Part shown: positions 1 to 64,000 of the stretch, in pieces | Numbering within the stretch: the stretch's first letter is position 1 | Layout of the letters: each line of letters starts with the position of its first letter | DNA from: an uncultured Chloroflexia bacterium | Lineage (GTDB): Bacteria > Chloroflexota > Limnocylindria > Limnocylindrales > CSP1-4 | NCBI GenBank assembly: GCA_963823925.1 | Contig: CAWGNI010000002.1 | Coordinates: 153,292-217,291, forward strand | Length of the DNA: 64,000 bases | Reading direction: 5' to 3' | The notes under the pieces: generated by a model | Told to the model about the DNA's origin: nothing | Database searches by the model: none | Seen by the model: the letters and a program-made list of their open reading frames with translations, nothing else | Position numbers and translations under genes: made by a program

Positions 1-226
1 CCGTTCCTCGGTGTGGTCGCCACGGTCTGGCGGACGGTCCTGGTCGCGCTGGATCCCGAGCCGGTCGAGCCCCTTGCGCCGCCGGCTCCGGCGAGCGCCG
101 CGGTCGATCCAGCCGTGCCAGTGACCGCCACGAGTTGACCGGCCGCCCTCCGCGTATATTGGTTGCGCTACACGCGAGTCGCGCCGCACGACTGCATTCG
201 CCAACGACCAGTCCACGGAGGAATCG

Positions 227-664
227 ATGACACTCGGTCCACTTGAATACACCATCCTCGGGTTCGAGGGCAATCGGTTCAACGGCGAGATCGCCAAGGA
301 GATCGAGAAGGTCGTCGACGCGGGGATCATCCGGCTCGTTGACGTCGTCTTCGTGACCAAGGACATCGACGGCGATGTCGCGGTCGTGGAGCTGGACAAC
401 AAGGACGACGAGCGCTTCGCAGGCTTCACCTCGATGATGGATGGGCTGATGGGCCTGCTGACCCCGGAGGACATCGACAAGCTGGCCACCGGGCTGCCGA
501 CCAACACGTCAGCGCTCATCCTCCTGTTCGAGCATCACTGGGCCGTGGGGATCAAGGAGGCCATCGCCGGCGCTGGGGGCTTCCTCATCAGCCGGGACAC
601 GATCCCGCCGGAAGCCCTCGAGATGGTCAACGCCGAACTCGAAGCAGCAGCGATCTCGGCCTGA
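227..664 (+). CDS. hypothetical protein resembling the soluble N-terminal domain of DUF1269-type stress/membrane proteins
   Basis: 145-aa ORF with a GGAGG RBS 6 nt upstream of the ATG. It has recognisable similarity to the N-terminal half of the ORF at 4819..5442. No transmembrane segment. Confidence 0.5.
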   Translation: MTLGPLEYTILGFEGNRFNGEIAKEIEKVVDAGIIRLVDVVFVTKDIDGDVAVVELDNKDDERFAGFTSMMDGLMGLLTPEDIDKLATGLPTNTSALILLFEHHWAVGIKEAIAGAGGFLISRDTIPPEALEMVNAELEAAAISA

Positions 665-689
665 CGGCCGACCCAGAAAGGAAGACAGC

Positions 690-998
690 ATGCGACGACG
701 ACGAGGTCCGGGCCTCCTGATGACGGCCGCCGTGGTTGGCACCGCCGCGCACGTGGGTGCCTCCAGCGCGAACAAGAGCGCCCAGGCGCAGGCCAACGAA
801 GAGGCGCAGAACCAGCAGCTGGCCCAGCAGCAGGCGCAGATGGATGCGATGGCGCAGCAACCGGTCGCCGCGGCCCCCGCAGCCGCCCCGGTTGATCCGA
901 CGACGGCTGCCCTGCAGAACCTGGCGAACCTCCACGCTCAGGGCATCCTGAGTGACGAGGAATTCGCAGCCGCCAAGGCGAAGGCCCTGGGGATCTAG
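690..998 (+). CDS. SHOCT (short C-terminal) domain protein
   Basis: C-terminal GILSDEEFAAAKAKAL matches the SHOCT motif. The N-terminus is hydrophobic and the middle is low-complexity Q/A-rich. AAGGAAG RBS upstream. Confidence 0.6.
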   Translation: MRRRRGPGLLMTAAVVGTAAHVGASSANKSAQAQANEEAQNQQLAQQQAQMDAMAQQPVAAAPAAAPVDPTTAALQNLANLHAQGILSDEEFAAAKAKALGI

Positions 999-1088
999 CT
1001 CCCCGCGTCACGTCGGTGGCGCGATCAGCAAACGTCGTGCGTCAGGCCACATGCCTGGCGCACGTTCATGTTGGGGTAGGCCGCCGCG

Positions 1089-2423
1089 CTAGAGCAGACG
1101 CGAGACGCGATCCATCGTGGCGTTCCAGGCTCGATCCTTCGTCCCGGTCGGGGCCACGGCCGGCGTCGACATCGCCACCAGCTCATCGAAGATGCTGCGC
1201 TCGGTGAGCTCGGCGATCGAAGGATCGTCGAAGAGCAGGTCGAGCTCGTCGTTCCGGAACAGCGACAGATCGTCCAGGTTGCAGCCGCCGATGAGGACCT
1301 GGTCGTCGATCCGCAGGACCTTGGCGTGGGCCATTTCCGGGTGGAGCAGGATCTCCGCGCCGGCCTCGAGCAACCGTCCGTACCAATGGCGGAAGGCCGC
1401 GGCGGGGTAGGGCGGGGTCGGCTTGCCCGGCGCGACGAGGCGCACCCGGACGCCGCGCAGCGCCGCATCGAGCAGTCGCTCCAGGATGGCCCGGTTGGAG
1501 ATGTACGGGTTGACGATGTGGATCTCGCGCGCCGCGTCGTCCAGGGCCCGCTCGATCGTGTCGCTGATCGGGTGGTGGCCGGTGCCGGGAACGTTCCACA
1601 GGACGGTCGTCGGCGCCTGGACCGGGGCATCCGGCGCCACGATGAGCGTCTCCGGAGGGAAGTAGCGCGCGAGCGATGGATCGGCCGGCGCCGCTCCGTC
1701 GTTGTTCCGCCAGCTCATCAGGAAGACGGCAGCGAGCTGGGCCACGATCGGCCCTTCGACCCGGCACATGACGTCGTAGAAGCGCTCGTCGTTGTAGTGG
1801 TCCTCGATCCCGCTTCCGCCCACATAGCCGATCCGGCCGTCGATCACGATCATCTTGCGATGGTCGAAATGGAGCAGGTCCTCGCCGTTCGGCTGGAACG
1901 TGCGGGCACCGACCTCGCCCCGCCGGAGCACGACCACGCCGTCATGGGCGACGATCTCGACACCTGCCTCGCGGAGGCGACGGAACAGGTCCTTGCTGCC
2001 CAGGTCGACCTCGCTGCCGATGGCGTCGACCGCGAGCCGGACCTCCACGCCTGCCTTGACGCGCTCCGCCAGGGCATCGAGGAACAGCTCCCCGATGTCA
2101 CCGGGCTTGTAGCCGTAGATGAGCAGGTGGACGTGATCGGTGGCCGCCGCGATGTCCTCGAGGATCCGCGGGAAGTAGCGGCGGCCGTGCAGGAGCGGGT
2201 CGACCGCGGTCGCGATGGCGGGCGCGAAGACCTTGGTCAGGTCCGCCCGACGGACCCGCGGCATGGCGACGATCTCGGCGGTTCGGGCGGCGGCCGTTTC
2301 GGGCCGGATGGCATCGGGGTCGAACGGGTCGGTCGGGACGCGGGTCGCTCGCCGGCGCCGGAGCGTCGCGCCAGTCGCTGCCAGTGCCGCGCCCAGCGCC
2401 AGCGTTCGTCGTTTCCTGCTCAT
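1089..2423 (-). CDS. cls: cardiolipin synthase / phospholipase D family protein
   Basis: Two HKD motifs (HRKMIVIDGRIGYVGGSGI and HAKVLRIDDQVLIGGCNLD). The N-terminus is signal/TM-like. The start was chosen at MSRKRRTLALGAALAA, internal to the longer ORF. Confidence 0.8.
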   Translation of the reverse strand: MSRKRRTLALGAALAATGATLRRRRATRVPTDPFDPDAIRPETAAARTAEIVAMPRVRRADLTKVFAPAIATAVDPLLHGRRYFPRILEDIAAATDHVHLLIYGYKPGDIGELFLDALAERVKAGVEVRLAVDAIGSEVDLGSKDLFRRLREAGVEIVAHDGVVVLRRGEVGARTFQPNGEDLLHFDHRKMIVIDGRIGYVGGSGIEDHYNDERFYDVMCRVEGPIVAQLAAVFLMSWRNNDGAAPADPSLARYFPPETLIVAPDAPVQAPTTVLWNVPGTGHHPISDTIERALDDAAREIHIVNPYISNRAILERLLDAALRGVRVRLVAPGKPTPPYPAAAFRHWYGRLLEAGAEILLHPEMAHAKVLRIDDQVLIGGCNLDDLSLFRNDELDLLFDDPSIAELTERSIFDELVAMSTPAVAPTGTKDRAWNATMDRVSRLL

Positions 2424-2478
2424 CGGCTCGTTCGTCGCGGTGGCATGCGAAGACCCCCTGGGATGGTCGGATGGACGA

Positions 2479-4638
2479 CTACTGTACCGCCGAGGCGCCG
2501 GGAGACGCCGCCTCGGTCGTCCCGACCGGGCTGGACGCCGACGCCGGTACCGGCGCATCCGCCGGGCCGAGCGCGATCCCGATCGACTCCAGCCAGCGCC
2601 GGATGTTCCGGTAGATGGCCGGGGCCCCGAGGGGGATCTCCTCGTCGAGTTCCCAATCGACCGGGTGGAGGATGAACGGCTCCGTCTGCGGGCCGCCCAG
2701 CCCGCCGTGGGAACCGATCAATTCCTCGAAGGCGGCGACCTCCCCCAGCTCGGGATCGAATTGGCTGATGAGCAGCAGGTCCGGCGCGTGGACCATGGCG
2801 TCCTCACGTCGCAAGCTCATCACCGTGTGCGGGCCGAAGAGCTCCGTCGGGTCGTCGCCCTCGACGCGGTCCTGGTCAAGGAACCGGGTGCCGTTGGGTC
2901 CGAACACGACGGCCCCGAATTCGCTCGACCGGACCATCAGCATCGCGACGCCCGGATGGGCGGCGACCGTGGCGACGAGACCCGGGTGGAGTTCCTCCAG
3001 CTCTTCGACCGTGAGCCGGTGGTCGTGGCCGGTGAACCAGACGAGCCCAAGGTTCCCGGAACCGACGACGGCGATCGACGAGGCATCGGCGACAGGCGAC
3101 TCGGTTTCGGCGTCAAGATCGACGACACCGTCGGTGGTCCGCCCCTTGAGGGCCGCCCGCGCGACCGTCGGTCCCACGCCCTGGCTCCTCGTGATCTCCG
3201 ACAGGAACGAGTTCACGAAGACCGAACCCTCGGCTTTCGTCGCGGTCTGGATGACGGTGGCACGTCCGCTCATGAGGCTGCGGACGAACTCGCCCAGGCT
3301 GAGTCCATAGCGCTGCAGGAACGTGGCCCCAAGGCTCTGGCCGTGATCGGACAGGACGATGAACTTGTACGGCCGCGGCGCTTCCGCAGCCGCCTTGACC
3401 AGCGTGTCGATCGCCCGATCGACGCCGTCGAGCGCTTCGAACAATTCGACCCGCTCCGGTCCGCAGTGGTGGGCCAGCTCGTCGTAGTCGGTGAAGTCCG
3501 CATAGATGACGTTCGTGCCCCGGTACATCTCCTCGATGATCAGCGACGTGTTGACGTCACGAAGGATCACGTTGCTGGCTGCCCGCATCCCGGCGTACTT
3601 GAGGCCCCGGTGCATCTGCGGGCGGACGCCGGCCCGGCGTGTGCGGCGCGCCTGGATCAGTTCCTTGATGAGCTCCCCGATGAAGAGCGTGAACGACCGC
3701 AGGTACCCACTCGGGCTGAAGAAGAAACTCAGGAAGGCCTGGCTGTCGCCGATCCCTCCACCCTCCGCCTTGATCGCCGCGGTCGTCAGGTACGACCGCG
3801 TGGCATCGCCGGTCATCAGGTTGCAGATGCTCGCCCCGTTGTTCGAGAGCAACCCTTGACCGTTGCTGATCCGCGACACGATGAGGGTGGCGTCCACCGG
3901 GTTGCTCGACGCCATGAGGTGCTCGCGGTCACGTTCATACCAGCGGAACGCCGGGATCCCGTCGTTGTTGCCGTGCAGGATCCCGGCCTGACTCGCGGAG
4001 GTCATCGACGGCAGGATCGCTTCCCAACGTGACAGCTTGTGACTCCCGTCGCGGACCCAGTTCGCCAGCGTGTTGACCGATCCGGCCCGCATCCGCCCGG
4101 CCAGGATCGGATGGGCGAGTCCGTCGATCTGGATGATCACGAGGCCGGGTTTGTCGGATCGCTCGGCGGCACGCTTGACGAGCAGTCGCTGGACCAGGAG
4201 GCCGTAGTACGAGCCGCCGCTGTCGATCCCCAGGATCGCGGTGAGGATCGTGTTGATGATCGCGTACACGAACGAGGCGATCAGCGCGGTGGTGAACGTA
4301 TCGACGTGGATCCCCGGGGCCCACTGGGCCACGACCAGGAACGCGACGACCTGGAGGACCAGCACCAGGATCCCGGTCAGGATCAGCGAGATGGACGCGG
4401 CGAACGTCAACACGACCGGCCGGATGAGCGCCTGGAACAAGGCGATCAGGATGACCGCGACAGCGGCGTCGAGCGGGCGGTCCACCGTCAGGCGAGGCAG
4501 CAACCAGGCGGTGACGAGGAAGGAGACCGTCGCCACGATCAGGGTGATCACGAGTCGCTTCAGCAGCGCGACGCGTCCGCCACGCCACTCCCACAGGACC
4601 CGCAGTTGCGTCTCGTAGAAGCTGAGCAGTCGGCTCAT
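2479..4638 (-). CDS. membrane fusion protein: phage-holin-4-like (DUF360-like) N-terminal 4-TM domain plus a C-terminal alkaline-phosphatase-superfamily domain (type I phosphodiesterase / nucleotide pyrophosphatase-like)
   Basis: The N-terminus (LLKRLVITLIVATVSFLVTAWLLP...) is a multi-TM holin-family-like segment. The C-terminal about 450 aa carry AlkP-superfamily hallmarks (FIVLSDHGQS, GSHGG). The start was set at MSRLLSFYET. Confidence 0.6.
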   Translation of the reverse strand: MSRLLSFYETQLRVLWEWRGGRVALLKRLVITLIVATVSFLVTAWLLPRLTVDRPLDAAVAVILIALFQALIRPVVLTFAASISLILTGILVLVLQVVAFLVVAQWAPGIHVDTFTTALIASFVYAIINTILTAILGIDSGGSYYGLLVQRLLVKRAAERSDKPGLVIIQIDGLAHPILAGRMRAGSVNTLANWVRDGSHKLSRWEAILPSMTSASQAGILHGNNDGIPAFRWYERDREHLMASSNPVDATLIVSRISNGQGLLSNNGASICNLMTGDATRSYLTTAAIKAEGGGIGDSQAFLSFFFSPSGYLRSFTLFIGELIKELIQARRTRRAGVRPQMHRGLKYAGMRAASNVILRDVNTSLIIEEMYRGTNVIYADFTDYDELAHHCGPERVELFEALDGVDRAIDTLVKAAAEAPRPYKFIVLSDHGQSLGATFLQRYGLSLGEFVRSLMSGRATVIQTATKAEGSVFVNSFLSEITRSQGVGPTVARAALKGRTTDGVVDLDAETESPVADASSIAVVGSGNLGLVWFTGHDHRLTVEELEELHPGLVATVAAHPGVAMLMVRSSEFGAVVFGPNGTRFLDQDRVEGDDPTELFGPHTVMSLRREDAMVHAPDLLLISQFDPELGEVAAFEELIGSHGGLGGPQTEPFILHPVDWELDEEIPLGAPAIYRNIRRWLESIGIALGPADAPVPASASSPVGTTEAASPGASAVQ

Positions 4639-4818
4639 CGTCGTAAATGCCTCCCTCGCTGGCGGGCGCCGCTGGCCCGGCTGACCCCCACAGCATAGGG
4701 CGCGGTACGATGAGGGTTCCGACGCCACCCGATCGCAGCCTGCCGGCGACTCACGCCGCACCGATCGAGTCGGCGGTATCGGCCGGGGGGTTCTCGGCCT
4801 TCACAAGGAGGCACATCG

Positions 4819-5442
4819 ATGTCAGAAGAAGTCAAGCCCGCGAGCGCGGATGACGACGTGGTCGTCGTCGGCGGTGTCGTCGCGGACGACGCCGGGATCA
4901 TCGCCGAGGGCGCGATCGCGGTCGAAGGCGACCATGCGCTGGTCGTGGCCCGGTTCGCCGACACCTCGTCAGCACGGGCCGTCTACGACGACCTGCTGTC
5001 GGCCGAGCTCGACGGATCGCTCCATATCGATGGCGTGCTCGTCGTCAAGGCAGACGACGGAGGGCGCCTGCACGTCGAGAAGATGACCGACCACAGCACC
5101 CGGACCGGCCTGAAGTGGGGCGTCGTCGGCGGCGTCGTCGCGGCCGTGTTCCTGCCGGCCACGATCATCGCCGGTGCGGTGACCCTGGGCGTTGCGGGCG
5201 CTGCCGCCGGCAAGGCCCGGAACCTGGCGCGTCGGCTCGAGGTCGAGAAGGGCCTGGCCGACGTCATCACGCCGGGAACATCCGGGATCCTGGCCATGGT
5301 GACCGCGAGCGATGCCCCGGCGGTCGCGGCCAAGATGCCCGGCGCCGAGGAGGTCAAGACCGTCAAGGTCGACGATGAGACCGCGACCGCGGTGAAGGAA
5401 GCCGCGACCGAAGCCGAGACCGTGACGCCGTCGGGTAGCTGA
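4819..5442 (+). CDS. DUF1269-family membrane protein (glycine-zipper TM)
   Basis: AAGGAGG RBS. A soluble N-domain is followed by the glycine-zipper TM GVVGGVVAAVFLPATIIAGAVTLGVAGAAAG. Paralogous to the ORF at 227..664. Confidence 0.55.
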   Translation: MSEEVKPASADDDVVVVGGVVADDAGIIAEGAIAVEGDHALVVARFADTSSARAVYDDLLSAELDGSLHIDGVLVVKADDGGRLHVEKMTDHSTRTGLKWGVVGGVVAAVFLPATIIAGAVTLGVAGAAAGKARNLARRLEVEKGLADVITPGTSGILAMVTASDAPAVAAKMPGAEEVKTVKVDDETATAVKEAATEAETVTPSGS

Positions 5443-5502
5443 CGCGTGGCGCCGGGCCGGCCACGGTCCTGGGCGGCCCGGCGCTCGCCACCATCGCGGT
5501 CG

Positions 5503-5566
5503 TTGACGCCTGCCGCGTTAATCCCGATAATCTAACTCGGAATTAGATGCGCTCGAGAACGAGCGC
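5503..5566 (+). promoter_or_regulatory. putative sigma-A-type promoter of sufB (-35 TTGACG, 17-nt spacer, -10 GATAAT) overlapped by the palindrome ATCTAA-N7-TTAGAT and followed by a leader hairpin
   Basis: TTGACG at 5503-5508 and GATAAT at 5526-5531. The perfect inverted repeat ATCTAA (5530-5535) / TTAGAT (5543-5548) overlaps the -10 element. The stem GCGCTCG-agaa-CGAGCGC lies at 5549-5566. Confidence 0.4.
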
Positions 5567-5607
5567 CGCGGGACCTGCTACCCGCCCCGACCAACACCGG
5601 AGACCTG

Positions 5608-7011
5608 ATGCCAGCCACCCGCGAGATCGTCACCGACCAGCGAGATCAATTCGCCTTCCATGACGATATCGCCTACCTGGCCCAGACGAAGCGCGGCCTG
5701 ACCCGGGCGACGGTCGAGGAGATCAGTGGCTTCAAGAAGGAACCGGACTGGATGCTCCAGTACCGGCTCCGAGCCTATGAACATTTCCTGAAGCGGCCAC
5801 TGCCGACCTGGACGGACGGCCTGGACAAGATCGACTTCGACAAGATCGTCTACTACCGCAAGCCATCCGAGCGCGAAGAACGATCGTGGGACGACGTCCC
5901 GGAGCAGATCAAGGCGACCTTCGAGAAGTTGGGGATCCCGGAGGCAGAACGCAAGTTCCTGGCCGGCGTCGGCGCCCAGTACGACAGCGAGGTCGTCTAC
6001 CACTCGGTCAAGGAAGAGCTGTCCAAGCTCGGCGTCGTGTTCATGGGCACGGATCAGGCGCTGATCGAATACCCGGAGATCTTCCGGAAGCACTTCGGCA
6101 CGGTCGTCCCGGCAGAGGACAACAAGTTCTCCGCGCTCAACGCCGCGGTCTGGTCCGGCGGCTCGTTCGTGTACGTCCCGAAGGGTGTCGAGGTACCGCT
6201 ACCGCTGCAGGCGTATTTCCGGATCAACGGCGAGAACACCGGTCAGTTCGAACGGACACTGATCGTGGTCGACGAGGGCGCCAAGGTCCATTACATCGAG
6301 GGTTGCACCGCGCCGATCTACGCGACCGAATCGCTCCACGTGGCCGTCGTCGAAGTCGTCGCCCTCCCCGGCTCCAAGGTCCGCTACACGACCATCCAGA
6401 ACTGGTCCAACGATGTCTACAACCTGGTGACCAAGCGGGCCCACGCGTACGAGCACTCGACCGTCGAATGGATCGACGCCAACACGGGCTCCCGCAAGAC
6501 CGTGAAGTTCCCGGCGATCTACCTGCGCGGGGAAGGCGCGACCGCAGACATCATCAGCGTCGCCGTCGCAGGCAAGGGCCAGCATCAGGACACCGGGGCG
6601 AAGGCCATCCACCTGGCACCGAACACGCGGTCGCGGATCGTCAGCAAGTCGGTGTCGAAGGATGGTGGCCGGGCGACCTATCGCGGCCATCTCAAGGTGT
6701 CACCGGGGGCGACCAACGCCGTGGCCAGCGTCCGCTGCGACGCGCTGATGATGGACGACATCAGCCGGAGCGATACCTACCCCTACATCGACATCCAGGA
6801 AGATGACACCTCGATGACCCACGAAGCCACGGTCGGCAAGGTGAGCGCGGATCAGGTCTTCTACCTGATGAGCCGCGGCCTGACCGAGAATGAGGCGACG
6901 AACCTCATCGTCCAGGGCTTCCTTGAGGTCTTCACCAAGGAACTGCCGATGGAGTACGCCATCGAGTTCAACCGCCTGGTCAAGCTCGAGATGGAGGGGT
7001 CGCTCGGATGA
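5608..7011 (+). CDS. sufB: Fe-S cluster assembly protein SufB
   Basis: 467-aa ORF with full-length similarity to SufB, including the C-terminal FNRLVKLEMEGS tail. It overlaps sufD by ATGA. Confidence 0.9.
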   Translation: MPATREIVTDQRDQFAFHDDIAYLAQTKRGLTRATVEEISGFKKEPDWMLQYRLRAYEHFLKRPLPTWTDGLDKIDFDKIVYYRKPSEREERSWDDVPEQIKATFEKLGIPEAERKFLAGVGAQYDSEVVYHSVKEELSKLGVVFMGTDQALIEYPEIFRKHFGTVVPAEDNKFSALNAAVWSGGSFVYVPKGVEVPLPLQAYFRINGENTGQFERTLIVVDEGAKVHYIEGCTAPIYATESLHVAVVEVVALPGSKVRYTTIQNWSNDVYNLVTKRAHAYEHSTVEWIDANTGSRKTVKFPAIYLRGEGATADIISVAVAGKGQHQDTGAKAIHLAPNTRSRIVSKSVSKDGGRATYRGHLKVSPGATNAVASVRCDALMMDDISRSDTYPYIDIQEDDTSMTHEATVGKVSADQVFYLMSRGLTENEATNLIVQGFLEVFTKELPMEYAIEFNRLVKLEMEGSLG

Positions 7012-8393
7012 CGGTCGCCTCACCGCGGCCGAGACCCGGACGTCCCACCCGGCAGCGACCGACCGATCTGACCCTGGAGGTCGGCCGGTCCGATCTCGAA
7101 GCGATCGCGCCGCTCGACGGCGATCCAGGGTGGCTGCGCGCCGACCGCGAGGCGGCCTTCGCGGCGTTCGAGGCCCTTCCCGCCGAATCCAACCTCCTGT
7201 ACACGACCTACATCGACCTTCGAACGGCCCACCTTGCCAGTGCGCGGATCACCACCGCGGTCCGCGCCGAGCCGGTGTCGATCGACCTGCCAGACGGAAC
7301 GGATGGCCTCATCCTCATCGACGAAGGGGATCTCGCCGGGGCAGCCCTGTCGTCGGATGCGCGCGCTGCCGGCATCGAGCTCACGACCGTGGCTGACCTG
7401 GCCCGGCGCCGACCGGAGCGGGTCCGGGAACTCATCGACGGCGGGACGACCGTCCCGGCGGATGACCGCTTCGCCCAACTGACCCGCGCCCTCTGGAGCC
7501 AGGGCATCGTCCTGGATATCCCGGCTGGCGTCCACGTCGCCCGCCCGATCATCCTCCGCTGGGCGGTCGGTGCCGCCGATCGCGCGCTCCTGTCGCGGAG
7601 CTTCGTTTCGCTCGGCGACGGGGCCACCGCGACGATCCTCGAGGAGCTGGTCGGATCTGGCGGAGCCCGGGCGGACGACCGTCAATCGTTCCTGGCTGGG
7701 ACGCTCGAAGTTCGCCTCGGTCGCGACGCCGATCTATCCCTCGCGAGTCTCCAGGAATTGCCGGACACGACGGTCGCCATCCAGCATCGGACCGCGATCA
7801 TCGGCGAGGGCGCGACACTCCACTGGGCGCTCGCCCAGCTCGGCTCGCGGCTCGTCCGCAGCCGGGTCGACAACCGCCTCGAGGGTGACCGGAGTTCTGT
7901 CGAGCAGGTGGAGATCGTGTTCGGCGGGAGCGACCAGCTCTTCGACCTGACCTCGTACACCCACCACCTCGGGCGGGACACGACCGGCAACCTGCTGTCC
8001 AAGGGCGCGTTGCTCGATCGGGCGCGCTCGTTCATGAAGGGCATGATCGTCATCGACCGGTCGGCGGTCGGCACGGACAGCTTCCTCGGTGAATTCGGGA
8101 TGAACCTGTCGAAGGCCACACGCTCGGTCGCCATCCCCAGCCTTGAGATCGACCAGCCCGATTGTCGCCGGGCGATGCACGCGAGTTCGGTCGGCCCCAT
8201 CGACGAGACCCAGGTCTTCTACCTCGAGAGTCGAGGGATCCCGCGCGATGAGGCGCGCAAGTTCATCGTGCTCGGCTTCCTCGAGCCCGTCGTCGCACGG
8301 GTTCCGGTCGCGGACGCCCAGGACCGCCTGCGCGGGTTGCTGGAAGCCAGGTGGGACGCCAGCACCGGGACCGGGAGCGACGCCGCGGCGTGA
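7008..8393 (+). CDS. sufD: Fe-S cluster assembly protein SufD
   Basis: 461-aa SufB/SufD-family protein directly downstream of sufB and translationally coupled to it. Confidence 0.85.
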   Translation: MTVASPRPRPGRPTRQRPTDLTLEVGRSDLEAIAPLDGDPGWLRADREAAFAAFEALPAESNLLYTTYIDLRTAHLASARITTAVRAEPVSIDLPDGTDGLILIDEGDLAGAALSSDARAAGIELTTVADLARRRPERVRELIDGGTTVPADDRFAQLTRALWSQGIVLDIPAGVHVARPIILRWAVGAADRALLSRSFVSLGDGATATILEELVGSGGARADDRQSFLAGTLEVRLGRDADLSLASLQELPDTTVAIQHRTAIIGEGATLHWALAQLGSRLVRSRVDNRLEGDRSSVEQVEIVFGGSDQLFDLTSYTHHLGRDTTGNLLSKGALLDRARSFMKGMIVIDRSAVGTDSFLGEFGMNLSKATRSVAIPSLEIDQPDCRRAMHASSVGPIDETQVFYLESRGIPRDEARKFIVLGFLEPVVARVPVADAQDRLRGLLEARWDASTGTGSDAAA

Positions 8394-8725
8394 GACGTAT
8401 CGACCTCCTGGGGGTCGACGAGGTCCCCCTTGGCACGATGAAGATGGCCTGGGTGGACGGCACGGACCAGGTCCTCGTGGTGAACACGAACGGCGACCTC
8501 GCGGCCGTCCAGGGCATCTGCAGCCATGAATACTCGGAGCTCGACCGAGGCTTCCTGACGGCCGGCACCCTGACCTGCGCGCTGCACCTGTCGCGGTTCG
8601 ATCTCGACAATGGCGAGCCACTCGACCCTCCGGCCGAGCTGCCACTGGCCGTCTACGACGTCGTGGTCGAGGGCGACCGGATCCTCATCGAAGTCCCGGA
8701 CGGTCCGCTCCAGGTCAACGAGTGA
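8390..8725 (+). CDS. Rieske [2Fe-2S] ferredoxin-like protein (suf-associated non-heme iron oxygenase ferredoxin subunit)
   Basis: CSHE...CALH Rieske ligand motifs. The GTG start overlaps the sufD stop (GTGA). This is the typical actinobacterial position between sufD and sufC. Confidence 0.7.
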   Translation: MRRIDLLGVDEVPLGTMKMAWVDGTDQVLVVNTNGDLAAVQGICSHEYSELDRGFLTAGTLTCALHLSRFDLDNGEPLDPPAELPLAVYDVVVEGDRILIEVPDGPLQVNE

Positions 8726-8780
8726 TCGGGGACCGGGCCACCGCGAAGGTTCGATAGCCCGAGGCCGTCGACGCCGGGGC

Positions 8781-9788
8781 TCATCCCGGCAGGAGCGTCC
8801 CGAGTCCGGACGTCTCGGCCCGACGGAGGATGGCGGATCCGAAGATGACGTCCGCGAGGCCCACCCCCAGGGCCGTCACGACGACCCGTCCGCGCTCCGG
8901 CCGTGGCGTCCCGGCGAGGAGCGACTCACCCAGCGTGGCCGTCGGGTCCGGGTAGTCGTCGAACAGGCCGGCGCTCCGGTTGGCGTCGAACTGTCCCCGC
9001 TCATCCACCAGGAACAGCGCGGCCCCGCGGGCGACGCTGGCGCTGCAGTAGGTCGCGTAGTCGACAGGGACCACGAGTGCCTCGCTGGTGAGCCACTCCT
9101 CGGTCATGACCTGGCGCGTCGGCCCGAAGGACGCTGCGGTCACGACCACGTCGGCCTCGGCGACCGCCGCACGGGCGTCCCGCGCCACCGCCACGCTGGC
9201 GATCCCCTCGGTCCCCATCGCCTCGATCGCGAGCGCTTCCGCTCGCTCCGGGTGCCGGTCGAAGAGGGTCAGTGCGACGCCCGCCAGGGTATGCCCCAGG
9301 ACGGCAAGGTGACTCCGGCCCTGGACGCCTGCGCCGATGATGGTCGCTCGCGGTTGCCGTCCCGAACGCCGGGCTGCGAAGTGCCGGATGGCGACCCCGG
9401 AAACGGCGGCCGTCCGCAGGGCCGTGATCGGACCGCCGTCCAGGATGGCTGTCGGGACCCCGGTTGACGCGTCGTTCAGGACGACCACGGCATTGACGGC
9501 AGGGACGCCGGCGGCGTTGTTGGTCGCGTACCCGGCGACCCACTTCATCCCGACGAGGTCATCCCGACCCGATGGCTCGCGACCCCGCAGGTATGCCGGC
9601 ATCGCGTGAGCGAACGAGCCGTCCGGTCTCGGGTGGACACCGATCTTGGCCGGCAACTCCGCGTCGCCGGACAGTGCGGTCATCGTCCGCTCGGCGAGGG
9701 TCAGACGCTCATCGAGATCGGGCATCGCGGCCAGGACATCGGCCGCGGTGAGATAGCGGAGCGGCGGGGCGTTGACGCGAGCAGCCAC
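8781..9788 (-). CDS. ornithine cyclodeaminase / mu-crystallin family protein
   Basis: 335 aa with a Rossmann GAGVQG motif and OCD/mu-crystallin family similarity along its length. Confidence 0.8.
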   Translation of the reverse strand: MAARVNAPPLRYLTAADVLAAMPDLDERLTLAERTMTALSGDAELPAKIGVHPRPDGSFAHAMPAYLRGREPSGRDDLVGMKWVAGYATNNAAGVPAVNAVVVLNDASTGVPTAILDGGPITALRTAAVSGVAIRHFAARRSGRQPRATIIGAGVQGRSHLAVLGHTLAGVALTLFDRHPERAEALAIEAMGTEGIASVAVARDARAAVAEADVVVTAASFGPTRQVMTEEWLTSEALVVPVDYATYCSASVARGAALFLVDERGQFDANRSAGLFDDYPDPTATLGESLLAGTPRPERGRVVVTALGVGLADVIFGSAILRRAETSGLGTLLPG

Positions 9789-9820
9789 CCGGCGAGTCTA
9801 CCTGCGGACGATGACCTACG

Positions 9821-11011
9821 ATGCATCCCATGGCGCCCATCGACATCGCGCAGAGCCTCGACAACCTCAAGCTGGAGCGCGACGCGATCGTGCTCTACGA
9901 CGCACTGTCGAGGATCGAGCGTGACCCGCGTCGGGCGGACGCATTCAAGCAGATCGCAGCCAATGAGCGGCGCCATGCCGATATCTGGGCCGGCAAGCTG
10001 CGCGATCTCGGCGCGGACGTCCCGCCGGCTGGCCGCGCGCGCATGCAGGTCCGCCTGATCATCCTGGCCGCCCGGATCCTCGGGACGAGTGCGGTCGCCG
10101 ACATGGTCAAGGCCCTCGAAGGTGACGAAGAAGCGACCTACGTGTCCCAGAGCGCGTCGCCCGACATCGCAGCGATCGCCGCTGACGAACGCGAGCACGC
10201 CGTCATCTGGGATCGCCTGAAAGCCGACGAGCGCCTCGACCAGATGGATGCGCCGGGCCGGGACGGCGTCGCGGTGGCCAAGCGTGCGGCGAGTGCGGCG
10301 GAGGTCGGGTCCAGCGAGCGGTGGCACCGGACCGGCTCGCGATCCGGCACCCTGCGGGCGATCATCTTCGGCGTCAGCGACGGCCTGGTGAGCAACCTGT
10401 CCCTGGTCATGGGGGTCGCCGGAGCCGCCACCGGGCAACCGGGGTTCGTCCTGCTGGCCGGCATCGCCGGCCTCCTCGCCGGAGCGTTCAGCATGGCGGC
10501 CGGCGAGTACATCTCCATGCAGAGCCAGCGCGAGCTGTCCGAGCGGCAGATCGCCCTGGAACGAGCGGAGATGGAGGCGATGCCCGAGGAGGAGGAGGCG
10601 GAGCTCGCGGCCTCGTATCGGGCGAAGGGCTTCGCCCCGGACGAGGCGGCCCGGATCGCCCACCGGATCTTCCAGGACCCGGAGACGGCCCTCGACACGC
10701 TCGTCCGCGAAGAGCTGGGGCTGGATCCCGACGAACTCGGCTCCCCGTGGGGTGCGGCCGGCGGATCGTTCGTCGCCTTCGCGGTCGGGGCCATCATCCC
10801 CGTGATCCCGTTCCTGTTCGGCAGCGGGACCCAGGCGCTGCTGGTCAGTCTCGGGCTGAGTCTCGTCGCGCTGTTCGCGGTCGGGGCCGCGGTCAGCCTG
10901 CTGACCGGCCGGGGGATGCTCTTCTCCGGTACCCGGCAGCTCGTCATCGGCCTCGCGGCGGCGCTGGTCACCTACACGATCGGATCGATCCTCGGCGTGG
11001 CGGCGGCCTGA
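9821..11011 (+). CDS. VIT1/CCC1-family iron/manganese transporter with an N-terminal rubrerythrin/ferritin-like domain
   Basis: N-terminal ferritin-like diiron motifs (ERRHADIW, EREHAVIW). C-terminal VIT1 membrane domain (GVSDGLVSNLSLVMGVAGA...). Confidence 0.75.
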   Translation: MHPMAPIDIAQSLDNLKLERDAIVLYDALSRIERDPRRADAFKQIAANERRHADIWAGKLRDLGADVPPAGRARMQVRLIILAARILGTSAVADMVKALEGDEEATYVSQSASPDIAAIAADEREHAVIWDRLKADERLDQMDAPGRDGVAVAKRAASAAEVGSSERWHRTGSRSGTLRAIIFGVSDGLVSNLSLVMGVAGAATGQPGFVLLAGIAGLLAGAFSMAAGEYISMQSQRELSERQIALERAEMEAMPEEEEAELAASYRAKGFAPDEAARIAHRIFQDPETALDTLVREELGLDPDELGSPWGAAGGSFVAFAVGAIIPVIPFLFGSGTQALLVSLGLSLVALFAVGAAVSLLTGRGMLFSGTRQLVIGLAAALVTYTIGSILGVAAA

Positions 11012-11013
11012 CC

Positions 11014-11319
11014 GTGTCAGCCATCCTGGATCGCTTGCGCAACGACGGTCTTGACCCGACCAGTTGGTCGAACGGGCCGGGGGATCGCTATCCGGGCCAC
11101 GACCATGCCTACGACAAGGTCATCGTGGTCGAGCGGGGATCGATCACCTTCGGGACACCGGACGGGAGTCTCCACCTGGCGACGGGGGACCGGCTCGACC
11201 TGCCCGCCGGAACGCGTCACGACGCGGTGGTCGGAGCCGCCGGCGTCGTCTGCCTGGAGGCCCACCGTCCGGCTGGCACATTCACCAGGGCGGTGACCCG
11301 GGGTGCCGGCACCTGGTGA
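11014..11319 (+). CDS. cupin domain protein
   Basis: About 100 aa with a cupin beta-barrel signature (GHDHAYDKVIVVERGSITF...GTRHDAV). The GTG start lies 3 nt after the VIT gene stop. Confidence 0.5.
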   Translation: MSAILDRLRNDGLDPTSWSNGPGDRYPGHDHAYDKVIVVERGSITFGTPDGSLHLATGDRLDLPAGTRHDAVVGAAGVVCLEAHRPAGTFTRAVTRGAGTW

Positions 11320-11390
11320 GCGGTCGGAAGACCGACCCGGGCCGCGAGGAGGGCGGGATCGGCGCTCGACTCAGATCCCGTCCTCGTCGG

Positions 11391-11699
11391 TCAGTACTGA
11401 GTCTTCGCCCGGATCTGCGCCATGCCCGGACCGGCAGGGACGGATGGACCATCGACCGGATCGGGGGGCACGGCCTCCAGGTAGGCCCGGTGCATCACCA
11501 GGAGGCGCTCCGCGGCTTCGGGACTGACGTCATAGCCGTCCTCGGCGAGCGTGGCTGACAGCCAGAGCGCCTCACGTGGTCGTTCGAGCGCATCGACGTC
11601 CGATTCGCGCCGGCGCGAATCCATGATGACGAGCCAGACGAGACCGGCCCCGACGATCAGCCCGACGATGAGCAGCCAGACATTGAACTCCGCATTCAT
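11391..11699 (-). CDS. small membrane protein (hypothetical)
   Basis: 102-aa ORF with a single N-terminal TM (VWLLIVGLIVGAGLVWLVI). Codon usage is consistent with the rest of the window. Confidence 0.35.
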   Translation of the reverse strand: MNAEFNVWLLIVGLIVGAGLVWLVIMDSRRRESDVDALERPREALWLSATLAEDGYDVSPEAAERLLVMHRAYLEAVPPDPVDGPSVPAGPGMAQIRAKTQY

Positions 11700-11740
11700 C
11701 CGGGGCGAAGTATACGGACCATCGCCGCTACACTCCCGGG

Positions 11741-12712
11741 ATGCTCGACTTCATGCCGGACCCGATCGCGATCCAGCTCGGACCCGTGCCCGTGTACTGG
11801 TACGGCATCGGCTATGCCGTCGGACTCGCGGCCGCCTTCTTCGTGATGGTCAGCCTCGCGAAACGGGCAGGCGAGGACGCGGACATCCTGGGCAACGGGA
11901 TCATCATCGTGGCGGTCGCCGCCCTGATCGGGGGGCGCGCCTACCACGTCATCGACCAGTGGGTCCTGTACAAGGACGATCTGATCAAGATCTTCCTGCC
12001 GCCCTACACCGGTTTGGGGGTCTACGGCGGGATCATCACCGGCACGATCGCGGCGTGGCTGTATGCGCGCTACAAGCGGGTCCCGTTCCTGCGCTGGGCG
12101 GACATCGTCGCACCGGGGCTGTTCACCATGCAGGCGGTCGCCCGGTGGGGCAACTTCTTCAATCAGGAGTTGTACGGCTCGCCGACGACGTTGCCCTGGG
12201 GGATCCCGATCGATTGCGCCCATCGGATCACGGGCGCGACGTTCGACTACGCGTGTGACGTCCTGCCCGAATCGACCCGCTTCCATCCGCTCTTCCTGTA
12301 CGAGTCGCTGTCGGGCGTGCTCGGCGCATTGTTCCTGATCTGGATCGGGTTCCATCTGCGCAAGCGCCTGCGGCCGGGCGACCTGCTGCTCGTCTTCTTC
12401 ATCTGGTACGGCGTCGTCCGGTTCGCGCTCGAGACGTTCCGGGAGGGGAACTGGACGTTCTTCGGGGTCCCGACTGCCCAGATCGTGTCCATCCTGTTCA
12501 TCGTGCCGGCCCTCATCGTGCTGGCCTGGCGGCACCGACCGGACCACCCGCTCGACGACCCGCCGAGCCGGCCCGAGGTCGCCACCTGGGGCGCCCTCGG
12601 TCGACCCGTGGAGCCACCCGACGAAGCCGACCCGGACGAGCTCGAGGGCGACGAGCTCGAGCACGCCGACCCTGGTCTCGGATCCGAAGACGACGAGCCG
12701 GACCGACGCTGA
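11741..12712 (+). CDS. lgt: prolipoprotein diacylglyceryl transferase
   Basis: Canonical Lgt N-terminus (IQLGPVPVYWYGIGYAVG). The Lgt signature region has an acidic, proline-rich C-terminal extension, as in actinobacterial Lgt. Confidence 0.85.
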   Translation: MLDFMPDPIAIQLGPVPVYWYGIGYAVGLAAAFFVMVSLAKRAGEDADILGNGIIIVAVAALIGGRAYHVIDQWVLYKDDLIKIFLPPYTGLGVYGGIITGTIAAWLYARYKRVPFLRWADIVAPGLFTMQAVARWGNFFNQELYGSPTTLPWGIPIDCAHRITGATFDYACDVLPESTRFHPLFLYESLSGVLGALFLIWIGFHLRKRLRPGDLLLVFFIWYGVVRFALETFREGNWTFFGVPTAQIVSILFIVPALIVLAWRHRPDHPLDDPPSRPEVATWGALGRPVEPPDEADPDELEGDELEHADPGLGSEDDEPDRR

Positions 12713-12738
12713 CCCGCCCGCCGCGGCCACCACCTGAC

Positions 12739-13608
12739 GTGACCGGGCCCCGGCGGGTCCGACCGCCCGCGGGCAGGGTCGCACCGGAGGCCATGGCCGC
12801 CCGCCGCGGCCGCGCGCTCGAGGGTCTCGCCTGGCTCGGCCGGCCGCCCGAAGCCAGGGCATCGGCGCTCTACCGGTCAGTCCGCTACCTCGCCCGGTTC
12901 GTCATCTTCGGCCTGCTCAGGGTCAGGATCCGAACCTCGGGGCAGGAGCAGCTACCCGCCGGCGGCTACTTCCTCGTCGGGGCCGCCCATCGCGGCTGGA
13001 TGGACCCGTTCCTCGTCATGCATGCTCTCCCGGTCGAACCACGCTGCTGGTTCCTCGGAAGCGCTCCATCGACCTTCACCGCCCGCTGGCGTGAGGTCCT
13101 GATCCACCGGCTCGGCGGCCTCCTGCCCGTCTGGCGCGGCGGCATCGGGATCGACCAGCATGTGGCCTCCGCCCGCGCGGTCATCGCGAACGGCGCCGTG
13201 TTCGCCCAGATGCCCGAGGGGACGATCAGTGGACCGCCCGGCCGGATCGGGCCGTTCCGCACCGGCTGGGCGGTCATCGCGCTGCGGGTCGACGCGCCGA
13301 TCGTCCCGCTCGCGATGGCGGGCTCGGAAGAGCTGTACGTCGGCCGGCGTCTTGCATCACGGATCCTGCCGGCCACCTCGGCCCGCGCCCTGGCGGGGCT
13401 GGGGCCGGACGCCGCCCTTCCGGCACCGGGCACGCGCGAGGAATTGGACCTCGCTCGACGGATGAGCGACTCGCTCGCGACGATCCTCGGTCCGGCCGTC
13501 GAGTCGATCCACCCCTGGACGGTCGACCCGCCGGACCATCCTCGCCGGCTCCGTCGGCGACTGACCTGGCTGCTGCTCGGTCCAGGCCACGTCGACCGCG
13601 GCACCTGA
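12739..13608 (+). CDS. plsC: 1-acyl-sn-glycerol-3-phosphate acyltransferase (PlsC family)
   Basis: The HX4D acyltransferase motif (AAHRGWMDP) and the FAQMPEGT and PIVPLAMAG motifs. The start is uncertain and may be the internal Met. Confidence 0.7.
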   Translation: MTGPRRVRPPAGRVAPEAMAARRGRALEGLAWLGRPPEARASALYRSVRYLARFVIFGLLRVRIRTSGQEQLPAGGYFLVGAAHRGWMDPFLVMHALPVEPRCWFLGSAPSTFTARWREVLIHRLGGLLPVWRGGIGIDQHVASARAVIANGAVFAQMPEGTISGPPGRIGPFRTGWAVIALRVDAPIVPLAMAGSEELYVGRRLASRILPATSARALAGLGPDAALPAPGTREELDLARRMSDSLATILGPAVESIHPWTVDPPDHPRRLRRRLTWLLLGPGHVDRGT

Positions 13609-13651
13609 ACTCGACCCGCCGACCGTCCCGGCGCACGGTATCCTCGCCACG

Positions 13652-15070
13652 ATGCACTACGCAGAGTCGATCCTCGATCTCGTCGGCCACACCCCGCTCG
13701 TGCGGATCTCGCGCTTGACCCGCGACCTCGGACCGATCGATCGCCAGCCGCTGCTCCTCGCGAAACTCGAGATGCTCAATCCCGGCGGATCGGTCAAGGA
13801 CAGGATCGGCTTGCCGATGATCGAGGCGGCCGAGCGGTCCGGCCAGCTCAAGCCCGGCGGGACGATCATCGAGCCGACCTCCGGCAATACCGGCCACGGC
13901 CTGGCGATCGCAGCGGCCCTCAAAGGCTATCGCTGCATCTTCGTCATGGCCGACAAGCAGTCCTCGGAAAAGCAGCAGTTGCTTCGGGCATATGGCGCGG
14001 AGGTCGTGCTCTGTCCGACCAACGTCGCGCCCGAGTCGCCGGAGAGCTACTACTCGGTGGCTGCCCGACTGGCCCGAGACATCCCGGGCGCGTTCAAGCC
14101 GGATCAATACTGGAACATGGAGAACCCGACCGCCCACGAGAAGACCACCGGCCCGGAGATCTGGGACGGGACCGACGGCCGGGTGACCCACTTCGTCGCT
14201 GGCGTCGGGACCGGAGGCACGATCACCGGTGCCGCCCGCGCGCTGAAGGCGCGCAACCCGGCGATCCAGGTCATCGGGGCGGACCCGGAGGGTAGCGTCC
14301 TGTCCGGTGACACCGCCCGGCCCTACCTGACCGAAGGCGTCGGCGAGGACTTCATGCCGGGCACGTACGACCCGGACGTGGTCGATCGATGGGTCCGGGT
14401 CAGCGACCGGGACGCGTTCGCGATGGCGCGCCGGCTCACCCGCGAGGAGGGGATCCTGTCCGGCGGCTCATGTGGGACGGCGATGGTGGCTGCGCTCGCG
14501 GTGGCTCGCGACCTCGTGGCCGACCCCGACGGACGCGACGCCGTCATCGTGGTCCTGCTGCCGGACAGCGGCCGGAGCTACCTGTCCAAGGTCTACAACG
14601 ACGAATGGATGCGGGTCAACGGCCTGCTGGCCACGACCGGGGCCGTCGTCCGGGTGGGCGATCTCCTCGGCGAACGACATCATGCAGAGCCGATGCCCGA
14701 TCTCGTCCTGGCGCGCACGACCCAGCGCGTCGGCGACGCCATCGCGATCCTCCAGGAGTACGGCATCAGCCAGCTGCCGGTCTCCGAGCATCCGGAAGGC
14801 GACGCCATCGAGGGCATCGTCGGGTCGATCACCGAGCGGGGACTACTCGATCGGGCTTTCCGTGACCCGACCGTCGTCGACCGGACCGTCGGCGAGGTGA
14901 TGGATCGGACCCTGCCCGTCATCGACGTGACCGCCAGCCTGGACGAGGCGTTCGCCCTGCTGTCCGGCGAGGACGCCGCGGTCATCGCCATCCGGGGCGA
15001 CCGACCGGTGGGGGTCGTGACCAAGCTCGATGTCCTCGAGTATCTCGCCCACCGGTCCGGACGCGGATGA
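13652..15070 (+). CDS. cbs: cystathionine beta-synthase (PLP-dependent) with C-terminal CBS-pair domain
   Basis: Cysteine-synthase-fold motifs (GSVKDRIG, TSGNTGHGLA) plus a C-terminal tandem CBS domain region. Confidence 0.85.
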   Translation: MHYAESILDLVGHTPLVRISRLTRDLGPIDRQPLLLAKLEMLNPGGSVKDRIGLPMIEAAERSGQLKPGGTIIEPTSGNTGHGLAIAAALKGYRCIFVMADKQSSEKQQLLRAYGAEVVLCPTNVAPESPESYYSVAARLARDIPGAFKPDQYWNMENPTAHEKTTGPEIWDGTDGRVTHFVAGVGTGGTITGAARALKARNPAIQVIGADPEGSVLSGDTARPYLTEGVGEDFMPGTYDPDVVDRWVRVSDRDAFAMARRLTREEGILSGGSCGTAMVAALAVARDLVADPDGRDAVIVVLLPDSGRSYLSKVYNDEWMRVNGLLATTGAVVRVGDLLGERHHAEPMPDLVLARTTQRVGDAIAILQEYGISQLPVSEHPEGDAIEGIVGSITERGLLDRAFRDPTVVDRTVGEVMDRTLPVIDVTASLDEAFALLSGEDAAVIAIRGDRPVGVVTKLDVLEYLAHRSGRG

Positions 15071-15106
15071 CCGTTCCATCCGATCTTCACGGCCCGGTTC
15101 GAACTC

Positions 15107-15625
15107 GTGTCGATGTCGATGGCGTTCATGCAGGCGTTGGAGGCCCGTGACCTGGCGACCGCCGGAGTGGAGGTCGGCGCCATCGTGCCCGATGACCTGC
15201 CGGACACGCTCGAGCACTTCCTCCAGTACCGCATCGCCGACATGGCCGCCGATCCGACCGCCCGACCATGGCTTGGACGGGTGATCGTCGACGAAGACAC
15301 CGATGGCACCCGCCGGGTCATCGGGTCGTGCGGGTTCCATTCGCCGCCCGAGCCGGACGGACGGGTCGAGATCGGCTACCGGGTCGAACCGGCGTATCGC
15401 CGCCAGGGAGTCGCGTCCGAGGTCGTTCGCGCGATGTTCGACTGGGCGCACGAGCAGGGTGTCGACTGCTTCCGCGCATCGGTCTCGCCGGACAACATCG
15501 CCTCGCTCGCCGTCGTCGGCCGGCTCGGCTTTCGCCGGACCGGCGTCCGGATGGACGACATCGATGGCGAGGAACTCGTGTTCGAGCTTGATGGCTGGCC
15601 GCCACCGGTGACCGTCGATGGCTGA
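15107..15625 (+). CDS. GNAT family N-acetyltransferase
   Basis: Acetyl-CoA binding motif region (YRRQGVASEVVRAMFDWA). It is embedded between cbs and the gamma-lyase gene. The start is uncertain, with an alternative GTG at 15104. Confidence 0.65.
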   Translation: MSMSMAFMQALEARDLATAGVEVGAIVPDDLPDTLEHFLQYRIADMAADPTARPWLGRVIVDEDTDGTRRVIGSCGFHSPPEPDGRVEIGYRVEPAYRRQGVASEVVRAMFDWAHEQGVDCFRASVSPDNIASLAVVGRLGFRRTGVRMDDIDGEELVFELDGWPPPVTVDG

Positions 15626-16766
15626 TCGACGCGATCCCACGTTCGAGACGCTGGCGGTCCATGCCGGCGCCGAGCCGGACGAACTGACCGGGGCGGTCGC
15701 GCCGCCCATCTTCCAGACCTCGACCTATGCCCAGGACGGGGTGGGGGATCCGCGGCGCGGCTACGAATACGCACGGTCACAGAACCCGACCCGCGAGCGG
15801 CTGGAGCGGGCAGTCGCCGCGCTCGAGGGCGGGCGCCATGGGATCGCCTTTGCATCGGGGTCGGCCGCGACCGCGGCGCTGGCCGAACTGGCCGGCCCCG
15901 GCGACGAGATCGTCGTCGGCGATGACGTCTACGGGGGCACCTACCGGTACCTCGAGCAGGTCCGCCGGGCGGCCGGGGTGGATTCGCGGTATGTCGATCT
16001 GGCCTCGGGCCAGGACGGCCTCTGGGAGGCCCTGAACGAGCGGACCCGACTGGTCTGGTTCGAGACGCCGACCAATCCACACCTCAAGGTCGTCGACATC
16101 ACGGCGACGGTGGCGACCGTCGCGCGCCGGGAGGCGGACGGCGGGCGCCGGCCCCTTGTCGTGGTCGACAACACCTTCGCGTCACCGGCGCTCCAGCGAC
16201 CACTCGCGCTCGGCGCCGACATCGTCTTTCACTCCGCCACGAAGTATCTGGCCGGGCACTCGGACACGATCGTCGGCGTGGCCGTGACCTCGGACGATGC
16301 CGTCGCCGGGCGCCTCCGGTTCCTCCAGAACGCGATGGGCGGCGTGCCCGGGCCGCTCGACTGTTTCCTCGTGCTCCGGGGCCTCCGGACGCTCCATCTC
16401 CGGATGGAGCGTCACACCAGCAACGCGATGTCGATCGCGGCGACCCTGCGTGATCGAACCGACGTGGCCGCGATCCACTACCCCGGGTTCGGCGGGATGC
16501 TCTCGTTCCTGCCCGCCGCCGGTGGAGTGCGTGATCGGACGGCCGCGGAGCGCGCGATCGCGATCGCCGAAGGGACCCGGTTATTCACCCTGGCCGAATC
16601 GCTCGGTGGGGTCGAATCGCTCATCGAAGTCCCGGCCGCGATGACCCACCAGTCCGTCGCTGGTTCGGCGCTCGAGGTGGATCCGGCGCTCGTGCGCCTG
16701 TCGGTCGGCATCGAGGGGATCGATGACCTGACGGCGGACCTGTCCGAGGCGCTCGACCGCGCCTGA
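15618..16766 (+). CDS. cystathionine gamma-lyase / gamma-synthase family PLP enzyme (reverse transsulfuration)
   Basis: 382 aa of the Cys/Met metabolism PLP family (FHSATKYLAGHSD lysine region). It overlaps the GNAT gene by 8 nt. Confidence 0.85.
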   Translation: MADRRDPTFETLAVHAGAEPDELTGAVAPPIFQTSTYAQDGVGDPRRGYEYARSQNPTRERLERAVAALEGGRHGIAFASGSAATAALAELAGPGDEIVVGDDVYGGTYRYLEQVRRAAGVDSRYVDLASGQDGLWEALNERTRLVWFETPTNPHLKVVDITATVATVARREADGGRRPLVVVDNTFASPALQRPLALGADIVFHSATKYLAGHSDTIVGVAVTSDDAVAGRLRFLQNAMGGVPGPLDCFLVLRGLRTLHLRMERHTSNAMSIAATLRDRTDVAAIHYPGFGGMLSFLPAAGGVRDRTAAERAIAIAEGTRLFTLAESLGGVESLIEVPAAMTHQSVAGSALEVDPALVRLSVGIEGIDDLTADLSEALDRA

Positions 16767-16919
16767 TCCTCGATCGCAATCTCGCCGCAACCCTTCCGCA
16801 ACGTGGTAGCATCGCCCCCAATACGACTGCGGAAGCCGACTCCTGCGGGCTCCTGGGCCCGCATCACGCGCGGCCGGTCGATCTGACGTGATCGCCCGTG
16901 CAACTGGAGTCCACCGCCG

Positions 16920-19467
<2,548 letters not shown>

Positions 19468-19480
19468 CGGGCTCCCTCGG

Positions 19481-19909
19481 TCAGGACGGTTTCTCGCAGC
19501 GGCGGATCTCGGTGAGCCCGGACCCGCGGTAATCGAACGTCGCGCCGGCGGCCGTGCCGACGACCTTCCAGCCATCGACCGGGATCTGCGTGTAGGCCAT
19601 CCCGGGCTGCGGGCAGCCGAGGCTGCCGTCCGGGTAGCTCACGGCCTCGCCCGAGATGATCGTGACGTCGCTGGCGGACACACCGGCATCCTTGGCGATC
19701 TCCGCCTTGACGGCGGCGATGATCGGCGCCGGCAGGTCGATGGTCCCCGCGCTGGGGCTCGAGCTGGGGCCGGGGATGATCGACGGTTGCTCTGACGCCA
19801 TCGACAGCGATGGGGCGGGGCTCGCCGACGGCGATACCGATGACCCGGCTGCGGAGCAACCGGCGACGAACAGGAACGCGGCAACCAAGCCGATGCGGGT
19901 GGTCTTCAT
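19481..19909 (-). CDS. lipoprotein of unknown function
   Basis: Signal peptide with lipobox (LFVAGC|S). The start was set at MKTTRIGLVAAFLFVAGCS, internal to the longer ORF. Confidence 0.5.
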   Translation of the reverse strand: MKTTRIGLVAAFLFVAGCSAAGSSVSPSASPAPSLSMASEQPSIIPGPSSSPSAGTIDLPAPIIAAVKAEIAKDAGVSASDVTIISGEAVSYPDGSLGCPQPGMAYTQIPVDGWKVVGTAAGATFDYRGSGLTEIRRCEKPS

Positions 19910-20070
19910 GGCTCGATGGTAGCGCGCCGTCGGTCTCGCGGGCCGTGGCCGTATCTGGTCGTGCATGTGATGGGACCTCCGTGGTGGGGCATTCCCAAGA
20001 CGCCACGGTCGCCGGACCGGTTCCGTCCGATCGGCGAGCCGCAGGGACCACCTTCGATACACTCACCCCC

Positions 20071-20946
20071 GTGCTTCCGGCCGTCGTGACCTTCCAGTTC
20101 GATCCGTACGCCCACATCGTCGGCGGTGTGGCCGTCCTGTGGGGTTCGATCGCGCTGACCGTGGCGATCGCGGCGGCTCTGATCCTGGCCGGTCTGATGG
20201 CGCGAGCCGAGCGCCTGCGGGCCGATGACGTCCTGTTCATCGCGATCGGGATCGTGCCCGGCGCCGTCATCGCGGGACGGCTCGGATTCCTGCTGCTCCA
20301 TGCCGATGACTACGGGGCGGATCCGGGGGCCCTGATCGATCCGTCGCTCGGCGGGATGGACCTCGGACTCGCGGTCGTCGGCGGGCTGCTGACCGGTGGC
20401 TCCGTGGCACGACTCCTAGGGGCGCCCGTCAGACGGTGGCTCCACCTCGCCGCCGCCCCGGTCCTGTTCGTGCTTGGCGCGGGCAAACTGACGATGGTCC
20501 TGACCGGAACCGGGCAAGGGTCGCCCAGTACGGGTCCGACGGCGACGGCATATCTCGGACCAGGGCCGTGGGGTTCGCTCCTGCCGGCGCTCCCGTCCGA
20601 TCCATCGCAAGCGTACGAGGGGATCGCGACGCTGGCGATCCTGGCCGTGTTGACGCTGGCGCTGATCCTTGGTGCGTTCCGCGGCCGCGACGGCCGGCTC
20701 TTCTTCGTGGCCATCGGCTGCTGGGCGCTGGTGCGGGCGCTCGTGTCCACCACGTGGCGGGATCCAGCGGTCGTTGCCGGTCTGAGTCCCGGAGGCGTGC
20801 TGTCGGTCGCGATCGCTCTCGGGTGCGCCGTGGTCTTCATCGTGATGACGCTCAGGCCCGGAACGGCGGGATCCGCCGTGACCGACGGCGCCGACGCCGA
20901 CGCCACGATTTCCTGGCCCGATCCGGAGACGCGTCCGCCGTTCTGA
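20071..20946 (+). CDS. Lgt-family (prolipoprotein diacylglyceryl transferase-like) membrane protein, divergent paralog
   Basis: N-terminal FQFDPYAHIVGGVAV resembles Lgt FPEFDPVIFSIGPVAL. The multi-TM topology contains a DPSLGGMDLGLAVVGG segment. The start is uncertain, with a GTG at 20071 as one candidate. Confidence 0.5.
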   Translation: MLPAVVTFQFDPYAHIVGGVAVLWGSIALTVAIAAALILAGLMARAERLRADDVLFIAIGIVPGAVIAGRLGFLLLHADDYGADPGALIDPSLGGMDLGLAVVGGLLTGGSVARLLGAPVRRWLHLAAAPVLFVLGAGKLTMVLTGTGQGSPSTGPTATAYLGPGPWGSLLPALPSDPSQAYEGIATLAILAVLTLALILGAFRGRDGRLFFVAIGCWALVRALVSTTWRDPAVVAGLSPGGVLSVAIALGCAVVFIVMTLRPGTAGSAVTDGADADATISWPDPETRPPF

Positions 20947-21017
20947 CCGGGGTGGCCACCCCACGGATCGGGACGGCTCGCGGTATCGTGGCGGTACCTA
21001 CCACGAGGTCCGAACCG

Positions 21018-22559
21018 ATGACACAGACGGCAGCACCAGACAGCAGCGATGTGACCAGGCCGGAGACGATCAGGGTGAGCCATTGGATCGACGGACGGGT
21101 CGTCGTCGGGTCCTCTGGGCGGGAGGGCCCGGTGTACGACCCGGCCACCGGTCAGGTGACGCGTCACGTCGACTTCGCGTCCATCGAGGAAGTGGGGACC
21201 GCCGTCGCGGCGGCCAAGGCTGCCTTGCCGGGTTGGCGCTCGACCTCGCTGTCCAAGCGGACCGACATCATGTTCAAGATCAGGAACCTGGTCGAGGCCA
21301 ACCGCAAGGAGATCGCGGCGTTGCTGACGGCCGAGCACGGCAAGGTCCCGTCGGACGCCCTCGGCGAGATCGCCCGCGGGATCGAGAACCTCGAATTCGC
21401 CTGCGGCATCGCCAGCCTGCTCAAGGGCGGCTACTCGGAGCAGGTCTCCGGCGGCGTCGATGTGTACCAGATCCGCCAGCCGCTCGGGGTCGTCGCGGGG
21501 ATCACCCCGTTCAACTTCCCGGCGATGGTCCCGATGTGGATGTTCGCGACCGCGATCGCAGCCGGCAACACGTTCATCCTCAAGCCGTCCGAGAAGGACC
21601 CATCCGCGTCCAACTTCCTGGCCGAGCTGCTGGCCGAGGCCGGCGTCCCGGACGGGGTCTTCAACGTCGTCCACGGCGACAAGGTGGCGGTCGATGCCAT
21701 CCTCGCCCATCCGGACGTCGCCGCGGTCTCGTTCGTCGGTTCCACGCCGATCGCCCGATACATCTACGAGACCGGCACGAAGGCTGGCAAACGCGTCCAG
21801 GCGCTCGGTGGGGCCAAGAACCACATGATCGTCCTGCCCGACGCCGACATCGAGATGGCCGCGGATGCGGCGGTCTCGGCCGGATACGGCTCGGCCGGCG
21901 AGCGTTGCATGGCGATCGCCACGATCGTCGCGGTCGGTGCCGTGGCGGACCCACTCGTCGAGGCGATCAAGCTCCGCCTGCCCAGGGTCAACGTCGGACC
22001 GGGCACGGATCCCAAGGCCGAGATGGGCCCGCTGGTCACTCGCCAGCATCGGGACAAGGTCGCCTCGTACCTCGACAGCGGCCCGGCCCAGGGCGCAACG
22101 GTCGTCGCCGATGGGCGCGAGCATCCGCTCTACGGCAGCTCCGACGGGTTCTTCCTGGGCGTTTCGCTCATCGATCACGTCACGCCGGCGATGGACGCCT
22201 ATCGCGACGAGATCTTCGGTCCGGTCCTGACGGTCATGCGGGTCGACACCTACGACGAGGCGGTCAAGCTCATCAACGATAACCCGTACGGCAACGGCAC
22301 GGCGATCTTCACCCGCGACGGCGGAGCCGCGCGTCAGTTCCAGTTCGACGTGAACGCCGGGATGGTCGGGATCAACGTGCCGATCCCGGTGCCCGTCTCC
22401 TACTACAGCTTCGGTGGCTGGAAGAGCTCGCTCTTCGGCGACCTGCACATGTACGGCCCGGAGGGTGTCCAGTTCTACACCCGGGCCAAGATCGTGACGG
22501 CTCGCTGGCCGGACCCGGGCACGAGCAAGGTCGACCTCGGCTTTCCCCGGACCCGCTAG
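21018..22559 (+). CDS. mmsA: methylmalonate-semialdehyde / malonate-semialdehyde dehydrogenase (CoA-acylating)
   Basis: Aldehyde dehydrogenase superfamily with MmsA-type features and a catalytic Cys region (GERCMA). The ORF is intact. The larger antisense ORF over it is a GC shadow. Confidence 0.9.
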   Translation: MTQTAAPDSSDVTRPETIRVSHWIDGRVVVGSSGREGPVYDPATGQVTRHVDFASIEEVGTAVAAAKAALPGWRSTSLSKRTDIMFKIRNLVEANRKEIAALLTAEHGKVPSDALGEIARGIENLEFACGIASLLKGGYSEQVSGGVDVYQIRQPLGVVAGITPFNFPAMVPMWMFATAIAAGNTFILKPSEKDPSASNFLAELLAEAGVPDGVFNVVHGDKVAVDAILAHPDVAAVSFVGSTPIARYIYETGTKAGKRVQALGGAKNHMIVLPDADIEMAADAAVSAGYGSAGERCMAIATIVAVGAVADPLVEAIKLRLPRVNVGPGTDPKAEMGPLVTRQHRDKVASYLDSGPAQGATVVADGREHPLYGSSDGFFLGVSLIDHVTPAMDAYRDEIFGPVLTVMRVDTYDEAVKLINDNPYGNGTAIFTRDGGAARQFQFDVNAGMVGINVPIPVPVSYYSFGGWKSSLFGDLHMYGPEGVQFYTRAKIVTARWPDPGTSKVDLGFPRTR

Positions 22560-22565
22560 GGGCCA

Positions 22566-23480
22566 TCACACCGGGCGGCTGCGTCGTCTCGAGAGCGCGG
22601 CGATGTCGGCCGGACCGGTCCCGCAGCAGCCGCCCAGCCAGGTCGTGCCGATCCGGCCAAACCGACCGCATCGGGGTCGAATGCCCGCCGGCGTCGGCGA
22701 CCCATTGCCGTTCCGTCGCGTCCCAGCGATCCCCTCCGTTCGGGTAAGCGATGAGGGGTGCGTCACTCACGGCCCTCGCCTCGGGCGCTTGCCAGCAGGT
22801 CCGGCAGATAGCGTGGCGCCGTGCAATTGACGCCGATCGCGAGGACCGTGGGTGCGTCCCCGAACGCGACGGCATCCTCGATCGGCTCCCCGGCGGCCGT
22901 CGTCTCGCCATCGCGGCATGCGTAGCTCAGCCAACCGCGGGCACCGAGCTCGCCCAGCAACGCGACGACGACATCCGCCTCGCGGATCGTCGGGATCGTC
23001 TCGACCGCAAGCAAGTCGGCCCCGGCTTCGAGCAGCACCTCCAGCCGGGGCCGGTGAAAGGCCGCGAACCCGGCCCTCGTCAGATGGTAGTCACCGCGGT
23101 ATTCGGATCCGTTGGCGAGCATCGCCCCGTACGGACCGACCGAGCCGGCCACCAGCAAGGGTCGATCGTCGCCCGTCTCCGCCCGATACCGGTCGCGCGC
23201 CCGCTGCGCGAGTACGACGCTCGATCGGATGAGGGAGAGCGCCGCGTCGCGCTCGAACCCGGCCCCGCGAAACCCTCGATCGAGGCCTGATAGCTAGCCG
23301 TCGTCGCGACCTGGGCTCCGGCCCGGAAATAGGCCAGGTGGACGTCCTCGATCGCATCCGGATCCGTCTGGAGCAGGCGGGCCGACCAAAGGTGGTCCGA
23401 CAGATCGTGGCCGCGAGCCATCAACTCCGTCGCCAGCCCACCGTCGAGGACGGCGACGTCGTCCGGGACCGGGCCAGCTC
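22566..23480 (-). pseudogene. mmuM: homocysteine S-methyltransferase (MmuM/BHMT family) disrupted by at least 3 frameshifts
   Basis: The homology runs across three reading frames. The N-terminal part ([17 protein letters not shown]...ASIEGF) is in one frame. The middle ([10 protein letters not shown]...GVNCTAPRY) is in a second. The C-terminal parts (PLIAYPNGGDRWDA and TTWLGGCCGTGPADIAAL) are in two further frame segments. No start codon is evident either. Confidence 0.7.
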
Positions 23481-23492
23481 GGCGAGTCCACC

Positions 23493-24890
23493 TCAGTGCG
23501 TTCGGACGTAGTCTGCCGCGGATCGCTTGATGAATCGGCCGTGGCCTCGGCGGCCCGTGAACTCCCCATCGCGGACGATGACCGAGCCGCGCGACAGGAC
23601 GATATCGCTCCCGCCCTGGACGGAGCGCCCTTCGTAGCACGAATAGTCGACGGCCATGTGGTGAGTCGCTGCCGAGATCGTATGTCGCCGGTCGGGGTCG
23701 TAGATGACGATATCGGCATCGGAGCCGACCGCGATGGCACCCTTCTTCGGGTACATCCCGAACAGCTTGGCCGGCGCCGTCGCGATGATCTCCACCCACC
23801 GCTCCCGGGTGATCCGGCCACCGACGACGCCGCCGTCGTGGAGCAGATCCAGCCGGTCCTCGACGCCAGGCAGGCCGTTCGGGACCTTGCGGAAGTCATC
23901 GCGGCCGAGGTCCTTCTGGCCGTGGAAGTCGAACGGACAGTGGTCCGTGGCCACCAGCTGGAGGTCGTCCCTGACCAGACCCGTCCAGAGCTCCTCCCAG
24001 TGATCCTTCGTGCGGAGGGGAGGGGAGCACACGAACTTGGCGCCCTCGAACCCGTGGCCCAGGTCGTCGAGCGACAGGAACAGGTACTGCGGGCAGGTCT
24101 CGGCGAACACGTCCGACCCCCGATCGCGGGCATCCCGCACGACGTCGAGCGCCTCCCGGGCGGACAGGTGGACGAAGTAGACGGGCGCTCCGGCCGCCTC
24201 CGCCAGGCGGATGACCCGGTTCGTCGCCTCGCCCTCGAAGACGGGCATCCGGGCCAGCCCGTGACCGATCGGGTCGGTCGTGCCGGCCGCCACGGTCTGC
24301 TCGGCCACGACGTCGATGGCCATCCCGTTCTCCGCGTGCATCATGATCAGTCCGCCATTCGCGGCCGTCTGCTGCAGCGCCCGGAAGATCGCCCCATCGT
24401 CGCTGTAGAAGACGCCCGGGTAGGCGGTGAACAGCTTGAAGTCCGGCACCCCCTCGGCCACCAGCCCGTCCATCTCGGCCAGCGTGTCGTCATTGACGTC
24501 GCTCATGATCATGTGGAAGCCGTAGTCGGTCACGGCATTGCCCTCGGCCTTGGCGTGCCAGGTGTCGAGACCGTCGCGCAGGGACGCTCCCCGCGACTGG
24601 ACGGCGAAGTCCACGATCGTGGTGGTGCCTCCGAAGGCTGCCGCGCGCGTGCCCGACTCGAAGGTGTCCTTGGCGAACGTCCCGCCGAAGGGCAACTCCA
24701 TGTGGGTGTGGACGTCGATCCCGCCCGGGATGACGTACTTTCCGGTCGCGTCGATCGTCTCGTCGGGCTCGGCACCCGATGCGAGGAGATCGGTCCCGAT
24801 CCGCGCGATCGTCTCGCCATCGATCAGGACGTCGGCGACGGTCGAACCGTCGGCCGTGACGATCGTCCCGCCGGTGATCAGGGTGCGCAT
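23493..24890 (-). CDS. dihydropyrimidinase / D-hydantoinase (cyclic amidohydrolase)
   Basis: 465 aa of the metal-dependent amidohydrolase family with the HxH motif ([13 protein letters not shown]), a carboxylated-Lys region and hydantoinase-family similarity end to end. Confidence 0.85.
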
Positions 24891-24923
24891 CGGTCCCTCC
24901 TCGCCAGGTCGGCCTCTATCAGG

Positions 24924-25166
24924 TCAGGACCAGCATCGTAGGCGATGTGGGAGGAACGCCGCTGCGCCGGGGCGGCGGGTCAGCCCAGACCGAGTCGCCG
25001 GCGCCAACGGAGCGAGGATCCGAAGCCAGAGCGCCCCGACCAGGCCGCACGCCGTGATCGCGAGGCCGACGGCCAGCAGGCTCTCGGCCTGGACTCGGCG
25101 CCGGGTCCGCTTGGCGCGCACGCCTTCATCACCCCACCAGGGATCGCGGCCACGTCGTCGGATCAT
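24924..25166 (-). CDS. possible small membrane protein (hypothetical)
   Basis: About 80-aa ORF with one TM (LLAVGLAITACGLVGALWL) in the 400-bp gap between the LLM and hydantoinase genes. Support is weak. Confidence 0.2.
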   Translation of the reverse strand: MIRRRGRDPWWGDEGVRAKRTRRRVQAESLLAVGLAITACGLVGALWLRILAPLAPATRSGLTRRPGAAAFLPHRLRCWS

Positions 25167-25295
25167 CGCCCACCTCCAGGACGGCCCGGCAGCGACCGCT
25201 GGATCGACGGCGGCTGCGACGGGCGGACGACCATCGTCGCCGATACCGGGTACCGGTCGCCACCCTGACATCCGGCCCATCCGCCCCGACGACGA

Positions 25296-26290
25296 CTAGC
25301 CGCGCAGGCCCGGGATGACGTCCCGCCCGTACGCCTCGAGCTGGGCTTCCTCATCGCCGCTCATGAGATACAGGTTGAACTGGTCGACGCCGGCATCCGC
25401 CAGTTCGTGCAACTTGGCGACGTGCTCGTCGACCGAGCCGAGGATGCAGAACCGGTCCGCGACCTCGTCGCCGACGAAGGCGGCATTGGATGAACCGACC
25501 TCGGCGTGGTGCTCGTAGTCGTAGCCGGACCGATCGGTGACGTATCCGGTCAGGCTGGCCGGGAGCTGCTCGCGCGGGTACTTGTTGACGAGGTCGACGA
25601 CGTGGTTGGAGACGAGCGCCGGGAACCATCGAGTCCGCTCGCGGCCGACGTCGCGCGGTCCGACGTAGGCGGCGGCCGCCGACTGGACCTTGATCGTCGC
25701 CGGGTCCCGACCGGCCGCCGCGGCGGCCTCGCGGACCTGTCCGACGAACCAGCGGATGAGGTCCGGATCCGCGAGCTGGAGGATGATCCCGTCGGCGACC
25801 CGCCCGGCCATCTTGAGGGCCATGGGTCCATAGCCCGCGACCCAGACGGGCAGGGTCCAGTCGCCGGTCCAGGGCAACCGCAATTCGGTCCCCTCGTACT
25901 CGATGTCGCGCCCTTCGACGAGCGCCTTGATGGCGACGATCGCCTCCTCAAGGGTCGCCATCGTCGTCGGTGGCTTGCCGAGCATGCGTCGCGCCGAGTC
26001 GCCGCGACCGATCCCGAGATCCATCCGCCCGTCGGAGATCTCGTTCAGGGTCGCCAGAGTCGAGGCGGTGACCGACGGTTCGCGGGTCGCCGGGTTGGTG
26101 ACGCATGTGCCCAGGCGGAGCCGGGTCGTCGCCTCCGCCATCAGGGTCAGGAGGACGTACGGCTCACGCCAAAGGACGTGGGAGTCGAAGAGCCACGCGT
26201 AGTCGAACCCTGCCGACTTCGGCCTGGCGGGTCAGCGCCAGGGTTCGCTCGATCGAATGCTCAGGCTTGAGGGTGAAACCGAACTGCATG
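25296..26290 (-). CDS. LLM-class (luciferase-like) flavin/F420-dependent oxidoreductase, interrupted by a +1 frameshift near 26213
   Basis: The N-terminus MQFGFTLKPEHSIERTLALTRQAEV lies in one frame (26290..about 26215). The remainder (FDYAWLFDSHVLWREPYVLLTLMAEATT...) lies in the next frame down to 25296. One extra G in gtcgGcagg explains the shift. Confidence 0.7.
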
Positions 26291-26299
26291 ACAACGATC

Positions 26300-27163
26300 C
26301 TACGGGCGGGTCAGATCGGCGTAGGCGTCGGGCCGACGGTCACGGAAGAATTGCCAGGTGTTGCGGACCTCCGCGATCCGGTCCATGTCGAGGTCCCGGA
26401 CGATGAGCTCCTCGTCATGGGCGCTGCCGAGCTCGCCGACGAACTGGCCGCGCGGGTCGACGAAGTAGCTCTGGCCGTAGAAATCGTCGTCGCCGATCTC
26501 GGCCTCGATCCCGACCCGGTTGATCGTGCCGACGTAGTAGCCGTTGGCGATGGCGTGACTGACCTGCTCGATCCGCCACAGGTGCTCGGACAGCCCGCGC
26601 GATGTCGCGCTCGGGATCAGGACGATCTCCGCCCCGTTCAACCCGAGCGCTCGTGCTCCCTCCGGGAAGTGGCGGTCATAGCAGATATAGACGCCGATCT
26701 TGCCGACCGCCGTCTCGAACACGGGATAGCCGAGGTTGCCCGGCCGGAAGTAGAACTTCTCCCAGAACCCCTTGACATGGGGGATGTGGGTCTTCCGGTA
26801 CTTCCCCAGGTACGTTCCGTCCGGATCGATGACCGCCGCGGTGTTGTAGTAGATCCCCGCGGCCTTCTCATCTACCTCGTACATCGGGGCGACGACGACC
26901 ATCCCGGTCTGCTTGGCGAGATCCTGCATCCGCTTCGTCGTCGGGCCGTCCGGGATCAGCTCCGTGTAGCTGTAGTACTGGGCGTCCTGGACCTGGCAGA
27001 AGTACGGCCCGTAGAACAGTTCCTGGAACAGGATGAACTGGGCCCCCTGCTTGGCCGCCTCGTGCGCGTGGGCTTCGTGCTTCTGGATCATCGATTCCTT
27101 GTCGCCGGTCCAGGTGGCCTGGACGAGCGCACCGCGGATCATTCGAGCCATGTCGCGGATCAC
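26300..27163 (-). CDS. carbon-nitrogen hydrolase family enzyme: beta-ureidopropionase / N-carbamoyl-amino-acid amidohydrolase
   Basis: Nitrilase-superfamily fold with a catalytic Cys region (GVYICYDRHFPE) and an E-K-C triad context. It is adjacent to the dihydropyrimidinase gene. Confidence 0.75.
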   Translation of the reverse strand: MIRDMARMIRGALVQATWTGDKESMIQKHEAHAHEAAKQGAQFILFQELFYGPYFCQVQDAQYYSYTELIPDGPTTKRMQDLAKQTGMVVVAPMYEVDEKAAGIYYNTAAVIDPDGTYLGKYRKTHIPHVKGFWEKFYFRPGNLGYPVFETAVGKIGVYICYDRHFPEGARALGLNGAEIVLIPSATSRGLSEHLWRIEQVSHAIANGYYVGTINRVGIEAEIGDDDFYGQSYFVDPRGQFVGELGSAHDEELIVRDLDMDRIAEVRNTWQFFRDRRPDAYADLTRP

Positions 27164-27223
27164 CTCGCTTGGCTGTCGGGTCGGTCCAAGTGGCCTGAGG
27201 GTACACCGCTGCGGGCGGGCGGA

Positions 27224-27613
27224 TCAGTCGGGGATCGCGTCCGGACGGCGGCGGCTGTACCACTCGGTGAACTCGCGGCAGCGGCCGTCCCCGTCGAACC
27301 GGCACACGAAGATATTCGCGAACTCGCGGTCGACCGCCGCTCGATCGTCGGTCAGATACCGGGTCCGGCCGTGGGCGACGCAGGTGTCGCCATCGATCGC
27401 GAGGACCTCGTAGTCGGCCTCCCACGAGCCGGGCGCATCCGGTTCGACCAGCCACGCAGCGACGACCGCGGGCCGACCGACGACCGCTTCGCTGAAGGGG
27501 TCGAACGCGTAGCGGATCTCAGGGCTGAACAGGTCCCCGATGGCGAGCGGGTCGAGCAGTCGCCAGGCATCGACATACCGATCGAGCCAGGACTTGAAGG
27601 CGGCGTGATCCAT
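27224..27613 (-). CDS. NTF2-like / SnoaL-like domain protein (paralog of 50330..50719)
   Basis: 129 aa. WLDRYVDAW...DPLAIGDLFSP...VVGRPAVVAAWL...RFDGDGRCREFTEWY aligns residue by residue with the protein at 50330..50719. Confidence 0.6.
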   Translation of the reverse strand: MDHAAFKSWLDRYVDAWRLLDPLAIGDLFSPEIRYAFDPFSEAVVGRPAVVAAWLVEPDAPGSWEADYEVLAIDGDTCVAHGRTRYLTDDRAAVDREFANIFVCRFDGDGRCREFTEWYSRRRPDAIPD

Positions 27614-27677
27614 CTGGGCTCCTCGATGCGGCGTACGCTCAAGGTAGCACCGGCGCAGTCGTCGGTCTTGTCGTGGA

Positions 27678-28334
27678 TCAGCGGGCGAGCTTGGTCGACA
27701 TGCCGGTGTGGAGGAACGCCGTGAACCGAGCGGTCACGGCGAAGACCCGATGGACCCGGACGCCGCGCGTCAGCGTGCTGATCGCCTTGCCCTTGCCGAT
27801 ATAGATGCCGACGTGGGTGCCGCCGCCCCAGATCACCAGGTCACCGATCTTCGGGTGATGCCGGCTGGCCTTGCCGTGCGCCTTGAACCAGTGGTACAGC
27901 GAGCTCGCCGAGCGAAGCCGCGCGGCCCGGATCGCGTGACCGTCGTCTGCCCGCTTGTAGGCGAAGCGGACCAGGCCGGAGCAGTCGAACTTGTTTGGCC
28001 CGTCGGCGCCGTATCGCCACGGATCCCCGATCTTGTTCCGGGCGATCCGGATGATCTGCTGGGCCTCGGTCATCGTCGGCGCCGGGGCGACCGGTGGCGG
28101 GTCGACCGGTGGCGGATCGACCGGTGGCGGATCGACCGGTGGCGGATCGACCGGTGGCGGCACGATCGTCCCGTCGTCGGTCGGGCCGAGGATCGGGTCG
28201 GTTGGGGCGAGGATCGGGTCGGCCGCGACCGGGGTCGAAGCGGCGGCCGGCGCCGAAGCGACCGGGCTCAGGGCGATGGCGAGGGCAAGCGCCGCGGGGA
28301 TCGAGGCGCGAGCGCCCAGACGGATGGTTCGCAA
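27678..28334 (-). CDS. NlpC/P60 family peptidoglycan endopeptidase with signal peptide and (PPVD)n proline-rich repeat
   Basis: NlpC/P60 catalytic Cys (FDCSGLVRFAY) and His (GTHVGIYIG). TTG start with a GAAGGAG RBS. The repeat is PPVDPPPVDPPPVDPPPVDPPPV. Confidence 0.8.
   Translation of the reverse strand: MRTIRLGARASIPAALALAIALSPVASAPAAASTPVAADPILAPTDPILGPTDDGTIVPPPVDPPPVDPPPVDPPPVDPPPVAPAPTMTEAQQIIRIARNKIGDPWRYGADGPNKFDCSGLVRFAYKRADDGHAIRAARLRSASSLYHWFKAHGKASRHHPKIGDLVIWGGGTHVGIYIGKGKAISTLTRGVRVHRVFAVTARFTAFLHTGMSTKLAR
28088..28162. repeat. 15-bp tandem repeat (gtcgaccggtggcgg x5) encoding the PPVD proline-rich repeat inside the NlpC/P60 gene
   Basis: Direct reading: ggtcgaccggtggcg units repeated five times with one substitution (ggg/gga). 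Confidence 0.8.
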
Positions 28335-28614
28335 GTGATGCTCCTTCGTGCACACCGTCGCGTCGTGGCGCGACGGGCAGGACCGCCCGTGGTGGCCGCA
28401 CGGAAAGGACATGGCGAACCGGCAGTGGCCAGGTTCCTGGGAGGAGCCGGCAAACGGTGAGCGATGCCGGCGAGTGGCTCGGAGAGCCGTGCGAACGGGC
28501 GCGTGTTCGTGCTTTCCGGGTTCCCGTGTGATCTGGTGGGTCGATCAGCGTGGCGCAGTCTAGTCGTGTTCCCGAGAACGCGCTGGCGGCGAAGGGAGCG
28601 ACTAGCATCCGCTC

Positions 28615-29571
28615 GTGACCAGCGCGACCGACGACCCCGCCGCACCGCTCATCATCGTGAATCCACGGGCGGCGCGACTCCACGCCGCGCACCACCGTCA
28701 CGACGTGGTGGACGGGGTCGTGCGAGCGGTACGCGCAAGGACCGGGGAGACACCCCGGGTGGAGATGGGCAGCCTCGAGGCCGCCCAGACGGCCCTCGAG
28801 GCGAGCGACAGGGCGAGCCTGGTGGTCGCCGTCGGTGGCGACGGGACCATCCGGCAGGCCGCCGCCGCCCTCGCCGGGCGCCCGGTCACATTGGCGATCG
28901 TCCCGGGCGGCACCGGGAACGTGATGGCGGGATCGCTGCGGATCCGTGGGATCGGCCCGGCCCTGGAGGTGATCCGGCACGGAGAACCGCGCACGATCGA
29001 CCTTGGGATGGCGCGCTGGGGCTCGCCCGGCACGACCGAGCCCGCGGGCGAGTCGATCTTCCTGGTGGCCTGCGGCATGGGCCTCGACGCGCGGATCATG
29101 GCCGCCGCAGAGCATGAATGGAAACGCCGGATGCGATTCGGGGCCTACGTCGGTGCGGCTCTCAAGACCCTGCCTCGGCTCCGGCCCGCCGATTTCCAGA
29201 TCGACGCGGATGACGAGCACCTGGAGATCCGCGGCTACCTCGCGCTCGTCGCCAATGCCGGTGAACTGGTACCGGGGCGGATCGGACCGCGACGACGGAT
29301 CGACCCGTCCGACGGGCATCTCGACCTCATCGTCGTCGGCGGTGCCCATCCGGTCGCAGGCCTGCAGGCCGCAGCGCGCCTCATGCGGGCGCCCGGCGAC
29401 CTCGGTGGCAGCGTCATCCGGCGGGCGGTCGACCGCGTCCGGATCGCCTCGGATCCATCGGAGCCGATCGAGATCGACGGCGACCATCGAGCCGCCGGGC
29501 TGGCTCGAGGCGACGACCGTGCCACACGCGCTCCGCGTGCTCACGCCGAGACCTTGACGCCGACCGCCTGA
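28615..29571 (+). CDS. diacylglycerol kinase catalytic-domain family lipid kinase (YegS/BmrU-like)
   Basis: DAGK_cat motifs (VVAVGGDGT, IVPGGTGN). Confidence 0.7.
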   Translation: MTSATDDPAAPLIIVNPRAARLHAAHHRHDVVDGVVRAVRARTGETPRVEMGSLEAAQTALEASDRASLVVAVGGDGTIRQAAAALAGRPVTLAIVPGGTGNVMAGSLRIRGIGPALEVIRHGEPRTIDLGMARWGSPGTTEPAGESIFLVACGMGLDARIMAAAEHEWKRRMRFGAYVGAALKTLPRLRPADFQIDADDEHLEIRGYLALVANAGELVPGRIGPRRRIDPSDGHLDLIVVGGAHPVAGLQAAARLMRAPGDLGGSVIRRAVDRVRIASDPSEPIEIDGDHRAAGLARGDDRATRAPRAHAETLTPTA

Positions 29572-29594
29572 TCGCCCTCTGGTAGCCTGTCGAC

Positions 29595-30029
29595 GTGGGC
29601 CAGATGACCTCCTCCAGGACGGCCACGGCGGGCATCGGGATCCTGGTGGTCGTCGTCGCGACGGCCGTCCGCGCCTTCTTCGCCGTCGTCGGCATGCTGA
29701 TCAGTGCCGGGGTCATGGATGAGAACGGACTTGCGCCCCTCTCCCCGGTCCCGGTCTACCCGTTGGACTCCGCGGCCGGCATCGTCTCGATGCTCCTGCT
29801 GGCCGGGGTCCTGGCGATGAGCCTTGCGAGCATCTGGGGCCTCGTCCGGAGACGATCGTGGGGCTGGACGCTGGCGATCGTGACGTCCGGGCTGATGCTG
29901 ACGTTGAGTCTGGGGTGGTGGGCTGCGGGTGAACCCCACTACCTGTCGATGTTCATCAATTCGGTAGCCGTCTTCTATCTGAATCAGCGGGACCTGCGGG
30001 CCGTGTTCGGGATCGGTCGCGGTGACTGA
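29595..30029 (+). CDS. membrane protein (hypothetical, 4 TM)
   Basis: 144-aa hydrophobic ORF. Its end overlaps the next gene start by 8 nt. Confidence 0.4.
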   Translation: MGQMTSSRTATAGIGILVVVVATAVRAFFAVVGMLISAGVMDENGLAPLSPVPVYPLDSAAGIVSMLLLAGVLAMSLASIWGLVRRRSWGWTLAIVTSGLMLTLSLGWWAAGEPHYLSMFINSVAVFYLNQRDLRAVFGIGRGD

Positions 30030-31845
30030 GGAACGCGACCTCGAACTGCTCCGCCGCCACGAGCCGATCCTGCGGTTCACCCAGGGCGAGTTGTTCTTCC
30101 CGATGGATGCCGAAACGTACGTCGCGAACTGCGACCTCCTCGAGGGGCCTACCCTGCGTGAGGCCAGGGTCGTCCTGCCCTCGGGTCGTCTCGACGTGGA
30201 CAGTCTGGCGGCGACCGCGGCGCCGCCTCCGGGACAGGCTCAATTCCTCCGCTTCGCGCCCAGGCCGATGGGTTCACTCGAACTCGCCCGCTGGCGCAAC
30301 CGGCCCGAACGGCCGCGGTTCTCTGCGCCGGGTCGCCTGGCGCGGGTCGGACTCATCGCGCGCCTCGTGGACGCGGGGCTCGTCATGTCCCTCCTGCTTC
30401 GAGGTCGCGTCCCCGGCGGGACCACGGCCGCCGCGTCGGAACGGTACGAGCGGATCCGCTCCGGTGATCCCCGGGTCGTCTATCACGGTCGGGTCGTGCG
30501 AGAAGGTCGCTGGGTCGTCCTTCACTACATGTTCCTGTATGCGATGAACGACTGGCGGTCCACCTTCGACGGCGCCAACGATCACGAAGCCGATTGGGAG
30601 CAGTGCTTCGTCGTCTGTGAATCGCGGGACGATGGCGAGATCCGACCCGCCTGGTTCTGTGCCGCTGCCCACGACGAGAAGGGAGATGACCTGCGCCGGC
30701 GCTGGGACGACCCGCGCCTGACCCTGGTCGATGGTCACCCGGTCGTCTATCCGGGCGCCGGATCGCACGCCACCTACCTGGAGCAAGGCGAGTACATCAT
30801 GCGCCTGCCCTTCCCGGGTGAGCGAAACCTGCACGGCCCGCTCGACCTGATCCGGCGGATCTGGCGAGATACGCTCGATCAACCCGATCCCGGAGACCTG
30901 GCCATGACCGCCCGGCGAGCCCTGAGCGTCCCGTTCGTGGACTACGCGCGTGGCGACGGCCGGGTCGTCGGGCCCGGCAGCGACGCGCCGTGGACCCCGC
31001 ACCTGATCGGCGACGACGACGGCTGGGTCGACCGGTACACCGGCCTGTGGGGCCTCGATACCGGCGACCGCTTCGCCGGCGAGCGGGCGCCGGCAGGGCC
31101 GAAGTACACGCGGACCGGGAGCGTTCGCCAGTCGTGGCACGACCCGCTCGGATTCTCGGGTCTCGACAAGGTGGCGCCCCCATCCCAGGCCATCCCGGCA
31201 CTGCGTGCGCGGATCGAGGCGCTCGAGGCGACCAGATCGCGTCTGCGCTCCGAAACCGCCGAACTCGAACGGTCGTTGCCCCTCCTCGAGGCGGAGGTGG
31301 CCGCCGTGCGGGCCACGCCTGGCGCAGACACCTATCGGGACGCGCGAGCGACCGAGCTGGCCGATGGCGCCGCTCGACTGGCCGGGTTGCGCGTGGAGAC
31401 CGTTGAAGTCGGCACGGCGGTCACGGCGGCGCAGGCCAGGGTGATCGAGTTGCAGGCTGGTCGCCTCGACGACCCGCGTGCCCATCTCCGCCACGCCGCG
31501 GAACCTGAACCGCCGATCGTGATCCAGCGTCGCGCGCTCGCCGAAACGTGGGCGGCGTTCAGTGTCGGCCTGCTCATCGCCGGCCTCGCGGTCATCGTCT
31601 GGCTGCGGCTGTTGCCGCCCGTCCTGGCCGTGGTCGCCCTGTTCGGGTCGTACCTCGCGATCGAGTCCTTTTTCCGTAGGGACATCCAGATCCTGGTACT
31701 GCGACTGACCCTTGCCCTGGCCTTCGTCAGCGTCGTCATCCTGGTCGTCACCTTCCTGCGCGAGGTCGTGCTTCTCGGGCTGCTCGCCCTCGGCATCCTG
31801 TTGATCCTCGACAATCTCGGCGAACTGCGGCGGCGCCTCAGTTAA
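30022..31845 (+). CDS. hypothetical protein: about 380-aa N-terminal globular domain, coiled-coil segment, C-terminal 3-TM anchor
   Basis: 607-aa ORF with uniform codon usage. The middle region (EALEATRSRLRSETAELERSLPLLEAEVAAV) is coiled-coil-like. The C-terminal hydrophobic helices include (AAFSVGLLIAGLAVIVWL, LLGLLALGILLIL). I recognise no known catalytic motif. Confidence 0.5.
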   Translation: MTEERDLELLRRHEPILRFTQGELFFPMDAETYVANCDLLEGPTLREARVVLPSGRLDVDSLAATAAPPPGQAQFLRFAPRPMGSLELARWRNRPERPRFSAPGRLARVGLIARLVDAGLVMSLLLRGRVPGGTTAAASERYERIRSGDPRVVYHGRVVREGRWVVLHYMFLYAMNDWRSTFDGANDHEADWEQCFVVCESRDDGEIRPAWFCAAAHDEKGDDLRRRWDDPRLTLVDGHPVVYPGAGSHATYLEQGEYIMRLPFPGERNLHGPLDLIRRIWRDTLDQPDPGDLAMTARRALSVPFVDYARGDGRVVGPGSDAPWTPHLIGDDDGWVDRYTGLWGLDTGDRFAGERAPAGPKYTRTGSVRQSWHDPLGFSGLDKVAPPSQAIPALRARIEALEATRSRLRSETAELERSLPLLEAEVAAVRATPGADTYRDARATELADGAARLAGLRVETVEVGTAVTAAQARVIELQAGRLDDPRAHLRHAAEPEPPIVIQRRALAETWAAFSVGLLIAGLAVIVWLRLLPPVLAVVALFGSYLAIESFFRRDIQILVLRLTLALAFVSVVILVVTFLREVVLLGLLALGILLILDNLGELRRRLS

Positions 31846-31933
31846 GTACCTGCTCGTCTGGGCCCACGCTCGTTCGGTCGGCCGGATGTGCTTCAATCCA
31901 ACGACAGCGACATCCGCCCACCCGAGGAGTCCC

Positions 31934-33268
31934 ATGGGCATCACGACGGAAACCGGCGCCATGACCAGCGACGAGATCGTCGCGCTCTCGCGCCAGCACA
32001 CGTTCTTCTCCTGGTCCATCCAGGGCGCCATCGACCCGATCGCGATCGACCATGCCGAAGGCGTCTACCTGTACACCCCGGAGGGTGAACGGATCCTCGA
32101 CTTCAACAGCCAGTTGATGTCGGTCAACATCGGGCACGGCGATCGCCGGGTCATCGACGCGATCGCCGACCAGGCGACCAAGCTCCAATTCGTCCAGCCC
32201 GCCTTCACGACGGAGGTCCGGGCCCGTCTTGGCGCGAAGCTGGCGGAGATCCTGCCCGGCGACATGGACAAGGTCTTCTTCACGCTCGGCGGTGCCGAAG
32301 CGGTCGAGAACGCGATCAAGCTGGCCCGCCACGCGAGTGGTCGACACAAGATCCTTGCTCGATATCGCTCCTATCACGGGGCGACGCTCGGCGCGATGAC
32401 CCTGACCGGCGATCCACGCCGATGGGCGAACGAGCCCGGGATCGTCGGCGTCGTTCGCTATCCCGACACCCATCGTTGGGGCGAAGCCGAGCCCCGGCCG
32501 GTCGCGGAGAGCCTCCAGGGGCTCGAGGACGTCATCCGCTACGAAGGCGCCAAGTCGATCGCGGCCGTCTTCCTCGAGACGATCGTCGGCACCAACGGGA
32601 TCCTGATCCCGCCCGACGGCTATATCGCCGGTGTCCGTGAGATCTGCGACCGCCACGACATCCTGATGGTCGCCGATGAGGTGATGGCCGGGTTCGGCCG
32701 GACCGGGCGCTGGTTCGCCATCGATCACTGGGGCGTCACCCCGGACCTGATGACGATGGCGAAGGGCCTGACCAGTTCGTACCTGCCACTCGGCGCGGTG
32801 GCCATGCGCCACCACATCGCCGAGAAGTTCGAGACCCAGATGTTCTACGGCGGCCTCACCTACAGCAGTCACCCGATCAGCCTGGCCGCCTCCCTCGCGA
32901 CCATCTCGGTCTACGAAGAGGACGGCCTGATCGAGCACGCGGCCCGGCTCGATCCGGTCATGCGCGAACACCACGAGCGCCTTGCGGCCCGGCACCCGAG
33001 CGTCGGCGCGACCCGCAATCTCGGCCTGTTCGGCATCATCGATCTCGTTCGCAGTCGCGACCCGTGGACGCCACTCACACCGTTCAATGGGACGTCGGAC
33101 GAGATGAAGGCGGTCGGCAAGTACCTGCGTGAGCACGGCCTGTACACCTTGCTCCCCAACAACTCGATCCATACGAACCCGCCCCTGTCGATCACCGAGG
33201 AGCAGCTGGCGGAGGGCTTCGAGATCATCGATCGCGCGCTCGAGATCGCCGACCGGGCGATCGCCTGA
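31934..33268 (+). CDS. class III (omega) aminotransferase, beta-alanine/omega-amino acid:pyruvate transaminase-like
   Basis: PLP class III fold with the lysine region (MTMAKGLTSSYLPLGAV). Full length is about 444 aa. Confidence 0.85.
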   Translation: MGITTETGAMTSDEIVALSRQHTFFSWSIQGAIDPIAIDHAEGVYLYTPEGERILDFNSQLMSVNIGHGDRRVIDAIADQATKLQFVQPAFTTEVRARLGAKLAEILPGDMDKVFFTLGGAEAVENAIKLARHASGRHKILARYRSYHGATLGAMTLTGDPRRWANEPGIVGVVRYPDTHRWGEAEPRPVAESLQGLEDVIRYEGAKSIAAVFLETIVGTNGILIPPDGYIAGVREICDRHDILMVADEVMAGFGRTGRWFAIDHWGVTPDLMTMAKGLTSSYLPLGAVAMRHHIAEKFETQMFYGGLTYSSHPISLAASLATISVYEEDGLIEHAARLDPVMREHHERLAARHPSVGATRNLGLFGIIDLVRSRDPWTPLTPFNGTSDEMKAVGKYLREHGLYTLLPNNSIHTNPPLSITEEQLAEGFEIIDRALEIADRAIA

Positions 33269-33299
33269 CCGTGTCCGCGGTCCGCTCGGTGGCAGATCG

Positions 33300-34244
33300 T
33301 TGACAGCCGCCAGCGGTTCCCTCCGCCGGGGCGCCCCGCAGGCGACGGTCGTCGCAGCCGCCGGCCGGACGCGTGCGCGCCGATGGACCGGCATCGCCAT
33401 CGTCCTGATCCTGCTGCTGGTCGCCTGGGAGGTGGCCAAGTGGTTCGGCGGGGACCCGTGGCGCCTGCACGGGACGGTCGCCGGCATCCGGATCGACTAT
33501 GAGCACGTTCCGCCCCTCGACTGGCGGATCGCCAACGACCTGTCGCTGCCGCACGTCTGGGACATCGCCCGGGCGTTCGTCGACCCCGCACAGCGCGGTG
33601 GGGCGCCGCTCGGCGTCGTCCTGACCGGTCAGGCCGTCTTCACCTTCGGCGAGGCGCTTGCGGGGTTCGCGCTCGGGGCGCTGCTCGGTCTGGTGCTGGG
33701 GATCCTGTTCGTCCACTCGCGGCTGGCTGAGCGAGCGTTCGTCCCGTACGTGGTCGCCTCCCAGACGGTGCCGATCCTGGCGATCGCGCCGCTCGTCGTG
33801 GTGGCGCTCAAGGCGGATTGGCTTTCGGTCATGGCGGTGGCGATGTACCTCACGTTCTTCCCGGTCACCATCGCCTCGATGCGCGGGTTGCGGGCGTTCG
33901 ATCCGCGCTCGCTCGAGCTCTTCCGTTCGTATGCGGCCACCCGCCGGCAGATCCTCTGGCAGCTCCGCCTGCCGACGTCGATCCCGTACCTGTTCTCCGG
34001 CTTCCGGATCGCGGCCGCCGCCTCGGTCATCGGGGCCATCATCGGCGAGCAGACGGCCGGTGTCGCGTCCGGGCTCGGGAGCGCGATCATCAACTACAAC
34101 CAGTACTACACCTCCGGGCCTGAGCGGCTCTGGGCGACCGTCGTCATGTGCGCGCTGGTCGGGTTCGCGTTCGTCGGTGCGGTCAACCTCGCCGAGCGGA
34201 TCGTCACCCGTGGCCGCTATCGATCCGTAGGGGACCTGGTATGA
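33300..34244 (+). CDS. ABC transporter permease (NitT/TauT family)
   Basis: Multi-TM protein with an EAA-like loop (RQILWQLRLPTSIPYLFSGFRIAAAASVIGAIIGE). The start is uncertain, with a TTG at 33300. Confidence 0.65.
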   Translation: MTAASGSLRRGAPQATVVAAAGRTRARRWTGIAIVLILLLVAWEVAKWFGGDPWRLHGTVAGIRIDYEHVPPLDWRIANDLSLPHVWDIARAFVDPAQRGGAPLGVVLTGQAVFTFGEALAGFALGALLGLVLGILFVHSRLAERAFVPYVVASQTVPILAIAPLVVVALKADWLSVMAVAMYLTFFPVTIASMRGLRAFDPRSLELFRSYAATRRQILWQLRLPTSIPYLFSGFRIAAAASVIGAIIGEQTAGVASGLGSAIINYNQYYTSGPERLWATVVMCALVGFAFVGAVNLAERIVTRGRYRSVGDLV

Positions 34245-35098
34245 CGGCGGAGCGGCCATCGGGGGAGGCGACACCGATCGTGGTCGAGGCGGTGGGCGTC
34301 GGGAAGGTGTTCGGCGCCGGAGCAGGGTCGGTGACGGCGGTCGATGGGGTTGACCTGGCGATCCGCGAGGGCGAATTCGTCTCGCTCATCGGCCCGTCCG
34401 GGTGCGGCAAGTCCACGCTCCTTCGCCTCATCGCGGACCTGACCCACCCGACCAGCGGGACCCTGGCCATCAACGGCAAGCCGGCGGCTCGGGCGAGGTC
34501 CGATCGCGATTACGGGATGGTGTTCCAGGCTCCGATCCTGATGGACTGGCGGACCGTCGCGAAGAACATCGAGCTGCCGCTCGAGATCATGGGGTATCCG
34601 ACCGACGAACGACATCGGCGGGCGCTCGACCTGCTGAAGCTGGTCGAGCTCGAGGCCTTCGCCGACCGATACCCGTGGCAGCTGTCCGGCGGGATGCAGC
34701 AGCGCGTCGCGATCGCACGGGCGCTGTCCTTCGATCCGAAGCTGCTGCTGATGGACGAGCCCTTCGGAGCGCTCGACGAGATGACCCGTGAGCGCATGAA
34801 CGCGGAACTGATGCGGATCTGGCGACGGACCGGGACGACGATCGTGTTCGTCACGCACAGCATCCCGGAGGCGGTCTTCCTGTCTTCCCGGGTCGTCGTG
34901 ATGTCGGCACGACCGGGGCGGGTCTCGCAGGTGATCGACATCGACCTCCCCGTCGAACGTGGGGTCGAGACTCGCGAATCCGAACCCTATTTCCGGCTCG
35001 TCACGCGAGTCCGCGAGGCGCTTCGGCAGGACGAGTCGTCCGATCCCGGGCCGGACGACACCACGGCCCGGCGCGTCCGCGCCGAGGGGCTGTCGTGA
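34241..35098 (+). CDS. ABC transporter ATP-binding protein (NitT/TauT family)
   Basis: Walker A (GPSGCGKST), signature (LSGGMQQR) and Walker B (LLLMDEPFGALD). ATGA overlap with the upstream permease. Confidence 0.85.
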   Translation: MTAERPSGEATPIVVEAVGVGKVFGAGAGSVTAVDGVDLAIREGEFVSLIGPSGCGKSTLLRLIADLTHPTSGTLAINGKPAARARSDRDYGMVFQAPILMDWRTVAKNIELPLEIMGYPTDERHRRALDLLKLVELEAFADRYPWQLSGGMQQRVAIARALSFDPKLLLMDEPFGALDEMTRERMNAELMRIWRRTGTTIVFVTHSIPEAVFLSSRVVVMSARPGRVSQVIDIDLPVERGVETRESEPYFRLVTRVREALRQDESSDPGPDDTTARRVRAEGLS

Positions 35099-35871
35099 TG
35101 GTGTCGACCGCGCGCGAGTGGCTGCCCGCCGTCGCGGTGTTCGTCATCGTCCTGGTCGCCTGGGAGGTCGGCTTCCTCGTCCTTGGCGTCCAGTCGTTCC
35201 TGATCCCACGTCCGAGCGTGATCAGTGAACAGCTCGTCGCCGACTGGGGGACGCTCGCACGAGGCCTGGCGTTCACCGGGACCGAGGCCGTTGCCGGATT
35301 GATCGTCGGGGTCGCGCTGGGCACGGGCGCCGGTCTGGCGACGTCACGCTGGGCGAGTGCGCGCGAGGTCCTGCTTCCGGTGGCGATCGGGGCGAGCACG
35401 ATCCCGATCATCGCCTTCGCGCCGATCACCTTGAACTGGTTCGGTCCGGAAAGCCTCCTCCCGCGGATCACGATCGTCGCGGTGATGGTCTTCTTCCCGG
35501 TCATGGTCAACACGATCCGAGGACTCACGAACGTCGATCCGGGCGGGCTCGAACTGCTCGCGTCGTACGCCGCAAACGACCGCCAGACACTGACCAAGCT
35601 GCGCGCGCCGAACGCGCTCCCGTACTGGTTCACGGCGCTGAAGATCGCCACGACCCTGAGCGTCATCGGCGCCGTCGTCGGGGAGTTCTTCGGCGGGCCG
35701 CTCTACGCCCTCGGGATCTACATCACGCTCCAGACCGGAGCCAGCAAGTATCCGGCTGCGTGGGCAGCCATCGTCCTCGCGTGTGTCCTGGGGATCGTCC
35801 TGTACCTCGCCGCCGTGGTGCTCGAGCGCGTCACGATCCCCTGGTACACGGCTCGCGAAACGGCCCGATGA
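35095..35871 (+). CDS. ABC transporter permease (second, NitT/TauT family)
   Basis: 258-aa multi-TM protein with an EAA-like loop. Its start overlaps the ATPase stop. Confidence 0.75.
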   Translation: MMVSTAREWLPAVAVFVIVLVAWEVGFLVLGVQSFLIPRPSVISEQLVADWGTLARGLAFTGTEAVAGLIVGVALGTGAGLATSRWASAREVLLPVAIGASTIPIIAFAPITLNWFGPESLLPRITIVAVMVFFPVMVNTIRGLTNVDPGGLELLASYAANDRQTLTKLRAPNALPYWFTALKIATTLSVIGAVVGEFFGGPLYALGIYITLQTGASKYPAAWAAIVLACVLGIVLYLAAVVLERVTIPWYTARETAR

Positions 35872-35968
35872 CGGTCGCCCCGGTGGCCTACCATCCGTCG
35901 TCAGGGTGTCGGCGGGGTCGGCTTCGGGTGGCGAGCCGCCGACGAGCGAGTGAGGAGGAGCGATCGAC

Positions 35969-37069
35969 ATGAAACTGTCTCGCAAGCTGGTCGGCCTGTC
36001 GGCCGCGGCCGTGCTGGTACTCGCGGCGTGCTCGAGCAGCGGGTCGTCCGCCGCCGCGCTGACGCCGCTCAAGTTCCAGCTCCAGTGGGTCGCCCAGTCC
36101 CAGTTCGCCGGCTACTACGCGGCGGTCGACCAGGGCTATTACAAGGACGCCGGCCTCGACGTCACGCTGCTGCTGGGTGGACCGAACATCAACAACGTCC
36201 AGGTCGTGGCGACCGGTGGGGCGGACATCGGGACGGCGTGGCTTCCGAACATGCTCCAGTCGCGCGAGGGCGGGACGGATCTCGTCTCGATCGCCCAGAT
36301 CTTCCAGCGCTCGGGCACGCGGATGGTGTCGTTCACGGGCGCGAACATCACGACCCCTGCCAGCATGGATGGCAAGAAGATCGGCAGCTGGCTGGGCGGC
36401 AATGAGCCCGAACTGTTCGCCGCATTGACCAAGGCCGGGCTCGATCCGACCACGCAGAACATCATCAAGCAGAACTTCGACATGTCCGGCCTCCTCAACG
36501 GCGACCTCGATGTCGCCCAGGCGATGATCTACAACGAGTACGCCCAGGTCCTCGAGGCGAAGGACCCGGCCACCGGGGAGCTGTACAAGCCGAGCGACCT
36601 CAACCTGGTCGACTTCAACGACCCATCGGTCGGGACGGCGATGCTCCAGGACCAGATCTTCGCCACCGATGCGTGGCTCAAGACCGGCAATAATGCCGAT
36701 GTCGCGGAGAAGTTCCTGGAGGCGACCTTCAAGGGTTGGATCTACTGCCGTGACAACGCCCAGAAGTGCGTCGACATCGTGCTCGCCAAGGGGTCGCAGC
36801 TCGGGGCCAGCCATCAGGCCTGGCAGATGAACGAGATCAACGGGCTCATCTGGCCGTCACCGAACGGGATCGGCCTGCTGGACCAGACGCTCTACGACCA
36901 GACGGTTTCGATCGCCACCACCTACGGCGTCCTCCAGGCCGCGCCCGCCGATGGGGCGACCCGGACGGACCTCGCCCAGAAGGCCCTCGACGCGCTCGGC
37001 AGCTCGGTCGACACGAAGGGGATGGGCTTCACGAAGGCGACGGTCACGCTGACCGAGGGCGGCAACTAG
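35969..37069 (+). CDS. ABC transporter substrate-binding lipoprotein (NMT1/THI5-like, NitT/TauT family)
   Basis: Lipobox (LAAC|SSS) and GAGGAGG RBS. About 330-aa periplasmic binding fold of the NMT1/THI5 type, which is often pyrimidine or HMP related. Confidence 0.8.
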   Translation: MKLSRKLVGLSAAAVLVLAACSSSGSSAAALTPLKFQLQWVAQSQFAGYYAAVDQGYYKDAGLDVTLLLGGPNINNVQVVATGGADIGTAWLPNMLQSREGGTDLVSIAQIFQRSGTRMVSFTGANITTPASMDGKKIGSWLGGNEPELFAALTKAGLDPTTQNIIKQNFDMSGLLNGDLDVAQAMIYNEYAQVLEAKDPATGELYKPSDLNLVDFNDPSVGTAMLQDQIFATDAWLKTGNNADVAEKFLEATFKGWIYCRDNAQKCVDIVLAKGSQLGASHQAWQMNEINGLIWPSPNGIGLLDQTLYDQTVSIATTYGVLQAAPADGATRTDLAQKALDALGSSVDTKGMGFTKATVTLTEGGN

Positions 37070-37146
37070 CCGCTCGCGGTCCGATCGACATCGACGGTCG
37101 GCTCGTGACCGGCCGGCCCGTCGATCTTCCGCGGGATCCGGGGCAC

Positions 37147-38157
37147 CTAGGACGACCTGGCCCAGGATCGAAGCGTCTTCATATAGTTGACTCGCTCGAA
37201 GGCGGCTGGGTCGCCGACCGTCGCCTGACTGGCGCTGCCCCTGAGCTCCTCGACCAATTCGTAGTCGCGCTCGGTCAGCCACGCGCGCAGGTCGGACACG
37301 ACCCTGGCGACGTGCTCGGGACCCTGGCGGAGCAGGGCAGAGGTCATCATCACGACATCGGCCCCGACCATCAACCCCTTGACCACATCGGTCCCGCTGG
37401 CCGCGCCCGATGTCGCCGCGAGCGATACGCGGGCGTCCAGCTGGGGTCGAAGGATGGCGATCCAGCGGACCGGCAGCCGCATCTCCCAGGGATGGCTCAA
37501 CTCGATCCTGGGTACGACCTCGAGCGCATCGAGATCGAGGTCCGGCTGGTAGAACCGATTGAACAGCACGAGCCCATCGGCACCCGCGCCGACCGCTTGA
37601 GCGGCGAAGTTGGCGAAGGCCGAGTAGAACGGGCTCAGCTTGACCGCCAGGGGGATGGCGATCGAGTCGCGGACGGCGGTGATCAGGGCGAGGTCGATCG
37701 CGTCCATCTCCTCCGCCGTTCGATGCGGGTCGGTCGCGAGGTGGTACAGGTTGAGTTCGAGCGCATCGGCGCCGGCGGCCTCAAGTTGACGGGCATATTC
37801 CACCCAGCCGCCGGGCGTGCTCGCGTTGAGACTCGCGATCACCGGGATATCGACGGCCTCCTTGACCCGCTCCAGCGAGGCGACGTATCGGTCGGCCACG
37901 CCGATCAGGCCCTGGACCGCCGGGAAGTAGTCGAGCGCCTCGGCGAACTGACCGGTGCCCTGTTCGAGCGCGCGATCGAGGGCCAGCTCCTCGCCCACGA
38001 CCTCCTCCTCGAACAGCGACGGCAGGACGATCGCACCCGCTCCCGAGTCCTCGAGGCGACGGGCCATGTCGGGGTCCGCGTTGTCCGGTGCGGCCGAGGC
38101 GACGACCGGCGAGCGGAGTTCGAGACCCAGGTAGCGCGTACGCAGATCGACGCTCAC
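37147..38157 (-). CDS. dihydroorotate dehydrogenase-like protein (DHOD/DPD PreA-like FMN TIM barrel, no ferredoxin domain)
   Basis: GTG start with an AAGGAGA RBS. About 336 aa with DHOD-family similarity (LGLELRSPVVASAAP...AVKLSPFYS...GLVLFNRF). The start overlaps the PFOR stop by 4 nt. Confidence 0.75.
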   Translation of the reverse strand: MSVDLRTRYLGLELRSPVVASAAPDNADPDMARRLEDSGAGAIVLPSLFEEEVVGEELALDRALEQGTGQFAEALDYFPAVQGLIGVADRYVASLERVKEAVDIPVIASLNASTPGGWVEYARQLEAAGADALELNLYHLATDPHRTAEEMDAIDLALITAVRDSIAIPLAVKLSPFYSAFANFAAQAVGAGADGLVLFNRFYQPDLDLDALEVVPRIELSHPWEMRLPVRWIAILRPQLDARVSLAATSGAASGTDVVKGLMVGADVVMMTSALLRQGPEHVARVVSDLRAWLTERDYELVEELRGSASQATVGDPAAFERVNYMKTLRSWARSS

Positions 38158-41100
38158 GATTCGTCTCCTTCGCCGTCCTGTCCGGATCCTGCGTCGCGTT
38201 CGACTGCGACTCCGATATCCGCCTCCGGTCGATCGAGGTGCGGGACCGTCCGCTCGATGTCGGCCAGTTGCTCGTAGTAATGCCGGTGTTCGTCGGCATC
38301 GGATTGGGCGAGGGACGCGAGTTCGGCCGCACGCTCCGGGTGCGTCCGCTTGAGCACGGAGAACCGTGTCTCGTTGCCCACGAATGCCGCGATCGGGATC
38401 GATGGCGCGGCGGAATCGAGCTTGAACGGCTTGACGCCGTCGACCTCGGACGGCTGGAACCGATAGAGCGGCCAGTAGCCACTCCGGACCGCGTCCTTCT
38501 GGTGGGTCATCGACTTCGACATGTCGATCCCGTGGGCGATACACGTGCTGTAGGCGATGACCAGCGACGGTCCCGGCCAGGCATCGGCCTCGAGGAGCGC
38601 CTTGGTCGTCTGGAGGTCGTTCGCACCCATCGCCACCTGGGCGACGTAGACGTTGCCATACGAGCGGGCGATCGCCCCGAGATCCTTCTTGGCCGTGCCT
38701 TTGCCGGCGGCCGCGAACTTGGCCACCGCCCCGCGTGGGGTCGCCTTCGAGGACTGGCCGCCGGTGTTCGAATAGACCTCCGTGTCGAGGACCAGGATGT
38801 TCACGTTGCGACCGGACGACAGGACCTGGTCGACGCCACCGAACCCGATGTCGTAGGCCCAGCCGTCGCCGCCGATGATCCAGATGCCCGTCCGAACGAG
38901 GTCGCCGGCCAGTGCAAGGAGGTGCTGGGCGTCCGCGGCCCCCGGGCCGTCGATCGTGGTGAGGCTGTCGCGCAAGCGGTCGATCCGCTCCCGCTGGGCG
39001 GTGATCTCCGGCTCCGTATCCTGGCTGGCGTCCAGGATCGCCGTCGCGAGTCCTTCGCCGATGTCGGGGGCCAGGCGCTCGACCAGCCGGCGAGCCTGGT
39101 CGGTCTGCGCGTCGAGCGCGAGCCGCATCCCCAGCCCGAATTCCGCGTTGTCCTCGAACAGCGAGTTGCTCCAGGCCGGGCCGCGTCCGGCCGCGTTGAC
39201 GGCCCATGGCGTGGTCGGCAGGTTGGCGCCGTAGATGGACGAGCAACCGGTCGCGTTGGCGACGATCATCCGGTCGCCGAAGAGCTGGCTGACCAGACGG
39301 ATGTAGGGCGTCTCGCCGCAACCGCCGCAGGCGCCGGAGAACTCGAACAGTGGCTCCAGGACCTGGCTGCCCTTCACCGAATCGTGCGGGATCAGGCCGC
39401 GATCGAGCGGCGCGATCGACTGGAAGAAGTCCCAGCGGACACGCTCCGTGTCGCGGTGGTCGAGGACCGGTTCCATGTTGATGGCCTTATGGCTCGTGTC
39501 CGTCTTGCTCTTGGCAGGACAGACGTCAACACACACGCCGCACCCGGTGCAGTCGTCGGGCGCGACCTGGATCGTCAGGCGATGGTCGAGCAGGTCCCGG
39601 GACTTGAATTCCTTGCTCAGGAACGAGGCTGGCGCCGACTCGACCGCGGCGGACGGGAAGACCTTCATCCGGATCGTCGCGTGTGGACAGACCATGGCGC
39701 ACTTGCCGCAGTCGATGCAGATGGCCGGATCCCACACCGGGATCTCCTGCGCGATCGCTCGCTTCTCGTACTGCGTGGTCCCGGTCGGGAACGTGCCGTC
39801 GACCGGGAGGGCGCTCACCGGCAGGAGGTCGCCCTCGCCGGCCATCAGCCGGGATGTGACCCGGGCGACGAAGTCCGGAACGCCCTCAGGCGCCGACGGT
39901 GTCGTCGGCTGGTCGTTCGTGACCGTGCCGAGCGGGACGTGGGCGAGGCGTGCGAGCGAGCTGTCGATCGCGTCGAAGTTTCGGGTCACGATCGCCTCGC
40001 CGCGCTTCGCGTAGGTGGCTTCGACCCAGGACTTGATACGGGCGACGGCCTCGTCCGGCGGCAGGATCCCGGACAGCTGGAAGAAGCATGGCTGCATCAC
40101 GGTGTTGATCCGGCTGCCCATGCCGGCCTCGTTGGCGACGGCGGATGCGTCGATCACCCAGAAGTCGATCGCCTTCTCGATCAGCAGTTCCTGGACACCT
40201 CCCGGCAGGTGCTCCCAGACCTCGTCTGGGCCGTACGGAGCGTTGAGCAGGAAGGTCGCGCCGTGCTTCGCGTACTCGAGGACCTTGGTCTTGCCGAGCA
40301 TCCCGAACTGATGGCAGGCGATGAAGTCGGCATCGTCGATCAGGTAGGTGGAGCGGATGGGTTCAGGTCCGAACCGAAGGTGGGAGACCGTGATCGAACC
40401 GGACTTCTTCGAGTCGTACACGAAGTAGCCCTGGGTGAACAGGTCGGTGCCCTCGCCGATGATCTTGATCGATGCCTTGTTGGCGCCGACGGTGCCATCC
40501 GAGCCGAGCCCGAAGAACATCGCCTGGACCTCGCCGGCCGGGCGGGAATGACGGAAGTCGTGGTCGATCGGCAGGCTGAGGTGGGTGACGTCGTCGTAGA
40601 TCCCGACGGTGAAGTGGCGCCGCGATCTGGCCACGGCCAGCTCGTCGAAGATCGGCTTGATCATCGACGGCGTCATCTCCTTCGATGACAGGCCGTACCG
40701 GCCCCCGATCACCCGGGGCGACGTCTCGAAACGAGGCTTGTCGACGTCCTGTGCCTCGTCCAGGGCGGCAAGCACCTCGAGGTAGAGCGGTTCACCGACC
40801 GCGCCGGGCTCCTTCGTCCGGTCGAGGACCGCGATAGCCCTGGTCGTGGATGGTAGGGCCGCGAGGAGTGCCGCGGCAGGGAATGGCTGGAACAGCCGGA
40901 TCCGGAGCATCCCGACCCGCTCCCCGGCAGCGACCAGCGCGTCGACCGTTTCCTCGACCGCGCCCGAGGCCGAGCCCATCACGACGACGACGCGGTCCGC
41001 ATCCGGGGCGCCGTGGTAGTCGACGAGCCCGTACTGGCGGCCGGTCCGGGTCGCGAGCTCATCCATGACGTCCTGGACGATGCCGGGAACGGCAAGGTGG

Positions 41101-41804
41101 AACGGGTTCGACGCCTCGCGCGCCTGGAAGAAGACATCCGGGTTCTGCGCGGTCCCGCGCACGACCGGCGCGTCCGGGGTCAGGCCCTGGCGGCGGAAGG
41201 CGAGGACATCGTCGTCGCGGATCAGGGCCCGGACGTCGTCCTGATCGAGGATCGCGATCTTGTCGACCTCGTGCGAGGTGCGGAAGCCGTCGAAGAAATG
41301 GAGGAACGGGACGCGCGACCGGAGCGTCGCCGCGTGCGCCACCAGCGCAAAGTCGTGCGCCTCCTGGACCGATCCGGCGGCGAGCATCGCCCAGCCGGTC
41401 GTGCGGGCATGCATCACGTCGCTGTGGTCGCCGAAGATCGACAGGGCGTGGGTCGCGATCGTACGGGCCGCCACGTGGATGACCGCCGGCGTCAGTTCAC
41501 CGGCGATCTTGAACATGTTCGGGACCATCAGGAGCAGGCCCTGGGACGCGGTGAACGTCGTCGCGAGCGCGCCCTTCTGGAGTGCGCCGTGGAGGGCACC
41601 GGCCGCCCCCGCCTCGGACTGCATCTCGACGATCTCCGGGACCTTGCCCCACAGGTTCGGCTGTCCCGCGGCCGACCAGTCGTCACAATGCTCGGCCATC
41701 GGGGAAGCCGGGGTGATCGGGTAGATCGAGATGACTTCGCTGACGGCGTAGGCGACGCGTGCCGCCGCCTCGTTCCCGTCGACGCACTCGTGCTGCTTGT
41801 CCAC
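38154..41804 (-). CDS. nifJ: pyruvate:ferredoxin (flavodoxin) oxidoreductase, single-polypeptide PFOR
   Basis: 1216 aa. It carries TPP and ferredoxin domains with two 4Fe-4S CxxCxxCxxxCP motifs (CIDCGKCAMVCP, CTGCGVCVDVCP) and a GDG TPP-binding region. GTG start with a GGGAGG RBS. Confidence 0.9.
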   Translation of the reverse strand: MDKQHECVDGNEAAARVAYAVSEVISIYPITPASPMAEHCDDWSAAGQPNLWGKVPEIVEMQSEAGAAGALHGALQKGALATTFTASQGLLLMVPNMFKIAGELTPAVIHVAARTIATHALSIFGDHSDVMHARTTGWAMLAAGSVQEAHDFALVAHAATLRSRVPFLHFFDGFRTSHEVDKIAILDQDDVRALIRDDDVLAFRRQGLTPDAPVVRGTAQNPDVFFQAREASNPFHLAVPGIVQDVMDELATRTGRQYGLVDYHGAPDADRVVVVMGSASGAVEETVDALVAAGERVGMLRIRLFQPFPAAALLAALPSTTRAIAVLDRTKEPGAVGEPLYLEVLAALDEAQDVDKPRFETSPRVIGGRYGLSSKEMTPSMIKPIFDELAVARSRRHFTVGIYDDVTHLSLPIDHDFRHSRPAGEVQAMFFGLGSDGTVGANKASIKIIGEGTDLFTQGYFVYDSKKSGSITVSHLRFGPEPIRSTYLIDDADFIACHQFGMLGKTKVLEYAKHGATFLLNAPYGPDEVWEHLPGGVQELLIEKAIDFWVIDASAVANEAGMGSRINTVMQPCFFQLSGILPPDEAVARIKSWVEATYAKRGEAIVTRNFDAIDSSLARLAHVPLGTVTNDQPTTPSAPEGVPDFVARVTSRLMAGEGDLLPVSALPVDGTFPTGTTQYEKRAIAQEIPVWDPAICIDCGKCAMVCPHATIRMKVFPSAAVESAPASFLSKEFKSRDLLDHRLTIQVAPDDCTGCGVCVDVCPAKSKTDTSHKAINMEPVLDHRDTERVRWDFFQSIAPLDRGLIPHDSVKGSQVLEPLFEFSGACGGCGETPYIRLVSQLFGDRMIVANATGCSSIYGANLPTTPWAVNAAGRGPAWSNSLFEDNAEFGLGMRLALDAQTDQARRLVERLAPDIGEGLATAILDASQDTEPEITAQRERIDRLRDSLTTIDGPGAADAQHLLALAGDLVRTGIWIIGGDGWAYDIGFGGVDQVLSSGRNVNILVLDTEVYSNTGGQSSKATPRGAVAKFAAAGKGTAKKDLGAIARSYGNVYVAQVAMGANDLQTTKALLEADAWPGPSLVIAYSTCIAHGIDMSKSMTHQKDAVRSGYWPLYRFQPSEVDGVKPFKLDSAAPSIPIAAFVGNETRFSVLKRTHPERAAELASLAQSDADEHRHYYEQLADIERTVPHLDRPEADIGVAVERDAGSGQDGEGDES

Positions 41805-42165
41805 GTGCGGGCCTCCCGTTCAGGGACCTGGTCGTGACGCGTCCCTTTGTCGGGTTCGGTCCGGCTCAAATGGTGGGCGTCCAGCGCGACCGTCGACAGG
41901 GCCGAAAGGCCTGCGAGAGCCGGGACCAGTGCCGGGAATGCTGCTCGCTGCACGGACGGGACAGTTGGTTCGTTACTTGCGCAACTACGCAACCTGATGC
42001 TAGAGTGGGCCAACCCACGGATGCCCGATCAGCGGAGTGATCAACGACATGTCTTCAGGCAGCTTCGCGCGGGAGGACCGGTCGTGATCGGCCGGGCGAT
42101 GCCGGCTGGCTAGCCCAGCCGCAGCGGTCCTGGCGACGACCGACCGGCGGTTCGCCCTCCATGCC

Positions 42166-42615
42166 GTGCTGTGGACGATCGCCTCGCTCGCCGCCTTCGG
42201 GCTGGTCGCCGCCATCATCCCCAACCCGGTCTTCGGACGGCAGGTGCCCGTCGAGCCATTCGCGATCGCTGTCTGGCTCCTGTCAGCCCCGCTCATGGGG
42301 CTGCTCGGGGCGACCTACACGGCTCCCGGTCCTGTCGCTCGCGCCGAGCCGGCTGCGCTCGTCCTCACTCCCGCCGGCGTCGCCACGAACCACGATGGGA
42401 CGACCCTCGGGGCCGTGGCAAGTGTCGGTGCATTCCTCGCGATCGGCTGCCCGGTCTGTAACAAGATCGCCCTGGTCCTCCTGGGGACGAGCGGGGCGAT
42501 GACCATCTTCGCCCCGATCCAACCCGCCATCGGAGCGGTCTCACTCGCCCTGCTGGCCGCGACGCTGGCCTGGCGTCTGCGGCTGCGGACGCGTGCGGGA
42601 ACCTGCCGCATCTGA
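42166..42615 (+). CDS. membrane protein (hypothetical) with CPVC motif
   Basis: 149-aa 4-TM ORF. GCPVCNK lies between TM helices. Confidence 0.4.
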   Translation: MLWTIASLAAFGLVAAIIPNPVFGRQVPVEPFAIAVWLLSAPLMGLLGATYTAPGPVARAEPAALVLTPAGVATNHDGTTLGAVASVGAFLAIGCPVCNKIALVLLGTSGAMTIFAPIQPAIGAVSLALLAATLAWRLRLRTRAGTCRI

Positions 42616-42644
42616 GCGGCCACACTCCACGACTCGAGGTATTC

Positions 42645-43082
42645 ATGCGTTCCGTTTTGCGCCGGATCCCGGGTGCCCGCGTCGGCACTCGCCTGTCCTC
42701 CCGCGTCGCCCTCGTTGCCCTTGTCGCCCTGGCGGCGATGGTCATGGCCGGGTGCGGCGGTTCCGCGGCCACATCCGCCGTCCAGAAGGTCGGTGCGAAC
42801 GAGGCCGTCGGCATGCTCGACTCGCGCGTCGTCGTCGACGTCCGCACTCCTGCGGAGTACGCCGCCGGGCACATCGCCGGAGCCGCCAACATCGATGTCG
42901 AGGCCTCCGACTTCTCTGCACAGATCTCGTCCCTCGACAAGAACGCGGCGTACCTCGTCTACTGTCAGTCGGGCCGGCGGAGCGCCATCGCCGCCGAGCA
43001 GATGGCCGCGGCCGGCTTCACCGACATCGTCGACGGCGGTGCGATGGGGGACCTTGTGGCGGCGGGCGCGCCCACCGAGTAG
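42645..43082 (+). CDS. rhodanese-domain sulfurtransferase lipoprotein
   Basis: Lipobox (VMAGC|GGS). Rhodanese active-site loop CQSGRRS. Confidence 0.75.
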   Translation: MRSVLRRIPGARVGTRLSSRVALVALVALAAMVMAGCGGSAATSAVQKVGANEAVGMLDSRVVVDVRTPAEYAAGHIAGAANIDVEASDFSAQISSLDKNAAYLVYCQSGRRSAIAAEQMAAAGFTDIVDGGAMGDLVAAGAPTE

Positions 43083-43240
43083 CGGACCGCTCGGCCGCTG
43101 TCCGAGCCGCGGAGGCGCCCGCGGACACCGGCCTAGGCAGCCATTCGTCAGGGTTGGACGCCGCGGGCAACGGCGCTACCGTCGAGGGCGACCTTGTGAT
43201 GCGCGTCCACACGCGCCAGTCCAGGCGTGCTGCATGAACG

Positions 43241-44813
43241 GTGGCGACCATTGCTCGAAGCGTCCCGGACGGCCTCGCAACATCGATGGCTGGAGCCTCG
43301 TTGAGTCGCGCCGTCGCCTTCCCGGTCGCGGTCGGCCTCTCACTCGTTCTGGCCTGGTCGGCGTCTGCCGCCGGGCCGGGCGTCACCGTGGTCCGCGAGA
43401 CGCCCGTCAGCGCAGCCCCGAGGAGCAGCTCGAGCCGGACTCGGGAGCCGATCGTCGCCGCCCATCCGACCGATCCGACCCGGATCGCCGTGACCTATCC
43501 CCGGGGCGACACGCACCCCAAGGGATGTCATCGCCATCTCGCACGACAGCGGCAAGACATTCAAGGCCGCAGCCGGCGACCCGGCGGGCGGGGGCAACCA
43601 CCCGGCGATCGCCTGGGGCAAGGGCCCGAAGGCGGGCTCTGCGCGGCTCTACTACATGGCCCTGACCACGGCGGGCGGGCGATGCTGCGTCTTTGCCATC
43701 TCGCACAGCGACAACGAGGGGCGGACCTGGTCCGCGCCGTTCATCGCCCGCGGCACGACACCCTGGTTCGGCGGCTTTCCTGACATCACGACCGATGACG
43801 ACCCGGCGAGCCCCAACTACGGGACCGTGTACGCGGCCTACAACTGGCCGGCCAAGCCGAGCAAAGGGCCGGGGCTGCGGCTGCTGGCTTCGTCCGACTA
43901 CGGCCGCACGTTCCACGGCATCGAGGTCCCGGTCGCCAGGACCCCAGCAGGGTTCGGCGACAGCTGGCGGATCGACTACCGCGTCGAGCCCGCGCCCGAC
44001 GGCTCCGCCTACGTCGCCTTCTACCAGCGTGACCTCCGGTCGTGGAATATCGGCAGTCCGTTCTCCTATGGCGGGCTCTCGAATGTCGGCCGGATCGGCT
44101 TCTCGGTCGCCCGCTTCACCTATCACCGCTCCAGCGGGAGGTTCTCGCTCGGCCCCACGGTGATGGCGGCGAAGCTGTCGAGGACGGCCTGGAACATCGG
44201 CAGCGGGTCGCCGGTCACGGGACTGACGGATCCGATGTGGAATTTCGGGCTCGCCGTCGACCCGGGCACCGGGGCGGTCTACCTCGCGGTCGGGATCGAC
44301 GGCGGTGTCCGCGTCTACCGGAGCAACACCAACGGCGTCACCTGGGCCTACAGCACGCTACCCGCGGCCAGCGCAGTGGCCGGACACCGACAGAAGACCT
44401 TCCATCCGAACGTCGTGGCCGGTGACGGCTTCGTGCTGGTCACCCTGCACACGATCGACCGCTCCGGCGCCTCGCGCTCGGTCGGTAACGACTATGCCGT
44501 CTCGTTCGACCATGGCAGGACGTGGACTCGCCCGAAGGCGATCAGCCCGAGCCGCTGGAAGACGAGGTACTTCTCGTCGACCTACAACGGGGTCGGACTG
44601 CGCGAGCGCGCGGTCCTCACGGCCGACGGGACACGCGTGTTCTGGGCCTATGGCGATGGACGCATGGGCCGCTACGGGTTCAGCCGCATCTACGGCACCC
44701 TGCTCTCGGTCACGAAACCGGTCCCAGCGCCTGACCCGACGCCCACGCCCACGCCCACGCCGACACCGACGCCCATGCCGGCACCTACGCCCGCGCCATC
44801 ATCGGTTGGGTGA
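43241..44813 (+). CDS. secreted BNR/Asp-box repeat protein (sialidase-like beta-propeller) with C-terminal Pro-Thr linker; frameshifted near 43510
   Basis: Multiple SxDxGxTW Asp-boxes (SHDSGKTF, SHSDNEGRTWS, SSDYGRTF, SNTNGVTWA, SFDHGRTWT). The N-terminal signal-like segment is in a different frame from the rest. Confidence 0.55.
44737..44800. repeat. (ccS acS)n low-complexity repeat encoding PTPTPTPTPTPTPMPAPTPAP linker
   Basis: Direct reading of the sequence. Confidence 0.7.
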
Positions 44814-44856
44814 CCGGCAACCCTTCACTACCAGGCGGCGGCAGCGGCGGCCGTGA

Positions 44857-45507
44857 TCAGTCGGGTCGGCCGGTCCCGAACTGGCGGTCGCCCGCGTCAC
44901 CCAGCCCTGGGAGGATGTAGCCCTTCTCGTTGAGCTGGCGATCGAGCGCGGCACAATAGATGGCGACGTCGGGATGCGCCGCCGCGACTGCCTCGACACC
45001 CTCCGGCGCGGCGATCAGATTGACGAGCTTGATCCGGACCGGCTTGACGGCGCCCCACTTCTTGAGGATCTCGATCGCCGCCGTCGCGGAGCCGCCGGTC
45101 GCGAGCATCGGATCGAGGATCAGGCACAGGTCCACGGTCGCCGAGTCGGGCATCTTGTTGTAGTACTCGACCGGCCGCAGCGTCTTCTCATCGCGGAAGA
45201 GCCCAAGGTGCCAGACCTGGGCGGTCGGCATCAGCTCGAGCATCGCATCGACCATCCCGAGGCCGGCTCGGAGGATCGGCACGAGCCCGATCCGCTCGCC
45301 CAGTTCGTGCGCCGACATCGATTCCATCGGCGTCCTGATCTCCAGCTGCCGAAGCCCGACATCGGCCAGCGCCTCGTACCCGAGCAGCCAGGAAAGTTCG
45401 CGGACGACTTCACGGAACTTCTTCGGCTCCGTGTGCTCGTCACGCAGGATGGCCAGCTTGTGCCGGACGGCGGGATGCTGCGAGACATGGAGTGTCGAAG
45501 CGGCCAT
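44857..45507 (-). CDS. upp: uracil phosphoribosyltransferase
   Basis: 217 aa with a PRPP-binding motif ([15 protein letters not shown]) and Upp family similarity. The start was set at [12 protein letters not shown]. Confidence 0.85.
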
Positions 45508-45629
45508 GGTCGTCGGGAGTCCTCCGGTGGGCGAGGATGGGTCGGCGCGCACCCATCGTAGCAACCGAGGGGGTATCCTCGCCCTCCCGGCGGTCTTCGG
45601 TCGCCGGTCGCATCGGAGAAGGATCGATC

Positions 45630-46781
45630 GTGCCCGCACCCGCTTCGCCCCCTCGTCCGCGCTCAGGGCGCACGTCGGCACGCGCCGGATCGCGCCCACG
45701 TGGTGCTGCGCCGGTGCTGGCCCGCCAGCTGCGCGACGGGCTCGAGGAGAGCGTCCATCGCGGCGACATCGTCGAGGCCGACGCCGCCGGGCGGATCATC
45801 CGGCAGCTGGGCGATCCGGAGCGACTGGTGACCCTCCGCTCGACGGTCAAGCCGTTCGGCCTCCTGGCGTTGGTCGAAGCCGGCGGGATCGAGGCGTTCG
45901 ACCTGGAACCGGCCGAGATCGCGATCCTCGCCAGTTCGCACTCGGGTGAGGATCTGCACGTTCGCACCCTCCAGGGACTGCACCGGCGCTCCGGGGTCAG
46001 CCAGGCGTCGCTCGCCTGCGGCTCGGAGGGCGCCCCGCTCGACGCGCTGACCGCCGCCCGCCTTGCCCGCGACGGCGAGAAGGCCGGACCGATCCGTCAC
46101 ATGTGCTCCGGGCAGCACACGGTCTCCCTCCTGCTCTGCCGGCTGCACGGGTGGGATGCGACCGACTACTGGAAGCCGAGTCATCCGTCACAGATCGCCT
46201 ATCGGGCAGCGGTGGCCGAGGCGTTCGCGACGGCGCCGACCAAGCTGCGCACGGCCATCGACGGGTGCGGTGTCGAGACCTATGCCTTCCGCCTCCGGGA
46301 GGTCGCCCAGGCGTACGCGATGTTGGCGGACCCGACTCGGGTCCCCGCCAGCGATCCTCGATCCGCGATCGCCGCGTCGCTGTCCCTGATCCGCGACGCC
46401 CTGCTGGCGAACCCGGAGATGATCGCCGGCCGGCACGATCGGCTCGACACCTCGCTGATGAAGGCCGTGCCCGACCGGATCATCAGCAAGGCGGGCATGG
46501 AGGCGCTCCGCGGCCTCGCGATCCTGGCAGGGCCGCGGAGCGGGACCAACGAGGTCGGGGCATCGGGGATGGCCATCAAGGTCGAGGACGGCGGCGGCTA
46601 CGAGCGCGGGCCCTGGGCGATCGCCGTCGAGGCGCTGCGCCAGGCCGGTGTCATCGACGGTGGCGCCCTGCGTGACCTCGCCCGCTACCATCGGCCGACC
46701 GATCTGGATCCACACGGCCGGGTCGGCGCCGAGACGGTCGCCGGATTCGAGCTCGCGCCGGTGGGCGAGCTCATCGGCTGA
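45630..46781 (+). CDS. asparaginase family protein (Asparaginase_II / PF06089-like)
   Basis: Conserved segments [17 protein letters not shown] and [13 protein letters not shown]...LACG. The start is uncertain, with a GTG at 45630 and a GGAGAAGG RBS. Confidence 0.6.
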
Positions 46782-46800
46782 TCGGGACCGGCTCGACAGG

Positions 46801-48093
46801 ATGGCCCCCGAAACCGACCCGTATCGCGTCCTCGGCCTGGCCCGCGGCGCGTCACTCGACGAGATCAAGCGCGCCTACCGTCAGCTTGCCAAGGCGAATC
46901 ACCCCGACGCTGCGGGCGAGCACAACGTCGCCCGGTTCCTCGCCATCCAGGCGGCCTACGAGCGACTCACCGGGTCCGAGGCGCCGAATGGGTCTTCGCG
47001 TCGACCCGCAGGACCGCGGCGTCCATGGGAAGCCGACCCGGACCGAAGTGATGCGACCCGGCGCGCCTATGGCGGCCGTGCCCGGTCATCGTCCCGCGAT
47101 CGAGCCGCCGGTGCGCCCGGACGGGCGGATCGCCAACGCCGGCAGGCCGGCTCCGATGGCGCGGACGGCCCGACGGGCAAGGGGAGTGCCTCGAAGGCAG
47201 GGGACGACGGCCCAGCCAAGGCGACGCCGGGGTCGACGTCATACGACGGGGCCGACGCCGTGCCGTTCGAGCCGGATTGGGGTGGTGCCAGCTGGTACGG
47301 GACGACGAGCGGGACCTACTGGACCCTCAACCCCAAGGAATACGCAGACCCTCGGAAGCACGGCCCCGAATACCAGGCGCGGGCGCGGCGGGCGGCCCGC
47401 GATCGGCGACCGGGGCCGGCCGGTCTGGCGGCGGATGGTCCCGGAAGCCTCGACGATGCGACCCACACGACGAGTTCCTGGTGGGAGTCCACAAGCGGCC
47501 CGGCGCCCACGGGGCCAGACGCGGAGCCCGACGAAACGGTCGCGGCGAGGTCCGCACCGCCCGACCCGGACCCGGTCCCGGCCCGCCGGCGCGGCCCCGG
47601 CCGACCGCCGACCCCTGCGGCGCCGATCGCCGCAGCGCAGCCCGATCTGGGTCAGGCGACCTCCGATATCGGTCGGGCCCTGACCGATGAGCGGGTCGGT
47701 GGCATCCGCCTCAGGTTCGCGCGGGCGGTGATCGGCTGGTTGCCGATCGCGTTCGGGCTCGGCTGGCTGATCGGCGAGGTCACCGGCTGCGGTCGGTTCG
47801 CGGCGACGTGTGACAGCGGCACGACGCCGATCACGCTCGCGCTCCAGTTCCTGGTCCTCGCCGTCCTGCTCCTCGTCCCGACGATCGCCGCGCTGACGAC
47901 GATGGCCTCGATCTCCCTGCTCGTCGTGTCGGTCGTGGCGGCGCTGGCCCTGTCGGCCGGCGGTGGGCCATCGGACGACGCCCGGCGGACGGCCCTGGGC
48001 TTGATCCTCGTCGGCGCCTGGCTGGTCGGGCTGGCGATCGCGGTCATCGCTCGCATCCGCCAGCGTCCATCGGCGACCAGTCCCGTATCCTGA
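46801..48093 (+). CDS. J-domain (DnaJ-like) protein with disordered linker and C-terminal transmembrane region
   Basis: N-terminal J domain (DPYRVLGLARGASLDEIKRAYRQLAKANHPD). Long low-complexity middle. The C-terminus has 3-4 TM helices. Confidence 0.65.
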   Translation: MAPETDPYRVLGLARGASLDEIKRAYRQLAKANHPDAAGEHNVARFLAIQAAYERLTGSEAPNGSSRRPAGPRRPWEADPDRSDATRRAYGGRARSSSRDRAAGAPGRADRQRRQAGSDGADGPTGKGSASKAGDDGPAKATPGSTSYDGADAVPFEPDWGGASWYGTTSGTYWTLNPKEYADPRKHGPEYQARARRAARDRRPGPAGLAADGPGSLDDATHTTSSWWESTSGPAPTGPDAEPDETVAARSAPPDPDPVPARRRGPGRPPTPAAPIAAAQPDLGQATSDIGRALTDERVGGIRLRFARAVIGWLPIAFGLGWLIGEVTGCGRFAATCDSGTTPITLALQFLVLAVLLLVPTIAALTTMASISLLVVSVVAALALSAGGGPSDDARRTALGLILVGAWLVGLAIAVIARIRQRPSATSPVS

Positions 48094-48097
48094 GCCC

Positions 48098-48823
48098 ATG
48101 CCCAAGCGCCGTGACCAACGCGACCTGTCCGCCGCCGCCCAGGAGTACCTGCTCGCGCTGCGGGTCCTCGTCGGGTCCGAGGACAAGCGGGTCACGGCCG
48201 CCCAGGTCGCGCGGCACCTGGGCGTGACGAGCCAGGCCGCCAGCGAGATGTTCAGGCGGCTCGTGGCCGACGGGCTGGTCGCCCATGACGCCGGCCGGGA
48301 ACTGCATCTGACCCCAGCCGGCCGGACGTCGGCAGACGCCATCTTCCGTCGCCACGCGCTGCTCGAATGGCTGCTCACGTCGGTGATCGGCCTTGGCTGG
48401 GCCGAATCCGACGACGAGGCGATGCGCCTGCAAGGGGCGATCTCGCCGCGGGTCGAAGCCAGGCTCGACGAGATCCTGGGGCACCCCGAGACCTGCCCGC
48501 ATGGCAACCCGATCGACGCCGAGATCGCTCATCGACGCCCTGCCGGGACGAGGCTCAGCGAGATGGACGCGGGCGCTCGGGCGACGATCCTCAGGATCAC
48601 CGAAGAGGCCGAAGAAGACGCCGGGCTCCTCTCGTACCTGGAGGCCCGCGCGCTGACCCCCGGCGCCCACGTCTCGATCCTCGCCCGGAGCGAGTCGCTC
48701 GACTCGTTGACCCTCGATGGTCCGCGCGGCCGGGCCACCCTCGGCCTTCGGCCGGCCTCGCTCGTCAGGGTCCTTCCCGGTGAGGCGGACCCGGCGTTGT
48801 TCCATCGCGTCCCGGGGCGCTGA
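48098..48823 (+). CDS. DtxR/IdeR-family metal-dependent transcriptional regulator with C-terminal FeoA/SH3-like domain
   Basis: N-terminal wHTH (VTAAQVARHLGVTSQAASEMFRRLVADGLV) and a metal-site region (ETCPHGNPI). Confidence 0.8.
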   Translation: MPKRRDQRDLSAAAQEYLLALRVLVGSEDKRVTAAQVARHLGVTSQAASEMFRRLVADGLVAHDAGRELHLTPAGRTSADAIFRRHALLEWLLTSVIGLGWAESDDEAMRLQGAISPRVEARLDEILGHPETCPHGNPIDAEIAHRRPAGTRLSEMDAGARATILRITEEAEEDAGLLSYLEARALTPGAHVSILARSESLDSLTLDGPRGRATLGLRPASLVRVLPGEADPALFHRVPGR

Positions 48824-48828
48824 AGCGG

Positions 48829-50322
48829 ATGGCTGCCCCCCGGGTCCGGATCGCGCCGAGTCCGACCGGTCCGCTCCATATCGGGACGGCCCGAACGGCC
48901 CTGTTCAACTACCTGTGGGCCCGCCACACCGGCGGCACCTACGTCCTGCGGCTCGAGGACACTGACCAGGCCCGGAGCTCGATCGCGTTCGAGCGGGACA
49001 TCCTTGACGGGCTGCACTGGTTGGGACTCGACTGGGACGAGGGGCCGGACGTCGCCGGTGAGGCGGCTCGCGGGCCGTTCGCGCCGTATCGCCAGATGTC
49101 GCGCCTGCCGATCTACGCCGAGGCTGCCGAGCGCCTGCTCGCTGCCGATCAGGCCTATCCGTGCTTCTGCTCGGCCGAGGAACTGGCCGCCGACCGGAAG
49201 GCCCAGGAAGCCGCCCGGCTGCCCCCTCGATACGTCGGTCGGTGCGCGAACCTGACCCCCGACGAACGCGTCGCCCGCGCGGCGGAGGGACGCCCCGGCG
49301 CCCTGCGTTTTCGGGTCGGAAGCGGCGTCGTCGAGTTCGACGACGTCGTCCGTGGCCGGGTCGCCTTCGATGTCGCCGACCTGGGTGGCGATTTCGTCAT
49401 CGTTCGGGGCGACGGCTCCCCGCTCTACCACTTCACCGTCGTCGTGGATGACGCGGCGATGCAGATCAGCGACGTGATCCGCGGCGAGGACCACCTGTCG
49501 AACACGCCGAAGCACATCCTCCTGTTCCGGGCCCTCGGGTATCCGGAGCCGAGGTTCGCCCATCTCCCGCTCATCCTGAACCCGGACCGGACGAAGATGA
49601 GCAAACGCAAGAGCCAGACCGCCGTCGCCGACTACATCGCGGAAGGGTTCGTCCGCGAGGCGCTGGTCAACTACCTCGCCCTCCTCGGCTGGGCGACCGG
49701 GACCGAGGAGGAGGTGCTGTCGATCGATGCGATCGTCGAGCGCTTCGAACTCGACCAGGTCCACAAGGGCGGTGCCGTCTTCGACCGCGGCCGGCTCGAG
49801 TGGCTGAACGGGCAGTGGATCCGGCGGCTCGAGCCGGAAGACCTCGTCGAACGGCTGCGTCCATTCGTGGCCGCGGAGCTCGCCGCCGGCCGGATCGACT
49901 GGATGCCGCCCGACGACGAGTTGCGCGCCCTCCTGCCGTTCGTCGCCGAACGTTTGCCGACGCTCGGTGCCATCGGGGAACTCGTCGGCTTCCTGTGGGT
50001 CCGCGACCTGTCGGTGGATCCCGCGCTGCTGGTGCCGAAGCGTTGGGATGTACCCACCGCCCGGGCCGGCCTCGCCGCCGCCCGCGCCGTCATCGCCGAG
50101 ACCGGCCCGGTCGCCTTCGAGGCCGACGAGCTCGAGCCGCGCCTCCGCGCGGTGGCCGAGGCGCACACCTGGAAGGTCGGTGACCTGTTCATGGCCATCC
50201 GGGTCGCGGTGACGGGCCGGACGGCCACTCCGCCACTCTTCGATACGCTCGTCGCGCTCGGGTTCGAGCGGACCATCGAGCGACTGGACCGGGCGATCGC
50301 CGCCCTCGACGAAGGGAGCTGA
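48829..50322 (+). CDS. gltX: glutamate--tRNA ligase
   Basis: HIGH-type motif (PSPTGPLHIGTART) and KMSKS (KMSKRK). Confidence 0.9.
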   Translation: MAAPRVRIAPSPTGPLHIGTARTALFNYLWARHTGGTYVLRLEDTDQARSSIAFERDILDGLHWLGLDWDEGPDVAGEAARGPFAPYRQMSRLPIYAEAAERLLAADQAYPCFCSAEELAADRKAQEAARLPPRYVGRCANLTPDERVARAAEGRPGALRFRVGSGVVEFDDVVRGRVAFDVADLGGDFVIVRGDGSPLYHFTVVVDDAAMQISDVIRGEDHLSNTPKHILLFRALGYPEPRFAHLPLILNPDRTKMSKRKSQTAVADYIAEGFVREALVNYLALLGWATGTEEEVLSIDAIVERFELDQVHKGGAVFDRGRLEWLNGQWIRRLEPEDLVERLRPFVAAELAAGRIDWMPPDDELRALLPFVAERLPTLGAIGELVGFLWVRDLSVDPALLVPKRWDVPTARAGLAAARAVIAETGPVAFEADELEPRLRAVAEAHTWKVGDLFMAIRVAVTGRTATPPLFDTLVALGFERTIERLDRAIAALDEGS

Positions 50323-50329
50323 TGGAACG

Positions 50330-50719
50330 ATGACCCATGACGACGTCCAGCGCTGGCTGGAGCGATATGTCGCGGCCTGGGACAGCTACGACCCGGAGGC
50401 GATCGGAGACCTGTTCACCGAGGACGCGTCGTACCGCTATCAACCGTACCGGGAACCGGTCGTCGGTCGAGCCGCGATCGTGGCCGACTGGCTCGAGGCG
50501 AAGGACGAGCCTGGGACGTGGGCGGCCCACTACGACGTCTGGGCTTTCGACGGGGACCGAGCGTCGGCGATCGGGGAGAGTCGGTACACGAACCCGGACG
50601 GTTCATTCCGGGCGCTCTACTACAACCACTGGGCCCTTCGCTTCGATGCGCACGGACGCTGCGCCGAATTCGTCGAGTACTTCATGGAGCTGCCGGAGCG
50701 ACTCCACCCGACGGCCTGA
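50330..50719 (+). CDS. NTF2-like / SnoaL-like domain protein (paralog of 27224..27613)
   Basis: WLERYVAAW...DPEAIGDLFTED...VVGRAAIVADWL...RFDAHGRCAEFVEYF. Confidence 0.6.
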   Translation: MTHDDVQRWLERYVAAWDSYDPEAIGDLFTEDASYRYQPYREPVVGRAAIVADWLEAKDEPGTWAAHYDVWAFDGDRASAIGESRYTNPDGSFRALYYNHWALRFDAHGRCAEFVEYFMELPERLHPTA

Positions 50720-50838
50720 CCGGCGCGACCACGATCACCGGGGACGCTCGATGACCGCCGATCCAGCACCCGTCCTTCGAGCGCCCCGGGTCGTTCGTGT
50801 CCCGTGGCCGGCGATCGGTCTGATCGTCGCGGCCGGGA

Positions 50839-51417
50839 TTGGCCACCGGTGTCCTGACCCAGGTCGGCCAGGGTTTCCTGCCGGCAGGGTTCGGTCAGGT
50901 TGCCAATGCCATCTCGCCCTGGCTCCTGGTCGCCTTCACGGTCGGGTCGTTGATGCCCACGCCTGGTTGGGCCGCCGGCAGCGGGATCGGGGCGATGATC
51001 CTGGCGCTCGTCAGCTACTACGCGATGGTCGAGCTACGGTTCGGGTACGGGGCATCGTCCAGCTCGCTCCTCGTGTGGGGGACCGGGGCGCTCGTCGGTG
51101 GGGCCGTCTTCGGCATCGCCGGTCGGTGGTGGCGAGGCGATCGACCGTGGCGGCGTGGACTCGCCATCGGGCTCCTGGCCGCGGTGACGATCGCCGAGGG
51201 TGTCTACCTCGTCGGGATCCTCACGGAGCCGGTGGTCGGCGTCGCATTCATCGCCGCCGGGGTCTCGGTACCGCCGCTCGTGGGCCGGACCGCCGACGAC
51301 TCGCGACGTGGCTACCTCGCGATCCCGCCGATGCTGGTCGCTCGGATTGGCCGGCTACACGGCCTTCAGCGCCCTGTACGCGTTCGCGGCCGGCATCTGA
51401 GGACAATGCGGCGTTAA
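50839..51417 (+). CDS. integral membrane protein (hypothetical); possible N-terminal extension from 50752 in another frame
   Basis: About 190-aa hydrophobic ORF. An upstream ATG at 50752 opens a TM-like segment (WPAIGLIVAAGIG) in a different frame. This may be another indel. Confidence 0.35.
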   Translation: MATGVLTQVGQGFLPAGFGQVANAISPWLLVAFTVGSLMPTPGWAAGSGIGAMILALVSYYAMVELRFGYGASSSSLLVWGTGALVGGAVFGIAGRWWRGDRPWRRGLAIGLLAAVTIAEGVYLVGILTEPVVGVAFIAAGVSVPPLVGRTADDSRRGYLAIPPMLVARIGRLHGLQRPVRVRGRHLRTMRR

Positions 51418-51442
51418 CACTCGCCGCTATCATCGATCCTGG

Positions 51443-52138
51443 ATGGCACGCACGATCCTCGTCGTCGAAGACGAGCCGACCCTTCGGGAAGCCCTGGTGG
51501 ACGCGCTCGAAGCCGACGGATTCCGGATCGTTGCGGCCGCCGACGGTCGCGAGGCACTGACCCGGTTCCGGGCCGACCAGCCCGATCTCATCCTGCTCGA
51601 CCTGATGCTCCCCGAGTTGTCCGGGATCGAGGTCTGCCGGATCATCCGCGCCGAGTCCGGCGTGCCGATCGTGATGCTGACGGCCAAGGACTCGGAGCTC
51701 GACAAGGTGGTCGGGCTCGAGCTCGGGGCCGACGACTACGTCACCAAGCCGTTCAGCCTGCGAGAGCTGTCGGCCCGGATCCGGGCGCTTTTCCGTCGCT
51801 CGGATCAGGCGGTCGCCGTCGAGCGGCCCCCGGCCGTCGTCGACCTCGGGCCGATCCAGGCCGACCTAGGCGGGCGTCGGCTACTCCGTGACGGGCAGGT
51901 CGTCCCGATCAAGCCCAAGGCGTTCGAGCTGCTCGCGTTCCTCATCCGCCACCCGGGCCAGGTCTTCACCCGCGACCAACTCCTCGAGCACGTGTGGGGC
52001 TACGACTACGGCGGCGAGACGCGGACGGTCGACGTGCACGTCCACTGGCTGCGTAGCCGGATCGAGGCCGATCCCGGCCATCCGGCGTTCATCCACACGG
52101 TGCGCGGCGTCGGGTACGTCTTCCGCCGCCCTCCCTGA
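51443..52138 (+). CDS. OmpR/PhoB-family response regulator (RegX3/PhoP/MtrA-like)
   Basis: Receiver domain (VVEDEPTLREAL...LLDLMLP, phospho-Asp context) plus a winged-helix C-terminus (VDVHVHWLRSRIE...IHTVRGVGY). Confidence 0.85.
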   Translation: MARTILVVEDEPTLREALVDALEADGFRIVAAADGREALTRFRADQPDLILLDLMLPELSGIEVCRIIRAESGVPIVMLTAKDSELDKVVGLELGADDYVTKPFSLRELSARIRALFRRSDQAVAVERPPAVVDLGPIQADLGGRRLLRDGQVVPIKPKAFELLAFLIRHPGQVFTRDQLLEHVWGYDYGGETRTVDVHVHWLRSRIEADPGHPAFIHTVRGVGYVFRRPP

Positions 52139-52157
52139 GATCCGGCGGCGCCTGCCC

Positions 52158-52776
52158 TCAGTTCGCCTTGTGGTACATCCGCTCCATCGCCTCGACCGCA
52201 TCCTCGGCCGCGTCGATGGTGTCCTCGAAGTAGGTGTACAGGTCGCGCCACTTGATGACTTCGATCGGCGGCAGGTCGTCGGCGAACAGGCGGGCCATGG
52301 CGGCCCTCGACAGCCCGTCGGCCTCCTTCTCCAGCTGGTGCACCGCGGCGAAGTGGCGCTCCAGGTCCTTGAGTCCGTCCAGCTTGCCGAGGGCGGCGAA
52401 CAGCTCCTGGGCCTGTCGCATCCAGGATGGCCGCAAGTCGGCGGGCCTCGGCGGTCGGCCGGTCGACCCCGTAGATCACGAACGCTTCGGCGATCGACTG
52501 GATCCCGTCGACGACGTCATCGAGCCTGGACACGAGTTCGTGGATGTCCTCGCGATCGAACGGGGTGACGAACGCATCCTCGAGCCGGCGGGTGACCTCT
52601 TCGTCGATCTCGTCTCCGCGTTTCTCCTGTCCCTGGATGGTGGCGACCCGGGCTTCGAGCCGGTCGTACTGCTCGACCATGTCGTGGAGGGCGGCGGCCG
52701 CGGCCGCAAGGTTCTCGCCATCGGCCACGAACAACTCGAAGAACTTCGGGTCCTTGGGCAAGATGTGGATGTTCAT
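52158..52776 (-). CDS. DUF47-family (PhoU-like, YkaA-type) Pit-accessory protein; frameshifted near 52425
   Basis: The N-terminal half (MNIHILPKDPKFFELF...FDREDIHEL) is in one frame. The C-terminal half (QAQELFAALGKLDGL...EVIKWRDLY) is in the adjacent frame. One extra G in acaGgccc explains the shift. Confidence 0.65.
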
Positions 52777-52852
52777 CGGGGTCCCTCCGGATCGGTGCCT
52801 GGGGCTGGATCGGTTCGTGTCACTGGTGATGGGCGAGTCGGGTCGAGGATGG

Positions 52853-53853
52853 TCATGGGGCCCCCAGTGCGTTCAGGACGACCCAGCACAGCGCGGCGAT
52901 GACGGCGGCGCCCGGGATGGTGAGGACCCAGGCGAACAGGATGCGACGGGCGACGCCCCAGCGCACGGCCCGGGCTCCCTGGCTCGCGCCCACGCCCATG
53001 ATCGACCCCGAGATGACCTGGGTCGTCGAGACCGGCATCCCGAAATGGGCCGTGGCGAACAGGATGGATGCGGCGGTCGTCTCGGCGGCGAACCCGTGGA
53101 CCGGTTCCAGCTTGGCGACGCGTTGCCCCATCGTCTTCATGATCCGCCAGCCGCCGACCGCGGTCCCGGCGGACAGCGCGGTCGCCGAGACCACGATCAC
53201 CCAGGTCGGGACGACGACCTCGTCGAGGACCCCGGCCGAGACGAGGGCGAGGGTGATGATGCCCATCGTCTTCTGGGCGTCGTTCGAGCCGTGGGCGAAG
53301 GCCATGAACGCTGCGGAGAAGACCTGGAGCCGGCGAAAGCGGCGGCCCATCGGCTTGCGCTTCGACGACCGGAAGGTCCAGTACAGGGCCAACATGAGCG
53401 CGAAAGCGATGAAGAACCCGAGCACCGGTGACGTGAGCATCGGGATGATGACCTTGTTGACGATCCCGTTGATGTTCAGCGCGTCGGTTCCGGCGGCGAT
53501 GACCGTGGCCCCGATCAGCCCCCCGATCAGGGCATGACTGCTCGAACTCGGCAGACCCTGCTGCCAGGTGATGAGGTTCCACAGGATCGCGCCGATGAGC
53601 GCCGCCGCGACGATCGCCTGGGTCGTCGTCTGATCGTCGACGAGGCCGCTCCCGATCGTCTTGGCGACGGCCGTGCCCGCGAAGGCCCCGATGAAGTTGA
53701 AGGCCGTGGCCATGAGGATGGCCCGACCGGGCGACAGGGCTCGGGTCGCGACCGATGTCGCGATCGCGTTGGCCGTGTCGTGGAACCCATTCGTGTAGTC
53801 GAACACGACGCCAGGGCGACGACGACGACGAGCATGGCGGTCACGCCATCCAA
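52853..53853 (-). CDS. pitA: inorganic phosphate transporter, PiT family; frameshifted near its 5' end (about 53808)
   Basis: PHO4/PiT signature (FDYTNGFHDTANAIATSV) and a second repeat (FAHGSNDAQKTMGII). The N-terminal 15 aa (MDGVTAMLVVVVALA) are in a different frame. Confidence 0.75.
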
Positions 53854-53917
53854 CGCGGGGCCTCCTGCTTGGTGTCACCCTATCGTAGCCGGGCGGCGCA
53901 CCCGCTATCCTTCGCGG

Positions 53918-55618
53918 ATGCGTCTTTCCAAACTCTTCTTCGCCACCCTCCGCGACGACCCGGCCGAGGCCGAGATGCCGTCACACCGGCTGCTCGTCCG
54001 GGCGGGCTACGTCCGACAGCTCGGATCGGGGATCTACTCGTTGCTGCCGCTCGGCAAGCGGGTCAATGACCGGGTCGAGCAGATCATCCGCGAGGAGCAG
54101 GATCGGATCGGCGGCCAGGAGATGGAGATGCCGGTCGTCCATCCGGCCGATATCTGGCGGGCCAGTGGCCGCTTTCAGGCGATCGGCCCGGAGCTGACCC
54201 GGTTCAAGGACCGCAACGGCCGCGACATGGTTCTCGCGATGACCCACGAAGAAGTCGTCGGGCTGCTCCTCGGCGATATCGTCCAGTCGTATCGCCAGCT
54301 CCCGCTGCAGGTTTATCACTTCCAGACGAAATGGCGGGATGAACCCCGGGCACGCGGGGGGCTCATCCGCGTTCGCGAGTTCGTGATGAAGGACGCGTAC
54401 AGCGCGGATCGTGACCAGGCTGGCCTCGACGCCAGCTACGACGCCCAATACGAGGCCTACGTCCGGACGTTCGAACGACTCGGGCTGGACGTCGTCGTGG
54501 TCGCCTCGGACGTGGGGATCATGGGTGGCAGCCTGGCCCATGAGTTCATGGTCCTCAATCCAGCCGGGGAGGACGTCCTCGTCCTGTGCGAGACCGGCCA
54601 TTACGCGGCCAACCGCCAGGTCGCGGTCATGCCCAAGCCGGAATCCGAAGCCAGGTCCGCGCCGTTGCCGATGGAGGAGGTCGCGACCCCGGGTACGACC
54701 ACGATCGCCTCGCTTGCGGCGTTCCTGGGGATCGGGCCCGAGCAGACCGCCAAGGCCGCCTTCTTCGTGACCGGCGACGGCCGGCTGGTGACCGCCATCG
54801 TGCGCGGCGACTTCGAGGTCAACGAGACGAAGCTCGGCAACGCCGCCGAAGCTGTGGGCGGCATCCGGCCGGCCACGGTGGAGGAGATCCGCGCTGCCGG
54901 CATGGAGCCCGGATACGGCTCACCGGTCGGTGCTTCGGGCACGTTCGTCGTCGTCGACGACCTGGTCGATCGATCGCCGAACCTGGTCGCCGGGGCCAAC
55001 CGGGAGGGGTTCCACTACCGCAACGTGAACGTCGGCCGTGACTTCCAGGCGGACGTCGTCACCGACATCACCAACGCCCAGGCCGGCGACCCATGTCCGA
55101 TCTGTGGCGAGCCGGTCGTCCTGCGCAACGGGATCGAAGTCGGCAACATCTTCAAGCTCGGGACCAAGTTCACCGACGCTGCCGGAGCGACGTATCTCGG
55201 TGAGGACGGCCAGTCCCATCAGATCATCATGGGCTCGTACGGCATCGGGGTCGGCCGAAGCGCGGCATGCATCGTCGAAGCGCATCACGACGAGAAGGGG
55301 ATCGTCTGGCCGGCCGAGGTCGCGCCCTACGCGGCCCACCTGGTGACGATCGGCGGGAACAAGGACCCCCGGGTCATCGAGATCGCCGAGCGTCTCCACC
55401 AGGCCTCGATCGAGCTCGGCCGCGAGATCCTGTGGGATGACCGCGATGAATCGCCCGGCGTGAAGTTCACCGATGCGGAGTTGCTTGGGATGCCCTGGAT
55501 CCTGACCGTGAGCCCGCGATCGCTGGCCGCCGGTGGGGTCGAGATCGTCGACCGGGCGACCGGCGAGCGGTCGACTCGTTCGATCGAGGAAGCGGAGGCG
55601 TTGCTCAAGGGCGGTTGA
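53918..55618 (+). CDS. proS: proline--tRNA ligase (bacterial type with editing domain)
   Basis: 566 aa with class II aaRS motifs and a ProRS editing insertion. The N-terminal region MRLSKLFFATLRDDPAEAEMPSHRLLVRAGY is typical of ProS. Confidence 0.9.
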   Translation: MRLSKLFFATLRDDPAEAEMPSHRLLVRAGYVRQLGSGIYSLLPLGKRVNDRVEQIIREEQDRIGGQEMEMPVVHPADIWRASGRFQAIGPELTRFKDRNGRDMVLAMTHEEVVGLLLGDIVQSYRQLPLQVYHFQTKWRDEPRARGGLIRVREFVMKDAYSADRDQAGLDASYDAQYEAYVRTFERLGLDVVVVASDVGIMGGSLAHEFMVLNPAGEDVLVLCETGHYAANRQVAVMPKPESEARSAPLPMEEVATPGTTTIASLAAFLGIGPEQTAKAAFFVTGDGRLVTAIVRGDFEVNETKLGNAAEAVGGIRPATVEEIRAAGMEPGYGSPVGASGTFVVVDDLVDRSPNLVAGANREGFHYRNVNVGRDFQADVVTDITNAQAGDPCPICGEPVVLRNGIEVGNIFKLGTKFTDAAGATYLGEDGQSHQIIMGSYGIGVGRSAACIVEAHHDEKGIVWPAEVAPYAAHLVTIGGNKDPRVIEIAERLHQASIELGREILWDDRDESPGVKFTDAELLGMPWILTVSPRSLAAGGVEIVDRATGERSTRSIEEAEALLKGG

Positions 55619-55674
55619 CCGTCGTGAGCCTGCCCGGACGGCCGAGCCGGGGATCGGCCCGGTAGGATGCGGGC

Positions 55675-56754
55675 GTGCCACCTCGACCGAGCCTGCCCGC
55701 CGACGACCTGTACGCTCGCCTGGAGATCTCCGTCGACGCGAGCCCCGAAGCGATCGAGGTGGCCTGGCGGTCGTTGTTGCGGCGTCATCACCCCGACGTC
55801 GCCGGCGCGACCGGACTCGAGCGATCGAAGCGGATCAACGTCGCCCACGACTGGCTGAGCGACGCGACCCTCCGGGCACGCTATGACCGGGAACGTGGAC
55901 TGCGCCGGTCGATCCGGGATTCCGCCGGCCGTCAGCCTCGCCGTGGCGATGCGGCGGGTGCCCCCGTTGCGGCGAAGGATCCGCTGCGCCGGACCCACCG
56001 GCGGTCGGTCGATCCGGCCGAAGCGCTCGCGAGCTATCTCGACCGGGTGTCTGACCTTGGGCCGGATGAGATCGACCGGCTCGCCTGCGCAGAGCCGCCG
56101 CCGATCGCGTTCGGGGCGACGATCGCCCGGTTCCTGCCGCCCGATCGGCTTGCGGCCCTTGAGGCGTTGTCCACCTCGATCGATGCCCGGCTCGATCCGA
56201 CGGCCGCGGCACGTCCGGGCGTGCGCGACGCGGTGGAGGGGTACGGCACGGAACTCGTGCTCGGGACGTTCCTCGATGAACTCCTGACCGACCCGTTCCG
56301 CGACCGGGCTCGAGAGCGCCTGACACGTGGCTGGGAGGCGGCCGTCGGCCAGCCACGCTACGGTCCGAACGGGGCGGCCGTCGTTGGCTGGATCGAGCGG
56401 TTGGCGACGCTCGATGCCGCCGGGATCAGGGCATTGGCGGCGACCGCTGCGAGATCCGGGGCCGACCGCCAGGCCGACGATCCGTGGCCGCCGGGGACGT
56501 CTCCGGCCGATGACGAGGCGCTGCGCGTGTCGTCCGTGCTGGCCGCTCGCGATGCCGCGGCGGCCATCCCGAGCGGCACGACCGACCGCGCCACGCTGAC
56601 CCGCGCTCGTCGCGCCGCCGAACGGCTCGCCCACCTGCTCGTGCTGCGACACGCATTCCCGGCGTCGACCTTCGCTTCGCTGACCCGCGCCTGGCGACCA
56701 CGCTTCCTGCCAGACGACCCGCCGATCCAGGTCCGTCGGCCGGAACGCGGCTGA
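55675..56754 (+). CDS. J-domain-containing protein (hypothetical)
   Basis: N-terminal J-like segment (DLYARLEISVDASPEAIEVAWRSLLRRHHPDVAG). The remainder is alanine/arginine rich with no known domain. GTG start. Confidence 0.5.
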   Translation: MPPRPSLPADDLYARLEISVDASPEAIEVAWRSLLRRHHPDVAGATGLERSKRINVAHDWLSDATLRARYDRERGLRRSIRDSAGRQPRRGDAAGAPVAAKDPLRRTHRRSVDPAEALASYLDRVSDLGPDEIDRLACAEPPPIAFGATIARFLPPDRLAALEALSTSIDARLDPTAAARPGVRDAVEGYGTELVLGTFLDELLTDPFRDRARERLTRGWEAAVGQPRYGPNGAAVVGWIERLATLDAAGIRALAATAARSGADRQADDPWPPGTSPADDEALRVSSVLAARDAAAAIPSGTTDRATLTRARRAAERLAHLLVLRHAFPASTFASLTRAWRPRFLPDDPPIQVRRPERG

Positions 56755-56805
56755 CCGAGCCGGCCGCGCTGACATCGCGACCATCGGCTATGCCATGCTC
56801 GCGGT

Positions 56806-58033
56806 GTGGATGCATGGTTCATCGTCGCCGCTGTGGCGATCGTCGGTCTCGGCGTCGTGATCGTCATCGCCCTGCGCCAGCGACGGGCGATGGCTCGGAT
56901 CCACCAGCGGCTCGGGATCGGGCCGGAGCGCGATCCGGTCGCCGCCGCCGCGTCGCTCCAGGACGACGTCGCCCGCGCTGAAGCGCAGGTCGACACGCTG
57001 ATCGACGATCGGACGGCATTCGTCGATGCCATGGCGCAGGGCGTCCTGTTCGTCGACGATCGACTTCGGATCGTCCGGGCCAATGCGGCGGCCCACGAGC
57101 TCCTTGGGAAGACGGCGACGCCGCTGGCCGGGCACTCGTTGATCGAGGCGTTCCTCGATACCGGGGTGGAGGGCCTGGCCCGCACGGCGATGGCGAGTGG
57201 GTCGGCGAGCGGCGAGATCGCGGTGGCCGGGGCGGACGGACCGCGCCTGCTGCTCCGGGCTCGCACGGCCCCGTCCGGCGGCCTCTGGCTGATCATCGAT
57301 GACGTTTCCGAGCTGCGCCGGCTCCAGCAGATCCGCGCCGAGTTCATCGACAATCTGTCGCATGAACTGCGAACGCCCCTGACGACCGTGAGCCTGCTGG
57401 CCGAGACGCTCGCTCGCGAGGCCGATGCGTCCGGGGAGGCAGTGCCGCCCAGGATGCGCGACCGGATCGGCAAGATCGAGGTCGAGACCGGCCACCTCGT
57501 CCAGATGGTCAACGAGCTGCTCGACCTGTCGCGGATCGAAAGCGGCGGGGCCCTCGGGGTCCTGGACCTGCTCGACCTCGGTGAGCTGGCGACCGACTCC
57601 ACCGAACGCCTCCGACTCTTCGCCGAGCGCCAGGCCGTCGCGCTGCAGGTCGCGATCGAAGGTTCGATCCCGTCGGTCCGGGGCGATGCCGATCGGCTCG
57701 GCCAGGTCATCGTGAACCTGCTGCACAACGCCGTGAAGTTCAGTCCGGGAGGCGGACCGGTGACCGTCGCGGTCAGGCCCGAACCGACCGAGGTCGTCGT
57801 GGCCGTGGCTGATCATGGGGTCGGCATCCCGCCCGCCGCGCAGGGCCGGATCTTCGAGCGCTTCTACAAGGTGGACCGGGCACGCGTCCGGGGCGAGACC
57901 GGTGGGACCGGGCTGGGACTGGCCATCTCCCGGCACATCGTGGAGCAGCACGGCGGCCGGATCTGGGTCGAATTCGACCGAGGGGATCGGCAGTACATTT
58001 TCGTTCTCGATCCCGGTCGCCGAGGGGGTTTGA
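56806..58033 (+). CDS. sensor histidine kinase (TM-PAS-HisKA-HATPase, PhoR/SenX3-like); +1 frameshift near 57973 shifts its 3' end into the frame of the next gene
   Basis: H-box LSHELRTPLTTV and a G2 box (GTGLGLAI). The genuine C-terminus (GIGSTFSFSIPVAEGV-stop) is in the adjacent frame. One extra T in gaaTtcgacc explains the shift. Confidence 0.75.
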
Positions 58034-58779
58034 TGGACCGACTGCACGTGACGACGCTCAACATCCGGAACCTGGCCGATCGCTGGTTCGAACGCCTGCC
58101 GCTCCTGCTCGCCGACATGGCCGCCCTGCAGCCCGACCTGCTCGGGCTCCAGGAGGTCGTCTACGTCATGCAGCAGGACCGGTTGATCGGGGCGGCCGGC
58201 GAAGGCCACTACCGCGCGGTCCGTGGATGGGCCGGTCGGCCGGAGTACGGGAACAGCCTGCTCATCCGCGAGCCATTGGCCACGGACGGGGTCGATCGGC
58301 TCGAACTCGGCTTGCAGCGATCGGCCCAGTCGAGCACCGTCGCGATGCCCGGCGGCGCCAACGTCCGAGTGGTCGTCACCCACCTCCATCATCTCGTCCC
58401 GGATGCCAGCGCCCGGGACGAGCAGACGGCAGCGATCGTCGAGTGGCTGGCCGACGGCCCACCCAGTGACGTCACGATCGTCATGGGCGACTTCAACGCC
58501 CATCCCCTGGAACCCGCACCCAGCCGACTTCGGGCGGCCGGCTTCCGATCCGCCTTCGCGGAGGCCAACGGCGCGGAGCCGGCGGTCACCTGGCCGTCCG
58601 GCCTGCAGGCGCCCGCGATGGACACGGACGGCGATCCGGCTTGTCTCGACTACATCTGGGTCCGCGGGGCGGTCACGGTCGAGTCGTCGCGGCTCGTGTT
58701 CGATCGCCCCGACGCCGACGATCCCACGCTCTTCCCGAGCGACCACATCGGGATCAGCGCGATGCTCCAGATCGGCTAG
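58032..58779 (+). CDS. endonuclease/exonuclease/phosphatase (EEP) family protein
   Basis: Typical EEP N-terminus (MDRLHVTTLNIRNL...LLGLQEV) and C-terminal motifs (IVMGDFNA, SDHIGI). Its ATG overlaps the kinase stop (TGATG). Confidence 0.65.
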
Positions 58780-58787
58780 CGACCCCG

Positions 58788-59463
58788 ATGGCTCCGCCGA
58801 TCGCCCTGCGCCTCGCCCATCGCGGTGACTGGCGACACGCCCCGGAGAACACGATCGATGCGTTCAGGGCGGCGATGGCGATCCCGGCCTGCGACGGATT
58901 GGAGTTCGACGTCAGGACCTCGAGCGACGGCGTCCCGGTGGTCTACCACGACGACACCCTTGCCCGGGTCCACGGCCGGCCGGACCGCGTCGACGGCATG
59001 TCGGCGAATGCCCTCGAGGAGCTCGGTGTGCCGACCCTCTGGGCGGTCCTGGCCGCGGTGGGTCGCAACGCCTTCCTCGACGTCGAACTGAAGGCGGACA
59101 TCGGCCCCGCCTTCGTCGAAGTGATGGCCGCGGGGCGTGGGCCGGGTCTGGAACGTGCGGTCGTCTCCTCGTACGACCCGATCGCCCTCGACCGGGTCTC
59201 CCATCTTGCTCCGCGCTGGCCGCGCTGGCTGATCGCCGATCGGCTAGATCCGGATGCCATCGACGTGGCGACGCAGCTCGGCTGTCAGGCTGTCGCGGCC
59301 GGCTGGCGATCGCTCGACGCGGCGAGCACTGGGGCGGCCAGGGCGGCCGGTCTCGACGTTGCCGCCTTCACGGTCCGGGGACGATCGACATTCGACCGTC
59401 TCGAGCGACTGGGCGTGTCGGCCATGTGCGTCGAGGGTGCGGCGCTCGACGTGAAGGGGGGCA
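58788..59463 (+). CDS. glycerophosphodiester phosphodiesterase (GDPD/UgpQ family); no in-frame stop before the following oxidoreductase domain
   Basis: GDPD N-terminus (LAHRGDWRHAPENTIDAF...GLEFDVRTSSDGVPVVYHDDTL). The 3' boundary is unclear because the frame continues into the FAD-binding motif. Confidence 0.6.
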
Positions 59464-60702
59464 TCGTGACGGATCGGGTCGATCGGGCGGATCTCGTGGT
59501 CGTCGGGGCCGGGACGATCGGAGGATGGGCGTCGGTCTTCGCCCAGGCGGGCGGCGTCGGACGGGTCATCGTGGTCGAGCAGGGGACCGTCGGCAGCGGC
59601 GCCTCCTCGCGCGCCGCCGGCATCGTGCGCGCCCAGGGCGGGACCCCGGCGGCCGTCGCCCTCGGGCGCTGGTCGATCGATTTCTACAACGGCCAATCCG
59701 CAGCCTACGGCACCGACTCGGGGTTCCGCGAGCTCGGGTACCTGATCCTCGCCGTCACCGAGGACGATGAGACGGCCGGGCACGCACGGGTCGCCATGCA
59801 GCGGGCGCATCGGGCTCGATGTCAGCTGGCTCGGCCCGGCCGAGGCCGCCGCGCTCGCGGGAACGCTGGCCCCGACGGGTCACCGCGGCGGCAGCTTCAT
59901 CGCCACCGATGGAGCGATCGATCCGCCGCGCAACGTGCTCGCCTACTCGCTGACGATGCAGGCAACCGGGGTCAGCCTGCGGGAACGGACCCGGTTCACC
60001 GGGTTGCGGACCGAGGTGTCACCGGGCGGTGGCCGGCGCGTCGTCGCCGTCGAGACGGATGCCGGGATCATCGAGACGCCACGCGTCCTCCTCACGGGCG
60101 GTCCGAGTCTCCGGGCAGTGGGTCGGCTTGCCGGGGTCGATATCCCCACCGGCGCCGTCCGCCATACCGTCGCGGTCCTTGAGCCGCACCCGGCGTTCGA
60201 TCTCCCCCGGGCGCCGATGGTCTTCGACATCGGGGCCGGTCTGTACTGGCGACTCGAGGAGGGTGGGCTCCTGTTCGGCTGGAGCGATCCGGACGACCGG
60301 CCGGGACCGGCCCGGATGATCGACTGGACGTACTACGACGCGATGCGTGCTCGCCTCGGCAGCCTCGTCCCCGTGACCACCGAGCTGGGGCTGCGCCGGA
60401 TCTGGACGGCGACCATCGACTACACGCCGGATCACCTGCCGATCGTCGGGCCCGCCCTCGCGCGTGGCGGTACGCCCATCGAGGGGGTCACCGTCGCCTC
60501 GGCCGGGGGTCACGGGATGATGTGGGGCCCGGGCGTCGCCCGAGTGGCCGCCGATCTCATCGTCGACGGTGAGACGGCGTTGATCGATGCGTCCGAGCTC
60601 GGCCTCGACCGCTTCGACGCCGACGGCCGGAGCCGGCTCGCGACCGACCCGATCGCCCTGCCCTTCCCGGAGACCTCGCCGGGGTCGGAAGCGAGCGACT
60701 AG
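59464..60702 (+). CDS. FAD-dependent oxidoreductase (DAO family; glycine/sarcosine/glycerol-3-phosphate oxidase-like); frameshifted near 59806
   Basis: Dinucleotide motif DLVVVGAGTIGG...VIVVEQG and the N-terminal third are in one frame. The remainder (LGIDVSWLGPAEAAAL...GGHGMMWGPGVARVAADLIV) is in the next frame. Confidence 0.6.
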
Positions 60703-60708
60703 CCGGCG

Positions 60709-61197
60709 TCAGCCCTTCGGAGCGAGGAGATCGGGGGGCAGGAGCCAGCGCAGGGTCCCGAGGCCGTCGACGAGCGGCCGATCGACGTCGATCCGCGCGA
60801 GCGCGCCCTTTCGCATCGGGATCGCAGCCGCGCCGCACAACCGCGTGACGATGTCGCTGAAGTCCGGATCGTGTCCGACGATGACCGGTCGGGTGGGATC
60901 GCCGGCGTCGCGCAGCACGGCTTCGAGCGACTCGAGATCGAACCCTTCGCCCAGCCGCGGGTCGATCGTGACGGAACGACCCAGATGGCTGGCCACGGAG
61001 GCAGCGGTCTGCGCCGCCCGCACCTTGGGCGAGGTGATGATCGCATCCGGCGCGAAGTGGATGCTGGCGAGGAATCGGCCGAGCCGCTCGGCCTGGCGCT
61101 CACCCTTGGCTGACAGTGGTCGGTCGGCGTCGAGCCCGGTCCACGCCGCAGAGTCGCCGGCATGCGCGTGGCGGAGGACGTACAGCTCGGTCACCAC
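60709..61197 (-). CDS. sixA: histidine phosphatase family protein (SixA-like phosphohistidine phosphatase)
   Basis: RHG motif (LYVLRHAHAG) and a conserved H in VIVGHDPDFSD. Confidence 0.7.
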   Translation of the reverse strand: MVTELYVLRHAHAGDSAAWTGLDADRPLSAKGERQAERLGRFLASIHFAPDAIITSPKVRAAQTAASVASHLGRSVTIDPRLGEGFDLESLEAVLRDAGDPTRPVIVGHDPDFSDIVTRLCGAAAIPMRKGALARIDVDRPLVDGLGTLRWLLPPDLLAPKG

Positions 61198-61210
61198 GGG
61201 AACATGATCC

Positions 61211-61936
61211 TCATGGATTGAGATCCTCCACGTCTCCGGTCACCAGGTAGACGACGTCCTCGGCGATGTTGGTCGCGCGATCGCCGATTCGCTCGAGGTA
61301 GTGCGAGGCGATGATGATCCGCGTGCCGCGCTCGACGTTGGCCGGATCGGCTCGCATCAGCTCGACGACCTCGTCGAATGTCGAGTGGTACAGCCGGTCG
61401 ATCTCGTCGTCTTCGATGGCGATCTCGCGTGCCTTCACGGCGTCCGAGTCGACCAGGGCAAGGAGGACGCCATGGACGAGGACGGCCGCTCGCTCGGCCA
61501 TCTCCGGCAGGTGGACGTAGCGCTGGAGCGGCGGCTCGGGGGCGAGCTTGATGACCGCCTTCGCGACCGAGGCCGCGTGGTCCGCGATCCGTTCGAGTTC
61601 ATAGGTCACGTGGTCGAGGGTCAACAGGTAGCGCAGGTCGCGGGCGACCGGCTGCTGGGTTGCGATCGTCACGGAGATCAGCCGCGACACGCCTCGCTGC
61701 GCCTCGTTGATGATGGCGTCGCCCTTGACCACATCCAGGGCCAGGGCGGCATCGTGGTCCACCAGCGATCGACTTGCCTCGCGGATCGCCGCCTCGACGA
61801 GCGCGCCCATGCGAAGCACGGCGTCCCGGATGAGCTGTTCTTCGCGGTCGAGGGTCTCTCTGGGCGTCGTGGACAGGGCACCGCGGATGTCGTCGGTCGA
61901 CTCATCGTTGATCAGGTCGTTGATCTGTCGGTCCAT
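61211..61936 (-). CDS. phoU: phosphate signaling complex protein PhoU
   Basis: Two PhoU repeats each with E(x)2D..ERIGD-like motifs (ELERIADHA, YLERIGDRA). Confidence 0.85.
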   Translation of the reverse strand: MDRQINDLINDESTDDIRGALSTTPRETLDREEQLIRDAVLRMGALVEAAIREASRSLVDHDAALALDVVKGDAIINEAQRGVSRLISVTIATQQPVARDLRYLLTLDHVTYELERIADHAASVAKAVIKLAPEPPLQRYVHLPEMAERAAVLVHGVLLALVDSDAVKAREIAIEDDEIDRLYHSTFDEVVELMRADPANVERGTRIIIASHYLERIGDRATNIAEDVVYLVTGDVEDLNP

Positions 61937-61983
61937 GATCGTCTCCCCGGGCTGTCGTCAGTCGCGCATCGGTGGCTGCCCGA

Positions 61984-62913
61984 TCAGCCGAACCGACCGG
62001 ATACGTAGTCCTCGGTCAGTTGCTGCTTCGGGTTGGTGAAGATCGTGGTCGTCTCGTCCATCTCGACGAGAATGCCCGCACGGTCCTCACCCATCGTGAA
62101 GAACGCGGTGTAGTCGCTGATCCGCGACGCCTGCTGCATATTGTGGGTGACGATGACGATCGTGTAATTGGCACGCAGCTCAGCCATGAGTTCCTCGATC
62201 CGAAGTGTTGCCACGGGATCGAGCGCCGAAGCCGGTTCGTCCATCAGGATGACCTCAGGATCGACCGCCAGGGCCCGCGCGATACACAGCCGCTGTTGCT
62301 GGCCGCCGGACAACGATGTGCCACCCTGCTTGAGCTTGTCCTTGACCTCGTCCCACAGTGCTGCGCGCTGGAGCGACCGCTCGACGACCTCGTCGAAGTC
62401 GGTCCCCTTCGGGCGGCCGGTCAGCTTCAGGCCCGCGATCACGTTGTCATAGATCGACATCGTCGGGAAGGGGTTCGGGCGTTGGAAGACCATGCCGACG
62501 ACCCGGCGCAGGGCGACCGGGTCGACCTCCGGAGCGTAGATGTCCTCGTCGTCGAGGCGGACCGAGCCCTCGACTCGAGTATTCGGCGTGAGCTCGTGCA
62601 TCCGGTTGAGCGTTCGCAGGAAGGTGCTCTTGCCACAGCCCGACGGGCCGATGATCGCGGTGATCGCGTGGGGCTTGATCATCAGGTCGACCTCGCGGAC
62701 GGCCCGGAAGGCACCGTAGTAGACGTTGAGGTCCTTGACGTCGATGCGACCCGACATCGCAGCTGCCGCGCCAGTCGCGGCAGCCGTAGAAGGCGTCGAA
62801 GGCGTCGCGGAGGTCGAGGCCTCCGATCCGGCGGGCGGGAGGCCGTCGGTCGAGCCGGGATCCCGGACTGGGGCAGGCTGGAGCTCGGTCGTCATCGGTT
62901 CACGATCCTTCAT
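61984..62913 (-). CDS. pstB: phosphate ABC transporter ATP-binding protein PstB (with N-terminal S/T/A-rich extension)
   Basis: Walker [10 protein letters not shown], signature LSGGQQQR and Walker [12 protein letters not shown]. The true start is possibly the internal [10 protein letters not shown]. Confidence 0.85.
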
Positions 62914-63794
62914 AGTGCCCGTCGCCCCGAGGTACGAGCCCGGACGAGGATATTCACGGCGAGAACGAACATCAAGAGCAGGAAGGCCGCGCCCCAGGCC
63001 TGCTGGTTCTGGAGCTCGTACGGCTGACGGGCGTTGGTGTAGATGAACAACGGCAGGGCATCCATCGGCTTCGAGAAGTCCCCGACGTTCGTCAGCCGGC
63101 TACCAAGGGCGGTGAAGAGGAGGGGCGCCGTTTCACCCGCTGCTCGTGCGACCGCGAGCATGATCCCGGTCAGGATCCCCGGAAGACCAGTCCGGATGAC
63201 GACCGACAGGACCGTCCGCCAGGTCGGGATACCGAGAGCAAGGGAGGCTTCGCGGAGCGCCCCCGGGACGAGCTTCAGGATCTCCTCGGTCGTCCGCATG
63301 ATCACCGGGACCATGATCACGGCCAGGGCGACGCTGCCGGCGAATGCGTTGTACTGCTTGAACGGCAGGACGAGGATCGTGAACACGAAGATGCCGACCA
63401 GGATCGACGGGACGCCGACGAGGACGTCGGCCGAGAACCGGATGCCGCGGGCGGCCCTGGTGGTGCTGAACTCGTTGACGTAGACACCAGCGAGGACACC
63501 GAACGGGATCGCCATCAGTGTGGCCAGGCCGACCATCTGGATCGATCCGAGGATCGCCGGTAGCGCCCCACCATTGATGCCCTGGGCTCGGGGTGGTCTG
63601 GTGATGAGGTCGAGGTTCAGTGCCGCGAGGCCGTTCAGGGTCACGAAGATGAGCACGGCGGCGAGCGGGATCACGCACAACACGGTCGCTACGCCGGCGA
63701 TCCCGCGCATCATCCGGTCCATCCACATCCGGCGTGCGGCCGCCCGGGTCCCGGTCAGGCGGGCCGTGCGAACGGCAGGCGTCGCGGCCGTCAT
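62910..63794 (-). CDS. pstA: phosphate ABC transporter permease PstA
   Basis: Six-TM permease with an EAA motif region ([19 protein letters not shown]). Its start overlaps the pstC stop (ATGA). Confidence 0.85.
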
Positions 63795-64000
63795 CGCTGG
63801 CCCCCGGTCGGGCCGGCGACGCGCCACACCAGGAGGCGGGCGATGATGTTCATCACGACGGTCATGACCAGGAGGACGAGGCCGAGCGCGATGAGGCTGG
63901 ACTGCTGGATCCCGACCGAGGCTTCGCTGAATGTCGTCGCGATCTTCGACGCGATGGTCTGGGTCTGGTCGAAGAGCGTGGTCGGGATGGCGTCCTTGTT
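63791..64000 (-). CDS. pstC: phosphate ABC transporter permease PstC (3' part only; the gene continues beyond the window end)
   Basis: The reverse-strand translation of the last 210 nt gives ...[35 protein letters not shown]-stop, a PstC-type C-terminus. Confidence 0.65.
   Translation of the reverse strand, partial: NKDAIPTTLFDQTQTIASKIATTFSEASVGIQQSSLIALGLVLLVMTVVMNIIARLLVWRVAGPTGGQR

Follow-up and report, generated by a model that had tools for sequence, protein, structure and literature searches.

The locus raises the question of whether a class III aminotransferase, a semialdehyde dehydrogenase and an ABC importer of the NitT/TauT type belong, together with a dihydropyrimidinase and a carbon-nitrogen (CN) hydrolase encoded between them, to one system for the use of pyrimidines. 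A sequence-only reading of the window, by which we mean the whole 64,000-nucleotide stretch of DNA analyzed, had proposed that they do. We compared the genes with the coordinates of that reading by third-position GC (GC3) analysis and family scans, and every gene it had named was confirmed by GC3 and by strong family matches. The open reading frames of the cluster are long, with GC3 values of 0.83 to 0.93 and family E values of 1e-37 to 1e-217, figures that exclude chance. The genes are as follows.

21018..22559, plus strand: CoA-acylating malonate/methylmalonate-semialdehyde dehydrogenase (MMSDH, mmsA/MSDH type); TIGR01722, 723 bits (cut-off 448.5), full profile; PF00171, 457 bits
22600..23470, minus strand: homocysteine S-methyltransferase pseudogene, outside the system
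23493..24890, minus strand: dihydropyrimidinase/D-hydantoinase (PydB type); TIGR02033, 586 bits (cut-off 393), profile positions 2-454 of 454
25296..26287, minus strand: luciferase-like (LLM) oxidoreductase of the F420 class; TIGR03842, 379 bits (cut-off 295) for a 281-aa fragment
26300..27151, minus strand: CN hydrolase of the nitrilase superfamily, probable beta-ureidopropionase (PydC type); PF00795, 221 bits
27224..27613, minus strand: small SnoaL_2/NTF2-like protein; PF12680, 36 bits
27678-28412, minus strand: NlpC/P60 protein, from the family scan; not conserved with the system
28615-29571, plus strand: DAGK-type lipid kinase, from the family scan; not conserved with the system
29595-30029, plus strand: 144-aa open reading frame without a family match; not conserved with the system
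30022-31845, plus strand: 607-aa open reading frame without a family match; not conserved with the system
31934..33268, plus strand: class III (omega) aminotransferase, probable beta-alanine/beta-aminoisobutyrate type (PydD-like role); PF00202, 297 bits
33300..34244, plus strand: ABC permease 1 (NitT/TauT type); PF00528, 79 bits
34241..35098, plus strand: ABC ATPase; PF00005, 117 bits
35095..35871, plus strand: ABC permease 2; PF00528, 72 bits
35969..37069, plus strand: NMT1/THI5-like substrate-binding lipoprotein (SBP), the specificity component of the importer; PF09084, 130 bits
37147-38157, minus strand: DHOD-like protein, following the PFOR gene; NF005741, 410 bits
38154-41804, minus strand: PFOR; TIGR02176, 1716 bits

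The genes are identified at the family level and their clustering is conserved, and the region is probably a form, conserved in Chloroflexota and Actinomycetota, of the reductive (Pyd) system of pyrimidine catabolism, with its genes in three transcription units. The CN hydrolase, LLM and dihydropyrimidinase genes would form a minus-strand unit, the aminotransferase, permease, ATPase, permease and SBP genes a plus-strand operon, and the MMSDH gene, convergent with the dihydropyrimidinase unit, a third. The aminotransferase gene is separated from that of permease 1 by 31 nt, and the next two junctions, between permease 1 and the ATPase and between the ATPase and permease 2, are 4-nt overlaps, spacing that fits a single operon. 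We infer all substrate specificities in the following scheme, as well as the ligand of the transporter and the reductase role and F420 dependence of the LLM protein. The SBP-dependent importer would bring in a pyrimidine, most likely uracil or thymine and possibly the dihydro forms. The LLM protein would reduce the C5=C6 bond in place of the canonical dihydropyrimidine dehydrogenase, and dihydropyrimidinase would then open the ring. The CN hydrolase would release beta-alanine or beta-aminoisobutyrate with NH3 and CO2, from which the aminotransferase would form malonate or methylmalonate semialdehyde, to be converted by MMSDH to acetyl- or propionyl-CoA.

The clustering was assessed in 80 species-level genome loci anchored on the SBP (one genome per species; SBP identity, 49 to 78%), with counts based on the 54 that span 12 kb or more. 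Of these, 48 had one or more of the genes for dihydropyrimidinase, CN hydrolase, LLM, class III aminotransferase and MMSDH; a CN hydrolase, dihydropyrimidinase or LLM gene occurred in 40, a class III aminotransferase in 33, and an MMSDH homolog adjoined the cluster in 16. The four-gene ABC system at 33300-37069 was confirmed, its permease-ATPase-permease-SBP order being kept in almost all of these loci (51 to 52 of 54). Because gene order and flanking genes vary among lineages, inherited synteny alone does not account for the clustering. The ABC, CN hydrolase, dihydropyrimidinase and LLM genes are co-oriented on one strand in ten loci, and four actinobacterial loci (L059, L060, L075, and L077, all Actinomycetota) have the full set of nine genes on one strand. 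One of these, L077, is from the cultured Mycetocola miduiensis, and a divergent regulator with a GntR/aminotransferase fusion lies upstream of its operon. The window's order of dihydropyrimidinase, MMSDH, Lgt and MDH genes recurs in L098 and L105. The pathway genes in 48 loci and the nine-gene actinobacterial loci support the earlier claim of pathway completion, that is, of a functional tie between the dihydropyrimidinase and CN hydrolase and the other three components, the aminotransferase, MMSDH and the importer, in a clustering that recurs across Chloroflexota and Actinomycetota. The sequence-only reading is thus partly supported: this tie, the ThiY/THI5 affinity of the SBP and an interrupting segment stand, and the inclusion of the PFOR/DHOD-like pair does not.

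The LLM protein, which that reading had overlooked, is the oxidoreductase conserved in the cluster. It is a putative F420H2-dependent uracil/thymine reductase and likely the first enzyme. Its closest solved relative is the F420-dependent Mer; use of F420 is suggested by the family name and remains putative, and no F420 biosynthesis gene was found among the annotated parts of the window (about 9.8 to 50.3 kb). In the window, the LLM gene has a +1 frameshift near position 26216, the first approximately 25 codons lying in one frame and the remainder in another, and comparison with four relatives shows one extra base. The gene is intact (329 to 330 aa) in L002 and in L001, a 90%-identical relative. 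Either the first step has been lost in this genome or the broken frame is an assembly error. In metagenome loci anchored on LLM, the gene adjoined that of dihydropyrimidinase in 29 of the 30 that were 10 kb or longer, and 24 of these 30 had a CN hydrolase. An NCS1 nucleobase-type permease (PF02133, 414 bits) was present in 17 of 35 LLM-anchored loci, where the ABC system is missing. Recurrent neighbors were inosine-uridine nucleoside hydrolase, pyrimidine nucleoside phosphorylase, DeoC and NupC.

The aminotransferase, which scores 531 bits against NF004718 (cut-off 472) and whose 444-aa start matches the gene call in L001, could instead form with the ABC genes a self-contained module for uptake and transamination of an omega-amino acid. 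The importer would then supply the aminotransferase's own substrate (beta-alanine, beta-aminoisobutyrate, taurine/hypotaurine or GABA) rather than a pyrimidine, and closeness to the Pyd genes would reflect shared downstream metabolism only. We consider this unlikely. The 31-nt gap on the same strand agrees with it. In Limnocylindria-type loci, aminotransferase orthologs (58 to 90% identity) lie directly upstream of permease 1; in other lineages, that place is taken by a different class III aminotransferase (27 to 34% identity). Seven Limnocylindria-type loci (L003, L018, L019, L028, L041, L054, and L056; at least 12 kb) have the aminotransferase-ABC operon but lack a ring-opening enzyme within 10 kb, dihydropyrimidinase, CN hydrolase and LLM all being missing, so the importer could serve the aminotransferase directly. 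The closest solved relative of the aminotransferase is taurine:2-oxoglutarate aminotransferase (6JIX, 328 bits, residues 10 to 441), a similarity that would speak against the beta-alanine-type assignment. The permease and ATPase most resemble sulfonate, taurine and nitrate systems; the best NCBIfam matches were SaoP, SsuC, NtrB and TauC for permease 1 and TauB-type, SaoA and NtrCD models for the ATPase, all below cut-offs. However, in fifteen loci the ABC genes accompany dihydropyrimidinase, CN hydrolase or LLM without an aminotransferase or MMSDH, and in LLM-anchored clusters it is the nucleobase-type permease that substitutes for the ABC transporter. The SBP had no match among TauA and SsuA models and structures, no sulfoacetaldehyde-processing gene recurred among the neighbors, and MMSDH, which lies within the one-strand operon in the four actinobacterial loci, fits the product of beta-alanine and not that of taurine.

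A pathway starting at dihydropyrimidines or hydantoins is doubtful to a greater degree. Dihydropyrimidinase would then be the first enzyme, the LLM protein would have another role, and the cargo would be dihydrouracil, dihydrothymine or 5-substituted hydantoins. TIGR02033 spans D-hydantoinases and dihydropyrimidinases, and HyuA, one of its members, has hydantoins as substrates (PMC12507026). Dihydropyrimidinase and CN hydrolase occur without LLM in several SBP loci (L017, L020, L022, L053, and L063), and in the window LLM is the broken gene among intact ones. Against this stand the near-constant adjacency of LLM to dihydropyrimidinase and the nucleoside-processing and NupC neighbors, which deliver uracil or thymine and not the dihydro forms. 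The CN hydrolase also scores much higher with beta-ureidopropionase/N-carbamoylputrescine amidase structures (169 to 205 bits) than with D-carbamoylases (about 100 bits). Its closest structures are N-carbamoylputrescine amidase (205 bits), Drosophila beta-alanine synthase (177 bits) and human beta-ureidopropionase (169 bits), and it reaches 267 bits with the aguB model, below the cut-off of 410. It is as near to the amidase as to beta-ureidopropionase, which would argue against the preferred pathway. Relatives of the CN hydrolase at 54 to 90% identity occur in 33 of the 54 loci anchored on the SBP and in 24 of the 30 anchored on LLM.

In the preferred pyrimidine pathway, the ABC system is a putative pyrimidine importer. 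The SBP has the lipobox LAAC, with Cys21 invariant in 20 relatives, and no match to NCBIfam models. Its only relatives among solved structures are 4NMY (72 bits), ThiY (3IX1, 48 bits) and THI5 (32 bits), and ThiY/THI5 is the closest branch, consistent with the earlier call of a THI5-like protein; the family-level argument that NMT1 proteins bind pyrimidines would be a weak one. The AlphaFold model is poor (pLDDT 47). Relatives at 74 to 98% identity are abundant in metagenomes, the few with a source name being Chloroflexota or Limnocylindrales metagenome-assembled genomes. Some SBP loci have a Mo-hydroxylase/amidase/AllG set in place of LLM, so the ligand may differ by lineage.

Other genes accompany the system less widely. 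The SnoaL_2/NTF2-like protein adjoins the CN hydrolase in close relatives only (L001, L002, L019, and L068; 75 to 93% identity). The homocysteine S-methyltransferase pseudogene has at least three reading-frame switches over about 900 nt, its longest fragment covering only positions 109 to 236 of the 306-position NF007020 profile, and the gene is missing between dihydropyrimidinase and MMSDH in L098. The interruption of the island by an unrelated segment (27678-31845) proved real in family scans, which found NlpC/P60, the DAGK-type kinase and two open reading frames without a family match. The DAGK gene and the 144-aa and 607-aa frames occur in L001 only, besides a DAGK gene in L019, and were not found in the relatives L002, L004 and L005.

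The PFOR/DHOD-like pair had been counted into an island of roughly 21 kb as its pyrimidine reductase; ferredoxin reduced by PFOR would drive a PydAc-like, DHOD-type uracil reductase. Both in the window and in L001, the pair is the immediate neighbor of the SBP gene, the alternative reductase LLM is frameshifted in the window, and a ferredoxin-dependent dihydropyrimidine dehydrogenase of the DHOD fold is known (PMC7332683). We nevertheless regard this role as very improbable. Even at E < 1e-3, only one of 160 loci anchored on the SBP or on LLM, namely L001, had the pair, and the LLM-anchored loci had no DHOD/PreA-like gene at that threshold. The ferredoxin domains of PydAc carry [4Fe-4S] clusters (PMC7332683); the DHOD-like protein of the window, in contrast, contains not one cysteine and so has neither Fe-S clusters nor a cysteine acid. 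In L163 and L164 the same pair has unrelated surroundings, with PHA-synthesis genes beside it in the latter, and in another relative, GCA_936414885.1, about 230 kb of the same contig separates it from the Pyd cluster. The two genes form a self-contained unit outside the pyrimidine system.

A ThiXYZ-type importer for salvage of the thiamin pyrimidine (HMP/FAMP), unrelated to the adjacent catabolic genes, is the least credible reading, for although ThiY (E = 9e-12) and THI5 belong to the few SBP relatives detectable in solved structures, ThiY scores only 48 bits, the annotated parts of the window showed no thiamin gene, an Rfam search of the window gave no TPP riboswitch or other match, also when the threshold near the operon was relaxed to E <= 1, the clustering with Pyd enzymes is repeated and strong, and NMT1/THI5 annotations have been similarly misleading in Proteobacteria, where genes so annotated belong to nucleobase and not thiamin metabolism (PMC7373994).

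Bacterial Pyd clusters have already been described as including a PydD-type aminotransferase and a malonic semialdehyde dehydrogenase (PMC7332683, Fig. 1C legend). Reduction of a uracil moiety at C5-C6 genetically requires a putative F420/FMN oxidoreductase (PMC10714638), and in uric acid clusters of Chloroflexota a putative F420 reductase of the luciferase family has been proposed instead of PydA-like reductases (PMC12507026).

Coding frames were chosen by third-position GC, because the window has a G+C content of approximately 69%, and were then scanned with the Pfam and NCBIfam profiles. By these measures, every gene in the pyrimidine utilization island of roughly 21 kb proposed by the sequence-only reading was real and lay where that reading had put it.

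Genes of the cluster and its flanks in the window, with profile matches
21018-22559, plus strand: CoA-acylating malonate/methylmalonate-semialdehyde dehydrogenase, MMSDH (TIGR01722, 723 bits, cut-off 448.5)
22600-23470, minus strand: homocysteine S-methyltransferase gene, between MMSDH and dihydropyrimidinase, with at least three frame changes
23493-24890, minus strand: dihydropyrimidinase (TIGR02033, 586 bits, cut-off 393, full length)
25296-26287, minus strand: luciferase-like oxidoreductase of the F420 class, LLM (TIGR03842, 379 bits, cut-off 295)
26300-27151, minus strand: beta-ureidopropionase-like CN-hydrolase (CN_hydrolase, 221 bits)
27224-27613, minus strand: SnoaL_2/NTF2-like gene
27678-31845: block earlier regarded as unrelated, with NlpC/P60, a DAGK-type kinase, and two ORFs without a family match
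31934-33268, plus strand: class III aminotransferase (PF00202, 297 bits; NF004718, 531 bits)
33300-34244, plus strand: permease 1 (PF00528), 4-nt overlap with the ATPase
34241-35098, plus strand: ABC ATPase (PF00005), 4-nt overlap with both permeases
35095-35871, plus strand: permease 2 (PF00528)
35969-37069, plus strand: NMT1/THI5-like binding lipoprotein, SBP (PF09084, 130 bits)
37147-38157, minus strand: DHOD-like gene (NF005741, 410 bits)
38154-41804, minus strand: PFOR

The dihydropyrimidinase, LLM, CN-hydrolase, and SnoaL-like genes occupy the minus strand between the MMSDH and the aminotransferase. In the Limnocylindria-type relatives L001, L002, L019, and L068, the SnoaL_2/NTF2-like gene always adjoins the CN-hydrolase (75 to 93% identity). 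The frame changes of the methyltransferase gene, together with its absence at that position in metagenome locus L098, indicate a pseudogene that is probably decaying; generic assembly noise was rejected as the cause, since the profile matches of almost all other genes run full length. The two ORFs without a Pfam or NCBIfam match overlap one another (29595-31845, plus strand; 144 and 607 amino acids), show 64% and 85% identity in L001, a relative with 90% DNA identity to the window and shared gene order, and are absent from the comparison loci L002, L004, and L005. Judging from this distribution, these ORFs and the DAGK-type kinase gene are a lineage-specific insertion inside the cluster. The lipobox cysteine of the SBP, Cys21, is invariant in relatives. 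Two paralogues of the prolipoprotein diacylglyceryl transferase Lgt lie 7 kb apart (11741-12712 and 19810-20946, both on the plus strand), the second extended by a long stretch at the N terminus and matching less strongly (63 versus 206 bits). A promoter and terminator scan gave nothing exceeding shuffled expectation, and no regulator adjoining the cluster was visible in the window.

To place the importer in its wider context, relatives of the SBP were aligned, one genome per species was scanned, and the window proteins were mapped by tblastn to 80 SBP-anchored loci, over which SBP identity was 49 to 78%; all counts rest on the 54 loci of at least 12 kb. The loci came from Limnocylindria, Dormibacterota-labelled MAGs, Caldilineaceae, Phototrophicaceae, Anaerolineae, Ardenticatenaceae, Acidimicrobiia, Microthrix, Gaiellales, Thermoleophilia, and the cultured Mycetocola miduiensis. 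Metagenomes were rich in SBP relatives (74 to 98% identity), and the few with a named source were MAGs of Chloroflexota or Candidatus Limnocylindrales. The permease-ATPase-permease-SBP order was retained nearly everywhere. At least one of five catabolic genes was present in 48 of the 54 loci: a CN-hydrolase, dihydropyrimidinase, or LLM in 40, a class III aminotransferase in 33, and an MMSDH in 16. The ABC genes shared a strand with all three of CN-hydrolase, dihydropyrimidinase, and LLM in 10 loci, and all nine genes lay on the same strand in four (L059, L060, L075, and L077, the last from M. miduiensis, where the order is CN-hydrolase-dihydropyrimidinase-LLM-permease-ATPase-permease-SBP-aminotransferase-MMSDH). 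Since gene orders and flanking genes vary by lineage, the clustering has been kept through many rearrangements. The aminotransferase occurred in two forms at the same position, either as an orthologue of the window type (58 to 90% identity) or as a different class III enzyme (27 to 34%) that looks like a functional replacement. The dihydropyrimidinase/MMSDH/Lgt/MDH/PEPCK order of the window was found again in metagenome loci L098 and L105.

Two other arrangements were seen among these loci. Upstream of the nine-gene operon of M. miduiensis, and divergent from it, is a MocR-type regulator with a GntR-HTH/aminotransferase fold (L077, 2595-3929, minus strand), beyond which lie genes of the enoyl-CoA hydratase family. 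In place of the LLM, several loci of Anaerolineales and Acidimicrobiia (L027, L030, L039, L046, and L063; for example, L030 7043-20854 and L063 7119-21000) have a three-subunit Mo-hydroxylase, an amidase, an FdrA-like protein of CoA-ligase fold, and AllG (of the oxamate carbamoyltransferase subunit family) on the same strand as the CN-hydrolase and the ABC genes. Here, the same type of transporter could be supplying a nucleobase route of oxidative or hybrid character.

The recurrent clustering, along with the match to published Pyd clusters of reductive pyrimidine degradation (PMC7332683), bears out the earlier proposal of pathway completion by the aminotransferase and MMSDH, and the frequency of ring-opening enzymes beside the ABC genes supports the view that the importer belongs with the catabolic genes. 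The PFOR and DHOD-like pair, also assigned to the island, has to be removed from it. Across 160 SBP- or LLM-anchored loci, the pair was absent from all except L001, even at E<1e-3. In GCA_936414885.1, it lies at ~21 to 38 kb and the Pyd cluster at 263 to 279 kb of the same contig, and in another relative it lies beside PHA-synthesis genes, so that the two-gene unit recurs in differing genomic contexts. PFOR is always followed by the NF005741 "DHOD-like" protein, with overlapping stop and start codons (window 37147-41804, minus strand; L163 4354-9056; L164 5247-9056). The ferredoxin-dependent dihydropyrimidine dehydrogenase PydAc, found in Pyd clusters, has [4Fe-4S] ferredoxin domains fused to an FMN domain (PMC7332683); the DHOD-like protein contains zero cysteines and cannot carry these defining domains. 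An identity as PydAc was rejected on that ground and on the constant pairing with PFOR, also away from Pyd genes.

Three kilobases beyond PFOR is a uracil phosphoribosyltransferase gene (44857-45699, minus strand; PF14681, 254 bits), which is also found near the SBP cluster in the Limnocylindria-type loci L001, L003, L004, L018, L019, and L054; the gene may have a housekeeping role or may form a branch that salvages the same base. Next to it is a segment of ~1.8 kb without a counterpart in L001 (43086-44857), containing a 385-amino-acid ORF (43656-44813) whose sole match, to the T6SS Tli3 immunity domain, is subthreshold at 26 bits.

While the aminotransferase, MMSDH, and importer assignments stood and the pair did not, the sequence-only reading had overlooked the LLM, which is the sole redox enzyme travelling with the cluster. 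Sixteen LLMs were aligned, and the alignment was used to scan metagenome contigs. Dihydropyrimidinase adjoined the LLM in 29 of the 30 LLM-anchored loci of at least 10 kb, and a CN-hydrolase was present in 24 of the 30. Most LLM-anchored loci were without the ABC system, and in 17 of 35 an NCS1 permease (PF02133, 414 bits) lay between the enzymes. Other recurrent neighbors were inosine-uridine nucleoside hydrolase, pyrimidine nucleoside phosphorylase, DeoC, and NupC, which supply free uracil or thymine. Since a route from these bases needs a reductase and the canonical one is absent, we infer that the TIGR03842 LLM would act as an F420H2-dependent uracil/thymine reductase. Two partial precedents touch on such chemistry: in Chloroflexota uric-acid clusters, a putative F420 reductase of the luciferase family has been proposed to stand in for PydA-like reductases (PMC12507026), and a putative F420/FMN oxidoreductase is genetically required for reduction of the uracil ring at C5-C6 in mureidomycins (PMC10714638). 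The literature searched, of partial coverage so that novelty is not proven, contained no characterization of TIGR03842 or of an F420-dependent dihydropyrimidine dehydrogenase.

The LLM of the window scores above the TIGR03842 cut-off, yet its frame is broken. Compared with four relatives, it has one extra base near 26216, which leaves the first ~25 codons in another frame than the rest; in the 16-LLM alignment, this +1 insertion severs about 50 N-terminal residues, some of them invariant in relatives. L001 and L002 carry intact copies, and the frameshift could be a recent inactivation, making a pseudogene, or an assembly error.

The importer belongs by its domains to the NitT/TauT family (TC 3.A.1.17), with PF09084, two PF00528, and PF00005 proteins in one operon. 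The best NCBIfam matches of its permeases and ATPase were SsuC, TauC, NtrB, SaoP, and a TauB-type ATPase, all under the equivalog cut-offs. In LLM-dihydropyrimidinase-CN-hydrolase clusters without the ABC system, NCS1 permeases hold the same place, which implies an equivalent uptake role, and the predicted ligand is a pyrimidine-base-like substrate. The only solved relatives of the SBP by sequence were 4NMY, ThiY (3IX1), and THI5; NCBIfam gave it no model match, and TauA and SsuA structures were not among its hits. AlphaFold modelling with 20 close homologues gave a poor model (pLDDT 47). In Proteobacteria, genes annotated as NMT1/THI5 have been linked to nucleobase catabolism and not to thiamin (PMC7373994). 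No characterized NMT1-type uracil transporter was found in the literature searched, whose coverage was partial and leaves novelty unproven.

The main rival to a pyrimidine-base ligand is direct feeding of the aminotransferase, with beta-alanine, beta-aminoisobutyrate, or taurine as the imported compound. The tight junction between the aminotransferase and permease 1 fits this, as do seven loci that carry only aminotransferase and ABC genes, and the best solved match of the aminotransferase is the taurine:2-oxoglutarate aminotransferase Toa (6JIX, 328 bits, class III fold, nearly full length), with the beta-alanine-pyruvate transaminase 4B98 also matching at 188 bits. However, ring-opening enzymes accompany the ABC genes in 40 of 54 loci, 15 of which have no aminotransferase or MMSDH, a more frequent link than that with the aminotransferase. 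The window enzyme lies among genes of pyrimidine catabolism that include MMSDH, unlike the sulfoacetaldehyde metabolism of Toa, and no sulfoacetaldehyde-processing enzymes were among the recurrent neighbors. Enzymes of the taurine:2-oxoglutarate aminotransferase class (EC 2.6.1.55) are also reported to act on beta-alanine and 3-aminoisobutyrate, so the resemblance to Toa is compatible with a PydD-like role. Salvage of the thiamin pyrimidine by a ThiXYZ-type system is the weakest alternative: Rfam gave no match, hence no TPP riboswitch, at the gathering threshold over the 64 kb and nothing relevant at E<=1 in 20.5 to 38.5 kb, and the part of the window that was annotated showed no thiamin genes.

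The most far-reaching reading of these gene neighborhoods, held tentatively and at slightly short of an even chance, is that TIGR03842 is a third, non-homologous dihydropyrimidine dehydrogenase, an F420H2-dependent uracil/thymine reductase replacing the FMN/Fe-S PydA in Chloroflexota, Actinomycetota, and other soil bacteria, and that the adjacent NMT1/THI5-like SBP system is the first ABC importer dedicated to free pyrimidine bases. If so, a widespread reductive pathway would have an unrecognized first enzyme, of different fold and cofactor (F420), and an unrecognized high-affinity ABC uptake system, both of which genome-based predictors seeking PydA/PreAT now miss. For Limnocylindria, Acidimicrobiia, Caldilineaceae, and other abundant uncultured lineages of soil and fresh water, it would change what is predicted about the recycling of pyrimidines for nitrogen and carbon, and F420 would gain a physiological role in aerobic bacteria. 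Since M. miduiensis CGMCC 1.11101 is in culture and has the whole nine-gene operon, the idea is open to direct testing.

Among known systems, the closest are the bacterial Pyd clusters, which combine PydA, PydB, and PydC with the aminotransferase PydD and either the reductase PydE or a malonic semialdehyde dehydrogenase, MSDH (PMC7332683). The overall chemistry is expected to be the same. Both share a TIGR02033 dihydropyrimidinase, here full length and above the cut-off as for PydB, a carbamoyl-beta-amino-acid amidohydrolase step that is putative here, and a clustered class III aminotransferase and malonate/methylmalonate semialdehyde dehydrogenase; the last two agree with the PydD and MSDH types at the family level, recur with the cluster in other phyla, and are the ordinary part of the system. 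In the dihydropyrimidine dehydrogenase PydA, FMN (DHOD-fold) and ferredoxin domains occur together, and an FAD/NAD(P)H part may also be present (PMC7332683), whereas the conserved cluster has no canonical PydA, with or without a Pyr_redox_2 partner, in or near it: the sole DHOD-fold gene (37147-38157) is the cysteine-free one, which is not conserved with the cluster, and the cluster showed no Pyr_redox_2 gene, leaving the LLM as the only conserved oxidoreductase. A further difference is the putative PydC, which is of the nitrilase superfamily, about equally close to N-carbamoylputrescine amidase and animal beta-ureidopropionases and under the aguB cut-off. A Chloroflexota variant of the reductive uric-acid pathway (PMC12507026) was rejected, as the window is without SsnA, XdhD, and YgeW/Y/X-type genes and its amidohydrolase is of the TIGR02033 family. 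The putative reductase of that pathway and the F420-dependent methylene-H4MPT reductase Mer, the nearest solved relative of the LLM (133 bits), share with it the TIM barrel of F420-class luciferase-like proteins, and the reductive dearomatization of a uracil-type ring proposed here parallels the chemistry suggested for "yanthine" (PMC12507026); the LLM, however, has as its neighbors the TIGR02033 dihydropyrimidinase and the beta-ureidopropionase-like hydrolase instead of SsnA/XdhD. As for transport, the NCS1 nucleobase/hydantoin permeases are secondary carriers of unrelated fold, whereas the window encodes a dedicated, primary, SBP-dependent ABC system. ThiXYZ and THI5 share with it the PF09084 NMT1/THI5-like domain, and its permeases and ATPase are likewise of the NitT/TauT type, but its SBP is similar to ThiY, the FAMP/HMP-binding protein of PDB 3IX1, at only 48 bits, it has two different permease genes, and it clusters consistently with catabolic, not thiamin, genes. 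An NMT1-type importer and an F420-class LLM would thus set this Pyd system apart from the known kind.

Follow-up and report, generated by a model that had tools for sequence, protein, structure and literature searches.

The question raised by this locus is how a gene cluster that seems equipped for the later steps of reductive pyrimidine degradation might carry out the first, the reduction of uracil or thymine. Judged by gene content, the region is rather probably a reductive uracil/thymine catabolic gene cluster. A sequence-only reading of the window (the whole 64-kb stretch of DNA analyzed here) had listed five minus-strand genes and proposed that one of them, a luciferase-like (LLM) oxidoreductase gene, encodes a noncanonical dihydropyrimidine dehydrogenase. 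Profile scores bear out all five as genes rather than chance ORFs, and the coding frames of the cluster have a third-position GC of 0.88 to 0.95. That inventory overlooked a frameshift in LLM and a small ORF in a gap, and left out a flanking aminotransferase, a (methyl)malonate-semialdehyde dehydrogenase (MMSDH), and an NMT1-type ABC transporter, which extend the pathway of the cluster. The features are as follows.

21018..22559, plus strand: CoA-acylating (methyl)malonate-semialdehyde dehydrogenase (MMSDH), 513 aa, step 5 (TIGR01722)
22590..23478, minus strand: homocysteine S-methyltransferase (mmuM) pseudogene (PF02574, PRK09485)
23493..24890, minus strand: dihydropyrimidinase (D-hydantoinase), 465 aa, step 2 (TIGR02033 equivalog)
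24924..25166, minus strand: conserved small ORF, basic at its N-terminus and with a single predicted membrane helix (tblastn conservation)
25296..26289, minus strand: LLM-class F420-dependent oxidoreductase of family TIGR03842, 330 aa after correction, candidate step 1 uracil/thymine reductase (NCBIfam profile)
26300..27151, minus strand: CN-hydrolase, 283 aa, putative beta-ureidopropionase (N-carbamoyl-beta-alanine amidohydrolase), step 3 (PF00795)
27224..27613, minus strand: SnoaL_2/NTF2-like protein, 129 aa, accessory (PF12680)
31934..33268, plus strand: class III omega-aminotransferase, 444 aa, putative beta-alanine/beta-aminoisobutyrate transaminase, step 4 (PF00202, PRK06062)
33300..37069, plus strand: NitT/TauT-type ABC transporter (permease, ATPase, permease, NMT1-type binding protein), candidate pyrimidine importer (PF09084)

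The minus-strand genes run in the order SnoaL-like, CN-hydrolase, LLM, small ORF, dihydropyrimidinase, and decayed mmuM. Their spacing differs from the gaps of 12 to 60 bp and single 400-bp gap described earlier: SnoaL and CN-hydrolase are ∼72 bp apart, CN-hydrolase and LLM 10 bp, LLM and the small ORF 129 bp, the small ORF and dihydropyrimidinase 33 bp, and dihydropyrimidinase and mmuM ∼14 bp. The 400 bp ahead of the hydantoinase are not empty but contain the small ORF. At least 13 Limnocylindria loci have it, by tblastn at the protein level, in the same place between LLM and dihydropyrimidinase, and it is a called 61-aa gene in two of the related loci (L001 and L004). It has conserved motifs (RDPFW and ACGLTAALWLR.LAPLA) and, judging from its sequence, a probable membrane helix; Pfam and NCBIfam profiles gave no match.

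The outermost minus-strand genes are peripheral. SnoaL (36 bits against PF12680; 93% identity to its L001 orthologue) had been placed at the head of the operon, which overstated its role: of 64 related loci, only 26 have it upstream of LLM, and it is therefore not a core member. Its supposedly close paralog near 50330 does exist (50330-50719) but is only 46% identical. The mmuM remnant was correctly recognized: fragments in three frames span 22590-23478 and differ from the intact L001 gene by at least nine indels, the central fragment matching PF02574 and PRK09485. Because mmuM matches occur in only 10 loci, including the window, it too does not belong to the core.

Standard families of the reductive pyrimidine pathway (PydA or PreT/PreA, PydB dihydropyrimidinase, PydC beta-ureidopropionase, and beta-alanine aminotransferase) account for steps 2 to 5, putatively so for steps 3 and 4. 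The step 2 assignment made earlier holds: dihydropyrimidinase scores 585.7 bits against TIGR02033 (cutoff, 393.25) and is 90% identical to the L001 orthologue. For step 3, the CN-hydrolase (221 bits against PF00795) belongs to the beta-alanine synthase/carbamoylputrescine amidase clade. Its top NCBIfam match, aguB, is under the cutoff (267 versus 410 bits), no equivalog model was passed, and among solved structures it comes closest to N-carbamoylputrescine amidase (205 bits) and beta-alanine synthase/beta-ureidopropionase (177 and 169 bits); gene context favors the beta-ureidopropionase role. On the flanks, the omega-aminotransferase (297 bits against PF00202; 530 bits against the PRK06062 subfamily, cutoff 472) occurs in 35 of 44 related loci, and MMSDH (723 bits against TIGR01722; cutoff, 448.5), which is convergent with the minus-strand cluster, lies downstream in 25 of 44. 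By family assignment, both appear to fit a beta-alanine/beta-aminoisobutyrate route. The transporter's binding protein scores 130 bits against PF09084 (NMT1), its other subunits being assigned via the Pfam annotation of L001; its substrate is presumably a pyrimidine base.

In the pathway that we propose, this transporter would bring in a pyrimidine base, and the LLM enzyme, with F420H2, would reduce the C5=C6 double bond to give 5,6-dihydrouracil or dihydrothymine, thereby substituting for the Fe-S flavoprotein dihydropyrimidine dehydrogenase. Dihydropyrimidinase would then open the ring, and the CN-hydrolase would remove the carbamoyl group to yield beta-alanine or beta-aminoisobutyrate, whose carbon the class III aminotransferase and CoA-acylating dehydrogenase would convert to acetyl-CoA or propionyl-CoA. 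The cluster would thus differ from the known pathway in having an F420-class TIM-barrel enzyme instead of an NAD(P)H-dependent Fe-S flavoprotein dehydrogenase.

Does LLM belong to a family that could do this? Even with its truncated 281-aa ORF, it scores 378.8 bits against TIGR03842 (cutoff, 295.45), an uncharacterized F420 class that NCBIfam ranks as a hypothetical equivalog, and 182 bits against PF00296 in Pfam. Its next-best profiles are Mer and other F420-class LLMs, and FMN-class models reach at most 40 bits; the choice between F420 and FMN subfamilies suggested earlier as a check therefore falls to the F420 class. A search of full-text literature, the PDB, and NCBIfam (June 2026) found no characterized TIGR03842 member. 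The AlphaFold2 model of a 94%-identical orthologue (pLDDT, 87.3; pTM, 0.88) has a luciferase-like (β/α)8 barrel, the fold modeled for LLM, and both sequence and Foldseek comparison place LLM nearest to four solved F420 enzymes: Mer, FGD2, Fgd, and Adf.

Mer is the closest solved relative (137 to 140 bits, 26 to 32% identity, TM 0.79 to 0.84), shares the length and barrel of LLM, and binds F420. We nevertheless rejected the identification of LLM as Mer: it scores below the cutoffs of the Mer models (126.5 versus 276 bits and 111.1 versus 348.7 bits), the conserved Mer Glu6 (the site of a deposited E6Q mutant) aligns with Thr6, and segment 207-270 of LLM, which carries family-invariant motifs (WF..V.NH..D.V..Y and R.GYDY..H), does not align. 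To our knowledge, the LLM-bearing organisms considered here do not carry out methanopterin-based methanogenesis. RutA likewise has a luciferase-like TIM barrel, acts on uracil, and occurs with RutR, but is similar at the superfamily level only; BLASTP against the E. coli protein gave 30.8 bits over ∼100 residues, and we rejected an identity as RutA or another FMN-dependent monooxygenase. RutA opens the ring oxidatively with FMNH2 and O2 and depends on RutB-F, whereas the cluster encodes none of these. Counting against the proposed reaction, we know of no well-studied F420 LLM enzyme that acts on an enone-like C=C bond, the substrates being alcohols, carbonyls, and iminium groups; LmbY, an example of the LLM-type F420 ene/imine reductases, is a precedent.

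As sequenced, no uninterrupted LLM frame of ∼330 aa covers the whole profile. The ORF at 25296-26141 spans TIGR03842 positions 51-328 alone, and codons 1 to 24 (MQFGFTLKPEHSIERTLALTRQAE...), from an ATG at 26289, are put in a different frame by a single inserted nucleotide near 26216 (GAAGTCGG here versus GAGG-CGG in five aligned relatives). Once corrected, the protein is 94% identical to intact 330-aa homologues at 100% coverage. Either the insertion is a sequence error or step 1 was lost very recently in this genome. It is possible, though doubtful, that the cluster is a decaying relic here in which reductive pyrimidine catabolism is nonfunctional, with both LLM and mmuM (with its many indels) as pseudogenes. 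However, LLM is otherwise 92% identical in protein sequence to its nearest relative, with no other stops, and isolated 1-nt indels also occur within 21 kb in DAGK, LGT, and the small ORF, which are otherwise well conserved; we infer that consensus errors in a draft long-read assembly more typically produce such a scatter. In any case, decay would touch this copy only, not the function of the family.

Evidence for a shared pathway comes from relatives, where the operon comparison proposed earlier yielded a strong guilt-by-association signal that spans three phyla. In Chloroflexota, 64 of 66 informative species loci have CN-hydrolase directly upstream of LLM, and 40 of 46 have dihydropyrimidinase downstream. 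Four of five fully visible Streptomyces contexts contain a compact operon of CN-hydrolase (68% identity to the protein here), Aminotran_3, dihydropyrimidinase, and LLM genes. In Alphaproteobacteria (eight contexts, including Paracoccus, Leisingera, Pseudovibrio, Cohaesibacter, Hoeflea, a Roseobacteraceae genome, and L100, a MAG contig placed in this clade by LLM similarity only), all eight have a cofG-cofH-cofD-cofC-cofE-fno operon whose final enzyme gene is the LLM orthologue; in four, this operon abuts genes for dihydropyrimidinase and a nonhomologous M20 amidase, and five have a RutR-like regulator. L100 carries a single codirectional string (cofGHDCE-fno-LLM-RutR-like-M20 amidase-dihydropyrimidinase-NMT1 ABC transporter), and in Leisingera the operons are divergent (cof-fno-LLM-RutR-like and pntAB-aminotransferase-M20 hydrolase-hydA-NCS1 permease), the aminotransferase again being Aminotran_3; Pseudovibrio and Cohaesibacter resemble these two. 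In Cohaesibacter, a transporter related to that in the window (ATPase 54% and binding protein 33% identical) adjoins the dihydropyrimidinase and cof-LLM genes, and the L100 transporter is similarly arranged.

LLM, dihydropyrimidinase, and a carbamoyl-amidase are thus a minimal trio conserved across three phyla. Since step 3 switches between CN-hydrolase and M20 amidase while LLM and dihydropyrimidinase stay paired, the link appears to be at the level of the pathway. The gene identities and their conserved mutual association are established here. Counting against a reductase role, LLM occurs with no dihydropyrimidinase within 10 kb in S. venezuelae, Paracoccus, and Hoeflea, and, because the LLM clades of the three phyla are only 47 to 51% identical to each other, they may not share a function.

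The alphaproteobacterial operons add to the reductive pathway an entire F420 biosynthesis pathway and the NADPH:F420 oxidoreductase Fno. Against the proposal, we found no F420 biosynthesis gene in the 64-kb window, nor closer than 10 kb to LLM in any of 80 Chloroflexota loci, and the F420 capacity of this organism is therefore presumptive. Family and operon membership hint indirectly that LLM may use F420. Like known pyrimidine pathways, the alphaproteobacterial versions come with RutR-like regulators and nucleobase transporters; the regulators that follow LLM in three loci (L086, L091, and L097) are 40 to 46% identical to E. coli RutR, a uracil-responsive regulator.

It seems unlikely, given these neighborhoods, that LLM performs another redox step of the same pathway, as an F420 malonate-semialdehyde reductase comparable to RutE/YdfG, or reduces another cyclic ureide (a 5-substituted uracil, an orotate-like compound, or an unsaturated hydantoin subsequently opened by the "hydantoinase"). 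A carbonyl substrate would suit the structural neighbors Adf, Fgd, and FGD2, several characterized F420 LLMs being alcohol/carbonyl oxidoreductases, but a dedicated MMSDH is already in the neighborhood, the conserved trio comprises ring-opening and carbamoyl-removing enzymes alongside LLM, and no aminotransferase adjoins the genes in L100 and Pseudovibrio, so that no semialdehyde would be made locally. As for another ureide, dihydropyrimidinase is a D-hydantoinase of established broad range that accepts many cyclic ureides, while the RutR-like regulators and NCS1 permeases point to uracil or thymine itself. Another N-heterocycle is suggested by Chloroflexota uricolytic clusters, in which a luciferase-family F420 reductase for yanthine has been predicted (PMC12507026). 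There, an F420 LLM also stands in for a flavoprotein that dearomatizes an N-heterocycle before a ring-opening amidohydrolase; that pathway is one for uric acid/yanthine with SsnA, and the likeness is one of pathway logic to an enzyme itself only predicted.

The earlier statement that no canonical step 1 enzyme is encoded here agrees with our searches: neither a tblastn match to E. coli PreT nor a true PreA was found in the 64-kb window or in any of ∼95 loci. The sole PreA-like tblastn match, a PFOR-coupled "dihydroorotate dehydrogenase-like protein" (37150-38157), was rejected as PreA; it scores 410 bits against PRK07565 and 57 bits against the PreA model (cutoff, 335), and has NLYHLATDP where PreA carries its catalytic-Cys motif NFSCPQ. 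That step 1 is carried out by this protein or by a PreT/PreA or PydA encoded elsewhere, with LLM an unrelated or auxiliary neighbor, is quite improbable: the protein has a DHO_dh fold, 22% identity to PreA over 324 residues, and a gene beside transporter genes ∼9 kb from the cluster, and the search for PreT and PreA covered the window and those loci, but this gene and its PFOR are absent from every other locus examined, and the association of LLM survives rearrangement, insertions, and amidase-family replacement in three phyla, unlike what one would expect of a hitchhiker.

We therefore return to the TIGR03842 LLM as a candidate F420H2-dependent uracil/thymine reductase that replaces dihydropyrimidine dehydrogenase, an assignment of substrate and reaction that we consider fairly probable. 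The proposal made earlier is supported by the family, by the absence of PreT and PreA from the window, and by the gene neighborhoods, and LLM keeps its candidate status. Its pairing with pyrimidine genes in three phyla makes a new kind of pyrimidine reductase a testable idea. What F420 does in Proteobacteria and Chloroflexi was among the unanswered questions listed in a 2021 review (PMC8498797). We give roughly even chances to the broader proposal that TIGR03842 is a new, Fe-S-free class of F420H2-dependent dihydropyrimidine dehydrogenase and that pyrimidine catabolism is a principal physiological reason for cofGHDCE-fno in marine Alphaproteobacteria and for the enzyme in soil and freshwater Limnocylindria and many Streptomyces.

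The minus-strand pyrimidine operon proposed by the sequence-only reading (22566-27613) is essentially right, although that reading missed a frameshift, a small ORF, and the flanking genes. The GC content of the window is ~69%, and third-position GC marks the real reading frames, which include the following.

27224-27613, minus strand: SnoaL_2 protein
26300-27151, minus strand: CN-hydrolase (putative beta-ureidopropionase, step 3)
25296-26141, minus strand: LLM (luciferase-like F420-class oxidoreductase), ORF as read, between the CN-hydrolase and the small ORF
24924-25166, minus strand: small ORF, between LLM and the dihydropyrimidinase
23493-24890, minus strand: dihydropyrimidinase (TIGR02033 equivalog, 585.7 bits versus a cutoff of 393)
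22590-23478, minus strand: fragments of mmuM (homocysteine S-methyltransferase)
21018-22559, convergent with the cluster: CoA-acylating methylmalonate-semialdehyde dehydrogenase, MMSDH (TIGR01722, 723 bits)
31934-33268, plus strand, upstream of the cluster: class-III aminotransferase
33300-37069, plus strand, upstream of the cluster: ABC transporter with an NMT1-type binding protein

Together, the minus-strand genes, MMSDH, the aminotransferase, and the transporter cover the whole extended reductive pyrimidine route apart from step 1.

The SnoaL gene, described as leading the operon and having a close paralog at 50330, does exist, as does the paralog, but the gene is found in only 26 of 64 relatives and the two proteins share 46% identity. 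Directly upstream of it, in the same orientation, lies a gene for an NlpC/P60 protein (27681-28334, minus strand) with a tandem PPVD proline-rich repeat and six extra residues compared to L001, the closest relative. The 400-bp gap that had been noted before the hydantoinase gene is occupied by the small ORF; its product has a basic N terminus and one hydrophobic helix, matches no known family, and shows protein-level conservation across at least 13 related Limnocylindria loci (motifs RDPFW and ACGLTAALWLR.LAPLA), with a C terminus lengthened in the window by a 1-nt insertion at 24996. An intact mmuM follows the dihydropyrimidinase gene in only seven related loci.

Directly upstream of the aminotransferase and ABC transporter genes, and in the same orientation, are two overlapping plus-strand genes (29688-30026 and 30025-31845) encoding proteins of about 113 to 127 aa and 607 aa, neither matched by any Pfam or NCBIfam model; the 607-aa protein is also present in seven related loci. 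A uracil phosphoribosyltransferase gene (44857-45507, minus strand; PF14681, 253 bits), which belongs to uracil salvage, is unlinked to the cluster. The promoter and terminator scan gave nothing above shuffled expectation, and an Rfam search of 20 to 38 kb gave only one subthreshold match, to htlv_FSE (28772-28802, plus strand; 28.9 bits versus a gathering score of 45, E = 0.045), which lies inside the diacylglycerol kinase gene and is most likely due to chance.

As read, the LLM ORF covers profile positions 51 to 328 only. Its N terminus, MQFGFTLKPEHSIERTLALTRQAE, is encoded in a different frame from an ATG at 26289, 10 nt past the CN-hydrolase stop, and alignment with five relatives places one extra base near 26216 (window GAAGTCGG versus GAGG-CGG); the corrected protein of 330 aa aligns over its full length with an intact homologue at 94% identity. 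Comparison of 20 genes with L001 (86% DNA identity over 21 kb) revealed isolated 1-nt indels at 29487, 26216, 24996, and 19985; the genes whose frames they break (diacylglycerol kinase, LLM, the small ORF, and lgt) are all otherwise well conserved. Such isolated indels suggest a draft-quality consensus or very recent lesions, and the break in LLM may be of either kind. mmuM has at least nine indels relative to L001 and lies in pieces in three frames; it is therefore a true pseudogene. We rejected programmed frameshifting in LLM, as the site has neither a slippery sequence nor a stop-pause context; the upstream frame meets a stop 17 codons past the insertion.

That the window lacks a canonical enzyme for step 1 was borne out by our searches. 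Escherichia coli PreT had no match in the window, and neither PreT nor PreA was found in any of the Chloroflexota, Streptomyces, or alphaproteobacterial loci compared. The sole window match to E. coli PreA is a PRK07565 "dihydroorotate dehydrogenase-like protein" (37150-38157, minus strand), which scores 410 bits on PRK07565 and 57 bits on the PreA model, versus a cutoff of 335. Its start overlaps the stop of a 1,216-aa pyruvate:ferredoxin oxidoreductase (38154-41819, minus strand), to which it is translationally coupled. It lacks the NFSCPQ active-site motif of PreA as well as the Cys of the PreA/PyrD NxSCP motif, and it is not near LLM in any other fetched locus. We rejected it as the main explanation for step 1 on two grounds: other loci do not keep it with the cluster, and the PreA active-site motif is missing. 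The S. meliloti locus carries RutR, M20 hydrolase, hydA, and ABC transporter genes with PreT/PreA not adjacent, and therefore could not serve as a control for the canonical position.

The profile check upheld the assignment of LLM to the F420 type rather than to the FMN monooxygenases: it scored 378.8 bits on TIGR03842 (cutoff, 295.45), followed by Mer and a dozen other F420-class LLM models, while FMN-class monooxygenase models scored ≤40 bits. No structure has been solved within the TIGR03842 family; closest among solved proteins are Mer (137 to 140 bits), then Fgd, FGD2, and Adf. In the AlphaFold model of the 94%-identical orthologue (pLDDT 87.3, pTM 0.88), F420 enzymes likewise rank before FMN monooxygenases, with Mer at a TM score of 0.79 to 0.84. 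LLM is not Mer itself, since Mer models fall far below cutoff; Glu6 of Mer aligns to Thr6 of LLM, and LLM residues 207 to 270 do not align with Mer. RutA was rejected at 30.8 bits. A three-clade alignment (47 to 51% identity between clades) revealed the invariant motifs VTNP..R, GRGDS, WF...V.NH..D.V..Y, and R.GYDY..H (R253 to H261), the last of which sits in the model's only low-confidence loop (residues 254 to 267), which we take to be a mobile lid. In NCBIfam (June 2026), TIGR03842 is still a hypothetical equivalog without an assigned function, and source annotations of homologues give nothing beyond "TIGR03842 family" or use transferred names (such as Mer, Fgd, or phthiodiolone ketoreductase).

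Close homologues and 80 species-level loci were all Chloroflexota of the Limnocylindria type. The contig scan that we used relied on two clade-specific peptide patterns and matched Chloroflexota only; it is therefore uninformative across phyla, and sequences from other phyla came from a plasmid collection and from two additional protein searches. Among the 80 Chloroflexota loci, the CN-hydrolase gene lies upstream of LLM in 64 of 66 informative cases and the dihydropyrimidinase gene downstream in 40 of 46; an aminotransferase gene occurs in 35 of 44, and 25 of 44 have MMSDH. These associations are kept despite sensor-kinase or GGDEF/EAL genes inserted between partners.

Five Streptomyces contexts extend far enough to show both flanks. 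Streptomyces lavendulae and S. alboflavus have a compact operon of CN_hydrolase, Aminotran_3, dihydropyrimidinase, and LLM genes; Streptomyces sp. BHT-5-2 and S. rimosus have the same four genes, with CN_hydrolase and Aminotran_3 about 2 to 4 kb from dihydropyrimidinase-LLM; and in S. venezuelae LLM is not clustered. On an Actinacidiphila contig, which stops just upstream of LLM, NCS1 permease and PucR regulator genes lie downstream.

In all eight alphaproteobacterial contexts (L085, L086, L091 to L093, L097, L098, and L100, the last a 2.9-Mb metagenome-assembled contig assigned to this clade by LLM similarity only), a cofG-cofH-cofD-cofC-cofE-fno operon has the LLM orthologue as its final enzyme gene. 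In L100 this operon runs unbroken into genes for a RutR-like regulator, an M20 carbamoyl-amidase, a dihydropyrimidinase, and an NMT1 ABC transporter. The Leisingera operon is divergent from pntAB, aminotransferase, M20 hydrolase, hydA, and NCS1 permease genes, and that of a Roseobacteraceae genome is likewise divergent from the pntAB transhydrogenase genes, a pairing that suggests a dedicated supply line from NADPH to F420H2. Arrangements in Pseudovibrio, whose genes exceed the TIGR02033 (591 bits) and TIGR01879 (400 bits) cutoffs, and in Cohaesibacter are similar; the Cohaesibacter transporter shares 54% (ATPase) and 33% (binding protein) identity with that of the window. Dihydropyrimidinase and M20 amidase genes lie beside the operon in four of the eight contexts (L091, L092, L098, and L100) and a RutR-like regulator in five (L086, L091, L097, L098, and L100), with those of L086, L091, and L097 being 40 to 46% identical to E. 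coli RutR. A tblastn search with Paracoccus CofG/H/D/C/E and Fno found no F420 biosynthesis genes in the window or the 80 Chloroflexota loci; F420 production has been shown in Chloroflexi and Proteobacteria generally (PMC8498797).

From these contexts in three phyla, it follows that LLM travels with dihydropyrimidinase and carbamoyl-amidase, an association that holds despite changed gene order and two unrelated amidase families. We regard the gene identities and their association as established. This strong multiphylum gene context supports the earlier suggestion of LLM as a noncanonical candidate for step 1, and we consider it moderately probable that LLM acts as an F420H2-dependent uracil/thymine reductase; its substrate, reaction direction, and use of F420 we infer. 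Fno or another F420 reductase would charge F420 from NADPH, LLM would deliver a hydride to C6 of uracil or thymine with a proton going to C5, and dihydropyrimidinase, amidase, aminotransferase, and MMSDH would finish the route.

Full-text literature outside subscription-only journals yielded nothing linking F420 to pyrimidine reduction. The word "uracil" is absent from a 2021 F420 review, which counts what F420 does in Proteobacteria and Chloroflexi among the unanswered questions (PMC8498797), and a 2025 paper proposes an analogous, predicted-only role in the breakdown of uric acid for an LLM from Chloroflexota (PMC12507026). If the proposed function is correct, it would assign a role to an orphan family that is large and highly conserved, with matches in at least 584 species-level genomes from a single scan and hundreds more sequences in Streptomyces and Alphaproteobacteria. 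LLM would be a nonorthologous replacement of dihydropyrimidine dehydrogenase, which, to our knowledge, is otherwise thought universal for the reductive route. Pathway reconstructions that score such organisms as lacking pyrimidine catabolism would need correction, and F420 production by Proteobacteria and Chloroflexi would have a concrete explanation.

Follow-up and report, generated by a model that had tools for sequence, protein, structure and literature searches.

Small insertions and deletions that break reading frames across a Limnocylindria contig are probably consensus errors of a Nanopore-only assembly rather than gene decay

The window analyzed here, a stretch of 64,000 nt from an uncultured Chloroflexia bacterium, contains genes whose reading frames are interrupted by small insertions or deletions (Table 1). 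There are 16 frame-breaking events in the 38,137 nt between positions 22566 and 60702 of the deposited sequence (0.42 per kb), or 17 in total once the lesion in lgt, which lies outside this interval, is counted, and every one of the 17 is an indel of 1-2 nt. Nonsense mutations, IS elements, larger deletions and truncations were not found among the lesions of the broken genes. All eight loci for which the original prediction had proposed broken frames (mmuM, LLM, BNR, a membrane protein, DUF47, pitA, a histidine kinase and DAO) are truly broken in the window, and events in DAGK (29487), DUF6518 (51338), GDPD (~59450) and lgt (19986) can be added to its list.

Table 1. Features with frame breaks, and the adjoining EEP gene, in the window
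Feature	Coordinates	Strand	Lesion or remark
lgt (prolipoprotein diacylglyceryl transferase)	19916..20946	+	one G missing ~19986 (GGG -> GG)
mmuM (homocysteine S-methyltransferase)	22566..23491	-	six indels
Luciferase-like monooxygenase (LLM)	25296..26289	-	extra T ~26217-26222; first 24 codons in other frame
Diacylglycerol-kinase-like gene (DAGK_cat/YegS_C)	28765..29557	+	extra T at 29487; last 22 codons shifted
BNR/sialidase-like secreted protein	43286..44813	+	+1 break between 43511 and 43523
DUF6518 membrane protein	50751..51400	+	two +1 breaks: extra A 50838, extra T 51338
DUF47 (PhoU_div), PitA partner	52158..52776	-	+1 break ~52413-52416
pitA phosphate transporter	52853..53853	-	one base missing at 53807-53809, after codon 15
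PhoR-like histidine kinase	56806..58033	+	extra T at 57973, GAA[T]TCG (within GAATTC)
Endonuclease/exonuclease/phosphatase (EEP)	58033..58779	+	ATG overlaps kinase stop (TGATG)
GDPD	58788..59454	+	stop lost via 2-nt deletion ~59450
DAO-family FAD oxidoreductase	59466..60702	+	+1 break at 59807-59811

At 69% GC, ORFs in the wrong frame are long and look 'conserved' as well, which made a raw six-frame comparison of ORFs with those of relatives noisy, and it was replaced by a protein-to-DNA dynamic-programming aligner that permits frameshifts. By Pfam profile splits and these alignments, the two parts of each broken gene match one protein family colinearly; the corrected proteins are full length, share 82-94% identity with their orthologues, and contain no in-frame stop in any frameshift-aware alignment. 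A single contig of 297,459 nt, present in both NCBI and ENA, encodes the proteins of the window. It has a syntenic sister contig with a Flye-style name (ena:ERZ25039539:contig_7580, 305,779 nt), in which mmuM, LLM, DAGK, DUF6518, GDPD, DAO and LGT are intact, and from which the BNR gene and the DUF47-pitA pair are absent.

The most heavily affected gene is mmuM, for which at least three breaks had been predicted and six events were located by frameshift-aware alignment to the intact syntenic sister orthologue (P0083, 304 aa): ~23473 (+1 net), 23267 (-1), 22780 (+1 net), 22682 (-1), 22660 (-2) and 22650 (-2). Positions 2-61, 65-218 and 244-281 of the Pfam S-methyl_trans profile are spread over three ORF pieces. 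The predicted break in LLM was borne out by a Bac_luciferase match that begins only at profile position 34 and by intact orthologues of 330-334 aa in the sister and in short-read contigs. At the end of the DAGK gene, the C-terminus of the sister protein matches window frame +2 with an identical stop position, and the coding-frame model leaves +f1 at 29483; in lgt, the sister protein aligns to frame +2 over residues 1-28 and to +1 thereafter.

For the BNR protein, a break had been proposed near 43510, and the interval in the table is defined by a GC3 switch between frames and by homologues (P0323, P0324 and P0326; 509-515 aa) that are colinear across it; the signal peptide and the first ~70 residues are encoded in +f2 from the ATG at 43286 and the rest in +f3. 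The membrane protein break at about 50830, earlier labeled uncertain, is present and is accompanied by a second one, such that the middle ORF spans only positions 18-187 of the 204 in the Pfam profile, while the sister has an intact gene of 215 aa. The DUF47 break, predicted near 52425, splits the Pfam profile into 16-107 and 130-212, against five intact orthologues of 205-237 aa in L001, L003, L007, L014 and L096. Since the Pfam PHO4 profile (1-350) fits within one ORF, pitA was at one point considered intact; this was dropped because the conserved N-terminus, LDGVTAMLVVVVALA, lies in another frame. The base predicted to be missing near 53808 is revealed by nucleotide alignments (CTGG-CGTC in the window vs CTGGCCGTC), and a pitA orthologue of 333 aa with 87% identity is intact in the short-read contig L096.

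Two of the breaks create the appearance of gene fusions. The predicted extra T of the kinase is present at 57973, and the unshifted frame encodes STEGIGSTFSFSIPVAEGV followed by a TGA stop at 58031-58033. It is only because of this shift that EEP appears fused to the kinase, as a 668-aa ORF with Pfam Exo_endo_phos at residues 428-658; in L001, L003 and L004 the orthologous EEP ORF and the kinase are in different frames. Further downstream, GDPD and the N-terminus of DAO share one ORF, as the GDPD stop is lost (GAC GGA TGA in the sister vs GACG--TGA in the window by nucleotide alignment) and the frame therefore continues into DAO; the GDPD of relatives ends in ...ALDG*. The DAO break, proposed at about 59806, splits the Pfam DAO profile (1-119 and 112-353), and the gene is intact in the sister (410 aa) and reads through in L005 as well.

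The closest GTDB relatives are 'MFD...bin' metagenome-assembled genomes (MAGs), which also use contig_N naming. The MFD MAGs were assembled with Flye from Nanopore reads only and given one round of Medaka polishing (PMC12313526), and it has been found that bins below ~40x coverage require Illumina polishing and that indels produce frameshifts (PMC9262707). Across the 62.0 kb of coding DNA that was aligned in the MFD loci, the frameshift-aware method counted 34 breaks, 29 of them +1, with strong variation among loci (8 in L007, 11 in L014, 14 in L015, 1 in L017 and 0 in L005 and L008), and genes such as gltX, proS, upp, PhoU and PstB are affected. In assemblies classed as short-read by the style of their contig names, a single break, itself doubtful, was seen over 83.6 kb (Fisher p = 5e-12 vs MFD). 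Both the density and the +1 bias of the window fall within the long-read range. One contig of short-read style, L097, has a break in gltX, so the technology control is not perfectly clean.

These observations lead us to conclude, with a probability of roughly 85%, that the frame breaks of the window are an assembly artefact and do not reflect gene decay: they would be consensus errors left in a metagenome assembly made from Nanopore reads only. The original prediction had left the choice between long-read or consensus error and a decaying lineage: the first is favored by the 1-2 nt spectrum and the similar behavior of Nanopore-only relatives, and the second is disfavored, as no relaxed selection was detected. 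By this account the window itself is presumably Nanopore-only, and its reads probably would not support the indels. The contig belongs to a soil Chloroflexota lineage of the Limnocylindria/Limnocylindrales type and was most likely assembled from a metagenome with Nanopore reads alone, using Flye and Medaka at modest coverage, and the breaks would be residual consensus errors of one base, occasionally two, that are mostly spurious insertions and not mutations of the organism. Such errors may gather where effective read support is poorest, in population-specific or divergent segments such as the mmuM allele, the BNR island and the DUF47-pitA island with its surroundings, and be absent where co-occurring relatives are highly conserved (nifJ, NMT1). 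The kinase-EEP and GDPD-DAO 'fusion' ORFs would then be by-products of errors near gene ends.

Some features of the data speak against an artefact. One is that the events lie mostly outside homopolymers, unlike textbook Nanopore error: the suggestion that several breaks are +1 changes in 2-3 nt homopolymers holds for a few sites, but most events are insertions in a non-repetitive context, frequently of a T before CG. A methylation motif (GANTC or TCGA) was considered as the origin of the errors and rejected, as it fits loosely at the kinase and at none of the other sites, and L014 and L005 have GANTC at the kinase site without the error. Another is that the breaks are markedly uneven, with variable or accessory genes over-represented, and real gene loss would look alike. 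The unevenness that had been noted earlier, with large genes intact, is significant: the probability of at least 6 events in mmuM is 3e-6 and that of 0 events in the gap at 29.6-43.1 kb is 0.003, and nifJ, gltX, proS and pckA are unbroken.

The indels could also have arisen during assembly where two related populations differ, as in the divergent mmuM allele and the islands, if reads of both were merged there and polishing then yielded a patchwork carrying indels. This sub-type of artefact is possible, if somewhat doubtful. It would account for the unusual divergence of mmuM, where identity to the sister is ~90% over the N-terminal 74 residues and clearly lower after that (73% over the whole gene), the drop coincides with the break at 23267, and dS leaps to 0.80 vs 0.33-0.51 in neighboring genes; the break-free stretches also coincide with the genes of strongest conservation (nifJ and NMT1, dS 0.12). 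However, LLM and DAGK each carry a single break in sequence with no local divergence, where protein identity to the sister is 92-94%.

Alternatively, the lineage could have begun very recently to shed dispensable genes (mmuM, Pit/DUF47, the sialidase-like gene, DAO and LLM) through real indels. Such pseudogenization would fit the gathering of breaks in genes that vary among relatives, including those that the sister lacks, the sparing of the large essential genes, and the state of mmuM, which combines six events with a higher dN than any other enzyme compared and a slightly longer branch in a relative-rate test (28 unique changes vs 20, a mild excess that is not decisive). Yet the coding information on both sides of the breaks is intact and under selection: over 1,530 codons downstream of breaks, read in the original frame, dN/dS is 0.128 (0.088 in LLM, 0.14 in DAO and 0.23 in mmuM), compared with 0.03-0.29 in intact neighbors, and no rise towards 1 was found; of the 159 highly conserved positions of mmuM, 9 deviate in the window (5 in the sister) and 150 are kept even with six indels. 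Of the lesions typical of decay, nonsense mutations, larger deletions and IS insertions are all missing; breaks also fall in core genes (LGT, DAGK and the PhoR-type kinase); and Nanopore-only relatives have the same +1 bias and clustering, with breaks in gltX, proS and upp. Inheritance of the same lesions by relatives was not seen in the sister, which is free of every break except the kinase T and has a private +1 break in a response regulator whose window copy is intact. As very recent real mutations leave no trace in dN/dS, selection tests are unable to exclude them at individual sites; across the window, we consider recent pseudogenization unlikely.

The kinase is the one site where a break recurs: the window, the sister (L093) and the distant L094 all have an identical extra T at one and the same codon. 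Window and sister differ by nine nucleotides in this segment; read in the hidden, unshifted frame these changes alter 1 residue out of 16, and read in the annotated frame 7 out of 17, and since the substitutions are mostly synonymous in the hidden frame, that frame is the one under selection. The expectation that breaks shared by related genomes indicate ancestral pseudogenes thus finds a match at the kinase alone and is misleading there. If the T were real and conserved in several Limnocylindria, it could mark a recoding site: ribosomes that shift by +1 there would make the normal kinase, and those that decode in the standard way a kinase-EEP fusion, coupling phosphate sensing to a phosphoesterase. 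In keeping with this, the unshifted C-terminus and the stop that overlaps the EEP start codon are kept in all three contigs, and a true in-frame kinase-EEP fusion occurs in a JGI contig (P0205). Nevertheless, such recoding is highly improbable. GUC GAA UUC GAC offers no known +1 slippery or stop-codon context and no P-site re-pairing, and no shared heptamer or in-frame stop was found across the break-site contexts examined; the T is absent from L001, L003, L005, L012, L014 and L095-L098; and other long-read contigs have kinase-EEP fusions that stem from frameshifts at other positions (P0298, P0320). The three carriers all have Flye-style names, and those of the sister and L094 come from neighboring ENA analyses (ERZ25039539 and ERZ25039495 lie near each other). 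A systematic error is the most likely source of the recurrent T, and because an error can recur at one codon, finding a break in more than one genome does not establish that it is a real mutation.

Gene calls from this contig should therefore be read with a quality warning, as they include artefacts: fragmented mmuM, LLM, DUF47, PitA and DAO, a 657-aa 'kinase-EEP' protein and the GDPD-DAO ORF. Artefact proteins of this kind are already in public protein collections (P0203, P0204), and pseudogene load, gene loss and domain fusions in Limnocylindria will be misread if they are deduced from Nanopore-only MAGs.

Programmed +1 ribosomal frameshifting is known from cases of the prfB type. The kinase site alone resembles it, in having a conserved +1 site with a conserved downstream frame, but it has no in-frame stop, hungry codon or slippery P-site codon and is not conserved in short-read relatives. 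Decaying genomes rich in pseudogenes, such as those of Mycobacterium leprae and of recently host-restricted pathogens, share with the window many conserved genes cut by frameshifts. The window differs from them in its lack of nonsense mutations, IS elements, deletions and relaxed selection, in belonging to a free-living, high-GC soil lineage, and in the intact copies of its sister. The indel errors of Nanopore-only MAGs, as described by the IDEEL test (Sereika et al. 2022, PMC9262707) and for mmlong2 MAGs (PMC12313526), differ in that the literature stresses homopolymers, and in that one window site, the kinase, is identical in three contigs. Their likeness to the window extends to one-base indels that cut otherwise intact genes, to a rate that varies strongly by bin, to fused or fragmented gene calls, and to breaks that are found in long-read relatives and are nearly absent from short-read-style assemblies.

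Assembly or consensus error is the best explanation for the frame breaks in the window, which has a GC content of 69% and a dense gene map, as obtained by codon-usage Viterbi segmentation. Exact look-ups mapped its proteins to one 297,459-nt contig in NCBI and ENA, and versions of several of them that are at least 90% identical are encoded by a second, 305,779-nt contig (ena:ERZ25039539:contig_7580, hereafter the sister), which was sampled as three overlapping stretches (L081, L092 and L093). The two contigs are syntenic from 12.7 to 64 kb of the window, where they share 83-89% nucleotide identity. The best relatives of the gltX product (81-86% amino-acid identity) come from uncultured Limnocylindria/Limnocylindrales-type Chloroflexota, and among these are several 'MFD...bin' metagenome-assembled genomes (MAGs) with contig_N names. 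Frame breaks were detected by aligning orthologues of the sister, as well as those of other relatives, to the window with a purpose-written protein-to-DNA aligner that tolerates frameshifts, each site was additionally checked by nucleotide alignment, and Pfam profiles were scanned on stop-to-stop ORF pieces of the window.

The original prediction listed breaks in eight loci between 22566 and 60702, and the alignments upheld all eight, including the DUF6518 membrane protein about which it was uncertain. With 16 events in these 38.1 kb (0.42 per kb), the density it described is correct and was even understated, as was the count for mmuM, where 'at least 3' holds but the true number is six; the distribution is also clearly uneven, as it had said. 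For pitA, Pfam suggested an intact gene, which was overturned by the conserved N-terminus lying out of frame.

Frame breaks by gene, with the alignment or profile evidence at each site
Gene	Break	Evidence	In original prediction
lgt	one G missing at 19986		no
mmuM	six breaks (22650, 22660, 22682, 22780, 23267 and 23473)	Pfam profile divided among different ORF pieces (2-61, 65-218, 244-281)	yes
Luciferase-like monooxygenase (LLM)	extra T near 26217	Pfam match begins only at profile position 34; orthologue alignment	yes
DAGK-like	extra T at 29487	last 22 codons shifted	no
BNR	between 43511 and 43523	+f2 holds the signal peptide with the first ~70 residues; 509-515-aa homologues colinear over the break	yes
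DUF6518	50838; second break at 51338	both profile ends missing (Pfam on ORF pieces)	first break only (uncertain)
DUF47	~52415	Pfam profile split 16-107 / 130-212	yes
pitA	one base missing, 53807-53809	conserved N-terminus LDGVTAMLVVVVALA out of frame	yes
PhoR-like histidine kinase	extra T at 57973	one 668-aa ORF: PAS, HisKA, HATPase_c (profile 1-102 of 111), then Exo_endo_phos domain	yes
GDPD	2-nt deletion ~59450	stop lost	no
DAO	~59809	Pfam profile split 1-119 / 112-353	yes

All lesions are indels of 1-2 nt (+1, n = 10; -1, n = 4; -2, n = 3), no stop codons were found after frame correction in the frameshift-tolerant alignments to orthologues, and all broken genes are full length once their frames are corrected. 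Most events are not homopolymer errors; the original prediction had described several as +1 changes in 2-3 nt homopolymers. At 26217, 29487 and 51338, the insertion is clearly a T immediately 5' of CG, and the same placement is among those possible at 57973 and ~59809, where the position of the inserted base is ambiguous; a longer motif common to these five sites was not found. Two further frame differences between window and sister, at residue 4 of an acetyltransferase (~15079) and close to the end of a hypothetical ORF of 61 aa (~24995), lie too near gene ends to judge.

In window-sister comparisons, intact genes have pairwise dN/dS values of 0.03-0.29, and those of the broken genes all fall within this range (LLM, 0.086; DAGK, 0.11; DUF6518, 0.15; LGT, 0.18; mmuM, 0.24). 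Codons past the first break, read in the original frame, have a dN/dS of 0.128 (n = 1,530 codons), and of the 159 highly conserved columns of mmuM, 150 are retained in the window and 154 in the sister. The mmuM, LLM, DAGK, DUF6518, GDPD, DAO and lgt genes are intact in the sister, which has a +1 T of its own in a response regulator (L093 ~6193 = L081 ~1659; called as 149 + 76 aa) that is unbroken in the window.

The kinase break is shared. The out-of-frame tail (IWVEFDGG...) is encoded by the sister too, a distant contig (ena:ERZ25039495:contig_1582, locus L094, 61% identity) has IWVDFGG... at the same codon, and the identical +1 T occurs at one kinase codon in three contigs that all have Flye-style names (window 57973, L093 ~11168, L094 ~7132). 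The original prediction proposed that shared breaks would indicate ancestral pseudogenes, which this site matches at face value; however, three observations oppose that reading here. First, reading on from the T in the unshifted frame gives, in all three contigs, the canonical C-terminus of a kinase (S.EG.GSTFSF.IPV), and the stop of this frame overlaps the start codon of the endonuclease/exonuclease/phosphatase (EEP) gene in window and sister. Second, window and sister differ at nine nucleotides over this stretch, and these differences change one codon of the unshifted frame and 7 of 17 residues of the annotated, shifted one. Third, the T is missing from relatives that lie between the carrier lineages, both on short-read-style contigs and on other MFD contigs. 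A consensus error that recurs systematically in one context, GA[A/T]-TCG, is the most parsimonious interpretation, and genuine recoding at this site is only a remote alternative.

In the window, the unshifted kinase frame reads STEGIGSTFSFSIPVAEGV, the normal end of ~408-aa PhoR-type homologues, and then a TGA (58031-58033) that overlaps the EEP ATG (TGATG); therefore, the 657/668-aa kinase-EEP protein is a product of the shift. The GDPD-DAO ORF has a like origin, in which the lost GDPD stop leads to read-through into DAO. Protein P0205 (654 aa, from a JGI contig) has its kinase C-terminus in frame (IWVESVEGSGATFSFALPV...) and continues into an EEP domain; it may be a genuine natural fusion. 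A 773-aa ORF at 2482-4800 (-), which joins a Phage_holin_4_2-like membrane segment to part of a Phosphodiest domain (1-222 of 342 profile positions), may represent either a real fusion or one more frame problem. An ORF of ~608-620 aa at 29983-31842 has a strong coding signal, no Pfam match and a conserved counterpart in the sister (85% identity, dN/dS 0.11).

The stretches without breaks lie in the most conserved DNA (nifJ and NMT1, dS 0.12 versus 0.3-0.8 elsewhere), and breaks gather in segments that vary among relatives. Such a low dS of the NMT1-like gene and nifJ against the sister (35969-41804) points to exceptional conservation or to a recent exchange. BNR (43098-44865) and the DUF47-pitA pair (52140-53891) are missing from the sister, whose 607-nt spacer contains no remnants of them; the short-read SPCO01 relatives (L095-L099) have DUF47-pitA and lack the DUF6518 and EEP genes. 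In its N-terminal 74 residues, window mmuM is ~90% identical to that of the sister, and the similarity clearly drops beyond (22578-23267; 73% overall, dS 0.80). It is no more similar to the sister gene than to ~120 other homologues, and could represent either a recombinant or a divergent allele. Population-specific segments of a metagenome would have less usable or mixed coverage at polishing, and so might accumulate more errors. Since this coverage account is inferred and true loss of dispensable genes would give a similar uneven pattern, we keep about one chance in ten that some sites are genuine, recent pseudogenes.

With error as the best explanation, the biological interest of the breaks is low, and their practical value lies in caution over protein entries derived from this contig. 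Nanopore reads alone, a Flye assembly and a single round of Medaka polishing underlie the MFD MAGs (PMC12313526), and according to a report from the same group, bins below ~40x coverage require Illumina polishing and indels yield frameshifted gene calls (PMC9262707). With the same aligner and reference proteins, 34 breaks (29 of them +1) were counted over 62.0 kb of aligned coding sequence from six MFD contig_N loci, including ones in gltX, proS, upp, PhoU and PstB, and clustered locally (for example, five in ~400 nt of a kinase gene), versus one doubtful event in 83.6 kb across twelve loci with short-read-style contig names (Fisher p = 5e-12). On one short-read-style contig (L097), gltX is also broken, at ~11131 and called as 349 + 141 aa. 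The rate of 0.42 per kb, the +1 bias and the clustering seen in the window are all inside the range of its MFD relatives.

Follow-up and report, generated by a model that had tools for sequence, protein, structure and literature searches.

The 64-kb stretch of DNA analysed here (hereafter the window) carries a two-gene operon in which nifJ, encoding pyruvate:ferredoxin oxidoreductase (PFOR), is followed by a gene for a dihydroorotate dehydrogenase-like (DHOD-like) flavoprotein of the PRK07565/NF005741 type (Table 1). The stop codon of PFOR, TGA (38156-38154), overlaps the GTG start of the DHOD-like gene (38157-38155) to form a 4-nt GTGA, an arrangement that an earlier note on this DNA had described and that the coordinates confirm, together with the strong ribosome-binding site that it had reported for the DHOD-like gene (AAGGAG, 38170-38165).

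Table 1. Coordinates of the operon and of neighbouring features in the window
Feature	Position	Strand	Remarks
Single-chain pyruvate:ferredoxin (flavodoxin) oxidoreductase (nifJ/PFOR)	38154..41804	(-)	1216 aa, GTG start
DHOD-like FMN TIM-barrel protein gene (NF005741/PRK07565)	37147..38157	(-)	336 aa, GTG start
GTGA stop/start overlap, PFOR to DHOD-like gene	38154..38157	(-)	direct sequence reading
Shine-Dalgarno AAGGAG of DHOD-like gene	38165..38170	(-)	direct reading; 7 nt before GTG, within PFOR CDS
Shine-Dalgarno GGGAGG of PFOR	41812..41817	(-)	direct reading; 7 nt before PFOR GTG
Intergenic region 5' of operon	41805..42165	(-)	contains imperfect palindrome
NMT1/THI5 binding protein, with two permeases and ATPase	35969-37069		
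Class-III aminotransferase	31886-33268		
Dihydropyrimidinase TIGR02033	23493-24890		
CN_hydrolase	26300-27163		below every NCBIfam equivalog cutoff
MMSDH TIGR01722	20988-22559		

By profile score and domain order, the PFOR of the window is a canonical enzyme of the TIGR02176 NifJ/YdbK type. It scores 1716.5 bits against TIGR02176 (cutoff 911.35), with residues 7-1182 of 1216 covered, and 1329 bits over residues 6-1182 against the PFOR of M. thermoacetica (6CIN), and its Pfam domains follow in the order POR_N, PFOR_II, POR (gamma), EKR, two Fer4 (a dicluster, 2x[4Fe-4S]) and TPP_enzyme_C. Two CxxCxxCxxxCP motifs (CIDCGKCAMVCP and CTGCGVCVDVCP) can be read in the translation, as can the further cluster-ligand motifs GACGGCGETPY and ATGCSS. 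Upstream of PFOR lies the imperfect palindrome (41967-41994, core TTGCGCAA), which is present also in the closest relative (L001) and counts as weak evidence because the comparison comprises only two close sequences. A promoter and terminator consensus scan of 36900-42700 found no sigma-70 consensus match in the intergenic region upstream of the operon, and an Rfam scan of the same interval gave no match.

The NMT1/THI5-type ABC transporter, which had been placed immediately upstream of the pair, is indeed present but lies downstream of the DHOD-like gene in convergent orientation, with the two stops 77 nt apart, and therefore belongs to a separate transcription unit. Of the pyrimidine-catabolic genes that had been listed nearby, dihydropyrimidinase, the aminotransferase and MMSDH were borne out, and the CN hydrolase was found only below equivalog level. 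The gene upp lies 3 kb upstream of the pair. Searches of all 64 kb found no PreT/GltD-like gene (tblastn) and no detectable second DHOD/PreA-like gene, in agreement with the earlier statement that the window holds no canonical PreT/PreA or PydA. Between dihydropyrimidinase and the CN hydrolase there is a TIGR03842 F420-dependent LLM gene, and such a gene adjoins dihydropyrimidinase in Chloroflexota relatives and on a Streptomyces replicon as well. Because it adjoins dihydropyrimidinase both here and on the Streptomyces replicon, the LLM is a better candidate for the missing step, and the pyrimidine genes of the window form a separate cluster with this candidate reductase of their own; no functional study of TIGR03842 or of an F420-linked dihydropyrimidinase or dihydropyrimidine dehydrogenase (DPD) turned up in the literature searched.

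Conservation of the gene pair

We compared 83 loci carrying the DHOD-like gene, of which the 80 genome loci are the best matches to the window protein; for contig look-up, a relative 90% identical (P0002) was used instead of the window's own protein (P0001). In 77 of the 83 loci the gene immediately upstream, on the same strand, encodes PFOR. Four of the remaining six lack sequence upstream of the DHOD-like gene, which leaves 77 of 79 informative loci; this adjacency of 97% may be too high for the family at large, because the 80 genome loci were chosen as best matches. Of these 77 pairs, 24 have overlapping stop and start codons (20 of them as the 4-nt ATGA/GTGA type), and the gap is at most 200 nt in all but six. 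Judged by record titles, the hosts come from at least 12 phyla, among them Chloroflexota, Actinomycetota, Bacteroidota, Ignavibacteriota, Verrucomicrobiota, Planctomycetota, Calditrichota, Deinococcota, Armatimonadota, Acidobacteriota, Cyanobacteriota and Pseudomonadota. With PFOR upstream in nearly all informative loci across so many phyla, the link is therefore ancient and strong, and the neighbourhood comparison bears out nifJ and the DHOD-like gene as a conserved unit that is often translationally coupled. The earlier note had the pairing recur in Actinobacteria; actinomycetotal members do occur in the locus set, but it is not specific to them, and the titles of the closest relatives name Chloroflexota (Chloroflexia, Limnocylindrales), not Actinomycetota. 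DHOD-like genes also occur with no adjacent PFOR (Roseiflexus L067, Ignavibacteriota L017, and plasmids of Stanieria, Acaryochloris and Methylocella), and co-encoding is therefore not obligatory. Adjacency of the two genes is compatible with mere co-regulation, too.

Beyond the pair itself, all-against-all clustering of the ORFs from the 83 loci found no third conserved gene in more than 15 loci, the next-commonest cluster (at most 15 of 83) consisting of ABC-transporter components, mostly the ATPase. Apart from the window, only the two closest relatives have the NMT1 transporter beside the pair. Not one of the 83 loci has a dihydropyrimidinase within 10 kb, and a single locus has a CN hydrolase there, a remote one (29% identity). 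In relatives of 75% identity the pair adjoins PHA synthase, thiolase and malic enzyme, and sporadic neighbours, each in 5-8 of 83 loci, include Usp, CBS, NarL-type regulators, acetyl-CoA hydrolase/transferase, NiFe hydrogenase and NuoD. Taken together, the genes around the pair speak for fermentation, low oxygen and stress rather than for pyrimidine catabolism. A reading as fumarate reductase was set aside, since the neighbour links to the reductive C4 branch are not conserved: PEPCK and MDH occur in the window, whereas L002 and L003 have malic enzyme.

A three-gene layout occurs on plasmids of Methylovirgula and Phenylobacterium, where a PreT-like protein, nifJ and the DHOD-like gene follow one another in this order. 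In the PreT-like protein, Fer4_20 and Pyr_redox_2 are accompanied by a Fer4 dicluster at the C terminus, and the two proteins flanking nifJ together carry all the domains of DPD. Only alphaproteobacterial plasmid loci have a PreT/GltD-like gene beside nifJ; four further loci have only remote GltD/PreT-like genes several kb off. In Propionibacterium, GltD-like and DHOD-like genes flank PFOR and are co-transcribed and co-regulated with it (PMC7650540), and Synechocystis sll0744 belongs to the nifJ transcription unit (nifJ-sll0743-sll0744) and is induced in dark microoxia (PMC11368403). The window has the gene pairing in common with both operons, family identity there being taken from annotation and layout, and carries neither the GltD-like gene of the former nor an sll0743-like gene as in the latter; our locus set includes a cyanobacterial member (Okeania, L079). 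The pairing is thus already known from Propionibacterium and Synechocystis, and the family is already catalogued (NF005741). The earlier note had stated that no biochemical function was published, and no functional study of sll0744 or of a nifJ-linked DHOD-like protein turned up in the literature searched, but the pairing itself had been noted before (PMC7650540, PMC11368403).

Family and active site of the DHOD-like protein

Against NF005741/PRK07565 ('dihydroorotate dehydrogenase-like protein') the window protein scores 410 bits (cutoff 303), residues 3-333 aligning with positions 2-330 of the 335-position profile, and it contains all of the consensus motifs (SLFEEQ, IASLN, ELNxY, AVKLSP, LFNRFYQPD and the C-terminal ERxNY). 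By these measures it is an ordinary member, with no difference, of a catalogued family that has no assigned function. Its sole Pfam match is DHO_dh. All related models stayed below their cutoffs, namely NF006183 (PreA; 57.3 bits, cutoff 335), TIGR01037 (75.3, cutoff 270), PRK07259 (72, cutoff 269), archaeal PyrD (67.8, cutoff 330) and the class 2 PyrD models (at most 32 bits, cutoffs at least 200), so that the profiles, with NF005741 alone above cutoff, identify the protein as neither true PyrD nor PreA. As had been noted, a C-terminal ferredoxin domain is absent: Pfam finds no Fer4 domain, and there is no cysteine in the 336 residues. Among the best 150 family representatives there is no obvious case of an Fe-S or PFOR fusion, and several of the eight over-length or atypical members inspected have unrelated or frameshifted extensions.

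In an alignment of 112 family members, K173, G251 and G265 are invariant (112/112 each), and N200 (104/112) and N136 (103/112) nearly so; judged from sequence, the FMN-binding scaffold of DHOD and DPD is retained. The catalytic cysteine of DHOD and DPD (C671 in pig DPD) corresponds to His139 in the loop ELNLYHL, and this column varies through the family (Y25, F20, H10, S9, D8, R8), in line with the earlier observation that a catalytic Cys/Ser loop is lacking. The position of Lys43 in DHODA and of K574 in DPD is P46 in the window and variable in the family (residue counts P36, H22, R14, Y12, F9, K6); loss of this lysine could weaken the flavin chemistry. The equivalents of C671, K574, T737 and N609 of DPD are not kept in the family: T737 corresponds to R201 (107/112), and the N609 region aligns with no conserved asparagine. 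Among the pyrimidine contacts of DPD only the N668 and N736 equivalents remain, both of which are also FMN contacts, and in PyrD terms the only pyrimidine-binding asparagines kept are the N136 and N200 equivalents. On this alignment, the pyrimidine-binding and catalytic residues are lost.

Fold comparison places the protein nearest to two FMN subunits that are wired to Fe-S clusters, those of DHODB (PyrD) and DPD. Identity to Lactococcus lactis DHODB, which consists of a PyrD FMN subunit and a PyrK Fe-S/FAD subunit (1EP1), is about 22%; the catalytic-Cys loop ELNISCPN of DHODB is replaced by ELNLYHL, the orotate-binding residues are not retained, and the partner gene is PFOR instead of PyrK. 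Domain IV of pig DPD (531-853) aligns with the window protein as a whole (residues 2-306), and the equivalents of K709, N668 and N736 are retained; unlike DPD and PreA, however, the window protein has no C-terminal 2x[4Fe-4S] domain, lacks C671 and K574, and has arginine in place of T737. It also differs from PreT/PreA systems in that its gene shows no conserved pyrimidine-catabolic link across the 83 loci.

A possible role in the electron output of PFOR

At about an even chance, we propose that the DHOD-like protein is an FMN redox partner in the electron-output path of PFOR, fed by Fe-S clusters. The protein would bind FMN, and the flavin would receive the one-electron output of the clusters, much as in the transfer from PyrK to PyrD in DHODB or from the [4Fe-4S] chain to domain IV in DPD. 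Electrons would come from the clusters in the ferredoxin domain of PFOR itself or, in the three-gene lineages, from those of the PreT/GltD-like protein with its additional ferredoxin domain. The flavin would in turn reduce, by two electrons, an acceptor other than uracil, thymine or orotate. Polar residues whose conservation is specific to the family (S47, E51, N111, Y138, R201, Q204, D206, S221 and K260) suggest that the protein has a true substrate site, possibly for an anionic ligand, and is more than a passive carrier. Docking might involve the C-terminal helix (R322, Y325), which is conserved but predicted with low confidence. A more specific version, which we advance only tentatively, is that the two gene products assemble into a DPD-like wired complex in which pyruvate replaces NADPH and electrons would run from TPP through the three [4Fe-4S] clusters of PFOR to FMN and on to a two-electron acceptor. 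The pyruvate:NADP+ oxidoreductase of Euglena and Cryptosporidium is a PFOR fused to a flavoprotein reductase. There, too, a dedicated flavoprotein receives PFOR electrons instead of free ferredoxin; that partner, however, is a fused FMN/FAD module of the P450-reductase type with an NADP site, whereas in the window the partner would be a protein of its own, with FMN in a DHOD fold and lacking any recognisable nucleotide-binding domain.

Instead of exchanging electrons with PFOR, the DHOD-like protein might be an independent FMN oxidoreductase that is only co-regulated, reduced for instance by NAD(P)H at its flavin site like old yellow enzymes and acting on a fermentative or low-oxygen metabolite. 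We consider this rather unlikely, since the overlap and the near-universal adjacency to nifJ across phyla exceed what most co-regulated pairs display, and since the three-gene layout puts nifJ between the DHOD-like gene and a DPD-type partner. An improbable further reading makes the protein a non-catalytic accessory subunit, a degenerate DHOD fold, flavin-bound or not, whose task would be to stabilise, protect (e.g., from oxygen) or regulate PFOR. Loss of the catalytic Cys/Ser and of the Lys43 equivalent would fit such a role, as would the Usp and CBS genes among the neighbours, the possible inactivity for which CDD flags this DHOD-like subgroup, and the many hosts from lineages usually described as aerobic (Ktedonobacteria, Trueperaceae, Isosphaeraceae, Methylovirgula, Phenylobacterium); the FMN site and its polar constellation (K173, N136, N200, R201, E51, S221), however, are strongly conserved, which argues for retained chemistry.

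The earlier note had proposed a reductase of uracil/thymine (or a dihydroorotate-like substrate), driven by pyruvate and linked to ferredoxin, which would stand in for the DPD that the neighbouring catabolic genes lack. Dihydropyrimidinase, CN hydrolase, aminotransferase and MMSDH genes within 17 kb, the lack of PreT/PreA in the window, the nearby upp gene and a fold closest to DHODB and DPD all favoured it. We think this role very improbable: dihydropyrimidinase accompanies the pair in 0/83 loci, the 75%-identity relatives have PHA synthase, thiolase and malic enzyme beside it instead, the family does not conserve key DPD residues (the equivalents of C671, K574, T737 and N609), the transporter runs convergently and is confined to the two nearest relatives, and the TIGR03842 LLM beside dihydropyrimidinase is a better candidate. 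That the protein is a true PyrD of pyrimidine biosynthesis has next to no probability. The Pfam DHO_dh match and the JGI label 'dihydroorotate dehydrogenase (fumarate)' on relatives would suggest it, but every PyrD model falls far below cutoff and neither the catalytic Cys/Ser nor a Lys43 equivalent is present; the model scores effectively refute this identity. The pair most likely serves pyruvate and low-oxygen metabolism rather than pyrimidine breakdown, as far as residues and gene neighbourhoods indicate.

For annotation, the DHOD-like gene should be taken neither for pyrD or "DHOD (fumarate)" nor for the dihydropyrimidine dehydrogenase that nearby catabolic genes lack. PFOR, which is central to carbon metabolism under anaerobic and microoxic conditions, is usually described as passing its electrons to free ferredoxin or flavodoxin, and a flavoprotein gene labelled DHOD for years sits in the PFOR operon of hundreds of species. 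Our data suggest that part of the electron-output path of PFOR has so far gone unrecognised in cyanobacteria, propionibacteria and many soil bacteria that are commonly called aerobic, among other organisms. Genetically tractable hosts carry the system, namely Synechocystis (sll0744) and Propionibacterium freudenreichii, and the question is therefore directly testable. If the DPD-like wired complex is real, PFOR would have a further output branch, not recognised before, through which electrons avoid free ferredoxin. This branch would exist in at least 12 phyla, in many lineages that are considered aerobic and in the model cyanobacterium Synechocystis.

A PFOR gene coupled to a DHOD-like gene

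The nifJ gene encodes a canonical single-chain PFOR, which scored 1716 bits on TIGR02176 (cutoff 911) and 1329 bits against the Moorella thermoacetica enzyme (6CIN), and which carries the complete Pfam series (POR_N, PFOR_II, POR, EKR, two ferredoxin-type clusters, and TPP_enzyme_C). The stop codon of nifJ (TGA) and the start codon of the DHOD-like gene (GTG) share bases, giving GTGA, as an earlier note on this DNA had described, with AAGGAG located 7 nt 5' of that GTG. The same note had placed an ABC transporter upstream of the pair, but it lies downstream of the DHOD-like gene and is convergent with it, and is therefore a separate transcription unit. An imperfect palindrome (GGTTGCGTAGTTGCGCAAGTAACGAACC on the minus strand, core TTGCGCAA) is found ~165–190 nt upstream of the PFOR start and also in the closest relative (L001), with more distant loci not alignable there; it may be an operator. 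About 1.7 kb in the rhodanese-to-upp gap is missing in L001, where these genes are 63 nt apart. An ORF in the gap has apparent Asp-box/BNR-like motifs (SDNEGRTW, SSDYGRTF, and SFDHGRTW) and a Pro-Thr-rich tail, and its family search returned nothing except a weak match to Tli3.

Coordinates of features discussed in the text
Feature	Position in window	Strand	Basis
Homocysteine S-methyltransferase ORF, seemingly truncated	22763-23158	minus	Profile positions 93-218 of 283 matched
Dihydropyrimidinase	23493-24890	minus	TIGR02033
TIGR03842 F420-dependent luciferase-like oxidoreductase (LLM)	25296-26290	minus	379 bits (cutoff 295)
LLM frameshifted 5' end	about 26200-26290	minus	
CN hydrolase	26300-27163	minus	CN_hydrolase, below every NCBIfam equivalog cutoff
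DHOD-like protein, 336 aa, GTG start	37147-38157	minus	Pfam DHO_dh, NF005741/PRK07565
nifJ/PFOR, single-chain, 1216 aa, GTG start	38154-41804	minus	TIGR02176, Pfam, 6CIN
Imperfect palindrome	41967-41994		
Stretch missing in L001	43083-44856		
ORF with Asp-box/BNR-like motifs	43656-44813	plus	

The DHOD-like family comprises 973 clusters (50% identity, E < 1e-30), and a scan of one genome per species with the family alignment gave at least 597 matching stretches, the best 80 of which were taken with 10-kb flanks and joined by three loci from an exact protein look-up. Neighborhood conservation, a check proposed in the earlier note, was high across multiple phyla: a same-strand PFOR gene immediately preceded the DHOD-like gene in 77 of the 83 loci (tblastn), four others had no upstream sequence to search, and two (Ignavibacteriota L017 and Roseiflexus L067) truly lacked it. 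The resulting 97% adjacency (77 of 79 informative loci) may overstate the whole-family rate, since the 80 loci were chosen for their match to the window's DHOD-like protein. Stop and start overlapped in 24 of the 77 loci (20 of the 4-nt ATGA/GTGA type) and were 1 nt apart in four more, and the distance was ≤200 nt in all except six. By record title, the phyla were Chloroflexota, Actinomycetota, Bacteroidota, Ignavibacteriota, Verrucomicrobiota, Planctomycetota, Calditrichota, Deinococcota, Armatimonadota, Acidobacteriota, Cyanobacteriota, and Pseudomonadota, and the operon link is ancient. The earlier note had named Actinobacteria for this pairing; Actinomycetota are among the loci, but the pairing is not specific to them, and the nearest relatives are titled Chloroflexota (Chloroflexia, Limnocylindrales). 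Of five distinct close loci on plasmids, just two have nifJ next to the DHOD-like gene.

Several individual loci depart from the simple pair. One Actinomycetota MAG has a radical-SAM activase-like gene (Fer4_12 and Radical_SAM; L042 9266-9937) between the two genes. Distant Bacteroidales members (29–33% identity; Parabacteroides distasonis, L090 1324-5346) are not adjacent to PFOR; close to them is a large protein in which Pyr_redox_2, rhodanese, TusA, and DsrE domains are fused, and this points to another partner for the subfamily. At L002 (7247-10001), the PFOR gene calls cover two fragments (640 and 281 aa) and leave out the N-terminal part, probably due to frameshift errors in that assembly series, which is also that of the window's closest relatives.

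Family and active site of the DHOD-like protein

Profile HMMs, also proposed earlier, placed the DHOD-like protein in NF005741/PRK07565 ("dihydroorotate dehydrogenase-like protein"; 410 bits, cutoff 303) with a Pfam match to DHO_dh, and far under the cutoffs of the PyrD models (75 vs 270 and 72 vs 269) and the PreA model (57 vs 335). The domain search agreed with the earlier note in finding no ferredoxin domain, and the whole 336-aa sequence contains no cysteine.

A diverse 112-member profile could be aligned along its whole length to pig DPD domain IV and to the last two thirds of DHODB. Conserved residues include K173 (DPD K709; 112/112), N136 (N668; 103/112), N200 (N736; 104/112), and the glycines of the phosphate-binding turns. 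The reported absence of a catalytic Cys/Ser loop was borne out: the catalytic Cys position (C671 in DPD, C130 in DHODA) is His139 in the window and Y/F/H/S/D/R across the family. The Lys43/Lys574 position is Pro46 (P/H/R/Y/F/K across the family), an almost invariant Arg201 stands in place of T737, and the family profile has no conserved Asn in the N609 region. Because of these kept and lost residues, the FMN scaffold looks intact, and pyrimidine recognition and the usual proton-transfer residue are, as judged from the alignment, lost. A polar set specific to the family (S47, E50, E51, N111, W118, Y138, R201, Q204, D206, D208, S221, W232, and K260) is conserved, as is a C-terminal tail past the barrel (R322, 111/112; Y325, 104/112). 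The conserved Arg201 and acidic or polar residues give a hint that the protein has a specific ligand, perhaps an anion.

Pyrimidine catabolism and an alternative candidate reductase

The context genes named in the earlier note are present, comprising an NMT1/THI5 binding protein with two permeases and an ATPase, a class-III aminotransferase, a CN hydrolase, a dihydropyrimidinase (586 bits), and MMSDH (TIGR01722, 723 bits), and a canonical dihydropyrimidine dehydrogenase is indeed lacking, with neither a PreT-like gene nor a second DHOD-like gene detectable within the 64-kb window. The pair had been proposed to be a pyruvate-driven, ferredoxin-linked uracil/thymine reductase, but this is not supported: at the gene-neighborhood level, the pairing recurs without pyrimidine-catabolic genes, as no dihydropyrimidinase was found within 10 kb in any of the 83 loci and a CN hydrolase (remote, 29% identity) was near in one. 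Outside the two closest relatives (L001 and L011), neither the NMT1 transporter nor the aminotransferase was retained, and in 75%-identity relatives the same place is occupied by PHA synthase, thiolase, acetoacetyl-CoA reductase, and malic enzyme. Clustering of all ORFs from the loci gave no third conserved gene. Sporadic neighbors (5–8 loci each) included universal stress proteins, CBS proteins, NarL-type regulators, acetyl-CoA hydrolase/transferase, NiFe hydrogenase subunits, and NuoD, a signature of pyruvate, fermentative, low-oxygen metabolism.

For the reductive pyrimidine step, the LLM is a more economical candidate than the DHOD-like protein. Its gene sits between those for dihydropyrimidinase and CN hydrolase, and this cluster, with MMSDH, is retained in Chloroflexota relatives (L084-L087). 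In Streptomyces sp. BHT-5-2 p1 (L096), 18 nt separate the end of the dihydropyrimidinase gene (59% identity) from the start of the LLM gene, with a CN hydrolase (68% identity) 5 kb upstream. On plasmids of the Alphaproteobacteria Paracoccus alcaliphilus and Leisingera (L094, L095), the LLM is last in an F420 biosynthesis operon (cofG-cofH-cofD-cofC-cofE-npdG), and in Paracoccus the next genes encode a NitT/TauT ABC transporter akin to that in the window (ATPase 40% identity). The LLM is a candidate F420H2-dependent dihydropyrimidine dehydrogenase, an activity for which our literature search found no paper. The first ~24 codons of its gene (MQFGFTLKPEHSIERTLALTRQAE) are in another frame, reflecting either an assembly error or a pseudogene; its homologues are uninterrupted (330–336 aa).

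Possible roles of the DHOD-like protein

We give about an even chance to the DHOD-like protein being an FMN redox partner wired to PFOR or to a PreT-like protein. By analogy with its two nearest structural relatives, DHODB PyrD and DPD, it would bind FMN and take electrons from Fe-S clusters, the donor being the ferredoxin domain of PFOR in the two-gene form or the PreT-like protein in a three-gene form, and FMN would pass two electrons on to an acceptor. The three-gene form occurs on two alphaproteobacterial plasmids (Methylovirgula sp. HY1 pHY1, L088 2673-8999; Phenylobacterium zucineum, L091 1719-8008), where a "NAD(P)-binding protein" gene, nifJ, and the DHOD-like gene follow in series with gaps of 7–39 nt. 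The first protein (546–556 aa) is PreT/GltD-like (Fer4_20 and Pyr_redox_2) with a C-terminal 2x[4Fe-4S] ferredoxin domain by Pfam. PreA normally carries this domain itself, whereas here it is borne by the PreT-like protein, and therefore the genes flanking nifJ jointly hold every DPD domain. This layout agrees with that of Propionibacterium, where the genes flanking PFOR are co-transcribed and co-regulated with it, PFOR knockout crippled growth, and an electron-bifurcating complex was proposed (PMC7650540). In Synechocystis, the nifJ transcription unit includes sll0741, sll0743, and sll0744 ("DHOD (fumarate)") and responds to dark microoxia with a transient induction (PMC11368403); our literature search turned up no work on the function of sll0744. 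From annotation, layout, and a cyanobacterial member (Okeania L079), we infer that the Propionibacterium and Synechocystis proteins belong to the family.

A free-standing enzyme that is only co-regulated with PFOR is a rather unlikely but serious alternative; a non-catalytic accessory subunit is distinctly improbable, and readings beyond those named here jointly carry a similarly small weight. The proposed uracil/thymine reductase is very improbable given the neighborhoods and the more economical LLM, and a true PyrD hardly deserves consideration given its model scores. Each gene of the pair belongs to a catalogued family, of which it is an ordinary member, and their arrangement has already been labeled by automated annotation and mentioned in two papers; the function of the DHOD-like family is a question with broad reach that is easily tested.
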